A program made the position numbers and the translations under genes. DNA of 62,816 nucleotides from Desulfamplus sp. (GTDB taxonomy: Bacteria; Desulfobacterota; Desulfobacteria; Desulfobacterales; Desulfobacteraceae): the NCBI GenBank assembly GCA_015232935.1, contig JADFYT010000001.1, forward strand, positions 1 to 62,816, in the 5' to 3' direction. This document shows, one piece after another, positions 1-62,816 of this stretch (positions within the stretch are counted from its first letter, which is position 1; every line of letters starts with the position of its first letter). The notes beneath the pieces are model-generated. The model saw only the letters and a program-made list of their open reading frames with translations, had not been told where the DNA came from and made no database searches.

Positions 1-73
1 ACTCAAATCATAATTATTTGATATTATTATCATATTAAACTATAGATGCAGGTAAAAACTTTAGCACTGGTAC
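1..73 (-). mobile_element. Terminus of an IS4/IS701-like element extending beyond the window; truncates the IS110 transposase
   Basis: AAAAACTTTAGCACTGGTA (about 54-72) resembles AAAAACTTGAACATCGAGTA that closes the DDE fragment at about 1063-1082. The IS110 ORF stops abruptly at this point. Confidence 0.5.
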
Positions 74-286
74 TTAAATACCGGTGCTTTCCATTATAAC
101 CAACTCAATGTCATGACCTTTTAGCCAACGACCAAGTTGACGCCGGTGTTTTCTGAATGTCCCGAACTCACGAGTCTCTTTTTGGACCGTGCCATCTGCC
201 TGTTCCAACAATACCGTTGCCACTATGATCATCTTATGAATATCGAGACCTGCACAACGTTTGACAATAGGCTCTAATTCCGACAT
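74..286 (-). pseudogene. IS110-family transposase/recombinase, N-terminal fragment (DEDD RuvC-like domain)
   Basis: CAGLDIHK and VIMESTGI motifs typical of the IS110 N-terminus; stop exactly where YWKP is expected; AGGAGG RBS upstream. Confidence 0.9.
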
Positions 287-324
287 ACATACCTCCTTGA
301 AACTTTTTTGATTTGTCGAAAATT

Positions 325-520
325 ATCGCAGGCAGGAGGAATTTTCGGAATATCTATACGTTCTCTATACAAACGCAAGCCATTTTACCGTGCGTAAAAT
401 ATGCAAAATTTGCATACGAAACAATCGGGGGTACGAACCGAAAATTTTAGTTCAGTTTAGGTCACAGGGTTATAACCACCATAAATTAACTCGAACACTC
501 ATCACCCACCTGCGATGGCA
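325..520 (-). ncRNA. Candidate IS110 bridge RNA
   Basis: Lies in the IS110 non-coding end just downstream of a TATAAT on the minus strand. Nested inverted repeats ATCGCAGG 325-332/CCTGCGAT 509-516 and AATTTTCGG 340-348/CCGAAAATT 438-446, plus internal hairpins. Confidence 0.55.
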
Positions 521-582
521 CATTATAATCACCTTTCAAACTTTTTCATCCTCGGGGGTGGCCGAAAAACGGCCATGAGCGT

Positions 583-1038
583 TTAGTTGCCACTGATTTG
601 TGCTGGCAGACAATTGATATTATCCAGGCATACTCTTTGAGATGGCTTGTAGAGGTTTTCTTTGAAGACTGGAAGCTTTATGAGGGATGGGGGCAAGAGG
701 CCAGACAATTTGACGAAGAGGGATCAAGCCGAAGCCTGATTCTGAGTCTATTGATAGACCATTGCCTTCTCCTTCACCCTGAGCAAACGACCTGCATAGA
801 GAACAAACAACCCGTGTCTACCGTGGGAAGCCTGCAACGAATGGCTCAGATGGATGTTTTGATGGACTGTATTAAATCTTTGCTGCAAGAACAGGATCCA
901 GGCGAGAAGCTTAAAGAAATGGGGAGAGTCATAAAAGATGTTTTTCGCCTTATGCCATCTCGAAAACATATGAGTGGAAGATTATTGGGTAGATTGGAAC
1001 CGACACCTTCTCTTTCACACAAATATTGTACTTGTTAA
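583..1038 (+). pseudogene. IS4/IS701-like DDE transposase, C-terminal fragment
   Basis: YSLRWLVEVFFEDWK is a Y-x2-R-x3-E-x6-K signature. No N-terminus; interrupted by the IS110; IR-like end at about 1063-1082. Confidence 0.8.
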
Positions 1039-1083
1039 GTCATTTTGCAAAAGTCCATAACTAAAAACTTGAACATCGAGTAT

Positions 1084-1523
1084 ACAGGGAAAAAGCACCA
1101 TCACGTCAACTACACAGCCAGGGATATCCGGCTGTCAAAACGAAGGGAGCATGAACAATCCCCTGAATTCAAGGATAAATACCGATATCGTTCAGGAGTT
1201 GAAGCCACTATGTCGCAATACGACAGGCGAACAGGGGTCAAGCTACTGAGGGTTCGAGGATTGAAAGCCGTTCGATACTGTGCAGTCATGAAGGCGGCTG
1301 CCTTGAATATATTCAGGGCGGCAATGGTGAGTATTGCCCGAAACAGGGCAAATATGAGCAAATTGAGCACAAATTGTTCTCTAAAATCGATTATCAAGGT
1401 TTTCAAAGAGCTTTTTGGCTTTTTTGAAGCATATTTTTGTTGTGAGCTGCTCGCAATCAATGAATCTGCTTCATCATAACTATTCAGGGCAATTCCGGTC
1501 TTTAGGGTTTTTACGAGACTATC
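1084..1523 (+). mobile_element. IS1182-like transposase C-terminal fragment (stop at 1479) with right terminal repeat
   Basis: YRYRSGVEATMSQ...LRVRGL motif of DDE_Tnp_1_6-type C-termini; terminal GGTTTTTACGAGACTATC at 1506-1523 matches MITE ends at 47688 and 54564. Confidence 0.75.
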
Positions 1524-1610
1524 AAATAAGAGTTTCACAAAAAAGAATCAAAAATATCGTATGGCAACAGTTTGACAAATCAATAAAATTAACAGGGAGG
1601 AAATTAGATT

Positions 1611-3278
1611 ATGAATTTGATCAGCCCATTAAATTCAGCCAGGTCATGCTTTTCAGAACTGCCATCAGCCCCGGATGGATCACTTGCCCTGACTCTGTTA
1701 CGGGTATTCGCCATTTTTGCAGTAATGAGCCTTGTAACGGCAGGCAGTGCATCAGGTCTTACCCAGGAATCCTTTGATGTTAAAAACCCGAAAAATCAGG
1801 AGATCAACAAGAAGTGTATAACCTGCCACCTTAAAGAGAACAAATCGTTAGTCAAACAGTGGGAAGCATCTGCACATGCCGCAGCAAAAGAGGGACAGGT
1901 TGGATGCTACAACTGCCATGCGGCAGATCCGGCAGATGAGACAGGTTATCAGCATGAAGGTGCATTTATAAAAGCCATACTCTCACCAAATGACTGTGCC
2001 AAATGCCATGAGCCGGAAGCCAAAGAGATGGCAATCTCCCACCACGCTACAGCAGGAGAGATTACGGCATCACTTGATAACATGCTTGCAGAGGTGATCG
2101 GCGGCATGCCGGACAACAAGGCCAACATGCACAGCGGCTGCTGGCAGTGTCACGGTTCCATTGTAACCCTTAAACGGGACAAGGATGGAAAAACATTAAG
2201 ATCAAAAACAGACGCACCCCAGATGGACCACAACACCTTTCCAAACTCTGGCATCGGACGAATCAATCCGGATGGATCAAAGGGAGCCTGCAATGCCTGC
2301 CATCCCAAGCACTCATTCAGGGCAAGTGCGGGAAGGCAGCCTGAGAACTGCGGCAAATGCCATCTTGGACCGGATCATCCCCAAAAAGAGATATATGAAG
2401 AGTCAAAACACGGCATTGCCTATTTTACCGCTGACAAGAATTCAGGCCCGGAAGGGATGAACATCATGAAGGACGGCTCCTGGGTTCTTGGTGATGATTA
2501 CAATGCAGCCCCTACCTGTTCAACATGCCACATGGGTTCATATGTCAAACTTAACGGTGCTGTTGCAAAAAACAGCCACAATGTAGGCGACAGACTCTCC
2601 TGGAACCTTAGAGCCCCTGTATCCTCAAAACTCAACAGGGTCACCTTTACTGACGGAACTGTCACGGATGTTCCGGGAGATATCCCGCCAAGAGCTGGAC
2701 AAAAAATCACTTCAAAGTCATATGCAAGAGAGGGAGACAAGCTCAACAAGATCATGTCAGAAAAAACAATCGAAAAAGTTGTCTCCTGGGAAGAGAGAAG
2801 GCTGACCATGCAGGAGGTATGCAAGTCATGTCACGGCATCAACCATGTAAGGGATTTCTACAGCCAGTTTGATGATCTTGTAAATCTTTACAACGACAAG
2901 TTTGCAAAACCAGGAACCGAGCTTATCAACATGCTTACCAAAGATGGCATACTTCAAAACAGCGGTTTCCAGCACAAACTTGGCTACACATGGTTTGAGG
3001 TGTGGCATCATGAGGGAAGAAGAGCCAGAATGGCCGCTGCCATGCATGCTCCTGACTATACACACTGGCACGGCATGTATGAAGTATCACGCAATTTCTA
3101 TCATGAATTTTTACCAGAAGTCCAGGAACTTGCCGACCATGCGGGCCAGGGAGAAAAATACAAGAAATATATAGCGGAACTGCTTGCGAAACCAGAACAT
3201 TTATGGATAAAAACCGGTGGAAGCGAAGAGACAATGAGGCTAATTCAGGAAGAACGCAAATTACGCTATAACCAATAG
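1611..3278 (+). CDS. Octaheme cytochrome c, hydroxylamine oxidoreductase (HAO) family
   Basis: Eight CxxCH motifs (CITCH, CYNCH, CAKCH, CWQCH, CNACH, CGKCH, CSTCH, CKSCH); HLGPDHPQKEIYEESKHG and WHHEGRRAR...PDYTHWHG; N-terminal hydrophobic signal. Confidence 0.9.
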   Translation: MNLISPLNSARSCFSELPSAPDGSLALTLLRVFAIFAVMSLVTAGSASGLTQESFDVKNPKNQEINKKCITCHLKENKSLVKQWEASAHAAAKEGQVGCYNCHAADPADETGYQHEGAFIKAILSPNDCAKCHEPEAKEMAISHHATAGEITASLDNMLAEVIGGMPDNKANMHSGCWQCHGSIVTLKRDKDGKTLRSKTDAPQMDHNTFPNSGIGRINPDGSKGACNACHPKHSFRASAGRQPENCGKCHLGPDHPQKEIYEESKHGIAYFTADKNSGPEGMNIMKDGSWVLGDDYNAAPTCSTCHMGSYVKLNGAVAKNSHNVGDRLSWNLRAPVSSKLNRVTFTDGTVTDVPGDIPPRAGQKITSKSYAREGDKLNKIMSEKTIEKVVSWEERRLTMQEVCKSCHGINHVRDFYSQFDDLVNLYNDKFAKPGTELINMLTKDGILQNSGFQHKLGYTWFEVWHHEGRRARMAAAMHAPDYTHWHGMYEVSRNFYHEFLPEVQELADHAGQGEKYKKYIAELLAKPEHLWIKTGGSEETMRLIQEERKLRYNQ

Positions 3279-3380
3279 CCATCTTCAAGTTTAAAGTGTC
3301 GGGTTGATTTTCAGGCTATTCAAGTCTGCCAAGCAATTTTTCTGCCCGACAACTAAACCTTGAAAGAACAACAGGAAGTT

Positions 3381-3418
3381 TTAAAGATACCCCGCAGCAA
3401 ACTGCCGGGTATCTTTAA
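3381..3418. repeat. Palindrome resembling IS200/IS605-derived hairpins
   Basis: TTAAAGATACCCCGCAG-CAAA-CTGCCGGGTATCTTTAA near-perfect hairpin. Confidence 0.55.
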
Positions 3419-3478
3419 TGCAGCCCCACCAAGGGGACGAGGTATATAATCATCTTATGATTGACAGACAGACATCTT

Positions 3479-5824
3479 ATGATTGACAGACATATTGACA
3501 GCCACTCAGATCAAATTCTCCTATCTCAGGGATATACTCCGATAAAACCTGTTCTGTACCGCCTGATGATTCCGTTGGCTTTGGCACTGCTTGTCCTTGT
3601 ATGTGGAGGTGCCGCTGTGCTGCTCACACAACAACAGACCAGCCTTAACCTCTCTATCAACAAGATTTTTGACGAAGTTTCCTCAGATATAATCACACTG
3701 GTAAATGCACAATCACGGAACTTGAATGCCCTTGGTCTGACTTTGCTGCACGATACAGACCTGCGTGACGCACTCAAGAAAAAGCAGAGAGATCGACTAC
3801 TGGCTGAATATTCGGATCTTTTCGCGAAACTTAGAGATTCTCATGGCCTTACACATCTTTATTTTATTGGATCTGACAGGATCTGTCTTCTCAGAGTTCA
3901 CAAGCCTGAAAAGTATGGCGACCTTATCGACAGGCTTACCATGCAGGAGGCCGAACGTACCGGCAAGGCATCAACCGGCCTGGAACTTGGTCCTCTTGGA
4001 ACCTTCACTCTTCGATCAGTGCAGCCGGTTTTTCATAATAATGAACTTGTCGGCTACATAGAGCTGGGAAAGGAGATTGAGGATATTTTTGAGACTTTGC
4101 ACAAAAAAGATGCAATCGAGATCGCTCTTCCGATCCGCAAAAACGCATTGGACAGGGCAGCCTGGGAGTCAGGCATGAGGATGCTTGGCAGGGAATCGGA
4201 CTGGAACCGATTCCCAGATGACGTGCTGATCTACTCATCCATGCCGCAATTTCCTGCCCAGGCTGAAAAATTTGTAAGCAAAGAGGGTCATCCGCATGGC
4301 AACGATATTGTGGAGATAACCTTTAATGAGAAACTGTGGCGGGTCATGGCCATCCGGATGGACGATGTGTCAGGCACTGAGGTAGGTGACCTTTTGCTGC
4401 TGATTGACACAACAGAAGTAAAGGCAACTCAAAAGCGAGAGCTTGCAACAGGTGGCCTTGTTACGACCTTATTGCTGGGTGGCCTTCTATTATCGTTGTA
4501 TATTCTCCTGAAACGTACCGACCACAGGATCCATATTCAACAAACAGGGCTTGCCAAAGCATATACAGAGATGGAAGAGCGGGTTCAGGAACGCACAGCA
4601 GAGCTCTCTATTACCAACGCTGTTCTTAAAAATGAAATAGCCGAGAATGAACGGGCTGCCCGAGAGAAAGAAAAACTGCAAATACAACTGAACCAGTCGC
4701 AGAAGATGGAGTCAGTTGGCCGGCTTGCTGGCGGAGTTGCTCATGATTTCAACAACATGCTCGGGGTAATTCTTGGTCATACTGAACTTGTCCTTATGGA
4801 CATAAAACCTGAAGAACCTCTGTTTGACAGAATTCAGGAGATTCGTAAAGCTGCGGAACGCTCCTCTGATCTGACCCGGCAACTCCTTGCGTTTGCCAGA
4901 AAACAGACAGTCGAGCCAAAGGTTCTTGATCTTAACGAAACTGTAGAGGGGATGCTCAATATGCTTAGAAGACTGATAGGTGAAGATATCAATCTTAAAT
5001 GGATTCCAGGACCAGAACCCTGGAGGGTAAGAGTTGATCCCTCCCAAATAGACCATATTCTGGCCAATCTCTGTGTAAATGCCCGAGATGCCATAACCGG
5101 TTCCGGTAATATCATCATTGAAACGACACGCTCGGTTCTGGATGAAACCTTTCTTGCCGCACATGCAGGATTTATTAAAGGAGACTACATGCAGCTCTCT
5201 GTCAGTGATGATGGATGCGGCATGGACAAAAGTACCATGGGAAAACTGTTTGAACCTTTTTTTACTACAAAGGAGCTTGGCAAGGGTACGGGTCTCGGAT
5301 TAGCTACGGTATATGGAATTGTTGAACAGAACAATGGTATTATAAAAACCTACAGTGAGCCTGGAAAGGGTACAACATTCAGGATCTACTTTCCGCGTCA
5401 CATGGGCGATAATGAACAGGTGATAGAGGCAGTTGAATCAAAACCTTCTGAACGGGGGCATGAAACCATACTGGTGGTGGAAGATGAAGATTCAATGCTG
5501 GAAATGACCACTATAATGCTTGGACATCTGGGCTACAAGGTTCTGGCAGCCGCAACATATAATGAGGCTGTTGAACTTTCGAATAAATACCCCGGCAAGA
5601 TAGATCTTTTGATAACAGACGTAATCATGCCCCAGGTGAACGGCAGAGAACTGGCAAACGAAATCCTGTCACGCCATGCCAATACAAAGTGCCTGTTCAT
5701 GTCAGGCTACACTGCTGATATCATAACCCACCATGGAGTTCTGGATGATGGCGTCAATTTCATACAAAAACCCTTCTCAATGCGGAACCTGAGTTCAAAG
5801 GTGAGAGAAACACTTCAGAAATAG
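3479..5824 (+). CDS. Hybrid sensor histidine kinase (TM, Cache-like periplasmic domain, HisKA, HATPase, receiver)
   Basis: AGGVAHDFNN H-box, NLCVNARDA, GKGTGLGLA, C-terminal receiver LLITDVIMP. Start uncertain (TTG 3461 or ATG 3479, inside a 21-bp tandem duplication). Confidence 0.92.
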   Translation: MIDRHIDSHSDQILLSQGYTPIKPVLYRLMIPLALALLVLVCGGAAVLLTQQQTSLNLSINKIFDEVSSDIITLVNAQSRNLNALGLTLLHDTDLRDALKKKQRDRLLAEYSDLFAKLRDSHGLTHLYFIGSDRICLLRVHKPEKYGDLIDRLTMQEAERTGKASTGLELGPLGTFTLRSVQPVFHNNELVGYIELGKEIEDIFETLHKKDAIEIALPIRKNALDRAAWESGMRMLGRESDWNRFPDDVLIYSSMPQFPAQAEKFVSKEGHPHGNDIVEITFNEKLWRVMAIRMDDVSGTEVGDLLLLIDTTEVKATQKRELATGGLVTTLLLGGLLLSLYILLKRTDHRIHIQQTGLAKAYTEMEERVQERTAELSITNAVLKNEIAENERAAREKEKLQIQLNQSQKMESVGRLAGGVAHDFNNMLGVILGHTELVLMDIKPEEPLFDRIQEIRKAAERSSDLTRQLLAFARKQTVEPKVLDLNETVEGMLNMLRRLIGEDINLKWIPGPEPWRVRVDPSQIDHILANLCVNARDAITGSGNIIIETTRSVLDETFLAAHAGFIKGDYMQLSVSDDGCGMDKSTMGKLFEPFFTTKELGKGTGLGLATVYGIVEQNNGIIKTYSEPGKGTTFRIYFPRHMGDNEQVIEAVESKPSERGHETILVVEDEDSMLEMTTIMLGHLGYKVLAAATYNEAVELSNKYPGKIDLLITDVIMPQVNGRELANEILSRHANTKCLFMSGYTADIITHHGVLDDGVNFIQKPFSMRNLSSKVRETLQK

Positions 5825-5954
5825 ACCTCCTGTGCTATTCACTGTTATTCAGTGCAATCAAGGAGCACAATCCAGTTTTGCGGCAATTATAATGATGTTA
5901 TGCAATCATGGACAATCTTCTATGGATACTCTTCAAGGGACAATCTTCTTTACC

Positions 5955-6728
5955 ATGAAAATATATTCTGCTTTTAATAATTGGGGATGGACATATAACG
6001 GCCATGAACGCCTGACAAGATATTTGTTGTACTTTATATGTGCTGTGAACCTTGCTGTCCCGGCTCATGCAGACAACAGCACTATTTCAGCCACCAGTGC
6101 TGAAAACATAGCATCTGAAACTTATCCAGAAGCTGAGACTTGTCCAGAAGCTGAATTTTTTAAAAAGGTGGAATCTCTTAAAATCGGGTGGCAGGGATAT
6201 ATTCTTGGTAAAGAGCTCAACAGCTCACAAAAGGAGACTGCCCGAAGGAACAGGATTACCGCCTCGACCAGCAAAGACGCCCCCAAAGATTCAACTACCC
6301 GCAAAGACGCAACTGTAACCCCTTCAGTGACCGGGACATATAAATTCAGAGACAGGGAGCTCAACATTGTAGCGGACAGCAAAACAGACCGTGTGCTGAT
6401 TATATTTCAAACTCTTGAACGTGCGTATCAACAAGATGTCAGGGATATGATCGGATCTCTGGTGACAGTATTTCATGATCCGACCCTGTCCGCCCATGAC
6501 AAAATAGTCTATTGGGCATATGGAGACAAAGGAAAATACAGCAGTGCTCAATTTAAAACGGCAAAAGCCAGACAGGAACCTCTATCCATTATCGCCACGG
6601 TCAAGCTGCAAAGTGAGATTCCCATTATGGAGATTCCCATTATGCAGAAGGATCAGGAAAAAGCATCAGGCAAAGCGTACTACATTATCAGCTCGGAACT
6701 GCTTCTCAAGCAGCTTCATCTGGAGTAA
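5955..6728 (+). CDS. Hypothetical exported protein
   Basis: Long ORF with signal-like segment (LLYFICAVNLAVPAHA); start uncertain (frame open from 5832). Confidence 0.6.
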   Translation: MKIYSAFNNWGWTYNGHERLTRYLLYFICAVNLAVPAHADNSTISATSAENIASETYPEAETCPEAEFFKKVESLKIGWQGYILGKELNSSQKETARRNRITASTSKDAPKDSTTRKDATVTPSVTGTYKFRDRELNIVADSKTDRVLIIFQTLERAYQQDVRDMIGSLVTVFHDPTLSAHDKIVYWAYGDKGKYSSAQFKTAKARQEPLSIIATVKLQSEIPIMEIPIMQKDQEKASGKAYYIISSELLLKQLHLE

Positions 6729-6739
6729 AACTGGAATAT

Positions 6740-7618
6740 CTATATGAAGAGCCTGTAAAGAGCCTGTGTTCCATCATACTCATAACCATTTTCTGCAAGT
6801 TTGTCATAAAGAGATTTTGCAAGCACAAGCCCCGGTGTCTCAAGCCCCATCTCCTTTGCCGATTCAATGGCAATACCCATATCCTTTATAAAATGCTTCA
6901 CATAAAATCCAGGTGCGAAATCTCCCTTTATTATTCTTGGGCCAAGGTTGTTCAATGTCCAGCTTCCGGCAGCACCGCTTCCAATGCTTTTTAGTACACT
7001 TTCAGGATCAAGTCCTGATTTTACCGTATATGCAAGAGATTCGCATATCCCGACCATGCCTGCCGCGATCGCGATCTGATTGGCCATTTTAGTGTGCTGC
7101 CCACAACCCGCGCCTCCTTGAAGCAAGATATTTTTTCCCATGACTTCAAAAACAGGCATGACAGCGTCAAAGATCGCTCTATCTCCTCCAGCCATTATGG
7201 AAAGAGTAGCGTCTCTTGCCCCGATATCTCCGCCAGACACAGGTGCATCCAGAGCATGAAGCGAGTGTCTTGCGGCAGATTCATATATTTTGACAGCAAG
7301 CACGGGACTTGATGTTGTCATGTCAACAAGAATGGTTCCAGGCAAGGCATTTTCAATGATTCCATCCTGTTGAAGGTAAATACTCTCGACATCTGCGGGC
7401 AAACCTACCATTGTGATAACAAGATGGCATTTTACCGCGAGCGAGGCGATTGTCTCTTCCCACACTGCCCCCTTTTTACAGATTGCATCTGCCTTTGATC
7501 TGGTACGGGTGTAAACATGAACCTGATACCCCGCGTCAAGAATATGACCAGCCATGCTGCCGCCCATAACACCGGTGCCAATAAAGCCAACTACAGTACG
7601 CTGTGGTGCTATATCCAT
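6740..7618 (-). CDS. NAD(P)-dependent beta-hydroxyacid dehydrogenase (3-hydroxyisobutyrate dehydrogenase/tartronate semialdehyde reductase family)
   Basis: GFIGTGVMG, DAPVSGG, K-MANQ, FIKDM motifs. Confidence 0.92.
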   Translation of the reverse strand: MDIAPQRTVVGFIGTGVMGGSMAGHILDAGYQVHVYTRTRSKADAICKKGAVWEETIASLAVKCHLVITMVGLPADVESIYLQQDGIIENALPGTILVDMTTSSPVLAVKIYESAARHSLHALDAPVSGGDIGARDATLSIMAGGDRAIFDAVMPVFEVMGKNILLQGGAGCGQHTKMANQIAIAAGMVGICESLAYTVKSGLDPESVLKSIGSGAAGSWTLNNLGPRIIKGDFAPGFYVKHFIKDMGIAIESAKEMGLETPGLVLAKSLYDKLAENGYEYDGTQALYRLFI

Positions 7619-7899
7619 TTTTCGTCTCCTTTGAGTTTTGATGGTATCGTTGTGTTTTTATGGTATCGTGAATATAAGCAGCTTAAGCTGCAATTAATGT
7701 CTGATTGAATTTCCTGATGAATCACATAATCAGCCTTGCTGCGATTATTGTCTGATGGAAATTTCCGGGGAATATTGAAATTGACAGTCCCGTTAAAAAA
7801 AGACTTTTGAATTTGAGTTACATCACTATATTTTGATTGTCAAGGCGACCTGTTTTTACTGTTGACAACCTGCCACACTGTAGTATTTTTATTGCCTGA

Positions 7900-7964
7900 G
7901 CTGACCCTGTTAAATCACAGGGCTGACCAGTTAAATAACAGGGTTGACCAAGTTAAATAACAGG
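7900..7964 (+). repeat. Three tandem 21-22 bp direct repeats upstream of nifU
   Basis: GCTGACCCTGTTAAATCACAGG / GCTGACCAGTTAAATAACAGG / GTTGACCAAGTTAAATAACAGG. Confidence 0.85.
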
Positions 7965-8039
7965 CAACTCCGTGACAGATCATGGATCAGACAAGAACTG
8001 ACAAATATATTATTTATATTATTCTTAAGGAGAAAAAAT

Positions 8040-8603
8040 ATGTGGGAATATAACGAGAAAGTCAAGGATCATTTCCTCAATCCAAGAAATGTGGGGGAGA
8101 TGAAAGATGCAAACGCGATTGGTGAAACAGGATCTCTTTCATGTGGGGACGCACTTAAGCTTTTCCTGAAAATCAATAAAACAAACAGAATCGTTGACGC
8201 AAGTTTCATGACTTTTGGCTGTGCCAGTGCGGTTGCATCATCTTCTGCACTTACAGAAATAATAAAAGGAATGACTCTTGAGGATGCTGAAAAACTTACC
8301 AATGATGATATTGCCGACTACCTTGGCGGGCTGCCCAAGGAGAAAATGCACTGCTCCGTGATGGGGCAGGACGCATTACGAAAAGCTATCCGCTCATATA
8401 AAGGAATTGAAATCCTTGCAAAACCTGGCAATACTGTTTGTGAGTGTTTTGGTGTTACCGATCTTGAGATCATTGAGACTGTAAAGCAAAACAATCTCAA
8501 GTCAGCGGAAGATGTCACCTTTTATGTAAAAGCTGGCGGCGGTTGTGGAAAATGTGTTGAAAAAATAGAGGAGATCGTTGAATCTGTCCTTGCAGAAGCG
8601 TGA
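8040..8603 (+). CDS. nifU: Fe-S scaffold NifU (IscU domain plus BFD-like [2Fe-2S] domain, no C-terminal Nfu domain)
   Basis: MWEYNEKVKDHFLNPRNVG, SCGD, FGCASA, KMHCS, CECF...GGGCGKC; AGGAG RBS before ATG 8040. Confidence 0.9.
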   Translation: MWEYNEKVKDHFLNPRNVGEMKDANAIGETGSLSCGDALKLFLKINKTNRIVDASFMTFGCASAVASSSALTEIIKGMTLEDAEKLTNDDIADYLGGLPKEKMHCSVMGQDALRKAIRSYKGIEILAKPGNTVCECFGVTDLEIIETVKQNNLKSAEDVTFYVKAGGGCGKCVEKIEEIVESVLAEA

Positions 8604-8745
8604 AGTTTTTTAAATTTGCCTCGACGCAAGTCTAAAAATAATATTAATATGTATAGAATTCAAAACAACTACAAGTCAACAGGTCTTATAGTCGTGCCAC
8701 CCACAAACCTGGCAGCCATATCACGCAAAAGGAGAAAAAAATAAA

Positions 8746-9912
8746 ATGAATATTGTATATACCGATAACAATGCCACAACAAAGGTCGCTCCTGAAGTTG
8801 TTGAAGAGATGATGCCCTATTTCGCTGATCTCTATGGCAACCCCTCAAGCATGCATTCATTCGGGGGGAATGTCGGCAAAAAACTTCAGGAGGCACGAGA
8901 GCGGGTGGCAGATCTTATTAATGCAAGCCCTGTAGAGATCGTGTTTACAAGCTGCGGCACTGAAAGCGACAACGCGGCTATCATGGCGGCTTTAGAACTC
9001 AATCCTGAAAAAAAACATATCATCACATCGGTTGTTGAACATCCGGCAGTAAAAAACTTGTGTTCGTATCTTGAAAAAAAGGGTTATGAATTAACCTGTG
9101 TGCCTGTGGACAGAGAGGGCCGTCTTGATACAGAACTTCTTTACGACACAATCGAGAAAAAGGCTGACCAGATCGCGATAATATCCCTTATGTGGGCAAA
9201 CAACGAGACCGGAGTTATTTTCCCTGTAGAAAAAATCGCAAAAAAAGCCGCTGAAAAGGGTATTTTATTTCACACGGATGCGGTTCAGGCAATCGGTAAA
9301 ATACCCGTTGATGTACAATCTTCACCAGTTGACATGCTCTCCTTGTCAGGTCACAAGATCCATGCTCCAAAAGGGATTGCTGCTTTATATGTGAAAAAGG
9401 GAATAAAATTTGCTCCGTTTCTTAAAGGCGGGCACCAGGAAAAAGGAAGACGCGGAGGGACAGAAAACACAGCGTCAATTATAGGACTTGGCAAGGCAAG
9501 CGAACTTGCAAAAAAACATTTGAATGAAATGGATACAAGAATCAGGGGTTTGAGAGACTATCTGGAAACAGGGCTTCTTGCAAAGATCCCTGCATCTTCG
9601 GTAAACGGAGAGAGAAACAACAGGCTTCCAAACACCTTGAGCATCGGATTTGACGCAGTGGAGGGAGAATCCATTCTGCTTCTTATGGATCAGACAGGTA
9701 TCTGTGCATCATCAGGTTCTGCATGCACGTCAGGTTCACTTGATCCGTCCCATGTGCTCATGGCCATGAAAGTGCCTTTTGAGTCAGCCCACGGCACAAT
9801 CCGGTTTTCTCTTTCCACCTACAACACAAAAGAGGAGATGGATCACATAATTGCGACCATGCCGCCAATCATCAAAAGATTAAGGGACATGTCGCCTTTC
9901 TGGAAGAAATAG
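8746..9912 (+). CDS. nifS: Cysteine desulfurase NifS
   Basis: DNNATT, HTDAVQ, SGHKIHAPKG (PLP lysine), SSGSACTS. Confidence 0.95.
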   Translation: MNIVYTDNNATTKVAPEVVEEMMPYFADLYGNPSSMHSFGGNVGKKLQEARERVADLINASPVEIVFTSCGTESDNAAIMAALELNPEKKHIITSVVEHPAVKNLCSYLEKKGYELTCVPVDREGRLDTELLYDTIEKKADQIAIISLMWANNETGVIFPVEKIAKKAAEKGILFHTDAVQAIGKIPVDVQSSPVDMLSLSGHKIHAPKGIAALYVKKGIKFAPFLKGGHQEKGRRGGTENTASIIGLGKASELAKKHLNEMDTRIRGLRDYLETGLLAKIPASSVNGERNNRLPNTLSIGFDAVEGESILLLMDQTGICASSGSACTSGSLDPSHVLMAMKVPFESAHGTIRFSLSTYNTKEEMDHIIATMPPIIKRLRDMSPFWKK

Positions 9913-9928
9913 CAAAGCCGAGGCCTAA

Positions 9929-11041
9929 ATGTCCGACATCAACGGCTGCCTTATTTTCGATATCAAGAAATATGCCATCCATGACGGCCCTGGCATCCGC
10001 ACCACACTCTTTTTCAAAGGCTGTCCCCTCGCCTGCATATGGTGCCATAATCCGGAAGGGATTGATCCGGATCAACAACTGACTTACGACAGCGACCGAT
10101 GCATTGGATGCATGGAATGCATCGATATTTGTCCGAACAGAGCCATTTCAGTTACATCACATTCCGTTAAATCGCAGGCAATCATCACAAATCCCGATAT
10201 CTGTACATGTTGCACAACCTGTACAGATATCTGTCCTGCCAGGGCAAGAGAGCCTGTAGGCAGAAACTACAGCGTTGAGTCAGCTCTGAGATTGATTCAG
10301 GAAGATCTGTGTTTTTACGAAAATTCTGGCGGAGGCGTAACCTTTTCCGGAGGAGAGCCCTTGATGCAGTCCAATGCCCTTGTTGAACTCCTGAAAGGCT
10401 GTAAAGATCTTGAAATTCATACGGCTGTTGATACCACCGGGTTTGCCTCATGGCCTGTTCTTGAAAAGGTGGCACAATTTGCTGACCTGTTTTTGTTTGA
10501 CCTCAAATTTATGGATGATGAAAAACACAGGCGTTATACCGGAGTTTCCAATCAGCTCATACTGTCAAACCTGAAAAAACTCGCAATGCTTCAAACTGCT
10601 TCACAAATCGGCATAACAGAAAAAAACAGGGTAAAAACACCAGAGATAATCATACGAATTCCTGTGATTCCAGGGCTAAATGACGATGATGCCAATATTG
10701 AAGCGACTGGCCGGTTTATTGCCAGTTTAGGTGGCGGCAGTGTGACGGATACTTGTGGAAACGGCACTGATAGTCTGGCTGGAGATAGAGATAGAGATAG
10801 AGATAGAGATAGAGATAGAGATAGAGATAGAAGTATGACAAGTTTTAAAGTTAACAGCAGAATAAAAGAGGTGCATTTGCTGCCCTATCATAATTTTCAG
10901 CAGTCAAAATATGTTAAGTTTGGTATTGATTACAAAGCACAAAACATATTGGCACCAACTCAAACACAAATCAGAAATATTAAACACAGATTACAGACCT
11001 TTGGGTTGAACGTGGTGACTCATGGCCAAGGAGATAAATGA
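9929..11041 (+). CDS. Glycyl-radical enzyme activase (radical SAM with ferredoxin insert), probable HypD activase
   Basis: HDGPGIRT, GCPLACIWCHNPE, two CxxCxxCxxxCP motifs, SGGEP; overlaps the GRE start. Confidence 0.93.
   Translation: MSDINGCLIFDIKKYAIHDGPGIRTTLFFKGCPLACIWCHNPEGIDPDQQLTYDSDRCIGCMECIDICPNRAISVTSHSVKSQAIITNPDICTCCTTCTDICPARAREPVGRNYSVESALRLIQEDLCFYENSGGGVTFSGGEPLMQSNALVELLKGCKDLEIHTAVDTTGFASWPVLEKVAQFADLFLFDLKFMDDEKHRRYTGVSNQLILSNLKKLAMLQTASQIGITEKNRVKTPEIIIRIPVIPGLNDDDANIEATGRFIASLGGGSVTDTCGNGTDSLAGDRDRDRDRDRDRDRDRSMTSFKVNSRIKEVHLLPYHNFQQSKYVKFGIDYKAQNILAPTQTQIRNIKHRLQTFGLNVVTHGQGDK
10782..10829 (+). repeat. (GAGATA)8 microsatellite encoding (DR)8
   Basis: Eight perfect hexamers counted directly. 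Confidence 0.95.
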
Positions 11042-13521
11042 CTCCCAGAATCAAAAAATTAAGAGATCAGAGTTTTGATGCGGTTCCGTCAATTTCCATT
11101 GAACGGGCACTGCTGGAAACCGAATTTTACAAAGAGAACTATGGGAAATACTCCATTCCTGTACTCAGGGCTTTAAATTTCAAGAATCTTTGCGAAAAAA
11201 AAGCGATTTACATTGGTGAAGATGAACTGATTGCAGGAGAACGAGGGCCATTTCCCAAAGCCACCTCCACATTTCCCGAACTCAACTGCCATTCGATAGA
11301 GGATCTTGAAATACTCAACAGCCGACCAATGACTCCGTTCAGGGTAGCAAGTGAAGATATCGACATATATGCCAAAGAGGTAATTCCCTACTGGAGAGGA
11401 CGCACCATGCGGGACAGGATATTTGAACATGTCCCGACAGAGTGGAAAGAGGCTTATCAGGCAGGGCTTTTTACTGAATTCATGGAACAAAGAGCACCAG
11501 GTCACACAACTCTTGACGGCATGATTTACCAAAAGGGCATGGTTGATTTTAAACAAGAGATTGCAGAGCACCTTGCGAAACTTGATTATCTCAATGACCC
11601 TCAGGCTCTTGACAAGGCAGAAGAGCTCAAGGCAATGGATATCGCCTGCGATGCTGTTATTATTTTTGCCCAAAGACACGCTGAACTCGCGGAAAAGATG
11701 GCATCTGAAAAATCACAGACACCAGTTGACGATGAACACAAAGCAAAAGAGGAAAAACAGACACCAGTTGACGATCAACACAAAGCAAAAGAGGAAAAAC
11801 AGACAGTAACTGACGATCAACACAAAACAAAAGAGGAAAAAAACAGAAGGGTTCAAGAGCTTCTTGAAATAGCACGGGTATGCCGCAAGGTTCCAGCCCA
11901 TAAGCCTGAAAACCTGTGGGAAGCAATACAGATGTACTGGTTTGTCCATCTTGGCACAATTACCGAGCTTAACGGCTGGGATGCCATGAGTCCTGGCCAC
12001 CTTGACCAGCACCTTTACCCGTTTTATCAAAAAGAGTTGAACCAGGGCACAATAGACCGTGACAGAGCAAAAGAGCTTATAAGTTGTCTCTGGATAAAGG
12101 TCAACAACCACCCTGCCCCTTCAAAGGTTGGAGTTACGGCCAAAGAGAGCGGTACTTACAACGACTTTACCAATATCAACCTTGGAGGACTCAAACCGGA
12201 TGGCTCTGACGGCACAAATGAGCTCTCCTATATAATTCTTGAGATAATTGACGAACTAAAACTTCTACAACCCCAGAGCAATGTGCAGATAAGCGAAAAG
12301 ACACCACAGCGTTTTTTGAAGGCTGCCTGCCGCGTGATTCGCAAAGGATATGGATATCCGTCCGTGTTCAGTGCCGACACTGTTATAATGGAGCAGGTAA
12401 GAGCCGGAAAGACAATTGAAGATGCCCGTGAAGGAGGCTGCTCCGGATGCATAGAGACCGGAGCATTCGGAAAGGAGGCATATATCCTGACAGGATACCT
12501 CAATGTGCCAAAAATTCTGGAGCTTGCCCTTAACAATGGATTTGACCCGGCAGGAAAAAAACAGATAGGGCCCAAAACAGGTGATCCCCGATCCTTTAAA
12601 ACTTACGACCAGCTTTACGATGCGTTTTTAAAACAGCTTGACTATATTGTTGATCTGAAAATAAGGGTAAACAACTACATTGAACGGATGTTTGCGGCTC
12701 ACTCCCCTGCCCCGTTCCTGTCCGTTGTAATTCGCGACTGCATAAAAAAAGGGCGTGATTATTACAACTCAGGGCCAAGATACAACACCAACTATATTCA
12801 GTGCTGCGGAATCGGAACTGTTACAGACAGCCTGTCTGCAATCAAAAAACATGTTTTTGAAGAAAACAGCATTGCAATGGATACCCTGCTGACTGCTCTT
12901 GCCAGTAACTTTGAAGGATATGAGCCCCTTCGCATGAGGCTCTGGAACATGACCCCTTTTTTTGGCAATGACGATGATTATGCTGACGATATCATGAAGC
13001 AGGTATATGCATCCTTGTTTGATGCGATTGACGGCAAGCCCAACACAAAAGGGACTATCTACCACCTGAACATGCTCTCCACAACCTGCCATGTATATTT
13101 CGGGAAACTGCTTGGAGCTTCCGCAAACGGACGATTAGCAGGCCTTCCAGAGTCTGACGGAACATCTCCTTCGCACGGGGCTGACCGGAAAGGCCCTACT
13201 GCCGTTATAAAATCGCTGAGCAAGATGGATCAGTTCAAGTCCGGAGGAACTCTGCTTAACCAGCGATTCTTGCCCGACATCCTTAAAAATGAGGAGGATA
13301 TTGACAAACTTGCCGCCCTCATAAGAACATACTTCAAACTTGGCGGTCACCACATCCAGTTCAATGTTGTAGATACAAAAACCCTTGCAAAAGCACAGCA
13401 GTTTCCGGACGAGTATCGCAATCTTCTGGTTCGGGTGGCTGGTTACAGCGACTATTTTGTGGATCTTGATGCGGATCATCAGCAGGAGATTATCCAGCGT
13501 CGGGAGCATGACAGTTTTTAA
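11038..13521 (+). CDS. hypD: Glycyl radical enzyme, trans-4-hydroxy-L-proline dehydratase-like
   Basis: FTEFMEQRAPGH, WDAM, KESGTYNDF, SGCIE (single catalytic Cys plus Glu), AYILTGY, TTCH, RVAGY, matching HypD motifs as recalled. Confidence 0.82.
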   Translation: MTPRIKKLRDQSFDAVPSISIERALLETEFYKENYGKYSIPVLRALNFKNLCEKKAIYIGEDELIAGERGPFPKATSTFPELNCHSIEDLEILNSRPMTPFRVASEDIDIYAKEVIPYWRGRTMRDRIFEHVPTEWKEAYQAGLFTEFMEQRAPGHTTLDGMIYQKGMVDFKQEIAEHLAKLDYLNDPQALDKAEELKAMDIACDAVIIFAQRHAELAEKMASEKSQTPVDDEHKAKEEKQTPVDDQHKAKEEKQTVTDDQHKTKEEKNRRVQELLEIARVCRKVPAHKPENLWEAIQMYWFVHLGTITELNGWDAMSPGHLDQHLYPFYQKELNQGTIDRDRAKELISCLWIKVNNHPAPSKVGVTAKESGTYNDFTNINLGGLKPDGSDGTNELSYIILEIIDELKLLQPQSNVQISEKTPQRFLKAACRVIRKGYGYPSVFSADTVIMEQVRAGKTIEDAREGGCSGCIETGAFGKEAYILTGYLNVPKILELALNNGFDPAGKKQIGPKTGDPRSFKTYDQLYDAFLKQLDYIVDLKIRVNNYIERMFAAHSPAPFLSVVIRDCIKKGRDYYNSGPRYNTNYIQCCGIGTVTDSLSAIKKHVFEENSIAMDTLLTALASNFEGYEPLRMRLWNMTPFFGNDDDYADDIMKQVYASLFDAIDGKPNTKGTIYHLNMLSTTCHVYFGKLLGASANGRLAGLPESDGTSPSHGADRKGPTAVIKSLSKMDQFKSGGTLLNQRFLPDILKNEEDIDKLAALIRTYFKLGGHHIQFNVVDTKTLAKAQQFPDEYRNLLVRVAGYSDYFVDLDADHQQEIIQRREHDSF
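11716..11841 (+). repeat. Three 42-bp in-frame tandem repeats (QTPVDDxHKAKEEK)
   Basis: Units start at 11716, 11758 and 11800. Confidence 0.95.
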
Positions 13522-13564
13522 TCTCATGAAAAAGGTTTGATGTCATGAAGGAGGTTTTATATCA

Positions 13565-14239
13565 ATGGGAAACAAGACAATAAATGAAGAGAAATATACG
13601 CAATACTTCAATAATCTTGTTCAGGGCAGACGGATACCATGTTACAGCATTATAAATGAATTGATTTCAGGAAATTTTGATATCAAAACGCTTTATCAGG
13701 ATTTAATGCAAAGATCTTTATATGTCATAGGACAACTTTGGGAATATAACAAAATCACGGTTGCCACTGAGCATATGGCAACATTAATCACTGAAAGCCT
13801 TATGAATCAGATATCTTTAAAACTCGCAATTGGAGAGATCACCGATAAAACAGCGATTATCACCTCTGTAGAAGATGAGCCTCACCAGATTGGTTCCAAA
13901 ATGGTGGCGGATATTTTGGAATTGAACGGATGGAATGCTATCTGTCTTGGTGCCAATACTCCGGTACAGGAGCTTGTCAATTTTATCAAAGAGATTAAAC
14001 CTGATTTGATTGGTCTTTCAATGTCTGTATATTTTCACATGGAAACCCTTAAAAAGACATTACGACTGCTAAATGAAAACTTTAAAGAGATGCCGTTGAT
14101 TGTCGGTGGGCAGGCTTTGAGGCAAAATGGCGATTCAATAATCAAAGGCTATGAAAATACTACGTATATTCCTGATCTGGATTCACTGGAAGCTTATATT
14201 GGAAATTTTCAGGGAGTGCGGAAAACAGTTGAAATTTAG
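13565..14239 (+). CDS. Stand-alone cobalamin-binding domain protein (CarH/AerR-like, no DNA-binding domain)
   Basis: W-x9-EH (WEYNKITVATEH), EPHQIG (E/DxHxxG), LGANTP, IGLS, IVGG. Confidence 0.88.
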   Translation: MGNKTINEEKYTQYFNNLVQGRRIPCYSIINELISGNFDIKTLYQDLMQRSLYVIGQLWEYNKITVATEHMATLITESLMNQISLKLAIGEITDKTAIITSVEDEPHQIGSKMVADILELNGWNAICLGANTPVQELVNFIKEIKPDLIGLSMSVYFHMETLKKTLRLLNENFKEMPLIVGGQALRQNGDSIIKGYENTTYIPDLDSLEAYIGNFQGVRKTVEI

Positions 14240-14287
14240 CTCATCCGGATAGCGTCATTCAGGAAGGCTTTGCATGTTGTTAACAGA

Positions 14288-14364
14288 TAACGTCCATGCC
14301 CTGATGGGCACAACGAAAAATGAAAGTCTTGTAATTACAACTGTCTCAGGAGACTTTCACATAA
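14288..14364 (+). mobile_element. 77-bp miniature IS110-like element, type II
   Basis: TAA-CGTCCATGCCC-TGAT-GGGCACAACGAAAAATGAAAGTCT...AGACTTTCACA-TAA; near-identical to 43867 and similar to 31899. Confidence 0.75.
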
Positions 14365-14385
14365 AATTTAAGGAGGCGACAGAGG

Positions 14386-14838
14386 ATGAAAAGAGAAGAT
14401 TTGATAGAATCGGCTGGCGAACTTGAAAAAGTCATTCCAGAGGCAATCAATGAATACAGGGAAAAACAGGACAAACTGGTCTCTATCATAAATGAGAGAA
14501 TGCTCAAAAGAGCTGATATTAAAGAGCTGGTAGGCGAACAGAACCTTGACATGATGAAAGACAACCATAAAAATCACGCCATGTTTGTAGAAGCAATAAT
14601 GAGTAACCCCAACCCTGAGGTTTTGACTGATACTGTTTTATGGGTATTCAGGTCATATCGCTCAAGGGGCTTTCATCAAAATTACTGGTCAGCACAGCTA
14701 AGTACATGGATTGATATTATCAAGGCAAATTTATCCGGGAAAAGTTTTGATGCCATTTACCCTCTCTACAACTGGTTTACGATAAACATTCCTCATTTTA
14801 CGAACCTGTCAGACAAACAACTGGATCATTTCCGTTGA
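14386..14838 (+). CDS. All-helical protein, possibly globin/phycobiliprotein-like partner of the B12 domain
   Basis: AAGGAGG RBS; NHKNHAMF...LTDTVLWVFRSYRSRG resembles helical domains often fused to B12-binding domains (fold inferred). Confidence 0.6.
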   Translation: MKREDLIESAGELEKVIPEAINEYREKQDKLVSIINERMLKRADIKELVGEQNLDMMKDNHKNHAMFVEAIMSNPNPEVLTDTVLWVFRSYRSRGFHQNYWSAQLSTWIDIIKANLSGKSFDAIYPLYNWFTINIPHFTNLSDKQLDHFR

Positions 14839-14871
14839 TGTGCCGGATCATCATTAAAACAAAGCAGAATC

Positions 14872-14929
14872 AAGGAACCGGTTTTAAATAACTTGCTCAT
14901 TCGAGAATACTCCGACATTGAAGGATGCC
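14872..14929 (+). repeat. About 58-bp dispersed repeat (inverted copy at 45160-45217)
   Basis: AAGGAACCGGTTTTAAATAACTTGCTCAT..AGAATAC.CCGAC.TTGAAGGA shared by both copies. Confidence 0.8.
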
Positions 14930-14974
14930 GGAAATCGTAGAAAAAAAAGTGACAACATTAGGTTGAAGAACACA

Positions 14975-16294
14975 ATGGAACCTGAAATCATGGAGTTGTT
15001 GTCTGAATGGTCTCCTTATGTTGATGAGTATCTCATCAGCAGCAGTGCATTTGCGTTCGGGCTTTTCAAATATAGTTATATTCAATCTCCGGACTCAAAC
15101 AGGCATGACTTGAAATATAGCGGTCGTGCCCTGTTTTTGAATGAGGGAATGAAAAACATGCTGGGCATTGAAGAAATTGACACTGACTTTGCTGAAGCTG
15201 AAGATAAATCCGAACCTGAAAAGCGATTTATAAATCCTGATTTCAGAACCCTTGAGCAGATTGCACGGAAAACTGACGATGGACTTGTTTTTGATGACAT
15301 ACTTACGATCGGAAGTGAATCAAAGAGCAGAAGCATTCAGGCGAAAGTGTTCTGCAGACAAAATCTTTTACTTGTTCTCTGCGAATATGATGTCAAGGAA
15401 TTAGATACCCTGAACAATACAATGGTGGAACTGAATCAGGAGCTTAATAATGTGCAGCGTGAGCTGATCAAAGAAAAAAAGATGCTCACCAGAACACTTT
15501 CTGATTTGAAAAATACCCAGTCAAAACTTGTTGAAGCTGAAAAGATGGCTTCACTGGGACGTCTGGTCGCAGGATTTGCCCATGAGATAAATACACCAAT
15601 CGGAATTGCCCTGACAGCCTCATCAGCTCTATTGGATGCCCAGCAGTCAATCAAGAGGATGCTCGCACTGGAAGAAGTTGATGAAGAGGAACTGGTTGAA
15701 CGTCTTGAAACAATAAACGAATGTTCACCTTTAGTCATTAATAATCTAAGACGTGCTGCTGATTTGGTTACAAGCTTCAAACGGACATCTATTGACCATA
15801 CTGTTGACAATTTACGCCTTTATAATCTTCGCGAGACGATAGATGATATTGTAATCAGCATGCGAAGCCAGTTCCAGAAAACTGCCATAGTTGTTGAAGT
15901 TGAGTGTCCCTATGACCTTGAGTTATATGGAACCCCGAATGATATCAGTCAGATATTATTGAACCTGATGTCCAACAGCCTGCTGCACGGGTTTGACAAC
16001 GGTACTATCCCGGGCAGGATTTTTATCAGGGCGGAACGGGCAAGCAATGACCCGCTTGAAAAAGACGAGCTGTTTATATATTATTCTGACACTGGCAAAG
16101 GCATGGACAACAAGGTGGTCAGGCAGATTTTTGAACCATTTTTCACAACTTTGCGTGCCAGAGGCGGAACCGGTCTGGGGATGTATATATGCCATAATAT
16201 CGTAACCACAAGGCTTAAAGGCACAATCAGATGTGAGAGCATAAAAGGAAAAGGTGCTGAATTTTTCATATCTTTTCCGATTTTGAATGTCTGA
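14975..16294 (+). CDS. Cytoplasmic sensor histidine kinase
   Basis: AGFAHEINTP, NLMSNSLLHG, GGTGLG. The TTG at 14918 lies inside a repeat, so ATG 14975 is preferred. Confidence 0.9.
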   Translation: MEPEIMELLSEWSPYVDEYLISSSAFAFGLFKYSYIQSPDSNRHDLKYSGRALFLNEGMKNMLGIEEIDTDFAEAEDKSEPEKRFINPDFRTLEQIARKTDDGLVFDDILTIGSESKSRSIQAKVFCRQNLLLVLCEYDVKELDTLNNTMVELNQELNNVQRELIKEKKMLTRTLSDLKNTQSKLVEAEKMASLGRLVAGFAHEINTPIGIALTASSALLDAQQSIKRMLALEEVDEEELVERLETINECSPLVINNLRRAADLVTSFKRTSIDHTVDNLRLYNLRETIDDIVISMRSQFQKTAIVVEVECPYDLELYGTPNDISQILLNLMSNSLLHGFDNGTIPGRIFIRAERASNDPLEKDELFIYYSDTGKGMDNKVVRQIFEPFFTTLRARGGTGLGMYICHNIVTTRLKGTIRCESIKGKGAEFFISFPILNV

Positions 16295-16396
16295 ATATCA
16301 GGTCACCTTCAGAACTCACTGTTGATCAGGTAAAAATAAATGTTCAAAAGCCAACTCTACAGAAAGTCTAATTACAGAAAAATATAAAGGTACTCC

Positions 16397-19075
16397 ATGA
16401 AGCTCATACGCAAAAAAGACAAAGAAGCGGCTCAAATTCAACAAAAAGAAGCTGCTTCACAAAAAGAAGATTTACATAAAGAGCTTCTTTCCCAAATAGA
16501 GGATTCACGCAAAGAAGCTTCTTTTAAAACAGACGATACTGTCATTCCAGACAAAAAAAACATGGTTCTGACGGATGAAAAAACGAATCTGAATATCGAT
16601 CTGCCCAAAGAACGCTACAGATGGAAAGTTCTTATTGTTGACGACGAACCGGATGTGCATGAAATTACAAGGATCAGCCTCAAAGGATTTAAATTCGACA
16701 ACAAGGAACTTGAGCTTATAAATGCAAGTTCAGCAGCAGAAGCCAGGAATATTTTCAATAAGGAAAGAGATATCGCGGTAGGCATTATTGATGTTGTCAT
16801 GGAGACAGAGGATGCAGGCCTTGAACTTGTAAAATACATACGCGATGAACTTAAACTGAAAAATATCCGTCTCATTATACGGACAGGACAGCCCGGAAGT
16901 GCACCTGAGCGTTATGTTGTAGATAATTTCGATATTGATGGTTATAAGGAGAAAACTGATCTTGCGGCACAAAATATTTATACAGTTCTTATATCAGCCA
17001 TAAAATCCTACAGAGATGTTATAACATTGGAAAAAAGCATAACTGAACGGAAGAAAGCTGAACAGGAGTTACGCGAAAGCCTTGATCTGAACAGAAAAAT
17101 CATCGATGGCTCTGTTACCGGAATTCTTGCTTACAGGGCAGGCAGCGGCAAATGCGTATTGCACAACCAGTCGGCAGCCCGTATCGCAGGTGCAACAGAG
17201 GAACAGATAAGCCGTCAAAATTTTCATCAGTTAGAATCATGGAAAAATTCCGGCCTGTATGACGCGGCTCTTGATGTTATCGCGACAGGCGATACAACCC
17301 GCATGGCAACCCATTTTATAACCACCTTTGGACGCGAAATGTGGCTTGACTTTGTTATCTCAAGATTTGTAAGCAGTGCGGAACATCATCTTCTTCTTAT
17401 GTTCGAGGATATCACCGAGCGTAAACACGCGGACAAGCTCAAAAGAGACAAAGCCGCTGCCGAAGCCGCAAACCTCGCGAAATCACAGTTTCTTGCCAAT
17501 ATGAGCCATGAAATCCGCACTCCGATGAACGTTATAATCGGCATGAGCAGACTTATCATGGAGACAAGACTCACAAAGGAGCAGCATGAATATGCTGATA
17601 TGATCTTTCAATCCTCTGAAATACTTTTATCCCTTATTGAAGAGATACTTGATTTTTCAAAAATAGAGGCTGACAAAATAGAGCTGGAATCAGTTGATTT
17701 TGACCTGACAAATCTGATCGGAAAAACAACTGATATCCTCAGATTCAAGGCATCTGAAAAGAAGTTGTATCTCAATTGCCATATTTCGCCTGATGTTCCC
17801 CGTTTTGCCAAAGGAGATCCAAACCGTCTTCGGCAGATTATTTTGAACCTTGTCAACAATGCCATCAAGTTTACAGAAAAAGGCGGGGTAACTATTGTGG
17901 TATCAACAGTAGAAGACGAGATTTCAGAATCAGATCTTGCACGCCCTGAGTTCCTGGCAAAAATGTCTTCTGGCCACCCTGGAACCTTGGTAGAACAATC
18001 CCCTGCAAGTTTCAGGCTTGCTTTTGAAGTAACAGATACAGGTATCGGCATTCCTCAAGAAAGTATGGATCGTCTGTTTCAGCCCTTTTCGCAGGCAGAT
18101 GCATCCACAACAAGAAAATATGGCGGAACCGGTCTTGGACTTGTTATCTCCAAACGACTTGCAGAGCTTATGGGAGGCCGGATCCAGGTTGAAAGCGATC
18201 AAGGAAAAGGAACCACATTCCGATTTCTGGCCTGTTTTGAGAAAGGGGATAATATTCCCGAATCGATTTACGAGATTAACAGTACAGAAAACAAGGGTGG
18301 CCAACTGTCTGATTTATCGCTTGCCGATATCCAGGTCTTACTGGCTGAAGATAATAGATTCAACCAGATATTGGCTCTTAAAATTCTTGAAAATATAGGC
18401 ATTTCTGCGGATGCCGTTTCTAATGGAAAAGAAGCTGTAGAAAGGCTTAAGAAAAAAAAATACGACCTTGTTCTGATGGATATCCAGATGCCAGGAATGG
18501 ACGGGCTTGAAGCCACAAGGACGATCAGGAGTGAAAAATTTGAGATTCCCGTTATTGCCATGACCGCCAATGTAACGCCACAGGATCGAGAGAACTGCTT
18601 TGCCGCCGGAATGGACGGCTATATTTCAAAACCTGTTGATCAGGATAAATTACTTGATCTGATTTACAGGCATATCAAGAATCCACAAATCACCTCCCCC
18701 GCAAATTCCGGTCTGACTTCACGCTATTCTGATACCAGCAAAATATTTGACAAAAAGGATTTTCTCAGCCGTGTTAATCAAAATGAGGAAGTAGTAAATC
18801 TCATTGTTGCAATGATTCCTGAGCATCTTCCAGATTACATACAAAAAATGAAAAAAGCTTTAGATAACCATGATCTGCAAAATGTCTTGATAGAGGCACA
18901 CGGTATAAAGGGTTTTGCTGTCAACTGTTCGGCTTACAGGCTTCGGGATGCGGCACATAAGGCAGAGGTTGCCGCAAAGAGCGGCGATATGGACAAGGTG
19001 CGGTTACTTATGCATGATATAGAAAAAGAAAGCGGGGATTTGATAAAGGTAATTCATGAAAATCATACGCGATAA
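16397..19075 (+). CDS. Hybrid histidine kinase (REC-PAS-HisKA-HATPase-REC-Hpt)
   Basis: [44 protein letters not shown]. Confidence 0.93.
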
Positions 19076-22000
19076 CGACAAGAATCGGATGAAATCGGGT
19101 GATTTTAACCGCACAGTACTGGATTCAATTCCCTTTAATATCGCAATTGTGGGAAAAACAGGCGATATTATTGCTGTAAATGATGCGTGGCAAACCTTTT
19201 CCGCACAAAACGGCGGAGACCCGGCAAGAACCGGTGTAGGCATGAATTATCTGGCTGTGTGCAAAGCAGCGGGAGAGAATCTGGTTCATGATCGATTAAA
19301 AGATATTCTGGAAAACAAAATTTCCCAATTCAGCTTTGAGTATCCATGTGATTCACCCTCGGAGTCACGCAACTTTAATATGAACATTGTACCTCTTAAG
19401 CTTAAGTCCGATCATCAAAGAATTTTTGAATATAAAGACTCCCAAAAAAAAATCGGCCATGAAAAAGAGAGCGGAGCCGTTATTTCCCATATTGATATAA
19501 CATCCCTTAAAAAAACCCAGACTGAACTATCTGAAGTTCTCGAAGAGCTCAAAAAAAGAGAGAATTTTCTAAAAACCATAACCGAAGTATTACCGGGAAT
19601 GGTTGGCTACTGGAAAAATGACCTTCGTTGCCATTTTGCAAACCATGCCTATACAGAATGGTTTGGGAAGACTCCGGAACAGATGCGGGGGATACATGTT
19701 AAAGATATGATGTCCCCTGAACTATTCGCAAGAAACAAACCGTTTATCCAGGCCGCACTTCGCGGTGAGCCTCAGAGTTTTGAGAGAACTCTTGTCAAGC
19801 CTTCGGGCGAAACCGGTTACACATGGGCACATTACGTCCCTGACATAGACGACAACGGAACTGTACAAGGTTTTTTTGTGCTGGTATCTGACATCACTGA
19901 ACTCAAAAAGACTGAATTTGCCCTGAAAGAGAGTGAAAAGACTCTCAATCGAGCTCAGGCAGTGTCCCATACCGGAAGCTGGCATATTGATGCCAAAACG
20001 AATGAGCTCTCCTGGTCAGAACAGAGTTACCGGATTTTCGGGTTTCCCGTTGGCACTCCATTCCGATATGAGGATTTTATCGGAAGAGTTCATCCTGATG
20101 ACCGTGTAGCAGTGGATTCGGCATGGCAGGCAGCCATGAAGGGCCTTCCTTATGACATTGTGCATCGTATTGTTGTGCCACATGCAAATGACGCACTTAA
20201 CAACCCAAATACCCTTGAGAGTGTACAGATCAAATGGGTACGGGAGCAGGCCGAGCTTGTTTTTGACTCAAAAGGCAAACTTAAAACCGGAATCGGCACT
20301 GTTCAGGACATTACAGAGCAAAAGCAGGCGGAAGAGATTATCAGGCAGAACGAGATGCGTCTTGAAAGCATAGTTAAAATCACCCAGCTAACCACAGAGA
20401 ACATCCAGGAGCTTCTGGATTGTGTATTGGACGCCGCGATTACAATGACCCGAAGCAAAATCGGATATCTGTATCATTACGATGATGAGAAACGTGAATT
20501 TACCCTCAATTCTTATTCAAAGGAGGTAATGAAAGAGTGTTCAATAGTTGAGCCCAAAAAACGTTATGAGCTTGACAGGACAGGTATCTGGGGTGAGGTA
20601 ATACGTCAAAGAAAAGCCATACTCCTTAACGATTTCAATGCCTTTCATCCGCTCAAAAAGGGATTTCCTGAAGGCCATGCCCCGCTTTTCCGCTATCTTA
20701 CCCTTCCGGTATTTATCAATGACAGGATAGTCGGGGTTGTCGGGGTCGCCAACAAGGAAAGTGACTATGACCATACAGATCTTCTTCAACTGACCCTGCT
20801 CATGGACGCTGTATGGAGGATCGTGGATCGTATCAACACCGGAAAAAAACTTCTTGAGGCAAAGCAGGCAGCGGAAGAGGCCAATCTTGCCAAAAGCGAG
20901 TTTCTGGCAAATATGAGCCATGAAATCCGTACACCCATGAACGCAATCATTGGACTGTCTCATCTGGCCCTTCAAACTGATGTTGATCCAAGGCAGCACG
21001 ATTACCTTATCAAAATTCACTCATCCGCACAGTCGCTTCTGGGCATTATCAACGATATATTAGACTTCTCCAAAATAGAGGCTCGCAGACTCAAAATAGA
21101 ATCTGTAGATTTCAATCTCAGCGATGTGATGGATCATGTAGGCAACATAGTATCTACAAAAACAGAGGAAAAGGGGCTGGAGCTCATGTTTAAAATAGGT
21201 ACTGATGTACCGTGCAATTTAACAGGCGATCCTCTGCGTCTGGGTCAGATACTTACAAATCTTTTAAACAATGCGGTTAAGTTTACCGACCACGGAGAGA
21301 TCATTGTTTCAGTTGAAGTCGCGGACAGCAGCAAAAAAACCGACGATAAAGCAATAACAGGCAATAATAATGGCTCCAAAGGCAAAGCTGAAACAGACAA
21401 CAACGAAAACACTGAAAAGGAACCGGAAACAGAAAACAAAAACAATAAAATCATACTCCAGTTTTCAGTGCGTGACACAGGTATCGGCATGTCAGACGAG
21501 ACTCTAAGCAGCCTTTTTCACCCCTTCACCCAGGCGGACAGCTCAATTACCAGGCAATATGGAGGTACTGGACTTGGGCTTGCAATCTGCAAAAGCCTTG
21601 TTGAGATGATGGGAGGCAAGATTCATGTCAATAGCACACAAGGCAAAGGCAGCATCTTTACATTTACTGTAAGTTTTGGCCTGACAGAGGAAAAACAACT
21701 CTCATGCCTTGAATCTGTGCCTGATATTAGTGGAGTACGTGTACTTGTAGTAGATGACAATGCCGCAGGAAGAGAGATACTTCTTGAATCTCTGATATCC
21801 TCCTCTTTTGATGCCTGTGCTGTTGACTCAGGAATGGCAGCCATAGAAGAGCTGGAAAATGCTTCACGTAAATCCATGCCATACCGTGTTGTTCTTATGG
21901 ACTGGAAAATGCCTGGAATGGACGGAATTGAAACAGCAATAAAGATACGGCAGGACAAAAGGCTTTCAGAAATACCGGTCATTGTCATGGTGACAGCATT

Positions 22001-23429
22001 TGGCAGAGAAGAGATAAAATATAAAGCAAAACAGGTAGGCATCAAAGGATTTTTAACCAAGCCTGTTCTTCCATCCATGCTTTACAACACTATCCTTGAA
22101 GCTATGGGAATGGAGGAATATGCACTGTCAGTCGCATATTCCGCAAAATCAGCAAAGCACATCTGGCCTGAACTCTGTGGTGTCAGGATTCTTTTAGTTG
22201 AGGATCATCCTATTAACCAGCAGGTTGCACAAGAGCTCCTGGAAGGTGCCAATATGGATGTTCATATTGTGAAAAACGGCAAAGAGGCTGTCGCAAAATT
22301 GAGCAGGGCAAATGCCAGCTATCGTGCGGTTCTCATGGATATACAGATGCCGGTTATGGATGGCTACGAGGCAACAAGGCTGATACGTCTTGATCAAAGA
22401 CACAAGGATCTTCCGATTATAGCAATGACAGCCCATGCAATGGTTGAGGAGAGGGACAGATGTATAGGTATCGGGATGAATGATCATATTGCAAAGCCCC
22501 TTGATCCTGAACAGCTCTTTTCTGTGCTGAAAAAATGGATAAAAAAAGAGAGCTCCGCACTCTCCTTTAAAAAAGAAATCTCGGCAAAACCGGATGACTC
22601 TTGCCATTTTCCAATGACCGAGAACTTACCTATGAGAAAAAATCTTGCAGGAACAAATCTTACTGCGACCAATCTTACAGCAATGAATCTGCCAGCAATG
22701 CAAAATCTTCCTGGATTTGACTTCCCCAAAGCCATTGAAAGGGTCAATGGGAACATAAAACTTCTAAAAACCATTCTTGGCAATTTTTCAGAAGAGTACC
22801 ATGATGCTGCCTCGAAAATAAAAAGACTGCTGGATAAAAAAGATATAGAGCCACTAAAACTATACATTCATACTCTAAAAGGGATAGCCGGAAACATTTC
22901 GGCAACAGACCTTTTTGACTCAATCAAGAGACTTGAGGATTCTGTAAAAAACCGGAATTCCTCTGAAACTGAGCAATCATCCTGTTATGAAGCACTCCTG
23001 CAAAACCTTGAAAACGTGCTTAGAATCTTTCTCTCATCAGCCCTGACTGTAATCCGCAAATATGAAAGTCATGAGACAGGCAGCATGGATGCTTCAGCCA
23101 ACTCAACAGGAACCAGAACAGATACAGTCTCTGAAAATGCCATATCCGAAAGTGCCGTAACTGATTGCCAGGATGATATTGACAAGCTGTTTCCGCTGCT
23201 TCAGGATTTTCATGGGTTAATAAGGAAAAACAGCCTTGATTCCATAAACAAATGGGCTGATATCAAACAGCAGCTAAAAGATACCTGTGTAAAAAAACAG
23301 AGGTCAAACGATAATAGTTTCAAAAAACATATAGACAATATAGAGTCAAATCTGGCCAAATTTAATTTCAAAGGAGCAACCGCTTCTCTGCTGATTATTG
23401 CCAAGGCACTTAAAACAGAATTGAAATAA
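19056..23429 (+). CDS. Hybrid histidine kinase (PAS x3, GAF, HisKA, HATPase, REC x2, Hpt)
   Basis: Repeated DITE PAS ends, [21 protein letters not shown], two receivers, HTLKG. Confidence 0.93.
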
Positions 23430-23451
23430 CAGGTGTAAGGGAATCAATACA

Positions 23452-24360
23452 ATGCTCAAAAGACAAAAAATACTGATTGTAGATGACACTATCGCCAACA
23501 TCCAGATTTTAGGTGAGACTCTTGGAACAGAATATGAGGTGCTGATAGCTACAAACGGCAGTGACGCTCTGGAGTTGGCACAAGAACAGTTGCCCGATAT
23601 AATTTTACTGGATATCATGATGCCAGGAATGGATGGCTACACTGTCTGCCGTAAACTTAAGTCTGACCCTCAGACTCAATCTATCCCTGTTATCTTTATC
23701 ACATCTATGAACGAGGAAAAAAATGAGGAAAAAGGGCTGGATACAGGAGCTATAGATTATATAATAAAACCTTTCAGACCTCCGATCGTGAAAGCCAGGG
23801 TGAGAAATCACCTTGAACTTAAAAAATACAGAGATCACCTGGAACAGATCTCAATGATGGACGGACTGACAGGCATATCCAACAGACGACGTTTTGACGA
23901 ATATCTGGAACAGGAGTGGAAACGAGGGAGCCGTTCCTGCAACCAGATATCACTTGTGCTTATGGATATTGATCTATTCAAGTCGTTCAATGATAATTAT
24001 GGGCATCTTGAAGGAGACAGATGTCTTAAAATGGTTGCAACAGCACTCTGTGAAAGCCTCCAGAGACCTGCCGATATAGTTGCCAGATACGGTGGAGAGG
24101 AGTTTGTCGCGGTACTTCCTGATACAGACAGCGAAGGAGCCTTGACTATTGCAAAACGTTTCATGGAGAGCGTAAAAAATCTTGGAATAAAGCATGAATA
24201 TTCATCTGTTGCCGAATATGTGACTATCAGTTGCGGTGTGGTTACCGTTATTCCCTGTAAGGGGCAAACCAAGGATGCCCATATAAAACTTGCAGACGAA
24301 CTGCTTTATGAGGCAAAGCAGGCTGGTCGCAATCAGATAAAATGGATTGATGCAATATAG
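23452..24360 (+). CDS. Response regulator diguanylate cyclase (REC-GGDEF)
   Basis: LLDIMMP receiver; RPAD I-site and GGEEF. Confidence 0.93.
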   Translation: MLKRQKILIVDDTIANIQILGETLGTEYEVLIATNGSDALELAQEQLPDIILLDIMMPGMDGYTVCRKLKSDPQTQSIPVIFITSMNEEKNEEKGLDTGAIDYIIKPFRPPIVKARVRNHLELKKYRDHLEQISMMDGLTGISNRRRFDEYLEQEWKRGSRSCNQISLVLMDIDLFKSFNDNYGHLEGDRCLKMVATALCESLQRPADIVARYGGEEFVAVLPDTDSEGALTIAKRFMESVKNLGIKHEYSSVAEYVTISCGVVTVIPCKGQTKDAHIKLADELLYEAKQAGRNQIKWIDAI

Positions 24361-24372
24361 CAAGGAGAACGC

Positions 24373-24795
24373 ATGAAAGGAAAAACAATCCAATGGAGAG
24401 ATGAGTTTTCAACAGGCAATGACATTCTTGATATTCAGCATAAGGAGCTCATAACAAGAATATCAAAACTGCTTGAGGAAGCGGAGTTGCTGAACACTGC
24501 TGCAATTTCCGGTACAATAGATTTTTTGTTTGATTACGTTTATTCTCATTTCGTACTGGAAGAGAAAATGATGATTCAGACAGGATATCCTGATTTTGAG
24601 GTGCATCTGGAACAACATACCTATTATGTCAAATACATCAATAATCTTAAAAAAACCAGACTGATAACGCGTGAGCTTATAAGTGAAATGCAGAGCGTAT
24701 TGTTAGTCTGGTTTCTTGAACATATTATCATGGAAGATCGCAAAATGGCAGAACACCTGAGGGAATATTGCCATAACGGATATTCTTCAAATTAA
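24373..24795 (+). CDS. Bacteriohemerythrin
   Basis: DIQH, HFVLEE, HLEQH, HIIMED di-iron ligand pattern. Confidence 0.92.
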   Translation: MKGKTIQWRDEFSTGNDILDIQHKELITRISKLLEEAELLNTAAISGTIDFLFDYVYSHFVLEEKMMIQTGYPDFEVHLEQHTYYVKYINNLKKTRLITRELISEMQSVLLVWFLEHIIMEDRKMAEHLREYCHNGYSSN

Positions 24796-25198
24796 ACAGA
24801 ACTCCTGCAAACCGGATTTTACCCCTTGATTGTACTTGATTGACCTGTCTCCTTTAAAATATTTTTATCATAAAACGCGTTTTTCTTTTACATGACAAAC
24901 ATATCCAATCTTTTTACATACCCCGGCCATGACAGAGATATAGACTTGACCAGTGAAGTTGTGCAATGACTCCTGAAAAACAAGCTGTTTTTAGATTTTG
25001 ATCAACCTTTAGAGCCTTACTTATCAAAGGCTCTAAAGGAACATGACTTAACAAGAGAGATTAAACCAACTAAAAATAGACTGTATCTATATATAGTTTT
25101 CCAGAAAAGTCTTTTGGTGAGACAAAACCCTTTACCAGTTGGTTCCGGCAGCATTTCCATCAATTTAATTATCTGGAAGTCTATAGTTATACTGTCTA

Positions 25199-25214
25199 TG
25201 GCATAGCTCTTGCT
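25199..25214 (+). promoter_or_regulatory. Sigma54 -24/-12 promoter
   Basis: TGGCATAGCTCTTGCT, GG-N10-GC, about 100 bp before ATG 25317. Confidence 0.65.
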
Positions 25215-25316
25215 GATTTCTTTCATTTTATGAATATTGTGGGCATGTTTCATATCACATCAAAGATACTGAATGGCTATAGAGCAAAATTTCAAAAATA
25301 CAAGGAGGCACTGTCA

Positions 25317-26228
25317 ATGAATAATCAGTCAGCAACGAGCAAAAAATTTAAACTTGGACTACACACCTATACCCTTCATCTTTGGGGGCTTGGTCAGAAC
25401 TGGGGAATACATGCTGACCCAAGGCCCAAAGAGATGACTCTGATGCAGTTGATGGACAAAGCCCTAGAGTGGGGGCTGGATGGCCTTCATATCACTGGCT
25501 GCGATCTGGAAAGCAAGGACGATAAGAGACTCAAGGAGGTACGGGCTGCTGCCGAGGATCATGGTTTGTATCTGGAATATAACTTCTCTTTAAATGAAGA
25601 GTTCGATAATCGCCTGACTGACACGGTTACCCGGGGAATTCATATCGCCAGGATGCTGGGGGCGGATTACGGTAAGGTCAGTCTGGATATTCGCAGACCA
25701 AGGCCGCTTTATGGAAGTTGCTTTCACCCTGTTGTAATGAGGCAGTTGTGCGATATTCACGATGAGATCAAAGCGGCAATTCCTCTGCTGGAGCAGTCAG
25801 GCGTTAAACTTGGTCTGGAAAATCACACCGAAACCTTCGCAGATGAAGTTATATGGCTGATTGACAGACTCAACCACCCGCAGATCGGGGCATGTATGGA
25901 TACAGTAAATTCAATGGGAGTTCTGGAGGGGCCTGAAACGGCTATTGCCAAACTTGCACCATATGCTTTCATAAACCATTTTTGTGATCATAAACTGGAT
26001 AGGGATCAGTTCGGGATAAGATTTCACGGAGTTGCCCTGGGAGATGGAGATATGGACTGCATGAGAATCTATAACCTTATCAAAGATGTCTCTCCGACTG
26101 ACCGGATCAATTTTGAAATTGAGTGGGATATGGGCAATGATCCCATTGATGTAGCCCGAGAAAAAGAGTTGGATGCATGTATCAGAAGCATCAAATATGC
26201 ACGGGATGTTCTTAAAATAGGACAATAA
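25317..26228 (+). CDS. Sugar-phosphate isomerase/epimerase-like (AP endonuclease 2) TIM-barrel protein
   Basis: LENH, DTVN, HFCDH, LGDGDMD, NFE metal motifs; AAGGAGG RBS before 25317. Confidence 0.8.
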   Translation: MNNQSATSKKFKLGLHTYTLHLWGLGQNWGIHADPRPKEMTLMQLMDKALEWGLDGLHITGCDLESKDDKRLKEVRAAAEDHGLYLEYNFSLNEEFDNRLTDTVTRGIHIARMLGADYGKVSLDIRRPRPLYGSCFHPVVMRQLCDIHDEIKAAIPLLEQSGVKLGLENHTETFADEVIWLIDRLNHPQIGACMDTVNSMGVLEGPETAIAKLAPYAFINHFCDHKLDRDQFGIRFHGVALGDGDMDCMRIYNLIKDVSPTDRINFEIEWDMGNDPIDVAREKELDACIRSIKYARDVLKIGQ

Positions 26229-26365
26229 AGGTTTTACTATGAAAACGGGCATGCTTCAAAAACGGGCATGCTTCATTTGACGGATTACACTTTCTTCAGG
26301 CTTATCCCTAATTTTTAGGGGTTTCCCTCAAAAAAAATGCAAACTACTTTTGAGGTGATATGAAG

Positions 26366-26430
26366 GATGCCTGAAAATGTATTTTTACTTTCAAGATTCG
26401 GGGCGGCCACACAGTAACGATGAATGTTTA
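26366..26430 (-). mobile_element. About 65-bp miniature IS110-like element, type I (degenerate)
   Basis: Minus strand TAAACATTCATCGTTACTGTGTGGCCGCCCCGAATCTTGAAA...TTTCA. Confidence 0.6.
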
Positions 26431-26584
26431 TTGCAAAGTCAATCTATATTGATTGATGCTATTCTTAAATTGAAGAAGATTCAGCTTCTAAACAAAAATA
26501 ACTTGTCAATAACGAGGCAATAAGATATTCGTTTTTTTGTCATCCTTCATTTGCCAGTTGACACTTCTTGTATAATTTTCCAGA

Positions 26585-26662
26585 TAACCGGCAAGGCCGG
26601 AGCGGGGTAGTGGCTCTCGGCCACAACGAAGAATGATGAGAACAGGAATAACTCATTACTAA
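26585..26662 (+). mobile_element. 78-bp divergent miniature IS110-like element
   Basis: TAAC...GTGGC-TCTCG-GCCACAACGAAGAATGATGAG...CTCATTAC-TAA; same CACAACGAA.AATGA core and CAGATAAC flank as 14288. Confidence 0.5.
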
Positions 26663-26664
26663 AA

Positions 26665-28788
26665 ATGGAGATGCTGAACATGAAGTTAAAAATCAAATCA
26701 AAACTGATTCTGGGTGCTTTGGCTATGGCTATTATTCTGATGTCTTCATCTGCCGCAATTGTGTCGGTCATTGTTGGCAAACAGACCCGTACCGGAATTG
26801 ATGAAAACCTGACCAGAACAGTCAATATTATAAAAGACGAACTGACTGCTCACGAGAAAGCCATAATGGATCAGTGCAAACGTCTTGTCTCAAGCAGCGA
26901 CATGGCAAACGAGATCAAATTTCTCCATGATTACCCTGGCAAAGATTCCATGACCACTACCAGAAGCACTTTTGTTGGCAATGCAGGGACTCTTTTTCAA
27001 TCAGCATCCACCAATAAATTCAGTAGCATAGCCACATATGACATTGATGGCAACTTAACTACATTTGTCGTAGATAAAAAAAATGACCGCTATTTTGCGG
27101 GCTTTCACCTGCTTGATAAAACTGGTTCAGCATTCATGGGAGGAGAACTGGAAGGAAGCGATAAACTCAATGACGATAAATTTCTCGACAATGCTACCCA
27201 GCCTGAATTACCAATTAAACTTGATCTTTCAGATAGAGACATTTCATCAGAAACTGCAAAACTTACGATAAATCGCAATAGCCTCTCCATTCAAGTGATA
27301 ATACCACTTATGGGTAACGCATACAATCCTGCCACAGAACAGGTGGAACCAACTCCAATGGGGATATTGGTAACCTACTATGATATTTCCAATGAATTTG
27401 CCACAAAAATGAAAAAAATGACTGATCTTGACATTAACATATACATAAATGGAAAATATCTTGAAGGTACATTGAAATCCTATCAGGCGTATGAGACAAA
27501 AGAACCATTTAAAAGCAGCAAAGATCTTGAGTCACAAAAAATTTACATAGACGGATTCAAACTTGGTAATGATCAATATTTCCATGCACTTCTGCCTGTA
27601 TTTGACAAGGACAAACTTATCGGAACAATTGCTACCATACAGTCAGGCAGTCTAATATCCATAAATATCAAAACCATTCTCATTCAGCTTGGAGTTGTAA
27701 ATATATTATGCATTCTTCTGATTATCCCTGTAATCTATTTTTTATCCCTGCGGCTTTCAAAACCACTCAAAGAGGTGGTAAACAGACTCAAGGATATTGC
27801 ACAGGGAGAGGGAGATCTGACGATGCGCCTTGAAGAAAAGAGCCATGACGAGATAGGAGAGCTTGCCCACTGGTTCAATATTTTCATTGAAAAACTTCAG
27901 GCAATCATAGGACATATAGCTCTAAATTCCAAACAGCTCAACTTGTCGTCCCAGGATATGGCAAAGCTGTCAGGCCAGATGTCTGAAAACTCCTGCGATA
28001 TGGTGGGCAATCTTGACGCAACAAGCTCTTCAGTTGAAGGTGTTAATGAAAATTTTATCTCTGTGGCAGCCGCCATGGAGGAGTCAAGCACCAATCTGAG
28101 CATGATCGTGGCTGCCTCTGAAGAGATGGCTGTTACCATAAGCGAGGTCTCACGAAAGACGGAAAACGCAAGCAGGGTCTCCAATGAAGCTGTTGCAAGG
28201 GCAAGCGAAATCTCAGGCAGGATTAAAGAACTTGGCAACGCTGCCCAGAAAATCGGGAAGGTTACTGACATTATTAATGAAATATCCGAACAGACAAATC
28301 TTCTTTCACTTAATGCAACCATTGAAGCAGCCCGGGCGGGAGAAGCGGGCAAGGGATTTACAGTCGTGGCAGGCGAGATAAAAGAGCTTGCGAAACAGAC
28401 TGCTGTTGCAACAAAAGATATCAAGGAGCAGATCGACGGCATTCAACAATCCACAGAAAGAACAGCCAAGGATGTTGAAGATATTCTGGCTGTAATCAAT
28501 ACCGTCAATGAGACCGTGATATCAATTGTCTCTGATATTGGTGAACAATCCTCTGCAACCCAGGAGATAAACGAGAATGTTGCTCATGCATCTCAGGGTA
28601 TATCCGAGGTAAATCAGAGTATTGCCCAGAACTCAGCCATTGTTGTAAAGATTAATGGCAATATATCAAAGATTGATGCCCTTGCTCACAATATAGCCAA
28701 TCGAAGCTCCGATGTTGCAGACGGTGCCAAATCGCTTTTTAACCTTTCAGAAAAATTAGACGAGTTGGTCAAAAAATTTAAAATATAA
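26665..28788 (+). CDS. Methyl-accepting chemotaxis protein
   Basis: Two TM segments, [27 protein letters not shown]; start may be 26680. Confidence 0.93.
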
Positions 28789-28825
28789 GTCAACAGTATT
28801 CCTGGACTATCCTGAGGGTGTATTT

Positions 28826-30709
28826 TTAAGCTTTTTGATTCATTTGGACGAGTTCAAGTTTCTGATTAATTCTGTGGGCAATGGCATAGGCATCGCTTGG
28901 AGTCTTGCCTGTCACAGGCCTTGCTATTTTGAGCTTGTGGAGATCAAAACCCTCTGTTGCTATATTTCTTGCGGAACTTTCAGTGTGTGATCTGTCAACC
29001 CTGGCATTTATTGATGACCCTGTTGTTTGTATCAGTATTTTTTCCACCAGTTCTAAAAGGTGTGACAGAAAATTGTATGTCTGGGTAGGAGTAACCGTTC
29101 CTCTTGGAAACAAGATCTCTTCCACTGGCATATTATTAAGAAACAGCATCATCTGGTAGTTGGCTATGCTTACCTTCAGTACATTCGCAGGTTTTTTCTC
29201 CTCAAAACGCTCCAGAGGAATCTTCTGAGTCTTGTCCCGCATAGCAGGAGAGAGAGTTATTTTAATCCATGCGTCAATAAGCTGCTGTATGATAATAAGC
29301 ATATGATAAATATCATTAGGCGTAACAATACGCTCTTCTCCAAACCGGCTTACAATCAGGTTAAACAACTCCGCAATGGACTCAATGTTTTTGCCGGCAT
29401 TCTGGCTCTTCTCAATCTGCTCAAGGGTGCTGTAACTGTAAGATACAACTTCATCCATCCGCTTTGTAATCTGCTCGGAGTTTTCATTGGCTTCACTCAT
29501 GTGCTCACTCATTCTGCCCATCATCCTGGTCTGTTCGACCATCAGATCGTTGATGGAAAGGGTGATGCTGTTCATTTTTCTGACCACCTCTTCAACCGTT
29601 TCAATGGATGAAACCGACAAGGGAATTTTCCCCAATATCTGATCCACTACATTGGTAATCTCTTCAGACATGGTGGCTGTCTGTTTTGCAAGGTTGCCAA
29701 CCTCTCTTGCAATTACAGCAAATCCTCTTCCCGCACTGCCGGCTTTTACCGCTTCAATATTGGCGTTTAAAGCAAGCACATGTGTCTGTGCCATTATCTC
29801 TTTTATGGTCTGGGTGGTTTTGGAGATACTGCTTGCCATGGAACTCAAGTCTGTAATCAGCTTTCTGGTCGAACGTGATTCTGCAAGGGCGGTTTCACTG
29901 ATCTGCCTGCTGTTTGTGACATTCTCGGCAATAACCTGGAACTTTGATGAACTCTGATCCACAGCCTGACTGAGCTTAAGAATGAGTTTTGTCACCTCTC
30001 TTGAGAAAGAGGCTACATCCTGGGCCTGCTGTGAAGTGCCCTGAGCAATCTCCTGAACCTTGAACGAAGATGTCATCAGCTCCCTTGATGCGGTTGTAAG
30101 TTCACCGGAGGTGTTTTCAATCTGCTCCTCCACAACCTTTTCCCACCGTTTCTGGTTTCGTTCTCTTGTAATGAGTTCCCATGTAATCATGATTCTATCA
30201 TCAATCATGTTTTTCTGGGAAATTGGCAAAGCATGTGCAGATATTATTTCACTGCCGATATCAAGGACAGATACTACCGGAAAATTTTTTCTGTTCTGGA
30301 ACACCGCTTTATGTTCTTGAGGATTAAGATAGAAATCAAAATAGTTATAGGTAATGAGTTCGTTCAAATCCTTGATTGGAAGCCAGGTGGATATCTTTTT
30401 AAAAATAGATGCAAAAAACGTATTGCAAAAGATTATTCTTCCGGTTGAATCAATGATTAAAATACCGGAATTGATATTATTTAGAAGCTCGTACTCCCTG
30501 TTATACCTTTTTCTGGATAGTGCGAAAAAGAGCACTCCTGGAAAAAGAACTGCAAAGAATATGGATAATCTCAAGAGAGTCCGCTCCCTAAAATACAAGA
30601 TTCCAAAAATGGCACTTGCACCTTCGAGAACAAGAACCAAGACACATGATAACAAAAAGCATCTTAAAATTATTGAGACAGGAATTTTTTTTAATAATGT
30701 TATTATCAA
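28826..30709 (-). CDS. Methyl-accepting chemotaxis protein with PAS-like domain and C-terminal extension
   Basis: Two TM segments, SGILIIDSTGRIIFCN, QTHVLALNANIEAVKAGSAGRGF. Confidence 0.85.
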   Translation of the reverse strand: MIITLLKKIPVSIILRCFLLSCVLVLVLEGASAIFGILYFRERTLLRLSIFFAVLFPGVLFFALSRKRYNREYELLNNINSGILIIDSTGRIIFCNTFFASIFKKISTWLPIKDLNELITYNYFDFYLNPQEHKAVFQNRKNFPVVSVLDIGSEIISAHALPISQKNMIDDRIMITWELITRERNQKRWEKVVEEQIENTSGELTTASRELMTSSFKVQEIAQGTSQQAQDVASFSREVTKLILKLSQAVDQSSSKFQVIAENVTNSRQISETALAESRSTRKLITDLSSMASSISKTTQTIKEIMAQTHVLALNANIEAVKAGSAGRGFAVIAREVGNLAKQTATMSEEITNVVDQILGKIPLSVSSIETVEEVVRKMNSITLSINDLMVEQTRMMGRMSEHMSEANENSEQITKRMDEVVSYSYSTLEQIEKSQNAGKNIESIAELFNLIVSRFGEERIVTPNDIYHMLIIIQQLIDAWIKITLSPAMRDKTQKIPLERFEEKKPANVLKVSIANYQMMLFLNNMPVEEILFPRGTVTPTQTYNFLSHLLELVEKILIQTTGSSINARVDRSHTESSARNIATEGFDLHKLKIARPVTGKTPSDAYAIAHRINQKLELVQMNQKA

Positions 30710-31041
30710 TTATCACGACCTGATTATTTTTTATGCAACTGATAGAGAATCTATCCAATGCCTGGGATTTGGTGGACAATCACACAGACCTGTTCCCTCT
30801 ATGTTTTTTTGATTCTTGTTTGTACCTGTGAGTTCTTATTTGTACCTGTGAGTGCATGGGCTGTTTAGCAACTCTTCACAAAAACAAAATTGCAAGATAA
30901 TAATAGTTTCAGCCGGATTAATCAAGGCTATCAGATTTCTTTTTGTTGTCTTTTCTTTTTGTTGCCTTCAAAAAAAGGTGTTATCAAGTTTTTGCCATTG
31001 GAGCTTGCGGCACGCCATAAGAAAATGGCTTAATACGAATA

Positions 31042-31422
31042 TCAAATCTGAAAAATGGCTTCAACCTCGATATCAGCACCCATAGGCAGAGCCCCAACCT
31101 GAAAAGCACTTCGTGCCGGAAAAGGCTCTTTAAAATATTGGGCATACACCTCGTTTACCGCCTTAAAATTGGTTATATCTGCAAGAAAAATTGTTATTTT
31201 TACAGCATTGTCAAAAGTTGTACCCGCTTCTTTTGCAATCGCCGCTATGTTTTTGAAAACCATATGAGCCTTATCCTCAATAGTTCCGCCAATAAGATTA
31301 CCCGAAGAAGGGTCTATTGGAAGCTGACCTGATGTAAAAAGAAGATTGCCAGCGACTACCCCTTGAGAATAGGGGCCAATTGCTGCCGGAGCCGCATCAG
31401 TCTTGATGATTTTTTTTGACAT
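31042..31422 (-). CDS. ridA: RidA family enamine/imine deaminase
   Basis: APAAIGPYSQ, SGQLP, PARS, VEAI; GGAGG RBS before 31422. Confidence 0.92.
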   Translation of the reverse strand: MSKKIIKTDAAPAAIGPYSQGVVAGNLLFTSGQLPIDPSSGNLIGGTIEDKAHMVFKNIAAIAKEAGTTFDNAVKITIFLADITNFKAVNEVYAQYFKEPFPARSAFQVGALPMGADIEVEAIFQI

Positions 31423-31454
31423 TGTAATCCTCCATAATAATACTGTCCGTAAAA

Positions 31455-31519
31455 TAAACACTCATGGCTCTTGTGTGGCCACACCGAATCATGAAAACCG
31501 GAATGAGTTTTCATGGCAG
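31455..31519 (+). mobile_element. 65-bp miniature IS110-like element, type I
   Basis: TAAACACTCATGGCTCTTGTGTGGCCACACCGAATCATGAAAAC...GTTTTCATGG; closely resembles the IS110 end at 543-585. Confidence 0.72.
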
Positions 31520-31898
31520 ATGACGGGCCAAACTGTGCTGTAAAAAAACAGCGTCATCAGATAATCATCTTCATGACTCAAGGTCAACCAATTTTTCTTG
31601 ATTAAACTTCATCCTTTATAGCACTCAACTTTCCAGTGCTCATACTCGTTAAAATTCATATCTCATATGCATTGGATTTGATTCTTGATGATGATTATTG
31701 TTTTCGTTGCTGTTATGTTGATATAAGAAATAGTACATGTTATATTTTCAGCCTTTTTACAATAAAGGAATTTCTGTTTTTTCTTCATAATATCAATACT
31801 CGTGAGTCGTAACTTCTCATTTCCTGTACGATATGTCAGGGGTCAAACTCCAATTCAACACTACATGCAGTGGTAATTGGAAGAACTTGTTTTCATGA

Positions 31899-31976
31899 CA
31901 ACGGCCATGCCCTGATGGGCACAACAAAAAATTAAAGTCTCATGATTACAGCTATTTTTAATAGACTTTCACATAA
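31899..31976 (+). mobile_element. 78-bp miniature IS110-like element, type II
   Basis: ACGGCCATGCCCTGATGGGCACAAC...AAAGTCT...AGACTTTCACATAA. Confidence 0.72.
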
Positions 31977-31998
31977 AAAAGGAGCTTGAAAACCATAT

Positions 31999-33621
31999 AT
32001 GGCAGATAAATATTTCATAAAATATATTGATGTAAAAGAGCCTGTAGAGACAATTTTCGGATGGCACGAAAAACAGGGAGCTTTTGAACGTCTGACACCC
32101 CCCTGGATGAGACTCAAAAACATACACAAAACAGGAAACGGCATCAAAACCGGAGCCAGGGTGAATATGGATATATGCTTTGCAGGCATTCCGGTTCCGA
32201 TGAGGGCTGAACATACAGGATATGCAAAAAACAAATTTTTTAGAGACCGGCTGCATGGAGGCCCTTTTTCAAAGTGGGAACATACCCACACCTTTTATTC
32301 TCCTGCTGATAACGAAATACCCTCTACCGCAAACCGGAATCTCTCCTCTACTTCCAGCAATACACTTACTTCCGGCAACACACTCAAAACACCTGACAAC
32401 ACAATCGGCTTCTCCCCACACATAGCTATCTCAAGACTTGAAGACAGAATTGACTATGCCCTTCCCTTCCATATACCCGACAAATGGCATGAGTTTATCA
32501 AGGCAGAACTTTACCGCCTGTTTAACTACCGACACACTGTTATGGTAACAGATCTTGAACGACACAGAAATCACGAACTCCGTAAAAACCAGATGGATTC
32601 CAATGACGCACACACAACCAGCTTAAAACCCTTGTCTGTTTTGATATCTGGCGCAAGTGGCCCTGTGGGTAAAGCACTGATTCCATTTTTGACTACAGGC
32701 GGCCACAGAGTCATCAAACTTGTAAGGAATACTCCTTCAATAAAACATGATCCTGAAAATGGAGAGAGATCTTCAAAAGAGATATCAAATATTACAGACA
32801 AACCGGTTCTGAAAGCTGTTAATGAAATAAAGTGGGATCCTTACACAGGGATGCTTGATCTTGAACCGGCGGGCAAAATCGACGTAGTGATAAACTTGAA
32901 TGGCTATCACATAGGGTCAGGAAGATGGACTGACCAGAGAAAAGATATCATAATCAAAAGCAGAAATCTCTCCACTACCCTTTTGGCTGACCGCATAGCG
33001 TTACTTCCTTCCGACCTCAGGCCTGAGCTTTTTATTTCAGCGTCAGCCACAGGTTTTTACGGAGATTGCGGAGATGAATGCTTGAATGAAAACAGTTGCA
33101 GCGGTAATCTGTTTATCTCTCAAGTATGCCAGGAATGGGAAAATTGTGCCATCAAGGCTCAAGAGGCAGGAATCAGAACTGTATTTGCCCGTATGGGTGT
33201 CGTGCTTACACCTGCGGGCGGGGCACTTGAGCGGCTTCTTCCGGGTTTTATGATGGGACTTGGGGCAAAAATAGGAAGCGGTGAACAGTACATGAGCTGG
33301 ATCAGCATGGATGATCTTGTATATGCTCTGCACCATATTATAATGAACAACTCAATTCATGGAGCGGTAAATATAATCTCCCCCAATCCTGTAACCAATT
33401 CTGTTTTTACGCAAACGCTTGGCAAAGTTCTCTCACGACCTGCCAGATTTACCCTGCCAGCCTCTTTGATCCGCATGGTATGGGGTGAAATGGGTCATGA
33501 GGTACTTCTGGCAAGCACCAGGGTTACACCGGAAAGGCTTATAAATTCAGGGTTCAAATTTTCACATCCAAGCCTTGAACAGGCACTGTGCCACCTGCTT
33601 GGCAAAATTGGAAATGATTAA
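31999..33621 (+). CDS. SRPBCC domain fused to TIGR01777/YfcH-like NAD-dependent epimerase
   Basis: GAFERLTPPW, GPFSKWEHTH, ISGASGPVG, SASATGFYG, MSWISMDD. Confidence 0.88.
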   Translation: MADKYFIKYIDVKEPVETIFGWHEKQGAFERLTPPWMRLKNIHKTGNGIKTGARVNMDICFAGIPVPMRAEHTGYAKNKFFRDRLHGGPFSKWEHTHTFYSPADNEIPSTANRNLSSTSSNTLTSGNTLKTPDNTIGFSPHIAISRLEDRIDYALPFHIPDKWHEFIKAELYRLFNYRHTVMVTDLERHRNHELRKNQMDSNDAHTTSLKPLSVLISGASGPVGKALIPFLTTGGHRVIKLVRNTPSIKHDPENGERSSKEISNITDKPVLKAVNEIKWDPYTGMLDLEPAGKIDVVINLNGYHIGSGRWTDQRKDIIIKSRNLSTTLLADRIALLPSDLRPELFISASATGFYGDCGDECLNENSCSGNLFISQVCQEWENCAIKAQEAGIRTVFARMGVVLTPAGGALERLLPGFMMGLGAKIGSGEQYMSWISMDDLVYALHHIIMNNSIHGAVNIISPNPVTNSVFTQTLGKVLSRPARFTLPASLIRMVWGEMGHEVLLASTRVTPERLINSGFKFSHPSLEQALCHLLGKIGND

Positions 33622-33879
33622 AAATGCCAGAAGAAACCTGAAAATTTTATTTGAGGAAGTCAGTGCAAATCAATTTGCCGTTTTAAAAAAACGATTCACT
33701 GCGGTGTGAATGCTCCAAGTTGTTAAAGCGGTATTTTAAAAAAAATGCTCTAAATTGTTAAAGCGGTATTTAAAAAACTACGGACTCCCTTATGTCAACA
33801 GCGCATATCATGACGAGAGATGTTTTGAATTAATGATGAGATCAAAGAATGACCGGAAGCTGAAGGAGGATGGTGAAAA

Positions 33880-36800
33880 ATGAGCCTGAGAAAAACAACC
33901 CTGCTCATCATTATATTTTGTTTCACGATACTTGTTGCAACTCTTTTTATTACAACCCGGAACATCACTTACAATAAATTTGAAGCACTTGAAGACAAAT
34001 TCATAATAGCCAACCTTAATCGCAGTATGAATGCTATTTCAGCAATCATCACAAATCTTGACATGCTGGTTGCAGACTGGGCATTCTGGGATGACACCTA
34101 CCTATTTTTACAAGGAAAAAAAGAGGATTACATAACATCTAATCTTCCTATTCAAACCTTTAATAACCAGAACAACAATATTATTATTCTGCTCAATACA
34201 AAAAAAGAGCTGGTCTGGGGAAAATACCTTTCTCCATCAGGAGAGGAGTTGCTTGCATTGCCGCCAGGGACTATAGAGACGGTTACCCGGTTTATTAACA
34301 ATCCAGCTGAACCCGGAGACAACAAAAAAGGTTTTAAAGGCATTCTTTTATCTGGAAACTTGATCTACATGGCTGCATGTCGGCCGGTATTGACAAGCAA
34401 CCAGGAGGGACCATCTGTTGGATGGTGCTTCATGGCACGGGAACTTGAGCATAAAACTGTCGAGAGCCTGGAAGAGCGTATAGAGCTGGATCTGGAGATT
34501 GCCGGAATTGATGACAAGAAGATGCTTGTGCATCTTTCTGATTCACCATTAATAGAAAAGGAAAAGGATTCTCTGGTATGTTTCGGTATTATCAAGGATC
34601 TTAAAGGAGAACCTGCCGCTGTTATAAGTGTAAGAGCATCCAGAGAAATTTTTGCTTCAGGGGTAGCTGTATTGCACATGATCCTCATGGCCATTATTGT
34701 CACTGGTCTTTTCATGGGGGGACTCTCAATGTTTTTTCTTGAAAAAGGAGTTCTCAAACGGATATTGACACTTAATTCTCAAGTGCAGTCTGTCACCAAA
34801 TCCTGTATTAACAAGGGGGTAGGCATACCAGGAAACGACGAGATCGCGTCTCTTGCCAGAAGCATACAAAATATGCTGGTCAAGCTGCAGGAAAATGAAT
34901 CATTCCTAACCCAGATTCTTGCCTCCATTCCGGCAGGAATTGTTGTTATTGATGAAAAATCAGGTGTTATCAAGGAAATCAGCCTGAACGCCCTTCGCAT
35001 GCTTGACAAAAAATATGAAGATGTGGTCGGAACAAATTACATTCAGTTTCTGTTACCATACCCGGCTGAAATATTTGAGAGTCTCGAAGAGGACAGAGAT
35101 CATAACCGGATTATTATCAAATCCATGGAAACCATCCTTATAACTACAAATGGCGATGAGATTCCGGTCATTAGATCTGTTGCCAGAATAATAAGAGAGG
35201 GCAGACCCATGCTGCTTGAAATGTTCCTGGATTTTACAGATCTTCATGAAGTGCAAAAAGCATTAAGTGAGTCTGAAGAAAAATACAAAACTCTCTTTAT
35301 GAACACCGGCAATGCCGCCATTCTTGTTGCCGAGGACACAACCATCAGGCTTGCCAACCAGGAGTTCATAAAACTTGCCAAAGTTCCAGGAACTGAATGG
35401 GTGGAAGGCAGATCCTGGGTGGATTTCTTTCATACTGAAGAGGTGAACAGGATGATGGAATTTCACAAATTACGAAGAAGCGATCAAAGTCATGCCGCAC
35501 CAAGGCAGTACGAAACCCGTTTCATTAACCACCATGGTGAAATACGGTTTGTAAGCCTTACCGTGGCCATGCTTCCAGGAACAACCATGAGCGTATGCTC
35601 CATACTCGACATAACAGACTGGAAAAAAGCCGAACAGGATCTTGCAAAAAAGGCCTTTTTTGACTCTCTTACCAATCTTCCCAACCGTCAGCTATTCAAT
35701 AACCGGCTTGAACATGCACTTGACTTTGCCCGCCGCAATGAAAACATGATCGGGGTTTTTCTTCTGGATATTGATGATTTTAAAAACGTAAATGACAGTA
35801 TGGGGCACCAATCCGGTGACAAGGTTTTACAGGAGATATCCATGAGGCTTAACAATCGCCTCCGCAGATGTGATACCCTCGCCAGGCTCGGTGGCGATGA
35901 ATTCAGCCTGATTATTCAGGATCTTGATGATATCGGAGAGCTGTGCAAGATTGCTGATACTATAATTGATGATTTCAAGCTGCCGTTCACTATAAACTCC
36001 ATGGAATTTTATTTAGGTGTGAGCATTGGTATATCCGTCTTTCCAAATGATGGACATGATGCTGAAATGTTGATTAAAAACGCCGATCTTGCCATGTATC
36101 AATCAAAACAGCAAGGAAAAAACAGATACAAGATTTTTACTGAAGAGCTAAATTCCAAAGCACAACGAAGAGTGGCTCTTGAAAGAGATCTGCGTCAGGC
36201 CATTGCGACAGAGAACTTTGAGGTGTACTACCAGCCCAAAATATTTATTGAAAATGGTACAGTTTATGGTATGGAGGCACTTGTAAGGGGCAAAAGAGCG
36301 GACGGAACCATGATCCCCCCTGGTGAATTTATCCCGTTTGCAGAGGAGAGCGGCCTTGTAGTGCCTCTTGACATGATTGTTCTGAAAAAAGCATGCCTTG
36401 ATACTGTACGCTGGATCAGCCAGAATAACAGTTCAAGCGACAAGAACCCGAGCGATAATAATGGCCAGAGCTACAAGAACAACCTGAACGGCAAGAATAA
36501 TCATGGTCGTTTGATCAATCAAAAAGACAGGAACAGCCGGAACCTTGTTGTATCTGTCAATATTTCAACAAGACATTTCCATATTAAAGGATTTGTAGAG
36601 TCTGTTCAGGAGATCCTCAAACTGACAGGCCTTCCGCCATCATCTCTTGAACTTGAAGTGACTGAAACAGCCTTGATGAAGGATATCAGCCAGGCAATGA
36701 ACGCCATCGAACAGCTAAGCAGCCTTGGCATCTCATTTTCCCTGGATGACTTTGGCACAGGCTATTCCTCTCTTTACTATCTGAGCAACCTGCCATTTCA

Positions 36801-37047
36801 AACCTTGAAAATTGATAAAAGCTTTATTGACCATATATGTGATGAGGAGGACAATTCATCAGAACTTGTCAAAATAATCACCTCTCTGGCCGGCAACATG
36901 AACATGAAGGTTGTTGCTGAAGGTGTTGAAACAAAAGAACAGCTTGATCGTCTCCGTTTGCTTGGATGTGATCAGGCCCAGGGCTACCTTGTTTCAAGAC
37001 CCCTTCCCGCAGAAAAATTTGAGGATTTTCTTCTATCTTCATATTAA
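33880..37047 (+). CDS. CHASE4-HAMP-PAS-GGDEF-EAL c-di-GMP enzyme
   Basis: DWAFWDDTY, GGDEF, EAL, DDFGTGYSSL. Confidence 0.93.
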   Translation: MSLRKTTLLIIIFCFTILVATLFITTRNITYNKFEALEDKFIIANLNRSMNAISAIITNLDMLVADWAFWDDTYLFLQGKKEDYITSNLPIQTFNNQNNNIIILLNTKKELVWGKYLSPSGEELLALPPGTIETVTRFINNPAEPGDNKKGFKGILLSGNLIYMAACRPVLTSNQEGPSVGWCFMARELEHKTVESLEERIELDLEIAGIDDKKMLVHLSDSPLIEKEKDSLVCFGIIKDLKGEPAAVISVRASREIFASGVAVLHMILMAIIVTGLFMGGLSMFFLEKGVLKRILTLNSQVQSVTKSCINKGVGIPGNDEIASLARSIQNMLVKLQENESFLTQILASIPAGIVVIDEKSGVIKEISLNALRMLDKKYEDVVGTNYIQFLLPYPAEIFESLEEDRDHNRIIIKSMETILITTNGDEIPVIRSVARIIREGRPMLLEMFLDFTDLHEVQKALSESEEKYKTLFMNTGNAAILVAEDTTIRLANQEFIKLAKVPGTEWVEGRSWVDFFHTEEVNRMMEFHKLRRSDQSHAAPRQYETRFINHHGEIRFVSLTVAMLPGTTMSVCSILDITDWKKAEQDLAKKAFFDSLTNLPNRQLFNNRLEHALDFARRNENMIGVFLLDIDDFKNVNDSMGHQSGDKVLQEISMRLNNRLRRCDTLARLGGDEFSLIIQDLDDIGELCKIADTIIDDFKLPFTINSMEFYLGVSIGISVFPNDGHDAEMLIKNADLAMYQSKQQGKNRYKIFTEELNSKAQRRVALERDLRQAIATENFEVYYQPKIFIENGTVYGMEALVRGKRADGTMIPPGEFIPFAEESGLVVPLDMIVLKKACLDTVRWISQNNSSSDKNPSDNNGQSYKNNLNGKNNHGRLINQKDRNSRNLVVSVNISTRHFHIKGFVESVQEILKLTGLPPSSLELEVTETALMKDISQAMNAIEQLSSLGISFSLDDFGTGYSSLYYLSNLPFQTLKIDKSFIDHICDEEDNSSELVKIITSLAGNMNMKVVAEGVETKEQLDRLRLLGCDQAQGYLVSRPLPAEKFEDFLLSSY

Positions 37048-37057
37048 GTCAGAGGAT

Positions 37058-37132
37058 TTAATTATGAAGATAGATTTCCAGAAAAGTCTTTTCATCCCTC
37101 CGAGGGTTTTAGCCCCATGGCGACATGGTTCC
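37058..37132 (-). mobile_element. Degenerate miniature IS110-like element
   Basis: TTTTCATCCCTCCGAGGGT...hairpin...CATGG resembles TTTTTCATCCTCGGGGGT...CATG of the IS110 end. Confidence 0.4.
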
Positions 37133-37214
37133 AAATTTTTTTTGCCAATTTTAAAACCATAATAGATGCACAATTCAGACATTTAACAAGATAGATGTAT
37201 TAAGGAGATATTTA

Positions 37215-38480
37215 ATGGACAGGAGTTTGAAGTTTTTTTTCAGCATAATGATGATAATAGCACTGTGTTTCGGATACGCGGCTATCTACTTTCCCCTTGA
37301 AAACCATGATTTTGAGCGGCTTCATATTTTTCTTTTCAATCTTTGTACCGGTGGCACCATTATTCTATACTTTACAGAGGGAACTGGCCGTCTTTCCGCC
37401 CGTACTTGGCTGTTTTTGCTCTTTTCACTTCTTTATTCCCTGTTCGCCTTTCTCAAGATATATCCTGTGACCATATTTATATCATTAGGCCTTGCATCTA
37501 TTGTGGAGAGTTTAAGAATTGAAAGGTTCTCCTTGTTTCCGTGGAATTTCTTTAGCATGAGGGAGCCGGTTTCCGCCAAATTTCATCAGGCGTCGCTGCT
37601 ATGCCTCTCTATCGGGCTTCTGATGTCAAGCGCGGTTATCATCAACAATGAATTCATCCACGCGGTAACTATGGACAAACTGGTGCTGAACACATTTTTT
37701 CTTGGATTCTCCTTTCCCCTGTCTCTGATTACTTTGTCTGTTATTTTTTCAATGATAAGAACCAATGGAGATCCCAAACAGACTGTAACCCTTAAAAACA
37801 AAGGATCTAACTGCGTTAGCAGCACATACAACACAAACCACGAGTCAAAAACTGCAAATAGAACCCGCATTAATGCCGGAAAAAGAAAAACAGGGGTCTT
37901 CAGATATTGCGGTTCAGGGAAACCAGATATTGAAAACATAAACAACATTCTGTCAGTAGTTTGTTTCTGGGCCATCAACCTTGGAGTGATTATATTTTTT
38001 GTATTTATTCTGTTTGAGAAATTTTATCCTCAGCTTTTTGTTACATCCATTTTGTTCATTGCGGTCATAACTGTATTTCGTCTTTACCGAAAGTTTGGAC
38101 AAAAAATGCAGCAGAAACAGTTTCTCTCTTCAGGCATTGGATTTTTAATTGCGACAGCAATTTCCGGAATTATCTATATCCTTTACCAGATGGCTCCTGA
38201 TTATAATCCCGAGAATACCAAATGGCTCCTCAGGATTCATACCTTTGCATCTCTTTATGGGTGGAATCTTTGCGGTCTTGCAGTTATATGCAGGTTCAAG
38301 GATTTCCCCATACGACTCCACTCCGGTGTGGTAATAGCTATCCACTGGCTTACGGCTATTGTGCTTGCCCCGCTTGGAACACACTTTGTTTTTTTCGCAC
38401 TTATGGCTGTAGCTGGCTATATTTTCATTGTTGTTACCCTGTTTTTCAGCAACATAAGCACACGTCAAAGAACCTGGTAA
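37215..38480 (+). CDS. Polytopic membrane protein of unknown function
   Basis: About 11-12 hydrophobic segments; AAGGAG RBS. Confidence 0.8.
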   Translation: MDRSLKFFFSIMMIIALCFGYAAIYFPLENHDFERLHIFLFNLCTGGTIILYFTEGTGRLSARTWLFLLFSLLYSLFAFLKIYPVTIFISLGLASIVESLRIERFSLFPWNFFSMREPVSAKFHQASLLCLSIGLLMSSAVIINNEFIHAVTMDKLVLNTFFLGFSFPLSLITLSVIFSMIRTNGDPKQTVTLKNKGSNCVSSTYNTNHESKTANRTRINAGKRKTGVFRYCGSGKPDIENINNILSVVCFWAINLGVIIFFVFILFEKFYPQLFVTSILFIAVITVFRLYRKFGQKMQQKQFLSSGIGFLIATAISGIIYILYQMAPDYNPENTKWLLRIHTFASLYGWNLCGLAVICRFKDFPIRLHSGVVIAIHWLTAIVLAPLGTHFVFFALMAVAGYIFIVVTLFFSNISTRQRTW

Positions 38481-38511
38481 AGTTCTCCACTTTAGCCCAA
38501 AAGGGACAATC

Positions 38512-39537
38512 ATGAGCCATATTCAGAAACTTGAGAAATTCATATCCCTCTTTTCACCGGACAACAGGGTGCTTGTTGTCATCAATGCGGATCCTGATGC
38601 CATTGCAAGTGCCATGGCAGTCAAGCGTCTTCTGTGGCGAAAGGTAAGCGAGGTCAAGATCACATATTTTAATGAGATCCGACGACCAGACAATCTTACC
38701 ATGCTGAGGGTTTTGAATATAGATATTATCCCCATCAAAGAGATTGATGAAAAAAATTTCGATAAGTTTGTAGTTGTGGATTCTCAGCCCGATCACCACG
38801 AATGCTTTGCAATGTTCCGTTATGACGCCATTATTGACCACCATCCTCTTTCCTGTGATTGTGCTGTTTTCAATGATATACGTCCTGAGTATGGGGCGTG
38901 TTCCACAATGATGACCGAATATATAAAGGCTGCGGATATCAAACCATCAAAACCTCTTGCAACAGCCATGCTTATGGGAATCAAGACAGATACATCCGGT
39001 TTTTTGCGTCAAACTGCCATGGAAGATGTAAGAGCCTTCCAGTTTCTATACAAATATGCGAATCCATCGTTGATAGCCAGAATCGAACATGCTGAATTCA
39101 GGGAAAAGGATGTTGACTTTATTGCAAGAGCCATCAGAAAAAAAAAGATCATCAACCACAGGGTATACGCCCATACCGGTAAAATTGAAAACCCGGATCA
39201 ATGCGTAATCACAGCGGATTTTTTCATGAAAATCGACAGTGCCAACTGGAGCATTGTTTCTGGTATCTACAACCAGAAACTGATCATTATCATAAGAAAT
39301 GACGGTCTGCGTAAAAGTGCGGGCAACACGGTCAAACAGGCGTTTGATTTCATTGGCTCAGCCGGTGGTCACCGTACCATGGCAAGGGTTGAAATAAAAA
39401 TGGAAGATCTGGCAAAAGAATTATCTGTGTCTCACTCTCAAGCCATCTCTTCTGGCTCTCATGCTATTGATGACTCTTTTATTTCTGAGTGGATCATTGA
39501 AAAAATAGAACTTCATGCAGGTACCAAGACAGAGTAG
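38512..39537 (+). CDS. DHH family phosphoesterase
   Basis: ADPDA, VVVD, IDHH, TDT, AGGH. Confidence 0.9.
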   Translation: MSHIQKLEKFISLFSPDNRVLVVINADPDAIASAMAVKRLLWRKVSEVKITYFNEIRRPDNLTMLRVLNIDIIPIKEIDEKNFDKFVVVDSQPDHHECFAMFRYDAIIDHHPLSCDCAVFNDIRPEYGACSTMMTEYIKAADIKPSKPLATAMLMGIKTDTSGFLRQTAMEDVRAFQFLYKYANPSLIARIEHAEFREKDVDFIARAIRKKKIINHRVYAHTGKIENPDQCVITADFFMKIDSANWSIVSGIYNQKLIIIIRNDGLRKSAGNTVKQAFDFIGSAGGHRTMARVEIKMEDLAKELSVSHSQAISSGSHAIDDSFISEWIIEKIELHAGTKTE

Positions 39538-39761
39538 TCAACCAAACTAATGCTTCCTCAAGTTCAAAGTGTCTGGCCTGTTTTAAGAAGATTTAATGCT
39601 TGGAGATCTTTTTCACCAGACAGCTAAACCTTGAAAGAGTACTAACCGTAAAAAAAATAGCTTGAATCGACCTATCCACGCCCAAAGGACGTGGTTTTCT
39701 AAAGACAAATAAAACCATGTTTTTTACCACAATTTCATCAATCACTTCCAAAATCATCACC

Positions 39762-39777
39762 TGGCACCAAGTTTGCA
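39762..39777 (+). promoter_or_regulatory. Sigma54 -24/-12 promoter
   Basis: TGGCACCAAGTTTGCA, a near-perfect TGGCAC-N5-TTGCW. Confidence 0.75.
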
Positions 39778-39914
39778 TCTTATATTTATAACAGGATTTG
39801 ATTATAACTTGAAGGCAAACTTAAAGTTGACAACAGACTGAAAGTGTCATTTGGGCTTACATGTTATAAATAACCACCTTTTTAATCAACGATTGATTCA
39901 CGGAGGTAGATGAG

Positions 39915-40262
39915 ATGAGACTTAAAGATATAAAAAATAATCTGAATATTGTAAATGCCGTTGACTGGGATATGACTCCTGAAGAGGCTATTGCCCTCCA
40001 TCTTGAATGGGGGCAGTTGAGAGGGCAGGCATATTACAGGGATCACAATAATGAAACTGTATATTTCGCAATTAATACATGGAAAAAACCACCTATAGTA
40101 ACCCTGATAAAACGTAAAGGGTTTGATTCAGAAGAGCTGTCAACATTCAGAATGCCGAAAAAAATTGAAAATAAATTTATAGAGTCTCACGGAAAACATA
40201 AAGGCGTATTTGCTGTGGATGGAGAGGTCAGAGAGTGGCTTAAAAAAGAGCTGGATTGTTGA
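39915..40262 (+). CDS. DVU0772-like conserved protein
   Basis: VDWDMTPEEAIALHLEWG and GVFAVDGEVREWL; GGAGG RBS. Confidence 0.75.
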   Translation: MRLKDIKNNLNIVNAVDWDMTPEEAIALHLEWGQLRGQAYYRDHNNETVYFAINTWKKPPIVTLIKRKGFDSEELSTFRMPKKIENKFIESHGKHKGVFAVDGEVREWLKKELDC

Positions 40263-40331
40263 TATTGGCTGTATAACAGGACTGTCACGCCAAGGCAGGA
40301 TGATTATAAGGATAAGCGGTTCAAGATTTTG

Positions 40332-40376
40332 AAACCCCACCTTCTGGGTCTGTGATTCGGAAGGTGGGGGTTTTTT
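40332..40376. terminator. Intrinsic terminator between convergent genes
   Basis: CCCCACCTTC...GAAGGTGGGG stem followed by a T run. Confidence 0.7.
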
Positions 40377-40403
40377 ATAAATTTTCAACTGAGTCCAGCC
40401 AGA

Positions 40404-40562
40404 TTACTCTTTTGAAAAATCCTCTTTTGAAGCACCGCAGATAGGACATTTCCAGTCATCAGGAATACTGTTAAAATCTGTACCGGCGTCAATTCCATTA
40501 TCAGGATCACCAACTTCAGGATCATACACATAACCACAAAGATCACATACATACTTATCCAT
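40404..40562 (-). CDS. rub: Rubredoxin (52 aa; absent from the ORF track)
   Basis: [52 protein letters not shown]; AAGGAG RBS. Confidence 0.95.
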
Positions 40563-40716
40563 AACTACAATTCTCCTTCAATTTTAAATTTTTAACAAAT
40601 GGCTGAAAATACGCCTGACGAGTAACACATAGAACAAATGAGTGACGCATAAAACAAAAATACTACTTTATTAAATCTACTTGAGATAGCCTTCCACACC
40701 TTCTCTCTCTGAAAAA

Positions 40717-40917
40717 TCAGAATGCCTTACCAGACTCAACACCAATCGATTTCAGTACGTAAGCCAGAGGGCAGAAGCCTGTAAAGGCGGCCTGGGTCAT
40801 ATTTGCACCAACAAAGGCAGTCAGCCATAGCCAGTGAATGCTATGTGAAACTGCAAATATGACACTCAAAAGGATTAAAGTTCCAGCGAATGCAAAAACT
40901 ATTCTGTCAATATTCAT
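40717..40917 (-). CDS. DUF2892/YgaP-like small membrane protein
   Basis: [18 protein letters not shown] motif. Confidence 0.85.
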
Positions 40918-41089
40918 GATCTTAAGGCTCCTTTATAAATTTGGCCTTCAGGCCGTAAAACCCAAGGATTCATACTTGGGATACAAGTTCGGTTTAGCGT
41001 TTTGGCTAGAGCACAGTTCATCTGTTTCAACCCAGAAGCAATTGCAGCCAGGCAGCTCATTTTTTGTTGCTCAGAAGATGCCCTGAATA

Positions 41090-42106
41090 TCAATACTCCA
41101 TCTCTTCCTTGGATAATCTACCCTGAAACAGCTTGTATGTCCACATCTGATACCCGATTACCACAGGAATAAAAATCACAACCACACCCAGCATTATCGT
41201 AAGGGTCATTGGGCTTGACGAATCATTAAACGCGGTCAGATGATACTTTGAGTCTATAAGCGATGGGAAAAGAACAGGAAAGAGGCCGATAATTCCAAAG
41301 AAGGTACAACTTACAATAGTAAGGGCGGAAGAACACCAGGCTTTAAAATATTCCCTCCTTGCAAGAAAAAATTTTACTATCAGAAGAGAGATTACAGAAA
41401 TGGCAATAACCAGAACAAAAGCGGGGTTTTTTATGTAGTTATCATAGAGACGGGTTGCAAAAGCAGAGGCAACGAGAAAAATAACAGCCACAGGTACCAG
41501 AACCAACCATATCTTTTGTGCAAGTGCTGTCACCCTCTCATGCAAGTCACCTTCTGTTTTCATGGCAAGCCAGTTGGCACCATGAAGCATGAAAAGCAGA
41601 AGAAACAACAGCCCTCCAAGAACACCGTAAGGATTCAGAAGCATCAGGATATTCCCGTGGTAAATTCCTTGGCCATCAAACGGAATGCCCCTGAAAATAT
41701 TGGCAAATGCCACACCAAAAAGAAGAGCGGGAACAAAGCTGCCGATAAATATGCAAAGATCCCATATTCTCTTCCAGCCTTGATTCTCAATCTGTCCCCT
41801 GAATTCAAATGCAACTCCTCTTAAAATAAGGGCGAATAGAATAAGCAGCAACGGAGTATAAAGCGAAGAGAACATAACCGCATAAACCTTGGGAAATGCT
41901 GCAAAGGTGACCCCGCCGGCAGTAATTAGCCAAACCTCGTTACCATCCCAGAATGGACCTATGGAGTTAATCATCGCTCTTTTATCCTCCTCAGACTTGC
42001 CCAGAACAGGATAAAGCGTTCCAACGCCAAAATCAAAGCCATCTGTCATGAAGAAGATTGCCCATAAAAGGCCCCATAGGAAAAACCATATTGTCTGTAG
42101 AATCAT
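41090..42106 (-). CDS. cydB: Cytochrome bd oxidase subunit II
   Basis: DGFDFGVG, PFWDGNEVWL, RGVAFEFR. Confidence 0.96.
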   Translation of the reverse strand: MILQTIWFFLWGLLWAIFFMTDGFDFGVGTLYPVLGKSEEDKRAMINSIGPFWDGNEVWLITAGGVTFAAFPKVYAVMFSSLYTPLLLILFALILRGVAFEFRGQIENQGWKRIWDLCIFIGSFVPALLFGVAFANIFRGIPFDGQGIYHGNILMLLNPYGVLGGLLFLLLFMLHGANWLAMKTEGDLHERVTALAQKIWLVLVPVAVIFLVASAFATRLYDNYIKNPAFVLVIAISVISLLIVKFFLARREYFKAWCSSALTIVSCTFFGIIGLFPVLFPSLIDSKYHLTAFNDSSSPMTLTIMLGVVVIFIPVVIGYQMWTYKLFQGRLSKEEMEY

Positions 42107-42151
42107 TTTTTTAAAACTCCTTTTTAATTCTTAATCATATAATGTTCAAAG

Positions 42152-43474
42152 TCAATTCTTTACATGAATCTTTACGGGAAGAGGTCCTTTTACGGCGTTT
42201 TTAGCAATAAGATAGTAACCCACACCACCAAGAAGGCCATAAATTACGATAAAGGCTATAAGTGAAATCATGACCTGGTATCCTGCAATCGGAGATACAG
42301 CCTCGGATGTTTTCATCAAGCCATAAACAATCCACGGCTGACGTCCTACCTCTGCAACTACCCAGCCCATTTCTATTGCTATATAGGGAAGAGGGATGGA
42401 AAAAAGCATTATTTTAAGAAATAACGGGGATTCCATCAATTTTTCTCTTCTGAACCATCCATAAACCATAAGTATTATAAACAGCGTTCCAAGCCCCACC
42501 ATAATTCTGAATGCGGCAAATGTAATGAGCACCGGAGGACGTTCATCTGCCGGAAAATCATTAATTCCCCTTACTGTTGCGTTAAAATCATGAAATCCAA
42601 GAAAACTTAGCAAGCCCGGAATAGAGCCGATCTCGATAAGGTTTTTTCCAGAGTCTTCGTCAGGAATGGCAAACATAATGATTGGTGCACTGGATTTTGT
42701 CTCCCAGTGTGCCTCCATGGCGGCAAGTTTGGCAGGCTGGACTTCCGCAACATGGGTACCATGAAGATCTCCGGTGAATCCTGTAAGCAAAGAAGCTACC
42801 AGCCCGAATACCAGGGCTATTTTGAATGATCTGTGGAAAAAATCAATATGCTGTTTTTTAAGAAGATGCCAGGCACTTATACCCATGACAAAAAAAGCGG
42901 CCAGAAGACATGCAGATGGTAAAACGTGAGCGATCTCAAGCAGGCCGAACTTATTGAATAAAACTTCAAAGAAGTTGCTCATTTCAGCTCGTCCGTTACG
43001 GATGGTATAACCCACAGGATGCTGCATGAAGCCGTTGGCAGTAAGAATCCAGACAGCGGAAAAATTACCTGCAATGGCAACAAGCCACATAACCCCTGCA
43101 TGAGCTTTGGCAGAGAGTTTTTTCCAGCCAAATATCCAGATGCCAATAAAGGTCGATTCCAGAAAAAAAGCCACAGAGGCCTCAATGGCAAGAAGGGAGC
43201 CAAACACATCTCCCACATATTCTGAATAGCGTGACCAGTTGGTTCCAAACTGGAACTCAAGAGTAATACCTGTCACCACACCGACAGCAAAATTAATCAG
43301 AAACAGTTTTCCCCAGAACTTTGTCATTTGAAGATAAACCTTGTCTCCGGTTCTGGCATACTGGGTCTCCATCCAGGCAATGATTATGGAAAGCCCAAGG
43401 GTTAATGGTACAAAAAGAAAATGAAACATGGTTGCAACGGCAAATTGCAGCCGGGAAAGAAAAACAGGATCCAT
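42152..43474 (-). CDS. cydA: Cytochrome bd oxidase subunit I
   Basis: HFLFVPLT, EFQFGTNW, QPAKLAAME, EVGRQPW. Confidence 0.97.
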   Translation of the reverse strand: MDPVFLSRLQFAVATMFHFLFVPLTLGLSIIIAWMETQYARTGDKVYLQMTKFWGKLFLINFAVGVVTGITLEFQFGTNWSRYSEYVGDVFGSLLAIEASVAFFLESTFIGIWIFGWKKLSAKAHAGVMWLVAIAGNFSAVWILTANGFMQHPVGYTIRNGRAEMSNFFEVLFNKFGLLEIAHVLPSACLLAAFFVMGISAWHLLKKQHIDFFHRSFKIALVFGLVASLLTGFTGDLHGTHVAEVQPAKLAAMEAHWETKSSAPIIMFAIPDEDSGKNLIEIGSIPGLLSFLGFHDFNATVRGINDFPADERPPVLITFAAFRIMVGLGTLFIILMVYGWFRREKLMESPLFLKIMLFSIPLPYIAIEMGWVVAEVGRQPWIVYGLMKTSEAVSPIAGYQVMISLIAFIVIYGLLGGVGYYLIAKNAVKGPLPVKIHVKN

Positions 43475-43630
43475 GATATCCTCCGAAAATCATTAAAATT
43501 TTAAAAACAGTTCTGAACAAAATAAAGTGATATTCAAAACCGACTCCCGATGAGTCAGCAGATAATGCTTGTCAGTGAACTTTGAATAGTTTTCAGCAAA
43601 TCAGAGATTTAAAAATATTTCAAGAAATAA

Positions 43631-43646
43631 AGCAATAGACATGCCA
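43631..43646 (-). promoter_or_regulatory. Sigma54 -24/-12 promoter of cydAB
   Basis: Minus strand TGGCATGTCTATTGCT, GG-N10-GC, about 160 bp upstream of cydA. Confidence 0.7.
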
Positions 43647-43866
43647 TTTTTTCCCATAAAACAAACAGGTCTTTATAACTTCATGCTATCGTACTACAGT
43701 AACCTGTCTGATGCTGTCTCACTGAATCATAGTTGTACCGCCAACAGATGCGACACTTGGGTTTCAATTAAAATCAGGATGTGCTTTTCCAAATACAAAT
43801 AAATGGGACAAAATATTTTATGAGGATAATTTTCAAGATGGTATGGATGGTGCATTATCATCTTGA

Positions 43867-43943
43867 TAACGGCCATGCCCTGATGGGCACAATGAAAAAT
43901 GAAAGTCTTATAATTACAACTGTCTCAGGAGACTTTCACATAA
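43867..43943 (+). mobile_element. 77-bp miniature IS110-like element, type II
   Basis: Near-identical to 14288-14364; TAA at both ends. Confidence 0.75.
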
Positions 43944-44117
43944 AAATCAATAAAATTTAAAACCTGACAGAGTCAGCAACAACAAAGATACTTTTTTATT
44001 TTTCATGAATTTAAATCCCAAAAAAAATACAAAAAAGCTGATTATGTTCCCACTTAAGGAATTTCAGTCAGACATTAATTGCAGCAAAGATGATTATGTT
44101 CTGGAGACCCTTTTGCC

Positions 44118-44324
44118 ATGCTAAAAAAAAAATATAACATAAATATACAAAGAACATTGGAACTTGCCGAAGCAATGATACTTCTTGCGAGGCAAGGTGA
44201 TGAGGCAAGAGAGGATTCAGGTTGTGGTGTTCTTTATGGAACTCTTCTTGATGCAGGATTTAAAATAAAACAACTCGCATCAAAAGAGAAGGAGGCACAT
44301 ATCAATAAAGGCGGATGGCAGTAA
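44118..44324 (+). CDS. Small hypothetical protein
   Basis: 68 aa helical ORF with EDSGCGVLYG, directly upstream of a ferredoxin. Confidence 0.7.
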   Translation: MLKKKYNINIQRTLELAEAMILLARQGDEAREDSGCGVLYGTLLDAGFKIKQLASKEKEAHINKGGWQ

Positions 44325-44347
44325 TAGTTTCAATATAGAGGTGAATT

Positions 44348-44638
44348 ATGAAAACACCTGTCATTGATATCAGTGAATGTGTTTTGTGTGATATCTGTGT
44401 AGAGTTGTGTCCGGACATTTTTATAAAAAATCAAGCTGGATATATTGAAGTTTCAGACAGTTTTCCAGAAATTATTGATAAATACTTGAACGAAGACACT
44501 TTTACTTCTTTGGATGCAGACGGCTGCGAGAAAGAGCTTCTGATCAAACGCCTGGAAGAAGATATAAATGATGTAATAAAAAGTTGTATAGGAGGCTGCA
44601 TATCATGGGGTGAAAAAACTCAAACAGACAATATATGA
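44348..44638 (+). CDS. Monocluster ferredoxin with internal insertion
   Basis: CVLCDICVELCP and C-terminal CIGGCISW. Confidence 0.8.
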   Translation: MKTPVIDISECVLCDICVELCPDIFIKNQAGYIEVSDSFPEIIDKYLNEDTFTSLDADGCEKELLIKRLEEDINDVIKSCIGGCISWGEKTQTDNI

Positions 44639-45047
44639 ACTGCTCACGATGAGTGATGAGCAAAAGGCTATCGAGGAACTCCTTGAATTTCCACCAGCCA
44701 AATCCATAAACCCCCTTTTTTCATTTATCCAGAACTCTAACGAAAATATAAAATGGAGAGCAGTCAGAGCTATGGGTAAAGTTGTCGCAAAGATGGCATC
44801 TAAAAATCTTGAATCTGCCCGAGTTGTCATGAGACGGCTAATGTGGAGTCTTAATGACGAATCAGGAGGTATAGGATGGGGGGCACCTGAAGCCATGGGA
44901 GAGATCATGGCTCAGGATGAGAGGCTTGCAAGTGAATACAAAAAAATTCTTTTGTCCTATGTTGATGAAAAGGGCAATTTTCTTGAGCATGAACCACTCA
45001 GAAAAGGAGCTGTATGGGCTATTGAGCGTCTCTCTACTACTCCATAA
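44610..45047 (+). CDS. DVU0298-like HEAT-repeat protein
   Basis: RRLMWSLNDESGGIGWGAPEAMGEI. Confidence 0.78.
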   Translation: MKKLKQTIYELLTMSDEQKAIEELLEFPPAKSINPLFSFIQNSNENIKWRAVRAMGKVVAKMASKNLESARVVMRRLMWSLNDESGGIGWGAPEAMGEIMAQDERLASEYKKILLSYVDEKGNFLEHEPLRKGAVWAIERLSTTP

Positions 45048-45159
45048 AACATAGAGCATTTCCGGAAGCTTTAGAGCATTCCCGGAAGCTTAAAAGTTTG
45101 TAACGAACCCTTTCAGGAATGAGTCTGACAATAAAATACCCGTTTTAAAATCCAAATAC

Positions 45160-45217
45160 GCCGTCCTTCAAGGTCGGTGTATTCTTACATGAGCAAGTTA
45201 TTTAAAACCGGTTCCTT
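45160..45217 (-). repeat. About 58-bp dispersed repeat (copy of 14872-14929)
   Basis: Reverse complement aligns with 14872-14929. Confidence 0.8.
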
Positions 45218-45238
45218 AAAAGTGTGTAAGAAGGTCTT

Positions 45239-45508
45239 TTAAGATATATAATTCATTGAGATATTTCTTATTGCCAGCAACGCATCAAGTTTGAGTTGCA
45301 GCTTCATGATTTCAGATTCCAGCTCTTCAACCACCACTTCCAGAATAACACCATCCAGAACCTTTTCAATAATATTTTCCCCGACCCAGCCACCTACATT
45401 CTGACAATAAAGATTCCCTTCATTTATCCATATAATATCGTCTTTGGATAAAGAAAGATCCTTGTTCCCTCTTACAACCCTGTACTTGATACTCTCTATA
45501 AGTTTCAT
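45239..45508 (-). CDS. Hypothetical protein
   Basis: 89 aa ORF with GGAGG RBS, downstream of proC. Confidence 0.6.
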   Translation of the reverse strand: MKLIESIKYRVVRGNKDLSLSKDDIIWINEGNLYCQNVGGWVGENIIEKVLDGVILEVVVEELESEIMKLQLKLDALLAIRNISMNYIS

Positions 45509-45603
45509 AAATCCCCTCCCCTGTTTTATAGTTCGCGTTCAGGAATTGCATTGTTCCAAAATTTTAATTCAACAAGAATTTCAGCCAGGCTGCGTATGTT
45601 TTA

Positions 45604-46461
45604 TCAATATTTTTTCCCGTTATTTTTTTCAAAATTCTGAATCATAATCTTTCCAAGCTCCATAGAGCGGTTTGTAGCAGACTCAACAGCATTAATAATG
45701 GTTGTTCTGAGTCCGCCAGCCTCCAGCGTATGGATTCCCGCGATGGCAGTGCCTCCTGGTGAGGTAACCCTGTCTTTAAGCTGTCCTGGATGCTCTCTTG
45801 ATTCAAGCAACATCTTGGCAGCTCCAAGGACTGTCTGGCTCGATAGCAAAAGTGAATCTTTTCTTGAAAGACCCATCTTTACCCCGGCATCTGCCATTGC
45901 ATCGACAATCATAAAAATATAGGCGGGACCGCTTCCGCTCAATCCTGTAAACGCATCCATCAAGATATTTTCCTCTATAAAGACACTTATACCTACAGAA
46001 TCAAAAACAGCCTTTGCAAGCTCGATATCACCTTCCTGCACATATTGGCCCGCGGCAATGGCAGTTGCACTTGCCTTGACAAAAGCACAGATATTTGGCA
46101 TCACACGAATAAGTCTGAGCTCCTTGTTAAGACCTGCCTCAATGGCAGCAAGGGGTACTCCGGCCGCAATGGAAATAACAAGTTTTGAACGATCCAGTGA
46201 CCCGGCTGTCTGCTTCAGTACCTTACCAAGAATCTGGGGTTTTGTTGAATATACAACAATCTCTGATCGTTCAACCACTTCAATATTGCTGGTTGTTGTC
46301 AGTACCCCATATTTTTCATGTATATCCTTTAAAGGCTCTTTACGGACATCTGAACAGATGATATTTTCAGGCTTGGTTGCCTTTGACATGACAAGACCAC
46401 TTATAAGTGCTTCTCCCATGTTTCCACTTCCAATAAAACCGATTTTTTTTTCCTGCAGCAT
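45604..46461 (-). CDS. proC: Pyrroline-5-carboxylate reductase
   Basis: GFIGSGNMG, RVMPN, SGSGPAY, VTSPGGT. Confidence 0.96.
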   Translation of the reverse strand: MLQEKKIGFIGSGNMGEALISGLVMSKATKPENIICSDVRKEPLKDIHEKYGVLTTTSNIEVVERSEIVVYSTKPQILGKVLKQTAGSLDRSKLVISIAAGVPLAAIEAGLNKELRLIRVMPNICAFVKASATAIAAGQYVQEGDIELAKAVFDSVGISVFIEENILMDAFTGLSGSGPAYIFMIVDAMADAGVKMGLSRKDSLLLSSQTVLGAAKMLLESREHPGQLKDRVTSPGGTAIAGIHTLEAGGLRTTIINAVESATNRSMELGKIMIQNFEKNNGKKY

Positions 46462-46573
46462 GATTTATGCAATCCTTAAAAAGTCAGAATGAAATTAATA
46501 ACAACGTTGCGACAAAACAAAGAGAATCGTCTCAAAAGAGAATAGCCTCACTGTTCTTTGTGCAACCAAACAA

Positions 46574-46662
46574 GAGTGCATCCTTTTTGCATCCTGCTCA
46601 TGGCATCAGGGGTATATGGACCCTACGCCCCTGATACAATTAAACATAAAAAGGCTGTACGC
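46574..46662. repeat. 89-bp REP-containing MITE-like element, copy A
   Basis: GAGTGCATCCTTTTT...central GGGGTA..TACGCCCCT hairpin...AAAAAGGCTGTACGC. Confidence 0.75.
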
Positions 46663-46724
46663 TAAAGATATGATGAAGCATATTAGGGATTGAAATTCTT
46701 TCAAGTCAAGATAAATTATAAATT

Positions 46725-46813
46725 GAGTGCAGTCTTTTTGCATTTTATTCGTAATATCATGGAGTGTAGCACGCTACGCCCCTACTGGAATTCAACATAA
46801 AAAGGCTATACTC
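46725..46813. repeat. 89-bp REP-containing MITE-like element, copy B
   Basis: GAGTGCAGTCTTTTT...GTAGCACGCTACGCCCCTAC...AAAAAGGCTATACTC. Confidence 0.78.
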
Positions 46814-46862
46814 TTATAAACTGAACAACCACAAAGGATCGACATGACAATAAAGGATCAAC

Positions 46863-47717
46863 ATGACAACAAAAGGCAGGAGTGATCTTCTCCGAGAGCA
46901 ATTGGATATTATCTATGGCACTTACAATAAAAGGGAGTATATACATCCTGATCCACTTGAATTTCTTGACAATTATCCTGACCCCGGCGAAAGGGAGATA
47001 GCGGCTGTTATTGCAGCATCATTAGCTTACGGGAGAGTAGATCAAATTCTCAAGCATGTTGGACGGGTATTTGAAATAATGAACAACTCTGTACACGCCT
47101 TTCCTCTTGAGAGCTATCCTCTCAATGCCTATTTGACGCAAAATAAAAATGAGGATATTGCTTATGATTTCAAAGATTTCAAATATCGTTTTACCAAAGG
47201 TGAACACTTTATTTGCCTTCTTTTTGGAATAAAAGATATACTTATTCATTTTGGTTCATTGAAAAATTTTTTTTTAAATGCGGTCTCAAAAGAAGACGAG
47301 ACAATTCTTCCTGCAATGGCTCGTTTCACTCAAAAAATAACATCAGGAAAAAATACAGGCAACCTTATAGCAGACCCTGAAAAAGGAAGTGCCTGCAAAC
47401 GTAACAATCTGTTTTTAAGATGGATGGTAAGAAAAGATGATGTGGATCCTGGAGGATGGGGGGAAATTTCACCCTCCATGCTTATTGTTCCCCTGGATAC
47501 ACACATGCATCATGTCGGAAGAATTCTTGGCTTTACAAGACGGAAACAGGCAGACATGAAAACAGCTCTTGAAGTTACAAAAGGCTTCAAAGAGATATGT
47601 CCCGAAGATCCTGTAAAGTATGATTTTTGTCTTACAAGATTTGGAATACGGCCTGACATGGACTTCCATAATCTGAAAACCATAATTGATGACCTCGTAA
47701 AAACTCAGGTTGCCTAA
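46863..47717 (+). CDS. TIGR02757/DUF2400 family protein
   Basis: PDPL, LAYGR, SACKR.N.FLRWMVR, PLDTH, DPVKYDF. Confidence 0.88.
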   Translation: MTTKGRSDLLREQLDIIYGTYNKREYIHPDPLEFLDNYPDPGEREIAAVIAASLAYGRVDQILKHVGRVFEIMNNSVHAFPLESYPLNAYLTQNKNEDIAYDFKDFKYRFTKGEHFICLLFGIKDILIHFGSLKNFFLNAVSKEDETILPAMARFTQKITSGKNTGNLIADPEKGSACKRNNLFLRWMVRKDDVDPGGWGEISPSMLIVPLDTHMHHVGRILGFTRRKQADMKTALEVTKGFKEICPEDPVKYDFCLTRFGIRPDMDFHNLKTIIDDLVKTQVA

Positions 47718-47790
47718 ACCTGCGTCCAATAAAACCAGAGGGTTACTACACACAAAAAAACGCCTGCTTCGGACTTTTTACGGGAACATG
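47688..47790. mobile_element. 103-bp MITE with IS1182-like terminal repeats and 6-bp target duplication
   Basis: GATGACCTCGTAAAAACTC...GACTTTTTACGGGAACATG flanked by ATAATT on both sides. Confidence 0.75.
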
Positions 47791-47812
47791 ATAATTCACA
47801 GAAAGGAGAGCC

Positions 47813-48031
47813 ATGAAACACGATGTCACCATTTTCAAACCATACCCATTTAAGTTGGGTCAAAAAATAAGGATAGATGGATCAGGAAGAAACGGAGACT
47901 GGGAGGTTATTGATATAGGTGAAAATAAAATAACCATAAAATGCCCCATATCCCATAAAGAGCTAAAATGTGATAAATTCTGCTGTTTTGTTGAAGAAAA
48001 AAACAATGAGGATTGGCCAAAACTTGCATGA
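47813..48031 (+). CDS. Small hypothetical protein
   Basis: AAGGAG RBS; PYPF..GQKIRI...GDWEV...CP. Confidence 0.7.
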   Translation: MKHDVTIFKPYPFKLGQKIRIDGSGRNGDWEVIDIGENKITIKCPISHKELKCDKFCCFVEEKNNEDWPKLA

Positions 48032-48103
48032 CTAACGGAATCAGACCACCCTATGCATGAAATCCATGACATATTTTCACGGTAAACAGGAGGTAGATAC
48101 CTT

Positions 48104-48664
48104 ATGAAAGTAATTTTAGTAATGGCAATGACACTTGATGGCAAAATAGCCAGGCACTCTATGGAGCCTGTGAACTGGACGGGAAAAGCCGATAAAAGAA
48201 AATTTGTCAAGATCACAAAGGAAGCCGGTGCCGTTATCATGGGTTCAACCACATTTGACACTATCGGCAAGATACTTCCTGACCGCAAGAACATTGTAAT
48301 GACGAGAAACCCTATCCGCCTTGCCATAGATTCAAACCATAGTGGAACTGTACAAAATCTGAACCGCAACAGCAGAACCACAGGGAATGGAATTCTTGAA
48401 TTTACAGATAAAAGTCCAGAGGAAATTCTCAAATCTCTTGAAAAGGAGGGGTTTGAATCTGCTGCGTTAATAGGGGGATCAATAATAAACGGCCTGTTTG
48501 CGAAAGAAAATCTTATTGACGAGGTTTATATAACCCTTGTGCCCAAGCTCTTTGGTCAGGGACTTTCCTTGTTTGCCGCAGATTTTGACATCAACCTTGA
48601 GCTTTCTGAAATGGAGAAAATTGATGAAAATTCCATTTTACTGAAATACAATGTTATAAAGTAA
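48104..48664 (+). CDS. Dihydrofolate reductase family protein
   Basis: AMTLDGKIA, IMGSTTF, LPDRKNIV, IGGS. Confidence 0.85.
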   Translation: MKVILVMAMTLDGKIARHSMEPVNWTGKADKRKFVKITKEAGAVIMGSTTFDTIGKILPDRKNIVMTRNPIRLAIDSNHSGTVQNLNRNSRTTGNGILEFTDKSPEEILKSLEKEGFESAALIGGSIINGLFAKENLIDEVYITLVPKLFGQGLSLFAADFDINLELSEMEKIDENSILLKYNVIK

Positions 48665-48678
48665 AATACCAATCATAA

Positions 48679-48767
48679 CAGATTTCCTGCGAAACCTGAT
48701 TTTGCCGCCTGATTGCAATGGATGAACAACAAGTTTTGGATGAGCAACGAGTTTTGCAGCAAGTCTG
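48679..48767. repeat. Possible MITE with imperfect terminal inverted repeats
   Basis: CAGATTTCCTGCGAAA...TTTTGCAGCAAGTCTG; a similar left end occurs near 24798. Confidence 0.45.
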
Positions 48768-48801
48768 ATGATCCAATATATTTTTTGGGGAAAAACTCTG
48801 C

Positions 48802-51102
48802 ATGAAAAGACTGAAACCCGTCATCGTCCCCTTGATCCTGCCAGTTTTTATTTTTATCTTCTGGGTTAATATTCCTTTTTTTGAATTGGCTGATTTTGCA
48901 TGGAGAGATCTGCTTTACACACTGAGATCATCACACAATAATGTTGATGATGTCATTATCGTGGCCATTGACGAACCATCTTTCAGGCAAATCAGGTTAA
49001 GATGGCCATGGCCCAGAAGCCTGCACGCAAAAATCGTGGACAAATTGAGCAATGCGGGTGCATCTGCAATTGCCTTTGATATAATTTTCCCTGAAAAATC
49101 CAATGATCCGTCAGAAGATATCCTCTTTTCAGAAGCTGTAATGAAAGCAGGAAATGTTGTACTTGCCTCGAATCTTACCATAACCGGTCGTCATGGCTAT
49201 GAGACCTATTTTATAGAAGAGCCTGTTCCCGTTCTTGCATCTGCAGCGGCAGCTATAGGGATGGTCAATTTTTATCCTGATGGTGACGGCAGTGTTCGTA
49301 TGGCCTCAAACCGTGTAGATATTCGCGACTCAATCTCATTTGCCGCTGTAAGCACGGCTATTAAAACCACGGGTGTTAAAAACAAAAAGAACACAAACGA
49401 CCTTTCCTCACTGAACAAGACAGGCACGTCAGGCCAGTTAGACACCACAGATCAATCAGACAACCAAAACCACCTGGATAAGACAGGCCACCTGGATGAC
49501 ACAGGCGATTTGGATGAAACAGGCAACCTGGACATCGCAAGCCAATCAGACAACACAGGTCATGCTGACTCTTTATATGATATTAACGAAGAGGAAAAAT
49601 TTTTCATAGATTATGCAGGCAAGGCAGGGACTGTTCCTGCTGTTTCATATTATCAGGTTATAGACGATATGGTTGACCCTGAAGTTTTTAAGGACAAGAT
49701 TGTTTTTGTCGGATTTATAGCGGATTCCGCGGTAGAAATTGAAAGTGGTGCAGATTCCTACCCCTACCCTTTTATGCGTTTTACAAAAAAGATGATATCT
49801 GGTGTGGAGATTCAGGCCAATGTGGTAAGAACTATCTTAAAAGGCTATCCCATACGAGAATTTTCAATACCGGAGATAAAATGGCTCTGTTTTTATCTGT
49901 TGGCCTGTATTCTGATTCCTGTCAGAAAAAACCCTGTTTACTTAATCATCTCAACAGCAACAATGCTACTTGTTTCTTCAGTCACATCTATCGCTCTTTT
50001 CAAATATAATGGAATTATGGTTGATGTGATGCCAGCAACAGCAGCGGTTACTATAAATGGATTGTTGATTGGAACCAAAGAGTTCTTCCAGAGCTACAGG
50101 GAAAAATCAGTGCTAAGAAAAGCATTTGACAGCTATGTATCCCCCAATGTTGTAGCACGGGTTATCGCAAACCATGAAAACCTGAAACTTGGCGGTGAGA
50201 GAAAACGGCTTTCTGTTCTTTTTTCCGACATAAGAGGATTTACCACACTTTCTGAAAAACTGCCTCCTGAAGAACTTGTCACTCTTTTGAACAACTATTT
50301 TACACGTATGACTGACACTGTTTTCAGGCACAATGGAACCCTTGACAAATATATAGGGGATGCAATCATGGTAATATTTGGTGCTCCGGTATGGAGTGAC
50401 AACCATGCTCAGGATGCCTGCTGCACTGCCCTTGAAATGAAAGTACGCCTTGAAGAGATGAATCAGGAAAATAACACTTTGAGCCAGAAAAAAGATTTTA
50501 TTGATAAAGATGACCATGCAAAACACTCAGTCAATAAAGATAAGAATGTGGTTGTTCAAAAGAGCAAATTAGATATTGGCATAGGCATAAATACAGGCGA
50601 AATGATTGTAGGCAATATGGGATCCTTGCTCAGGTTTGACTATACTGTCATGGGCGATGAGGTCAACCTTGCATCAAGACTGGAAGGGGTAACAAAATCA
50701 TATGGAGTCCAGATTATTATCAGCGAAACGACAAAAAATGACCTGGATGAGACAAGGTTTCTTTGCAGAGAACTTGATTTAATCAGGGTTAAAGGAAAAT
50801 TTGCCGCAATCAGGATATATGAGCTGGTATCCATGCTGTCTGCCGGGTCAGCAGAGGCAGAAACAGCGTCAGATGATGAAACGTGGATAAAGCTGTTTGC
50901 TGAGGGACTTGAAATATACAGAAACGGATACAGGGAAGAACTTTGGGATGATGCGATTTCTCTTTTCAGAAAAGTATTGGAATATAAAAAAGATGATGGC
51001 CCTTCAAAGCTGTTTATTGAACGATGTGAAATGTTCAAAAAGAGTCCGCCGGTTGAGAAGGGAGAAGAGTGGGACGGAGTCTGGGTGATGTCAACCAAAT
51101 AG
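48802..51102 (+). CDS. CHASE2-domain class III adenylate/guanylate cyclase
   Basis: IVAIDE...WPWPR, FSDIRGFT, DKYIGDAIM, YTVMGDEVNLASRLE. Confidence 0.93.
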   Translation: MKRLKPVIVPLILPVFIFIFWVNIPFFELADFAWRDLLYTLRSSHNNVDDVIIVAIDEPSFRQIRLRWPWPRSLHAKIVDKLSNAGASAIAFDIIFPEKSNDPSEDILFSEAVMKAGNVVLASNLTITGRHGYETYFIEEPVPVLASAAAAIGMVNFYPDGDGSVRMASNRVDIRDSISFAAVSTAIKTTGVKNKKNTNDLSSLNKTGTSGQLDTTDQSDNQNHLDKTGHLDDTGDLDETGNLDIASQSDNTGHADSLYDINEEEKFFIDYAGKAGTVPAVSYYQVIDDMVDPEVFKDKIVFVGFIADSAVEIESGADSYPYPFMRFTKKMISGVEIQANVVRTILKGYPIREFSIPEIKWLCFYLLACILIPVRKNPVYLIISTATMLLVSSVTSIALFKYNGIMVDVMPATAAVTINGLLIGTKEFFQSYREKSVLRKAFDSYVSPNVVARVIANHENLKLGGERKRLSVLFSDIRGFTTLSEKLPPEELVTLLNNYFTRMTDTVFRHNGTLDKYIGDAIMVIFGAPVWSDNHAQDACCTALEMKVRLEEMNQENNTLSQKKDFIDKDDHAKHSVNKDKNVVVQKSKLDIGIGINTGEMIVGNMGSLLRFDYTVMGDEVNLASRLEGVTKSYGVQIIISETTKNDLDETRFLCRELDLIRVKGKFAAIRIYELVSMLSAGSAEAETASDDETWIKLFAEGLEIYRNGYREELWDDAISLFRKVLEYKKDDGPSKLFIERCEMFKKSPPVEKGEEWDGVWVMSTK

Positions 51103-51133
51103 ATCAAATCTATTCCAGGCGATCAAATCAAAT

Positions 51134-51284
51134 ACGTGTAGCCTTTTTACCATTAAAAGGAGTCCTGATTTTCGTGGCTCGGGATAGTCACACAACGGCC
51201 ATGAAGGTTTAGGTTTAATTGCTGTAGGGGGTGTAGGTACGCCCGCCCTTAATACAGTCAATGAAATGCCAAAAGGCTACACTC
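51134..51284. repeat. 89-bp REP-MITE copy C interrupted by a miniature IS110-like element
   Basis: Perfect 12-bp TIR GTGTAGCCTTTT (51136-51147)/AAAAGGCTACAC (51271-51282); 151 bp = 89 + 62. Confidence 0.8.
51147..51211 (-). mobile_element. 65-bp miniature IS110-like element, type I
   Basis: Minus strand TAAACCTTCATGGCCGTTGTGTGACTATCCCGAGCCACGAAAA...TTTTAATGGTAA. Confidence 0.78.
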
Positions 51285-51328
51285 TTGTCAAATTTCATGT
51301 AAACCAAACCAGATAAGGAGAGTAATAT

Positions 51329-52483
51329 ATGACAACATGGTATTGCACAAACTGTCATTCCCAGATGGAGCAAGACGAGTCTCCACAAAATTGTTCAAAC
51401 TGCCTTGCCCACGAGAAACTTGTACTCGACATGGCAGAAGGGATTCCGGCAACACCTGAAGATGTGCGAGACAGTGCCAGAAAAAAACTTAAAGGTTTAT
51501 GTGCGGCATACCCGCTATGTGATGGTAATTTCGACAAGGTTTGCCAGAAGGAGGCCTATGGCAAATCAATCGGTTTTGGAGGTGCGGGTCAAGGCACATC
51601 TTTTAAAAACAATGTCCAATCCCTTATGAACATAAGGCTGAAAATGAGAGTGGTAGGCGAACATACAGAACCTGACACATCCATTGAATTCCTTGGAATG
51701 AAACTCGATTTTCCGGTTATGGGAGCATCCACAGCAGGTATTGAAAAATATAACGATGCCATGCCTGAAAAAGATTTTTGCAGGGCTGTTGTGAGAGGAT
51801 GCAAAGAGGCCGGAACAATTGGCTGGAGGGGAGATACATGGTTCTACACTCCAAAAAACAATCCTGCCCTTGAGGTGCTAAAAGAGGAAAAAGGGGCAGG
51901 CATACCTATTTTCAAACCCAGATCCCAGGATGTTCTCAAACAGCTTATCAGCATGGCTGAAAATGCCGGATGCCCTGCCGTAGGAATTGATCTTGACGGA
52001 TGCGGCTCTACAATCATGGCAAAGCACGGCCAGCCAGTGTTCCGTAAAAGCTCAAAAGATATCCGGGAACTGGTTGAATTTACCACGCTTCCTTTCATAA
52101 CCAAAGGGATCATGGCTGTTGAAGATGCCAAAGCGTGTGTGGAGGCAGGTGTAAAGGTGATATCTGTATCCAATCACGGCGGCAGGGTTCTTGACTCAAC
52201 TCCTGGTGTGGCAGAGGTTGTTCCTGAAATAGCAGCGATCCTTAAAGGCAAGGTCTTTATTACTGCTGATGGAGGGATAAGAACAGGTTATGATGTACTT
52301 AAAATGATAGCTCTTGGCGCTGATGCAGTATTGCTTGGGAGGGATGTCATAAGAGCTTCGGTTGGGGCAGGATCACTTGGTGTAAAGCTTCATATGGAAC
52401 ATATCAGAAAGGTTTTTAAAAAAGCGATGTTTATGACTGGACAGACCACTGTGAGCGGGATTACAAAAAAAATTCTTTGTTAG
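51329..52483 (+). CDS. FMN-dependent alpha-hydroxy-acid dehydrogenase family protein with N-terminal CxxC/CxxC module
   Basis: TKGIM, SNHGGRVLD, DGGIR, LLGR; WYCTNC...CSNC at the N-terminus. Confidence 0.88.
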   Translation: MTTWYCTNCHSQMEQDESPQNCSNCLAHEKLVLDMAEGIPATPEDVRDSARKKLKGLCAAYPLCDGNFDKVCQKEAYGKSIGFGGAGQGTSFKNNVQSLMNIRLKMRVVGEHTEPDTSIEFLGMKLDFPVMGASTAGIEKYNDAMPEKDFCRAVVRGCKEAGTIGWRGDTWFYTPKNNPALEVLKEEKGAGIPIFKPRSQDVLKQLISMAENAGCPAVGIDLDGCGSTIMAKHGQPVFRKSSKDIRELVEFTTLPFITKGIMAVEDAKACVEAGVKVISVSNHGGRVLDSTPGVAEVVPEIAAILKGKVFITADGGIRTGYDVLKMIALGADAVLLGRDVIRASVGAGSLGVKLHMEHIRKVFKKAMFMTGQTTVSGITKKILC

Positions 52484-52506
52484 ATTTGAGCCTGTTTTTT
52501 TGAATT

Positions 52507-52571
52507 TTACCATAAAAATGCGTTATGATTTTCATGGTTCGGGGTGACAACCCAATGGCAATGAATCTTTA
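52507..52571 (-). mobile_element. 65-bp miniature IS110-like element, type I
   Basis: Minus strand TAAAGATTCATTGCCATTGGGTTGTCACCCCGAACCATGAAAAT...ATTTTTATGGTAA. Confidence 0.75.
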
Positions 52572-52585
52572 TTTATTATATCAGG

Positions 52586-52612
52586 AGGGGGCGTATCAAC
52601 GCTACGCCCCTG
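52586..52612. repeat. REP-like hairpin
   Basis: GGGGCGTA-TCAACGC-TACGCCCC, same stem as in the 89-bp elements; lies between convergent genes. Confidence 0.7.
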
Positions 52613-52631
52613 CAGAAAGAAATACCAACAG

Positions 52632-54518
52632 TTATATAAAACCCTGCTGACCAATATAAAGCAAAATCTCGTGTGCAGCTTCATCTGGTGTGATGTTCGT
52701 AGTATCTATGGTTATCTCGTTGTTTTCCGGTATCTCGTATGGATCATCCACTCCTGTAAAACCTTTTAACAGCCCGGCTCTTGCCTTTGCATACATCCCC
52801 TTGCGGTCACGTTTTTCACACTCTTCAACAGGCGTTGCCACATGCACTTCAAAAAAACCTCCATGCATTTCAATGGCATTTCTTATTTCATCTCTTGTTT
52901 TTTTATACGGGGCTATCGGAGCACAGATGGCAACACCACGATTTTTTGTTATCTCTGCTGCTACAAAGCCAATGCGTCGTACATTGATATCCCTGTGTTC
53001 CTTGGAAAAATCAAGTTCACTTGAAAGATTTCTTCTGACAATATCACCATCAAGCAGCGTGACCGGCCTGGTACCTATCTCCATGAATTTTGCATAGAGT
53101 ACATTGGCAATAGTAGATTTGCCAGCCCCTGACAGCCCTGTCAGAAAGACCGTAAAACCCTGACCGGAAGGTGGTGGGTAGGATTTTTTCAGTTCACAGA
53201 CAACTTCAGGAAAGGTTGCCCACTCCGGCACATTTTTTCCTGCACGGATTCTTTTTCTGATATCTGTACCTGACAAAAAGATTGTCTCTGGCAGAAAGGT
53301 TGTTTCTGCATAGCCTGAATTAGAAGTAGTCTTTGAGCCTTGATCTTTAGAAAACCCGCTTGCAGAAAAATTTGAGCCGTTACCCGCTGAAAATTCATTT
53401 GCAGAAGATTTGCTTTCAGGAAATTTACCCGCAAGAATTTCATCTTCAAACCGGTATTCATCTTCAAATGGAAGATAGAGCATTTTTTTAAATGATATTA
53501 CCTCAACCCCTATTTCCGAAGCAGCCTCGGACGCGATGTTGGAAGCATCCTCACAGTTGTAAAAGGGCAGACCATTGCTATCAGTCCCGGGACTTGAGTG
53601 GTCATGCCCGATTATAAAGTGGGTACAGCCAAAATTTTTACCCATGATCATGTGAAGCAGAGCATCTCTTGGCCCTGCCATTCTCATGGCCAGAGGAAGA
53701 AGATTGAGCAAAAAAGAGTCAGGAGGGTAGTGAGATTCCACCTTTTTATAACACTTCATGCGGGTAAAATGGTCAAAATCACCTGGTTTTGTCTCTCCGG
53801 CAACCGGCAGAAGCAGAAGATTTGCCTTGGCCTTGTGCATTGCCCTGATTGTCATCTCAAATTGCGGTCTATGCAGAGGTTGATGTGTCTGAAATCCAAC
53901 CACCCTTTTCCATCCAAGTTTCCTGAATATTTCCCGAACTTCTGCCGGTGACCTTCTAAGCTGCCTGAAATCGGAATGGATGGGAAGGCTCATGGATTCA
54001 ACCCTTCCGCCTATGTAAAACCGCCCTGACCGATTGTATAGATAATGCACACCTGGATGTTGCACATCCTTTGTTCCATATAGAATCATTGACTCTCTAT
54101 CCCTCTCAACCGGCCATATATCTTCAACACTCATCATGCCAAGCAAAAAGCCCTCAGGATCCCTGAGCATTACAGACTGGCCTGTCTCCAGGCTGTTTCC
54201 AAGAGCCTCCGGCACATCAAGGCAGATGGGCACGGGCCATAGTTCTCCTGTTGAAAGACGCATCCTGTCCAGTACAGTTTCATAGTCAATCTGCTTCATA
54301 AAGCCTTTTAGAGGAGAATAGGCACCAATTGAGAGAAGCTCAAAATCACACATCTGGCGGGGATTGAGAATAACATCCTGCATTGTGGATGAAACTTTTT
54401 TTAAAAGTTCGCAACGTTCTTGATCGACAATCAAATTTACAGGATGGCTGATGTTGCCATGTGCAATAGGGGGAAAACAGGCGGTTTTATTTTTTGACAT
54501 TTCATCTTTGTCTGTCAC
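52632..54518 (-). CDS. cysC: Bifunctional sulfate adenylyltransferase/APS kinase-like protein
   Basis: SPLKGFM, MRMAGPRDALLH (ATP sulfurylase fold); GLSGAGKS, LLDGD, FTGVDDPYE (APS kinase). Confidence 0.9.
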   Translation of the reverse strand: MTDKDEMSKNKTACFPPIAHGNISHPVNLIVDQERCELLKKVSSTMQDVILNPRQMCDFELLSIGAYSPLKGFMKQIDYETVLDRMRLSTGELWPVPICLDVPEALGNSLETGQSVMLRDPEGFLLGMMSVEDIWPVERDRESMILYGTKDVQHPGVHYLYNRSGRFYIGGRVESMSLPIHSDFRQLRRSPAEVREIFRKLGWKRVVGFQTHQPLHRPQFEMTIRAMHKAKANLLLLPVAGETKPGDFDHFTRMKCYKKVESHYPPDSFLLNLLPLAMRMAGPRDALLHMIMGKNFGCTHFIIGHDHSSPGTDSNGLPFYNCEDASNIASEAASEIGVEVISFKKMLYLPFEDEYRFEDEILAGKFPESKSSANEFSAGNGSNFSASGFSKDQGSKTTSNSGYAETTFLPETIFLSGTDIRKRIRAGKNVPEWATFPEVVCELKKSYPPPSGQGFTVFLTGLSGAGKSTIANVLYAKFMEIGTRPVTLLDGDIVRRNLSSELDFSKEHRDINVRRIGFVAAEITKNRGVAICAPIAPYKKTRDEIRNAIEMHGGFFEVHVATPVEECEKRDRKGMYAKARAGLLKGFTGVDDPYEIPENNEITIDTTNITPDEAAHEILLYIGQQGFI

Positions 54519-54563
54519 AATTTTATCTCCATAGAGCTTTATATATTTTTATAAATTATTATT

Positions 54564-54664
54564 GATGGTCGGGTAAAAAGTCATTTTGCAAAAATGCGTC
54601 ATCAATAAAATCAGATAATTATGACTCTAAAAAATGCCTTTTCAGGACTTTTTACGAGACCATC
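54564..54664. mobile_element. 101-bp MITE with IS1182-like terminal repeats and 6-bp target duplication
   Basis: GATGGTCGGGTAAAAAGTC...GACTTTTTACGAGACCATC flanked by ATTATT on both sides. Confidence 0.8.
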
Positions 54665-54852
54665 ATTATTTTGTTACCCAAAAAATTCGACCAGGCAAAA
54701 ATTGCGGTGAAGTTGCCCATGTTCTGTTCAACCAACTTGACTATTGATATCCTTTGCTGTAATAGATCGAACCATCTTTATGCTGACAGTTCATGAATGA
54801 TCCTAAATTACAGCAGTGTACATTTTTTCAAATAATCGAACCAAGACTTTAA

Positions 54853-55914
54853 ATGCAAAGCTTTACTCTAAAAAACCATTTGTTTCTTGCATTCTTTCTT
54901 TTTTTTGTATCCGCAGCCATCAGCCTGTTTCTGATAAGGACTACAAAAGTGCTTGATATTCCAAATGGCCGATCCTCACACTCCAAACCCACTCCTACAA
55001 TTGGCGGGGTTGCAATTGTTTTCACATTTTTTCTCAGCATGGCCATACTCTATTTTGTTGCCCACACCACAATGATCACAGAAAGATATTTTCTTGGTTT
55101 TACGTTCTCAAGTCTTTTAATTGCCGGCATGTCTTTCTATGATGACTTCAAGTGTAAACCCTTTTACATAAAGTTAGCAACACAGATTTTTGCTGTGATT
55201 GTTGTAATGTCCTTTGGCATTATCATCCACCATATTAATTTTCCCTACAATTTTCTTTTCCTGAATGATAAATCACTTGGAGCCGCAAGTTATGTCATTA
55301 CCTTTGGATGGATACTTGGTATGACAAACGCTTATAATTTCATGGATGGACTAAATGGTATGGCTGGCGGAAACGCCATAATCGCATCCATTTTTTTCTG
55401 CATCATATCTCTTGATCAGGGAAGCGACTTTACCTATATGGTATCCTATACCCTTGCAGCTGGAGTCTCGGGTTTTTTGATCTTTAATTTTCCAAGGGGA
55501 AAGTTGTTCATGGGAGATATCGGCAGCACATTTTTAGGATTCTCGTTTGCAACCTTATCAATCATTGCATCCCTTTATGATAATGCCCATACCTCTTTAC
55601 TGATTATCCCGCTGCTCTTTTTTCATTTTATCTATGACACTTTCTTTACTTTTGTACGTAGAATGATAAACGGAGAAAATGTCTTCCAGGCACATCGAAC
55701 CCATCTATACCAACTATTCAACAGACTTGGCTACAAGCACTTCTCGGTTACCATGTTTTACTATACTGTAGCCGTGGCACAAGGCTTGGGTGCTCTGTGG
55801 ATGATCAAAATAACAGGCCTGCAAAGATTGCTGATATTTATTCCATACTTACTGTTTCAGGTAATCTACAGCATTGTGATTATATATTACGCAAAAAAAA
55901 GAGGTGTAATATGA
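54853..55914 (+). CDS. Undecaprenyl-phosphate sugar-1-phosphate transferase (glycosyltransferase 4, WecA/MraY-like)
   Basis: RSSHSKPTP, YDD, NAYNFMDGLNG, FMGDIGS, HRTHLY. Confidence 0.92.
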   Translation: MQSFTLKNHLFLAFFLFFVSAAISLFLIRTTKVLDIPNGRSSHSKPTPTIGGVAIVFTFFLSMAILYFVAHTTMITERYFLGFTFSSLLIAGMSFYDDFKCKPFYIKLATQIFAVIVVMSFGIIIHHINFPYNFLFLNDKSLGAASYVITFGWILGMTNAYNFMDGLNGMAGGNAIIASIFFCIISLDQGSDFTYMVSYTLAAGVSGFLIFNFPRGKLFMGDIGSTFLGFSFATLSIIASLYDNAHTSLLIIPLLFFHFIYDTFFTFVRRMINGENVFQAHRTHLYQLFNRLGYKHFSVTMFYYTVAVAQGLGALWMIKITGLQRLLIFIPYLLFQVIYSIVIIYYAKKRGVI

Positions 55915-56309
55915 ATGACTCTTTACCCAAATCAGTGTCTCCAGTGAATGAACAAAAAACCGCCAAACATGAGAATATATCATCCGGAGACAAGGAGAGT
56001 TCACCTGCAATAATATTTGGATTAAAAGACTACCCAAGACCCAGAAACTCAGGTTTTTTTTACTGCAAGCCGCCTTCTCTGTTTGGAAATTTCAGCATCA
56101 AGACCCTTGCGGTACTTGATCTTTATAATACAGACAGGCAGTATATTACCCAAATAATAACCAAAGGTATTGAGTGTATGCTTGAAGATGACGAGTATGC
56201 CAACAACAAAGAGTATTACCTGACAAATTATGAAACTGAAAACATGAAGCCGTTTGTCCAGACTATTCTGAAACAGGTAATCGAGAGCAACCTTTTGTTA
56301 TCATTATGA
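55911..56309 (+). CDS. Hypothetical protein
   Basis: ATGA overlaps with both neighbours, suggesting translational coupling. Confidence 0.6.
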   Translation: MNDSLPKSVSPVNEQKTAKHENISSGDKESSPAIIFGLKDYPRPRNSGFFYCKPPSLFGNFSIKTLAVLDLYNTDRQYITQIITKGIECMLEDDEYANNKEYYLTNYETENMKPFVQTILKQVIESNLLLSL

Positions 56310-57082
56310 ATCTGATACTTTTACTCGAAGAGGATCTCATAACTAAAGACAGGGTTATCCTTTACGGAAGAAGATTGGAACATATCAGCAAGGTTCATCG
56401 TGCCAACACAGGAGATACTCTCAATGTAGGACTTCTGAACAGCCTTATGGGCAGAGGCAAAATTATTTCCATGGATAAACGCAGTGTCGAGATGGAGATA
56501 ACGCTTGACCATGAACCGCCCCCTCCTCTGCCCCTCACTTTGGTAATTGCCCTGCCAAGACCCAAGATGCTAAGACGGATTCTGCAATCTGCAGCCGCTC
56601 TTGGTATCAAGGAGATTTACATTATCAACTCATGGCGTGTAGAAAAATCCTTCTGGTTATCTCCATTTCTTGCTCCTGACAGGCTTAAAAATGAGCTGAT
56701 TACAGGTCTTGAACAGGCCAAAGATACCATCATGCCCAAAATTTACTTAAAACGTCTTTTCAAGCCTTTTGTCACAGAAGAGCTTTTGCTGCTTGCCAAA
56801 GGTGGAAGATCAAGCCGACTTTCGACATCTTCAACTTCAGCAGCAAATAATTCAGGCATAAATCAATGCAAACCAGTTGCAATCACTGCACACCCGGGAG
56901 CTATTTACCCATGTCCGGAACGGATCACGCAAAGTTCTATTCTTGTAATGGGACCAGAAGGAGGATTCATTGACATTGAGATTGCGACACTGGAACAGGC
57001 AGGCTTCACAACTGTAAATATTGGCAGAAGAATTCTGAGGCTTGAAACCGCGGTACCTTTCATTGTATCAAAATTATATTAA
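56306..57082 (+). CDS. rsmE: 16S rRNA m3U1498 methyltransferase
   Basis: EQA, GPEGGF, GRRILRLETA. Confidence 0.92.
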   Translation: MNLILLLEEDLITKDRVILYGRRLEHISKVHRANTGDTLNVGLLNSLMGRGKIISMDKRSVEMEITLDHEPPPPLPLTLVIALPRPKMLRRILQSAAALGIKEIYIINSWRVEKSFWLSPFLAPDRLKNELITGLEQAKDTIMPKIYLKRLFKPFVTEELLLLAKGGRSSRLSTSSTSAANNSGINQCKPVAITAHPGAIYPCPERITQSSILVMGPEGGFIDIEIATLEQAGFTTVNIGRRILRLETAVPFIVSKLY

Positions 57083-57109
57083 CAAAATTGTTCTTCAAGG
57101 AATATACAA

Positions 57110-57325
57110 ATGAAACCGAACCAGATAAAAGATACAAAATCCAAGCCATCTCAAACAACTGAAAACAGGAATAAAATTAACCCGGAGCGTAAAATGGCAT
57201 TTGAAAGCCTGCCCCCACATATAAGGGAAAATATGACCGAGGAGGAGGTACAACTGTTTCTTTATGCCAGGGAGTGGCCAGAATCCATGTTCAAAAAATT
57301 TGATGAATTTATACTTGCAAAGTAG
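57110..57325 (+). CDS. Small hypothetical protein
   Basis: 71 aa ORF with AAGGA RBS. Confidence 0.6.
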   Translation: MKPNQIKDTKSKPSQTTENRNKINPERKMAFESLPPHIRENMTEEEVQLFLYAREWPESMFKKFDEFILAK

Positions 57326-57436
57326 TGTTCTTTCAAGGTTTATGACACAATACATCATTGTAATCGTAAGGCTTTGATTCTTCTTAATGGTGTCCGCCAG
57401 GACATGGTTTTTTTTAACAAACACAAGGGAGGAAAG

Positions 57437-59155
57437 ATGAGTTTAAAAACGTTAAGCATTAAATGGAAAATTTTCGGGATAGTTTTAATCGGCCCTCTTG
57501 TTGTAGCGATTATCCTTGCATTCCAAAATGTTAACTCCATCCAGGATTGGGCTGAGAAGTCCACAATTGAAAAGAGCCGTGCCGTTGTCCTGATGGCCGA
57601 AGCAGGCAGAAACGAGATGGCAAGCAAACTTGAATCTGGAATAATAAAGCCATTTAGCGAATTGGGCAAATCCAATATTGTATCAGCGGTACCGGTCATC
57701 ACAGCCATAAATATGGCCAGGATCAATGCTGAAAAAGCAGGATATCAGTTCAGAGTTCCAAAATTCAGCCCGAGAAACCCTGATAATGAGCCAACAGAAC
57801 TGGAAGCCGCCATACTAAAAGAGATGGAAGATCAGAACCTTGAGGAAAAAATTGTTGTTGAAGAGAATCAGATCCGTTATTTCAAAGCGGTTTATCTGAC
57901 AAAAGAGTGTCTTTTTTGTCATGGCGATCCCAAAGGCAAAACTGATCCGACAGGTGGGATAATGGAAGGATGGAAAGAGGGCGAAATGCACGGTGCATTT
58001 GAAATTATCGGCTCTCTTGCAGAGGCAAAAGAGGCTGTATGGGAAGCAAAGAAGAGTATTACCCTATGGACAGCACTCATTTTAGTGCTCATCAGCATGT
58101 TTGTCTGGCTCCTTGTAAAAATGAATTTGCTAAAACCCCTTGAGACCTCAACTACGTTCATAAATGCCATCTCAAAAGGAGATCTGACCCGTTCCATTGA
58201 GTCCGATTATAAAGACGAATTTGGAGAGATGTTCACAAACCTCAACACAATGTCTTTAAATCTGAGGAAAATGATCACCGATATTTCAGAGAACAGCAAA
58301 GTTCTTTTAAATGCATCAAGTGGTATTCAGAGCATTGCAGATTCTCTGTCCAAAGGTTCTGACAAGACATCCAATAATGCCAACACTGTAGCTGTAGCCG
58401 CAGAAGAGATGAGTTCAAACATGAATTCCGTTGCCGCAGCAATGGAGCAGGCATCGACAAATATTGGTATTGTGGCAACATCAGCAGAAAATATTAACCG
58501 CAATATAAACGCTATTTCAAACAACTCTGACAAAGCCAGGGAGATTACTGAAAAGGCTGTAAAACAGGCAATAACAGCCTCTGAACGGGTTGATAAATTA
58601 GGACGTGCCGCAACACAGATCGGAAAGGTGACCGAAGCTATCAGCGGCATTTCTGAACAGACCAATCTTCTGGCTCTTAACGCCACCATTGAGGCAGCAA
58701 GGGCGGGAGAAGCAGGAAAGGGATTTGCGGTTGTTGCCAACGAAATCAAAGACCTTGCAAGGCAAACATCAGATGCCACAAGTGAAATCAACAAAATGAT
58801 TGAAGATATTCAAAAATCCACAATGGAAACGGTAAAGGACATTGAAGAGATATCAACCGTCATTAACAATGTGAACAAAACAGTATCTGACATTGCAATA
58901 TCTGTTGATGAGCAGTCCAGAACTACTCGCGAGATTGCTGAAAACGTGATGCAGGCATCCCAGGGTATAAGTGAGGTCAACGAGAATGTCTCGCAGACAT
59001 CAGCTGTCTCGGAAGAGATTGCAAGAGACATCTCTGATGTAAATCAGTCCGCACAGGAAATGTCACGCAACAGCACCACATTGAACAGTAAATCCCGTGA
59101 GCTTTTCGGGATATCAGACAAGATGAAAACAACTGTAAGTAAATTCAAAATCTAA
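57437..59155 (+). CDS. Methyl-accepting chemotaxis protein with periplasmic heme-c (DUF3365-like) sensor
   Basis: [37 protein letters not shown]; GGAGG RBS before 57437. Confidence 0.92.
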
Positions 59156-59162
59156 TTTTTCC

Positions 59163-59213
59163 GCCGAGAAGTCTGTCTGATCAGTAGTAAAGTTGGGGCT
59201 TCTCGGCGTTTTT
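59163..59213. terminator. Probable terminator hairpin between convergent genes
   Basis: GCCGAGAAG...CTTCTCGGC followed by a T run. Confidence 0.55.
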
Positions 59214-59230
59214 ATTTCAATCCATTACGA

Positions 59231-60562
59231 TTATGGATTAACGGGCTTTTCAATTGCAGTTACTGCCTGATTGTCAAGCATCACCTTGCCACTCTTAACT
59301 TGAAGTATTGCTGTCAGATCATCAAAGACTATTAATTGAACGGCTCTGCTGGCCGGCATTACCAAACTTGTCTTGTTTACCTCATCTTTAAAGGTGATTG
59401 TCGCACCGGAACGCGACACTCTAAAAAAAGATGAAGATTCCTGAAAAGATATGATATTAATGCCGGGAAAATTAATAAGCTTTGCATGTGCCCCATTTTG
59501 TACAATGATATTGTTGACCCCCTGACAGCCGTAAACATAAATATCGCTTCCGGAGTAAATTTTTGTCGGGGTACTGCCTGTCAATATGACCGGATAGCCT
59601 GTCTGCTGAAGTATCCAGCCACTCCCTTTTGATATACGGCTATATACGCCATATGAGTCAGGCTGTGCACAGCCGTTTCCCCAGCTGACAATTCCAGTGA
59701 GGATATACCCGCCATCAGTGAGGGGAGTCACAAGCGGTCCCCCACTGTCTCCTAAACAGGCATCCTTTCCCCCTTCAGCAAAACCTGCACAAAGCATATT
59801 CTCTGTAATTTCTCCATCTCCAAAAAAAACCGCACAATCTTCATTGGATACTAATGGGAGCTTTACCTCCTGCAACTGGTCTGGATATGAACGGTTTTTG
59901 GGTTCTGTCGAGCCCCATCCCATAGCGGTCGCCATGACGTTTTTTTTGGAAGTCAAAGATAATTTCAGAAAAGAGAAATCTGTTTCAGATGTTGCCAAAA
60001 AATCAACTGGCTGCTTGGTTGAGGGGGTCTTAAGTTGAATCAGGGCAAAGTCATTATCTGTAAGAATATCATCGTAATCAGGATGAACAATAATTTTAGA
60101 GACTTCGATCCGCTCATATGTGTCAGTGGACGCATTTAAATTCAACATATCAAGAACAACATCAATACTATGAGCCTGAAGTGGAAGGGTACTATAGTCC
60201 TCGCAGACGCAATGTGCCGCGGTCAGCACCCAGAAAGGTTCTATAAGCACCCCTCCGCAAAACTGCCCACGGGCAAGGTCATCTTCGTTGCTGTAAACCA
60301 AAGCAGCCATCCATGGATACTTTGAGGGATCAGTTACAGTCTGACCGCCCACTATGCGAGTTTCATGAGAAGTACGTACATCATTGAAACAAGAAGCATC
60401 TGGCGACAAATCTATAGTATCAGCAGGGATCTTCTGAGCAAAAGATGGGGAAGGATATCTGGCTGTGAAGGACAAGAATTCAACCAAGGGATAAAAAGCA
60501 TATAATACAGAGAAGCACGGCATGAAACAGAGCAGCACAAATATACGAAACCATCTTTTCAT
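59231..60562 (-). CDS. Secreted trypsin-like serine protease (S1) with C-terminal extra domain
   Basis: Signal peptide, R-IVGG, TAAHC, DFAL, DACLGDSGGP, VSWG; start 60562 or 60577. Confidence 0.92.
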   Translation of the reverse strand: MKRWFRIFVLLCFMPCFSVLYAFYPLVEFLSFTARYPSPSFAQKIPADTIDLSPDASCFNDVRTSHETRIVGGQTVTDPSKYPWMAALVYSNEDDLARGQFCGGVLIEPFWVLTAAHCVCEDYSTLPLQAHSIDVVLDMLNLNASTDTYERIEVSKIIVHPDYDDILTDNDFALIQLKTPSTKQPVDFLATSETDFSFLKLSLTSKKNVMATAMGWGSTEPKNRSYPDQLQEVKLPLVSNEDCAVFFGDGEITENMLCAGFAEGGKDACLGDSGGPLVTPLTDGGYILTGIVSWGNGCAQPDSYGVYSRISKGSGWILQQTGYPVILTGSTPTKIYSGSDIYVYGCQGVNNIIVQNGAHAKLINFPGINIISFQESSSFFRVSRSGATITFKDEVNKTSLVMPASRAVQLIVFDDLTAILQVKSGKVMLDNQAVTAIEKPVNP

Positions 60563-60692
60563 CGTAAAAGACCCCATATGGAAATTACATCAGTCATGTT
60601 ACGCACCAGCTTTGATCAACAAGAGTTTTACATGGTTATCAAAATCCCGAAACCATTTATTTTTCAGTATTCACTGCGTAACACAACTTACA

Positions 60693-61610
60693 TTATTTAT
60701 CCTGCATCTGTTCAACAAGTTTTTTCAGAACCTCGTCTGCCTTTTCAATGGGAATCTGACAGGTGCCAACCTTTTTATGTCCTCCTCCCTCATATTTAAG
60801 CATAAGTGAGCCTATGTCTGTGGTACAGGTTTTATTTATAATGCTGTATCCGCAGGTCATAACAATATTTTGACGCTGAAATCCCCATACTACCTGTATA
60901 GAGACATTCTGGTCAGGATAGAGGCTGTAAAGGACAAACCTGTTACCTGTGTATATCTCCTCCTGATTTCTCAAATCCAGCACAATCACATTGCCATGAA
61001 TGGTAGTATTATTAAGAACCATATTCTTAAATAGCTCATCCTGTTCAAAATAACGGCGGGTTCTCTCTTTAACATCTTCAATCTCAAGGATCTCTTCAAC
61101 GCTTTTATGACGGCAGTATTCGATCATGTCCATCATAAGCTGGTAATTACTGATTCTATAGTCTCTGTACCGGCCAAGTCCGGTCCTTGGATCCATGACA
61201 AACGAGAGCAGATCCCAGCCTTTGGGGTTTAGTATCTGCTCCTCTGTGAAGTTACCTGAATCTGCCTTGTCAACCGCCAGCACAAGATCATTGAGATGGG
61301 CATTATCAAATTCCTTTTCTCCCCCGTAGTATTCATAAATAACGCGGGCTGCACTTAAAGCCAGGGGATCGCTTACACCATTATAGTTTCCATACGCTTG
61401 CCTTTCAGTCTCGCTTGAATGGTGGTCAAACCAAATACCACAACCCTTTACATATGGAATATTGGCAAGAATGTCGTTCTCGGTAACCTCAATCTTGCCA
61501 TCCTGAATATCCTTGGGGTGAACAAACTTGATATCATCAATCATATCCTTTTCTTTAAGAAGTGCCGCACATCCCAGGCCATCAAAATCCGAACGTGTTA
61601 AAAGTCTCAT
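60693..61610 (-). CDS. DHH-family exopolyphosphatase-like protein
   Basis: RSDFDGL, FDHH, DPRTGLGR, GGGH. Confidence 0.85.
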   Translation of the reverse strand: MRLLTRSDFDGLGCAALLKEKDMIDDIKFVHPKDIQDGKIEVTENDILANIPYVKGCGIWFDHHSSETERQAYGNYNGVSDPLALSAARVIYEYYGGEKEFDNAHLNDLVLAVDKADSGNFTEEQILNPKGWDLLSFVMDPRTGLGRYRDYRISNYQLMMDMIEYCRHKSVEEILEIEDVKERTRRYFEQDELFKNMVLNNTTIHGNVIVLDLRNQEEIYTGNRFVLYSLYPDQNVSIQVVWGFQRQNIVMTCGYSIINKTCTTDIGSLMLKYEGGGHKKVGTCQIPIEKADEVLKKLVEQMQDK

Positions 61611-61729
61611 AATAATGCTCCTTAATTGTATAAGTGTATGTGTGTCTGAATTGCAATTTTAAATGACTCAGGTCGCCAAATGAATTAAACTACAAAAAAA
61701 ATACTTTTTTTGCAACAGTATGGATAAAC

Positions 61730-61772
61730 AAAAACAGGCCGTGTATCCTTTTTAGATACACGGCCTGTTTTT
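61730..61772. terminator. Intrinsic terminator downstream of etfA
   Basis: AAAAACAGGCCGTGTATC-loop-GATACACGGCCTGTTTTT. Confidence 0.85.
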
Positions 61773-61845
61773 GTTTGGTTATTTATCAATCAGGGGTTTG
61801 AGAAACTGTTTTTTCAAAAAACATATCCTGAACTGTAAATGCGGG

Positions 61846-62811
61846 CTACATCTCTTTTATTGCCTCTGTAAGTTCTGGCATGAACTCCAGAATATCAGCA
61901 ACAATACCCACATCTGCAACCTGGAAAATAGGGGCTTTGGGGTTTTTATTTACTGCAACAATATAAGGATTTCCTTTTACTCCGCCCATATGCTGGAAAG
62001 ATCCGCTGATACCCATAGCCATATATACTTTGGGTTTTACAGTCTTGCCTGATGTTCCAACCTGACGTGATTTTTCAAGCCATTTTGCATCAACAATTGG
62101 TCTTGAACATGAGACAACAGCACCCATTGCCTCTGCAAGCTCCTGAGCTATCTCGATATTTTCCTGCTCCTGAATTCCTCGGCCAACAGATACCAGAACA
62201 TCAGATTTTGTGATATCCACATCACCAACTTCGGCCTGAACCACTTCAAGGAATCGTCTTTTGGCTGTAAGGTCTCCAGCCTCACCAGATTTGTCTGTCA
62301 CCTTTCCGCCGGCAGCGGCATCAACCGGTGCAAAAGCACCCGGGCGAATGGTAATAACAGCACCATTGGAGATATCACAGGTTACATGGGTGCTTACAGC
62401 ACCACCAAGCTCCTGGCGTACAAGTTTGAGCTTTCCATCCTCAACACCTTCAAAATCAACAGCATCCGCAGCAAACGCGGAATCCATCTTGATTGAGAGA
62501 CCCGGGCACATATCCATACCAAATGTATTATGCGGAGCCAGAACAACAGCAGATTTATCAAGCACATTGCACAAAGCCTTGCGGACAACCTCTGCATTCG
62601 GGTATGCAAGAGCCTCGTTGTTTATCTTGATTACTTCAGTATATTTTGAAGCAAGTGATTCGGCAACCTTGTCAAGATCAGCACCAGCACCAGTTACAAC
62701 AGCTGTCACGGTTGCAGCGGGATCAATTTTTTTTGCGGCCGAGATATACTCAGATGCAATATCATCTGCAATTCCAGCACTATGCGTAACATATACAAAT
62801 ATCTGAGTCAT
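61846..62811 (-). CDS. etfA: Electron transfer flavoprotein alpha subunit
   Basis: SVGRGI, SRP, QVGTSGK, GISGSFQH, APIF. Confidence 0.95.
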   Translation of the reverse strand: MTQIFVYVTHSAGIADDIASEYISAAKKIDPAATVTAVVTGAGADLDKVAESLASKYTEVIKINNEALAYPNAEVVRKALCNVLDKSAVVLAPHNTFGMDMCPGLSIKMDSAFAADAVDFEGVEDGKLKLVRQELGGAVSTHVTCDISNGAVITIRPGAFAPVDAAAGGKVTDKSGEAGDLTAKRRFLEVVQAEVGDVDITKSDVLVSVGRGIQEQENIEIAQELAEAMGAVVSCSRPIVDAKWLEKSRQVGTSGKTVKPKVYMAMGISGSFQHMGGVKGNPYIVAVNKNPKAPIFQVADVGIVADILEFMPELTEAIKEM

Positions 62812-62816
62812 TATGC

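Follow-up and report, generated by a model that had tools for sequence, protein, structure and literature searches.

Two predicted donor guides on one DNA strand suggest a folded single-strand donor in a group of IS110 elements with numerous gene-less copies in Desulfamplus

The stretch of Desulfamplus sp. DNA analyzed here (62,816 nt, contig JADFYT010000001.1; the window) carries near its start the remains of an IS110 element on the minus strand (Table 1). The window belongs to an assembly of 2.88 Mb that is 64% complete (G000). The recombinase gene is broken at codon 70 by the end of another repeated element (window 1-76), and the remaining 70 amino acids match the NCBIfam IS110 model with an E-value of 1e-7, which for this fragment is under the cut-off. 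The interrupting element has 14 further matches in G000 (E ≤ 1e-15), many of them at contig ends, and its junctions fall after TTA. An intact homolog from Desulfamplus magnetovallimortis (L002) combines a left end of ~320 nt, a recombinase of 409 aa and a right end of ~95 nt; its protein scores 260 bits against NF033542 (cut-off 140), and PF01548 together with PF02371 was present in all 120 relatives among the matches listed. An intact recombinase of the IS110 family was not found in the incomplete G000 assembly, and the window copy is without an enzyme of its own.

Upstream of the recombinase codons lies a non-coding region of 300 nt. The left boundary of the element is fixed by the homolog junction TAT/TTA GTT GCT of an IS4-like transposase gene; the first element position is 582, directly after the core. 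The interrupted transposase gene is part of nested transposon remains at 583-1479, in which the IS4/IS701-like fragment is followed by an IS1182-like C-terminus (1045-1479). Further downstream, 1611-3278 encodes a multiheme cytochrome c of 555 aa that weakly resembles hydrazine dehydrogenase/hydroxylamine oxidoreductase-type families (E 8e-17, a score well short of the cut-off).

Table 1. Features of the truncated IS110 element and positions of the mini copies in the window.
Feature	Position	Strand	Basis or remark
IS110 recombinase, first 70 codons	77..286	-	89% to intact L002
Predicted bridge RNA	328..513	-	closing stem 505-513 with 328-338; fold z -3.2
Variable hairpin containing GCGTTT (371-376), not a guide	357..377	-
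Predicted donor loop, 3' strand	383..391	-	ACGGT-AA identical to right end and core, then 2 handshake-position bases
Predicted donor loop, 5' strand (putative second donor guide)	423..432	-	covariation tests
Predicted target loop, 3' strand	455..463	-	identical to left flank and core (GACCT-AA), then AC, the first two element bases
Predicted target loop, 5' strand	483..491	-	reverse complement of core and right flank, predicts AA-ATTAA; host-gene codons
Predicted -10 box TATAAT	522..527	-	consensus scan, 10/12
Outer arm ATGAAAA	543..549	-	its complement, the TTTTCA arm, starts 5 nt from the right end; also predicted -35 box
Internal left-end segment	550..559	-	8/10 identical to donor loop 5' strand; covariation tests
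Inner hairpin of the left end	559..575	-	starts 7 nt after the core; Watson-Crick count and fold
AA core, left junction	583..584	-	conservation at the two ends across 273 minis; homolog cores; IS621 guide register
IS4/IS701-like transposase fragment, insertion site of the element	583..1038	+
Mini copy	5949..6010	-
Mini copy	26371..26430	-	right end decayed
Mini copy	31455..31518	+
Mini copy	48020..48086	+	ACGG type
End-only mini, 62 bp	51147..51210	-	64 with both cores
End-only mini, 62 bp	52507..52570	-

Positions 392-371 of the minus strand, within the non-coding region, read CACGGTAAAATGGCTTGCGTTT, just as a first sequence-only reading of the window had reported. This stretch is part of the predicted bridge RNA of the truncated element, which, judged from its sequence, belongs to the IS110 bridge family. 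The consensus fold of 10 close homologs contains a target loop and a donor module with closing stem and inner hairpin, with double changes in 18 of 36 pairs; an Rfam search of the window returned no match. The matches that are identical to the DNA sit on the 3' strands of both loops (GT-GACCT-AA-AC for the target, GC-ACGGT-AA-AA for the donor) and follow the register of the IS621 template (G-N, five bases, core, two bases). This register implies a core of 2 nt, AA in the window element and AG in most relatives (AG 18 and AA 7 of 25 homolog cores), which on the other strand corresponds to TT and CT, the cores of IS621. The short core is repeated at both ends without any other duplication in the minis described below, in L002 and at empty sites, and joined ends were seen only as tandem junctions. 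From the identity matches on the 3' strands and the register it follows that the recombination sites are inverted relative to the RNA.

In 18 of 23 elements, the left junction, consisting of flank, core and the first two bases of the element, is found again in the element's own RNA on the same strand, compared with 51 of 506 cross pairs; the longest word lay in another place in the window and in L002, and the anchor of L039 was wrong. For the 5' strand of the target loop, the own score was 5.4 versus 4.6 for cross pairs (25 of 60 loci), a difference that is confounded by the core and by the RNA-based choice of right ends. For the same reason, 22 exact matches of this strand among 25 were not counted as a statistic. 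Altogether, the structured RNA has, by these comparisons, loops that covary with target and donor.

The right end TTTCACGGTAA, which the sequence-only reading had predicted for the missing part of the element, is present exactly as predicted in contig C46 of G000 and in the intact homolog. In C46, the 3' part of a recombinase gene of the same family, be it from the window's own copy or from another, is followed by TTTTTCACGGTAAA; the right end of L002 reads TTTTTCACGGTAAAA, and the end TTTTTCACGGTAA is common to L002 and the C46 gene part. The guide ACGGTAA (385-391) matches this right end together with the core. Both minis singled out earlier (51147 and 52507) indeed end in ATGGTAAAA on the minus strand, matching ACGGTAAAA at 8 of 9 bases. 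Near-full recombinase matches came from 42 loci, of which 32 were distinct; a long upstream region together with a candidate right end was available for 24 of these. In this set, an element's own RNA repeated a word of at least 7 bases located after the T-run of the right end, on the same strand, in 16 of 24 elements, compared with 53 of 552 cross pairs, and none of 20,000 permutations reached the observed value. In addition, the guide variants ACGG and ATGG track the right ends in L002, L038, L040, L041, L043 and L080. The number of matches expected by chance in an RNA of the same length and composition is 0.014 for ACGGTAA, 0.0007 for CACGGTAAA and 0.069 for GCGTTT; the caution that the matches might be fortuitous is thereby lifted for ACGGTAA, and the GCGTTT match is not clearly beyond chance. 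Taken together, covariation and chance counts indicate that ACGGTAA is a real donor guide for the right end.

The same reading had proposed GCGTTT as a second, left donor guide. GCGTTT is the reverse complement of AAACGC at 584-579, and this perfect complement of 6 nt in the window, together with TAAA at both ends of 116 of 273 minis, is what speaks for a loop of the IS621 type in which ACGGTAA would be the 5' and GCGTTT the 3' guide, with TAA as the core between them. In all eight close homologs, however, the aligned position matches the element's own left end at only 0-3 of 6 bases; L038, the left end of which begins as in the window element, is among them with 1 of 6. Furthermore, the RNA shows no enrichment of the left junction's reverse complement (1 of 23 own and 81 of 506 cross pairs, p 0.73), only 8 nt lie between the ACGGTAA and GCGTTT matches, which leaves no room for the stem-loop of an IS621 loop, and homologs with an AG core lack TAA. 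The minis keep only the first two bases after the core (A 95%, C 84%), and the positions that GCGTTT would read vary. GCGTTT itself is one arm of a variable hairpin. The core proposed there, TAA, gave way to AA on the basis of mini ends and homolog cores; the empty sites alone fit both. This arrangement is thus highly improbable. Another register, in which GATTGTTT pairs with the start of the left end, is good in the window and was discarded, as it is broken by L040 and L081 and by an overlapped stem.

The second donor guide probably lies 32 nt upstream, at 423-432, where the RNA matches a segment inside the left end instead of its start. The putative partner consists of the 10-11 bases preceding the ATGAAAA arm. 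In a distant set of 11 elements (44-72% protein identity to the nearest; L063 was left out as a near-duplicate), the own match to the internal segment scored 8.09 versus 5.99 for cross pairs, a value reached in 0 of 100,000 permutations, and a close set of 10 elements gave p 1.4e-4. The canonical pairing of 423-432 with the reverse complement of the left-end start failed (p 0.98 and 0.33). With fixed rules, the held-out loci confirmed the internal match (own 7.94, cross 5.93, p 1e-5) for the 9 of 21 loci that could be scored; of the other 12, one was a duplicate, nine had no arm by the rule and two had no RNA anchor. When guide and segment were swapped between sisters, for which 30 elements were paired by protein identity to remove kinship and pairs with identical RNA words were skipped, the own combination was better in 14 of 15 pairs, worse in none and tied in one. 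Among seven far relatives (28-39% identity; an ISPpu9-like, most distant group), the identity of guide and segment is clear in two.

This identity could also have a cause other than DNA pairing, namely a protein-bound motif in both RNA and DNA, antisense RNA pairing or repeated gene conversion, in which case the left end would be recognised solely through the 2-nt handshake and protein contacts on a palindrome. The ACC start of the segment, which is conserved in all elements, would suit this explanation, as would the antisense RNAs made by ISPpu9 and ISPpu10 and the segment mismatches tolerated in mini copies (mean score ~7/10). It is, on the other hand, at odds with the variable positions, which track element by element in 14 of 15 sister pairs, and with the location of the RNA stretch at the loop position of the left donor guide of IS621. 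As the internal segment lies upstream of the predicted promoter, it would not be in the sense RNA either, and we regard the explanation as improbable. Pairing of the RNA with the internal segment, by comparison, is supported by the covariation results, and we hold it with good confidence. Both strands of the donor loop are identical to the top strand of the element, and both would then pair with the bottom strand.

The mini elements share both ends with the IS110 element, as had been proposed. An HMM search of G000 yielded 325 hits, 276 of them near full length. Each mini joins the first ~45 bases of the left end through a short spacer to the last 12 bases of the right end, and 81 of 193 have a length of exactly 64 bases including both cores. 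They keep exactly the core, the 7 nt, the stem, the segment and the arm complementary to the right end, with AA at both ends in 198 of 273 copies. Using a strict pattern, minis were detected in 6 of 14 genomes of the genus and in none of the reversed controls. The median identity to the nearest neighbour is 84%, and one mini is found in 13 identical copies at 13 different flanks. REP-like GC-rich hairpins adjoin both 51147 and 52507 (window 51225-51250 and 52584-52612); the hairpin pattern occurs 34 times in G000 and beside a mini in 1 of 193 cases.

Empty sites were sought for 193 minis and were clean for two copies (10 and 16 hits, no gap at the junction) and weaker for three, among them 51147; tandem or self matches made up the majority of the 84 spanning alignments. 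For 51147, the orthologous site in G010 did not provide a clean empty site, the intergenic region there being 140 nt shorter and not alignable. The empty sites belonging to minis on C30 and C442, with 10 and 16 paralogous hits, revealed two other dispersed repeat families in the window (26326-26367 and 45109-45185). Taken together, the minis appear to be non-autonomous IS110 derivatives that possess both ends of the autonomous element and no gene, and identical copies at different sites together with empty sites argue for their movement. Fourteen mini pairs are arranged head-to-tail and share a core. Since minis and full elements in such arrays share one core, a complete donor junction is rebuilt in the chromosome; arrays of this kind are located at L102-L135 in G001, a relative of a different species, and at G000:C46 575, L039, L138 and L153.

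Flanking sequences of the minis follow the host. One mini subfamily occurs in both G000 (35 matches) and G001 (47 matches) at ~95%, up to 96% identity, for example at G000:C193:1179-1246 (L165); as a side reading, this may reflect recent spread or transfer of a gene-less 64-bp element. The target loops predict GACCT-AA-ATTAA for the window RNA and TGAGT-AA-AAAAA for the RNA of G001. Within this single subfamily, C at -2 was found in 17 of 22 copies in G000 versus 0 of 27 in G001, G at -2 in 0 of 22 versus 12 of 27, and T at +2 in 13 of 25 versus 2 of 30. Only free flanks were compared, with 27 copies read in G000 and 38 of 40 fetched (of the 47 matches) in G001. The comparison replaces an earlier, weak test in G001, where G at -2 was present in 7 of 19 copies, three of which were decayed neighbouring ends. 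As the flanks match the target loop of each host, the minis very likely moved with the resident bridge RNA. The flanks of one mini, G000:C69:4920 (L167), whose left end starts like that of the window element, read GACCT-AA-ATT and agree with the predicted target of the window RNA over 10 bases. The mini classes of G000 differ in their flanks, with C at -2 in 38 of 54 copies with ACGG-type ends and in 9 of 72 with ATGG-type ends. The ATGG-type minis suggest a second element with an AUGG guide that is absent from the G000 assembly; L038, L039, L044 and L055 carry such a guide.

Several IS110 members target REP repeats, and the minis are abundant and mostly located outside long frames (11 of 193 inside). 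Based on this, the 62-bp repeats might be REP-like targets of the host with an IS110 inserted in the middle, and not derivatives of the ends. We rejected this possibility and give it hardly any credence, because the target-loop guides match the flanks outside the repeat-like ends, the empty sites show precise insertion at the core and the flanks follow the resident target loop.

The left end that the minis retain has a constant order: core, ~7 nt, stem, a segment of 10-11 nt and the arm, which has its complement in the right end, 5 bases from the terminus. Across 30 elements, 119 of the 150 first-five positions of the inner stem are Watson-Crick pairs although the stem sequences differ, and the segment has a length of 10 or 11 in all 30 (10-12 were allowed). 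The outer arms, a pair of 6-7 nt at a distance of 5 nt from the right and ~34 nt from the left terminus, are still complementary despite changed sequence in all three distant elements read; the left arm doubles as the predicted -35 box. In the outer stem, wobble pairs (G-T versus A-C) favour the bottom strand (76 versus 31 for the top strand). The first five inner pairs are even (bottom 40, top 47), wobble near the loop favours the top strand, and full elements are slightly on the top side (9 versus 5). Folded as 62-nt circles, the minis form dumbbells that beat shuffled sequences in 60 of 81 cases, with z -4.5 for the bottom and -2.9 for the top strand of the mini with 13 identical copies; 51147 and 52507 show no advantage over shuffles (z +0.5 to -1.2). 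When junctions were computed and folded to minimum energy, a clean open bubble did not result, as L002 pairs part of it and the window/C46 junction has a competing stem.

Right and left ends joined on the bottom strand could be the starting state of insertion. Through the inner stem, the seven bases adjoining the core would come to face the complement of the internal segment, and with the outer arms closing the structure, a ready-made bubble would take the place of a two-stranded donor. Both donor guides could then pair with the bottom strand folded back through the left-end hairpin, and a single strand exchange with a duplex target, followed by resolution through replication, would be enough for insertion. 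A mini of 62 nt would be a single-stranded dumbbell of the same shape that borrows recombinase and RNA in trans. Two preprints, as far as their accessible text goes, fit a folded donor: IS621 excises a single-stranded circle (10.64898/2026.08.31.748434), and CazIS110 inserts mainly one strand (10.1101/2025.10.25.684509). Against it counts that ISPpu9, the ends of which have the same layout, still formed circles after point mutation of the inverted repeat in its left end (PMC12288879, accessible text; a qualitative PCR that addresses excision only). The mixed wobble counts, the competing pairings in the junction folds, the poor folding of 51147 and 52507, the second role of the left arm as predicted -35 box, the 12 unscored held-out loci and the clear guide identity in just two of the seven far relatives weigh against it as well.

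All covariation results would fit equally well if the RNA paired with the segment on duplex DNA, either with the helix opened at two places ~25 bp apart or by capture of a cruciform of the supercoiled circle, and with no free single-stranded donor. A duplex circle of 62 bp is very strained, yet 13 identical minis are found at 13 different flanks; the head-to-tail arrays, with their 14 pairs sharing a core, could give larger circles. The inner stem without clear strand bias and the ISPpu9 mutant that still circularises also agree with a duplex donor, which we nevertheless consider unlikely. With some reservation, we lean towards a folded single DNA strand as the donor substrate.

That both predicted donor guides match one strand suggests that this group likely inserts a folded single strand, and that ~270 gene-less copies were likely spread in this way. 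Members of this group were seen in Desulfobacterota-type genomes, Bacillota, Actinomycetota and Betaproteobacteria. For the more general proposal we see about even chances: a widespread IS110 subfamily would use a self-folded, attC-like single-strand donor whose second strand is provided by fold-back, the excised single-stranded circle could be inserted directly, and the 62-nt dumbbells would represent a minimal transposon. According to preprints, IS110 elements leave as single-stranded circles, yet insertion with an IS621-type bridge RNA depends on both strands of the donor; if true, a donor loop that reads one strand, combined with a fold-back partner, would close this gap for a large subfamily. 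A further gain would be a bridge recombinase that accepts cargo in single-stranded form, flanked by ends of ~45 and 12 bases. The minis, for their part, are a natural record of target choice, with the same 62-bp element exposed to different guides in different hosts.

The new part is the same-strand donor guide and not the two matches originally claimed. We found no report of a same-strand or fold-back donor guide in the literature searched, with most subscription papers and figures lying outside it; Extended Data Fig. 10c of Durrant and Fig. S12 of COMPASS (deviating RNAs) could show the flipped order. Such a guide is absent from the text covered of PMC13626964, 10.1101/2025.05.14.653916, 10.64898/2026.03.19.712850 and 10.64898/2026.10.21.760802. 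Covariation windows centred on the core, of 25 nt in the last of these, would likely have missed a guide for an internal segment. Gene-less IS110 passengers, by contrast, are already known from the accessible text on MITEPpu9 (PMC12288879) and on tandem units (10.64898/2026.08.14.744561).

In its available text, the report on ISPpu9 of Pseudomonas putida (PMC12288879) describes an AG core and a left box of 43 nt that contains an inverted repeat as well as an arm whose complement is in the right box, as seen here, and does not map the guides. MITEPpu9 likewise has both ends and no recombinase gene and is moved in trans; according to the same text, it carries the ssr9 RNA gene and is present in 8 copies, whereas the minis consist of ends only (62 bp) and reach ~270 copies in a genome that is 64% complete. 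The tandem non-coding units beside IS110 (10.64898/2026.08.14.744561, accessible part) are also arranged head-to-tail with donor-like boundaries, but they adjoin the transposase and mostly have one donor end, in contrast to the minis, which are dispersed genome-wide and have both.

With the seekRNA of the IS1111 group (PMC11187229, text available in part), the predicted RNA shares the arrangement of the target loop, in which the complement of the top strand precedes the match to the bottom strand, and, following Durrant, donor bases in a multiloop. The outer arms, at 5 nt from the right but ~34 nt from the left terminus, may correspond to the subterminal inverted arms of that group. The IS1111 RNA is located downstream of a transposase of 330-350 aa, and here it lies upstream of one of 409 aa. 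A long downstream non-coding region and a transposase of 330-350 aa were accordingly not found in L002, with its left end of ~320 nt and right end of ~95 nt. In the accessible text, Siddiquee et al. (PMC11187229) describe the flipped order for IS1111-type elements and not for their one IS110-type element with an upstream RNA.

In IS621, as described in the accessible parts of PMC11208160 and PMC11208158, the RNA is encoded in the left end, with the target loop followed by the donor module, and the core has 2 nt, all of which applies to the window element as well. Each loop repeats the top-strand sequence on its 5' strand and has a G-N linker, 7 complementary bases and 2 handshake bases on its 3' strand; the linker, the 7-nt guide and the handshake bases on the 3' strand recur in our predictions. 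The donor guides of IS621, however, pair with opposite strands next to the core. The window group has the flipped order, in which the identity guides follow G-N on the 3' strand. Its 5' donor guide corresponds to a segment that lies ~24-33 nt into the left end, and the strand it matches is the one matched by the other guide. Donor guides on opposite strands were not detected here, and the same-strand internal match reached p<1e-5. The recombinase of ~409 aa is related to that of IS621 only at E 2e-12, and close relatives of the window element have an extra hairpin, which turns the donor loop into a multiloop.

Integron attC sites and the ends of IS200/IS605 also serve as substrates in the form of a folded single strand, with one strand exchange that is resolved by replication. 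Their enzymes are tyrosine or HUH enzymes that act without a guide RNA. The window group would instead combine RNA-DNA pairing with what is presumably, by its catalytic residues, a DEDD enzyme, so that the resemblance to attC and IS200/IS605 is one of working principle only.

Follow-up and report, generated by a model that had tools for sequence, protein, structure and literature searches.

Non-autonomous passengers of IS110 elements are already known. MITEPpu9 (A'-ssr9-B') of ISPpu9 in Pseudomonas putida KT2440 is described as such a module, lying in tandem with the IS, forming its own circles and occurring as tandem duplicates (PMC12288879). Head-to-tail non-coding units have been reported to accumulate beside IS110 genes (n = 468; bioRxiv 10.64898/2026.08.14.744561). 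As to how IS110 elements move, single-strand copy-out with direct transfer has been described for IS621 and CazIS110-1 (bioRxiv 10.64898/2026.08.31.748434; 10.1101/2025.10.25.684509), a model contested by one in which the intermediate is a double-stranded circle (PMC13626964). Here, we analyzed a stretch of 62,816 nucleotides from Desulfamplus sp. (the window; genome G000) that carries short repeats between its genes. An earlier, sequence-only reading had interpreted these repeats as miniature IS110 derivatives moved in trans and knew of no described MITE class of this kind. MITEPpu9 is already of this kind; the interpretation as IS110 derivatives is supported. Our data indicate that the miniature elements (minis) are very probably the gene-less ends of two IS110s, likely copied in trans by a recombinase and its predicted bridge RNA. 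Because IS110 hitchhikers such as MITEPpu9 are known, we regard the minis as a variant, extreme in size (62 to 75 nt as circles) and in number.

Profile scanning of the 2.88-Mb genome G000 revealed 355 type I and 102 type II matches (E < 0.01), 457 elements in total or one per 6.3 kb, close to the earlier estimate of about one per 7 kb; the same profiles had no match at E < 1 in the shuffled genome. A strict pattern based on the layout that the copies were said to share matched 73 times in the genome versus 1 to 6 times in five shuffles. Element lengths peaked at 65 and 77 bp, in agreement with the proposed division into type I (∼65 bp) and type II (77 to 78 bp). Seven of the nine copies originally listed were clear by profile: the type I minis at 26366..26430 (minus strand; E = 1e-9, right end damaged), 31455..31519 (plus), 51147..51211 (minus; none at this site in genomes G007 and G010) and 52507..52571 (minus), and the type II minis at 14288..14365 (plus; absent in G010), 31899..31977 (plus) and 43867..43944 (plus; 94% identical to the 14288 copy over 86 nt). 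Of the copy at 26585..26640 (plus), only the left end remains, of type II and with a long hairpin (left-end profile E = 8.5e-4); its orthologue in G010 retains the full right end, which was lost in the window. The ninth copy, at 37058, is unsupported, with no match at E < 1 to the full profiles or at E < 10 to the left-end profile. The scan added type I minis at 5950..6014 (minus; E = 1.6e-12, left core worn) and 48019..48085 (plus; E = 1.6e-5; none at this site in G007, G008, G010 and G013) and a weak, worn type II-like copy at 57336..57413 (minus; E = 5e-4).

What are these elements made of? Minis of both types consist of a left end (∼43 bp) and a right end (∼15 bp) with only 8 to 25 bp between them, and their 65 or 77 bp hold neither a recombinase gene nor a bridge RNA of their own. 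TTTCAY near the right end forms a genuine sub-terminal inverted repeat with a partner placed ∼33 bp into the left end, and the type II left end carries a GCCC-N4-GGGC palindrome. Since the repeats are sub-terminal and asymmetric and only the 2-bp core recurs at the target, the minis differ from classical MITEs. An attC/integron reading was dropped because the ends belong to IS110 and the right end lacks the GTTRRRY motif. GTAG-type REP-like palindromes adjoin or sit within some copies. Such palindromes, together with the two hairpins of each unit, would fit REPIN/PATE-like units moved through their hairpins by an HUH transposase (RAYT or IS200). We consider this origin extremely unlikely, as the ends, the core and the guide matches are all those of IS110; the units also lack the GTAG start of REPs and REPINs. 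Co-variation of the hairpin was not significant for type I in G000 alone under a strict parse (P = 0.10; 37 of 180 copies parsed) and was weak once G010 was added (P = 0.005 and 0.003), and the extension of the second hairpin inside the minis did not co-vary (P = 0.15 and 0.98).

The type I and type II ends derive from two different IS110 clades, which share 41% amino acid identity, and not from one, which corrects the earlier reading. Parents of both clades scored above the cut-off for PF01548 and PF02371 (DEDD plus Transposase_20 recombinase); a type II recombinase with its RNA downstream is found on C260 of G010. Full-length copies end exactly as the minis do: their intact right ends read TTTTCACGGT-AA for type I (in G001, and on C46, C376 and C288 of G000, where the three are identical) and TTTCAYATA-AA in the type II clade. 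The agreement of the right ends and the lack of fixation at most orthologous sites (see below) had been named beforehand as points on which the interpretation could fail, and both outcomes favor it. The AA core was present in 20 of 20 IS loci; the TAA previously proposed as the junction holds as far as its AA, whereas its T, at the left end, is part of the target. The sub-terminal inverted repeats of the parents co-vary (2.71 versus 1.69 of 3 flanking pairs in 14 IS).

In the window itself, a type I left end at 543..585 (minus strand) comprises the target T and AA core (585-583), CATG, a hairpin, the CACCCCCGA box and the ATGAAAA sub-terminal repeat. The match to this end noted earlier is real (E = 2e-8) and accounts for type I only. 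The 5' part of the recombinase gene follows at 77..286 (minus), cut short by a further multi-copy IS whose end occupies 1-77. This 69-amino-acid remnant was identified by its 88.6% amino acid identity to the protein of the intact G001 copy at C1:460575-461801; a PF01548 search of G000 gave no match, and the remnant falls below the family threshold. Only recombinase gene fragments, and no intact gene of either clade, were found in the G000 assembly (64% complete), and neither a type II IS nor its RNA was found in it. Among other genomes, the cognate IS is present in those with the most type II minis (G015, 98; G168, 72; G285, 24). Weighing against the reading, minis without a cognate IS were found in G116, G086, G138 and G144, left-end-like matches without any IS110 in G008 and G012, and a cognate IS yet 0 to 1 strict mini matches in G219, G034, G039 and G014. 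A search of ±1.5-kb loci of distant IS110s with the layout regex gave no convincing adjoining minis.

IS110 copies often adjoin such repeats, and targeting of REPs, as by IS621 and ISPpu9, is described as common in the family (PMC12288879). One could thus propose that the minis are host REP-like targets that an IS110 splits into 43 bp and ∼15 bp. However, identical IS copies share sequence exactly to the AA core, including the 43-bp and 15-bp ends, in unrelated flanks (G001; G168/G015; right ends in G000), and the bases that the target guide matches lie in the flank, beyond the 43 bp. Moreover, the type I IS110 of the window interrupts an IS4-like transposase gene whose uninterrupted copy in G010 has T-AA and no repeat at this site. 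We regard the proposal as already largely refuted and, as an account of the minis, highly improbable.

The predicted bridge RNA lies at 335..505 (minus) and includes a target guide with core (465-457), a segment resembling the left-end box (432-425) and a donor guide for the right end and core (392-385). Window positions 360-504 were the sole match to the RNA profile in G000. The RNA pattern was found in 31 of 31 loci, compared with 3 of 32 under a stricter first regex, and stems carry compensatory changes in 13 of 35 and 11 of 18 pairs, the former being the figure for the RNA at 335..505. Across loci, the target guide matched the upstream flank at 74 of 100 bases, against 36 ± 5 after permutation, and none of 100,000 permutations reached this value. 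The donor guide tracked the right end: guide CACATAAA occurs with a right end in ...CACATAAA (L033), guide CATATAAA with ...CATATAAA (L034 and L036), and, for the type I clade, guide (C/T)ACGGTAA with ...CACGGTAA. The guides of this bridge RNA, which is predicted from covariation, correspond to the element ends on the donor side and to the outer flanks on the target side. We rejected GCGTTTG as a second donor guide, since this sequence, found downstream of the donor loop, shows no conservation in alignment A1. A C preceded T-AA in 35 of 48 young type I copies and in 26 of 156 older ones (P = 9e-13), as expected from the guide in the window (..CCT-AA). The young flanks follow this guide only at -1, with G commoner than C at -2, and type I target specificity is very weak overall. 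The guides of the IS in G015, G168 and G285 end in TATA-AA, which matches their own right end, and these copies sit within arrays of minis.

We then asked whether sites without an element could be recognized. Comparison of 75 orthologous sites between G000 and its relative G010 revealed no element at 55, a shared element at 11 and another element nearby at 9, so that most minis are not fixed at such sites. Among 24 tightly aligned sites, 3 held the element and 13 lacked it, with lengths that departed from the prediction by no more than 3 bp; the exact predicted length was seen at only 3 of the 13, with flanks 81 to 96% identical. Seven paralogous empty sites were found within G000, of which five were gapless across the junction. 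Filled and empty sites thus differ by a precise insertion at a short shared core with no further target duplication. The 11 sites common to G010, and the many old, diverged copies (median nearest-neighbor identity, 0.85 to 0.88), are what one would expect if the minis were deletion scars of full-length IS110s, formed in place and never mobile as minis. We find this very unlikely: a young burst of 27 near-identical copies (13 of them identical) has one and the same internal join although the flanks are unrelated, element length shows peaks at 65 and 77 bp, and some arrays are built of identical units.

The placement of the minis is strongly biased, with 95% outside long open reading frames (ORFs); although ORFs cover 85% of the genome, only 14 of 355 type I and 8 of 102 type II elements lie inside them. 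Type I minis are mildly co-oriented with neighboring genes (110 versus 73), and stop codons are affected slightly more often than expected (16 of 204 versus 3.6%). These patterns could reflect selection for a function in the host, with the minis serving as cis-regulatory sites in RNA or DNA or as domesticated repeats. Selection against gene disruption would also yield an intergenic bias, however, and both orientations occur, an Rfam scan of the window gave no match, and the minis are mostly absent at orthologous sites. There is accordingly very little chance that host function explains the family. No promoter at the junction was evident by eye.

Returning to the ends of two IS110s, how might such short units spread? 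We infer, from the ends and guides, that the minis move in trans. The parental recombinase and its predicted bridge RNA would recombine them at the AA core, the donor loop reading the right end plus core of the mini and the target loop accepting sites that fit N-C/A-T-AA-A loosely. Minis likely arose in successive waves, as IS variants that differed in their target guides followed one another, and a target guide that fits the right end of its own element would produce head-to-tail arrays. A double-stranded circle of 62 to 75 bp would be very strained owing to the stiffness of DNA, which makes single-strand copy-out or direct strand transfer the likely route. As passengers of the full-length elements, the minis would mark about the smallest DNA that an IS110 enzyme can move.

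Unexpectedly, in distant IS110s of the clade, a segment of the bridge RNA co-varies with the left-end box, which lies 25 to 33 bp inside the element, behind a hairpin whose arms co-vary across the clade. This co-variation suggests a possible third guide, which would read a donor folded as a single strand. A further, tentative possibility, which we rate as rather unlikely, is that this widespread IS110 clade reads its donor in this way and that the minis are the selected minimum of the fold. The left-end hairpin and the displaced sub-terminal repeat would then gather box, right end and core into one fold, the 65- to 77-bp elements would be the naturally selected minimum of the folded donor, and DNA too short for a double-stranded circle could still spread to hundreds of sites. 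A real third guide would add programmable specificity and would largely be missed by surveys with 25-nt donor windows, such as that described in 10.64898/2026.10.21.760802.

The mini family may serve as a natural minimal-donor experiment for bridge recombinases, in which hundreds of variant copies map the donor bases that matter. A 62- to 75-nt unit would discriminate between the double-stranded-circle and the single-strand copy-out or direct-transfer models now in dispute. The family also suggests that REP-sized repeats amounting to ∼1% of a genome can arise from an RNA-guided IS, and that arrays form where a target guide fits the end of its own element.

How do these elements compare with known systems? 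MITEPpu9 is likewise bounded by the ends of its parent (a 43-bp A box and a 16-bp B box) and has a 2-nt core, and the GCCC-N4-GGGC palindrome of its A box is shared with type II minis (PMC12288879). MITEPpu9 carries a small RNA gene, has 8 copies, targets REPs and uses an AG core (PMC12288879), whereas the minis have 8 to 25 bp between their ends, ∼450 copies in two families, an AA core and loose targets. Mutation of the ISPpu9 palindrome is reported to have left circle formation intact (PMC12288879), while in the clade studied here both arms of the hairpin co-vary. Unlike the tandem units described in 10.64898/2026.08.14.744561, the minis have both ends and are mostly dispersed singletons. 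The parents resemble the IS1111 group with its seekRNA or bridge RNA, as described in PMC11187229 and PMC11208160, in their guide order (top-strand complement, then bottom-strand match, in both clades), sub-terminal inverted repeats and 3-bp right extension, and, in the type II clade only, a long non-coding region downstream. By contrast, the left repeat of IS1111 lies 7 bp inside, compared with ∼33 bp here, behind a hairpin; IS1111 repeats are 11 to 13 bp and those of the parents 7 to 10 bp, and the type I RNA lies upstream. The available excerpts of these two IS1111-group accounts contain no extra RNA segment matching a left-end box. Copy-out as described for IS621 and CazIS110-1 offers a route for a 62- to 75-nt unit, and half-matches would give loose targets and tandem junctions; it has been reported for other IS110s with large cargo, outside the clade of the minis.

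The gene content of the window, which includes an ATP sulfurylase and a multihaem cytochrome, and its closest named IS homologues, in Desulfobacula and Desulfobacterium records, point to a sulfate reducer as host. The window is contig C111 of its source genome, G000 (2.88 Mb in 486 contigs, 64% complete). The layout that a sequence-only reading had described for the minis, the gene-less miniature elements, recurs throughout this genome: a strict pattern gave 73 matches versus 1 to 6 in each of five shuffles, and iterated profiles gave 355 type I and 102 type II matches at E<0.01, or one per 6.3 kb, with zero matches at E<1 in the shuffled genome. Both ends were anchored in 258 profile matches (length modes, 65 and 77), and 22 of 457 matches lay inside ORFs of at least 120 aa, which make up 85% of the genome. 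The same reading had listed nine copies in the window, seven of which the profiles confirmed; the copy at 26585 is a left end alone, complete in its orthologue in the genome G010, and that at 37058 was unsupported. Profiles added copies at 5950, 48019 and, weakly, 57336.

GTAG-type REP-like palindromes adjoin the left ends (heads) of two type I copies (window 51215-51245 and 52575-52610); in genomes G002 and G285 (locus L034 among them), they lie inside type II minis, within the spacer. REP cargo can be carried by minis. Two further, unrelated repeat families of ~110 bp, with 56 and 25 BLAST matches in G000 (window 54550-54675, 47680-47800; 45110-45220, 14872-14930), may be MITEs belonging to other IS families. 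Two intergenic regions (7687-7763 and 44002-44101) share a separate inverted repeat family, and a direct doublet of 35 bp lies at 33709-33777. The window also holds a pyruvate-formate-lyase-like glycyl radical enzyme gene (11038-13521) with a 21/42-nt repeat insert (11692-11858), adjoined by genes for a radical SAM activator (GAGATA run, 10782-10829) and a B12-binding protein.

What are the parents of the minis? Window 77-585 (minus strand) comprises the left portion of an IS110 hosted by an IS4-like gene. The IS110 recombinase gene is interrupted by the end of another multi-copy IS (window 1-77), whose sequence recurs with 98-100% identity at 7 other places, including several contig ends. The host gene, present as the 3' portion of an IS4-like DDE transposase, and a fragment of a second DDE transposase that comes after it (586-1040 and 1045-1479) make the region a nest of IS remnants. 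Where the window reads GCAAC-T-AA and then the IS, the uninterrupted host sequence in G010 is GCAAC-T-AA-ATAAC. An intact type I IS110 in genome G001 (409 aa, PF01548 and PF02371) has the type I head at its start and TTTTCACGGT-AA at its end; two copies there are identical up to the core and not beyond. Three identical IS110 right ends in G000 have different flanks (two are at contig starts), and therefore recent, unassembled IS110 copies existed. A second IS110 clade, 41% identical in amino acids to the first, occurs in G010, G002, G001, G015, G168 and others; its members have the head and tail of type II, and their left end is short and their right end long. A type II parent was not found in the 64% of G000 assembled. 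Full-length copies thus carry the ends of one or the other mini type, in line with the proposed IS110 derivation.

In 14 full-length copies, the bases beside ATGAAA (33 bp in from the left end) and those beside TTTCAY in the right end were complementary at 2.71 of 3 positions versus 1.69 when permuted (0 of 20,000 permutations as high); these motifs are therefore sub-terminal inverted repeats. A mini is the left end through the sub-terminal repeat, a short spacer, and the right end starting at the partner repeat. We consider it very probable that the minis are IS110-derived, ends-only elements.

G000 and G010 were compared both ways, over an 859-kb part of G010 (about a quarter of the genome, 66 stretches). 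Both flanks were orthologous for 29 of 205 and 46 of 98 elements tested; 55 sites lacked the element, 11 were common to both genomes and 9 had another element nearby. Among 24 tightly aligned sites, 13 were empty and departed from the predicted length by no more than 3 bp (3 of these matched it exactly); 3 others were filled and 8 otherwise different. At one orthologous site the element type differs, being type I in G000 and type II in G010. The type II copy at window 14288 is missing from G010, which nevertheless carries a type I copy at the stop codon upstream of that place; the window has no copy at that codon. Joined-flank queries within G000 matched in 23 of 253 cases: 16 were tandem-array neighbours and 7 were paralogous repeats lacking the element, of which 5 aligned without a gap across the junction. 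A 27-member near-identical cluster (13 identical) sits in unrelated flanks, and 33 pairs of matches lie at most 15 bp apart, many head-to-tail sharing one TAAA. C precedes T-AA in 35 of 48 young copies versus 26 of 156 older ones, as predicted from the window guide; position -2 does not follow the guide. The type II flank bias is explained by a host repeat that terminates in TTTTCCAGAT-AA and on which type II minis have landed repeatedly (window 26540-26587; G000 contigs C88, C151, C455 and C464; L034).

The predicted bridge RNA, a two-loop non-coding region, is conserved in both clades, and all 31 loci examined contain it; compensatory changes affect 13 of 35 and 11 of 18 of the predicted pairs. 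In 20 IS loci the left end was placed by a fixed offset from CATG (set by hand at L201), and every one of them has an AA core. The five first-loop bases preceding AA matched the five flank bases at 74 of 100 positions versus 36±5 when permuted (0 of 100,000 permutations, a p-value overstated by relatedness among loci). The second loop corresponds to the right end plus core and varies with the right end. In the target loop, the base that follows the core changes together with the base that opens the left end (AC, C or T), behaving as expected of a handshake guide as outlined in PMC13626964.

Across 301 genomes of the order, the strict type II pattern occurred in 21 (98 matches in G015, 72 in G168, 24 in G285, 14 in G000) and its reversed control in none; the strict type I pattern occurred in 2, both in the genus, of which the sample held only two other members. 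The three genomes richest in type II minis contain the cognate IS, with target guides ending TATA-AA like their own right end, and minis attached to IS copies reach 1+6, 4+4 or 5+1 in mini-rich genomes. In G168, where the target guide matches the right end of the element itself, whole IS110 copies stand head-to-tail at 1,763-bp spacing (C1:2178784-2183425 and 4203031-4205909). Against a tight mini-IS link, a one-query search found no cognate IS in four genomes with minis, and four genomes with the cognate IS gave 0-1 strict matches.

IS110s from many phyla show the same left-end layout (CATG, hairpin, CAC box, ATGAAA). Across 49 distinct left ends, chosen without a pairing filter, the hairpin arms paired at 3.12 of 4 positions versus 1.32 when permuted, with all four pair types present and loop length varied. 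Circle formation by ISPpu9 reportedly stayed intact when its A-box palindrome was mutated (PMC12288879), an argument that hairpins of this kind are not necessarily essential. The donor-loop segment just before TGT shares its sense with the box behind the hairpin and co-varies with it. In a fixed register, the constant AC skipped, they matched at 4.51 of 6 positions versus 2.86 when permuted (59 loci). When each 65% protein cluster was represented by a single locus (n=12), the values were 4.33 versus 2.75 (0 of 50,000), the antisense control showed no excess (1.83 versus 1.95), and several loci reached just 2-3 of 6. The anchor used in these comparisons was tuned after examples were seen; a less tuned test gave p=1.5e-4 over 19 box classes. 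The segment and the right-end guide would both pair with the bottom strand, a pattern that fits a donor folded as a single strand. A third guide reading the left-end box is a tentative and rather doubtful reading of this match; alternatively, an antisense RNA may partner the box, or common protein recognition of RNA and DNA may underlie the match. The literature searched reported no extra RNA-DNA match, and figures outside the search (e.g., PMC11208160 Extended Data Fig. 10c) may bear on this.

At the level of sequence, the ends, core, guide matches, empty sites and bursts are established, and we infer that minis would be mobilised in trans by recombinase and bridge RNA. We lean toward single-strand copy-out or direct transfer as the likeliest route, because the stretch from one core to the other measures just 62-75 nt; half-match recombination would account for the loose targeting and the donor-type tandem junctions. 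Such a route has been reported for IS621 and CazIS110-1 (10.64898/2026.08.31.748434; 10.1101/2025.10.25.684509). The sequence-only reading had named no described MITE class of this kind. A dispersed ends-only family of such size and number was absent from the literature searched (ISfinder/TnPedia, figures and bioRxiv supplements lay outside the search and may bear on this as well as on the RNA-DNA match; PMC3184786 and PMC11602168 mention IS110 just in passing), but one natural IS110 hitch-hiker is described, MITEPpu9, the non-autonomous module of ISPpu9 (PMC12288879), and one survey describes tandem non-coding units adjoining IS110 (bioRxiv 10.64898/2026.08.14.744561). The guide order seen here is that described for IS1111-type elements (PMC11187229).
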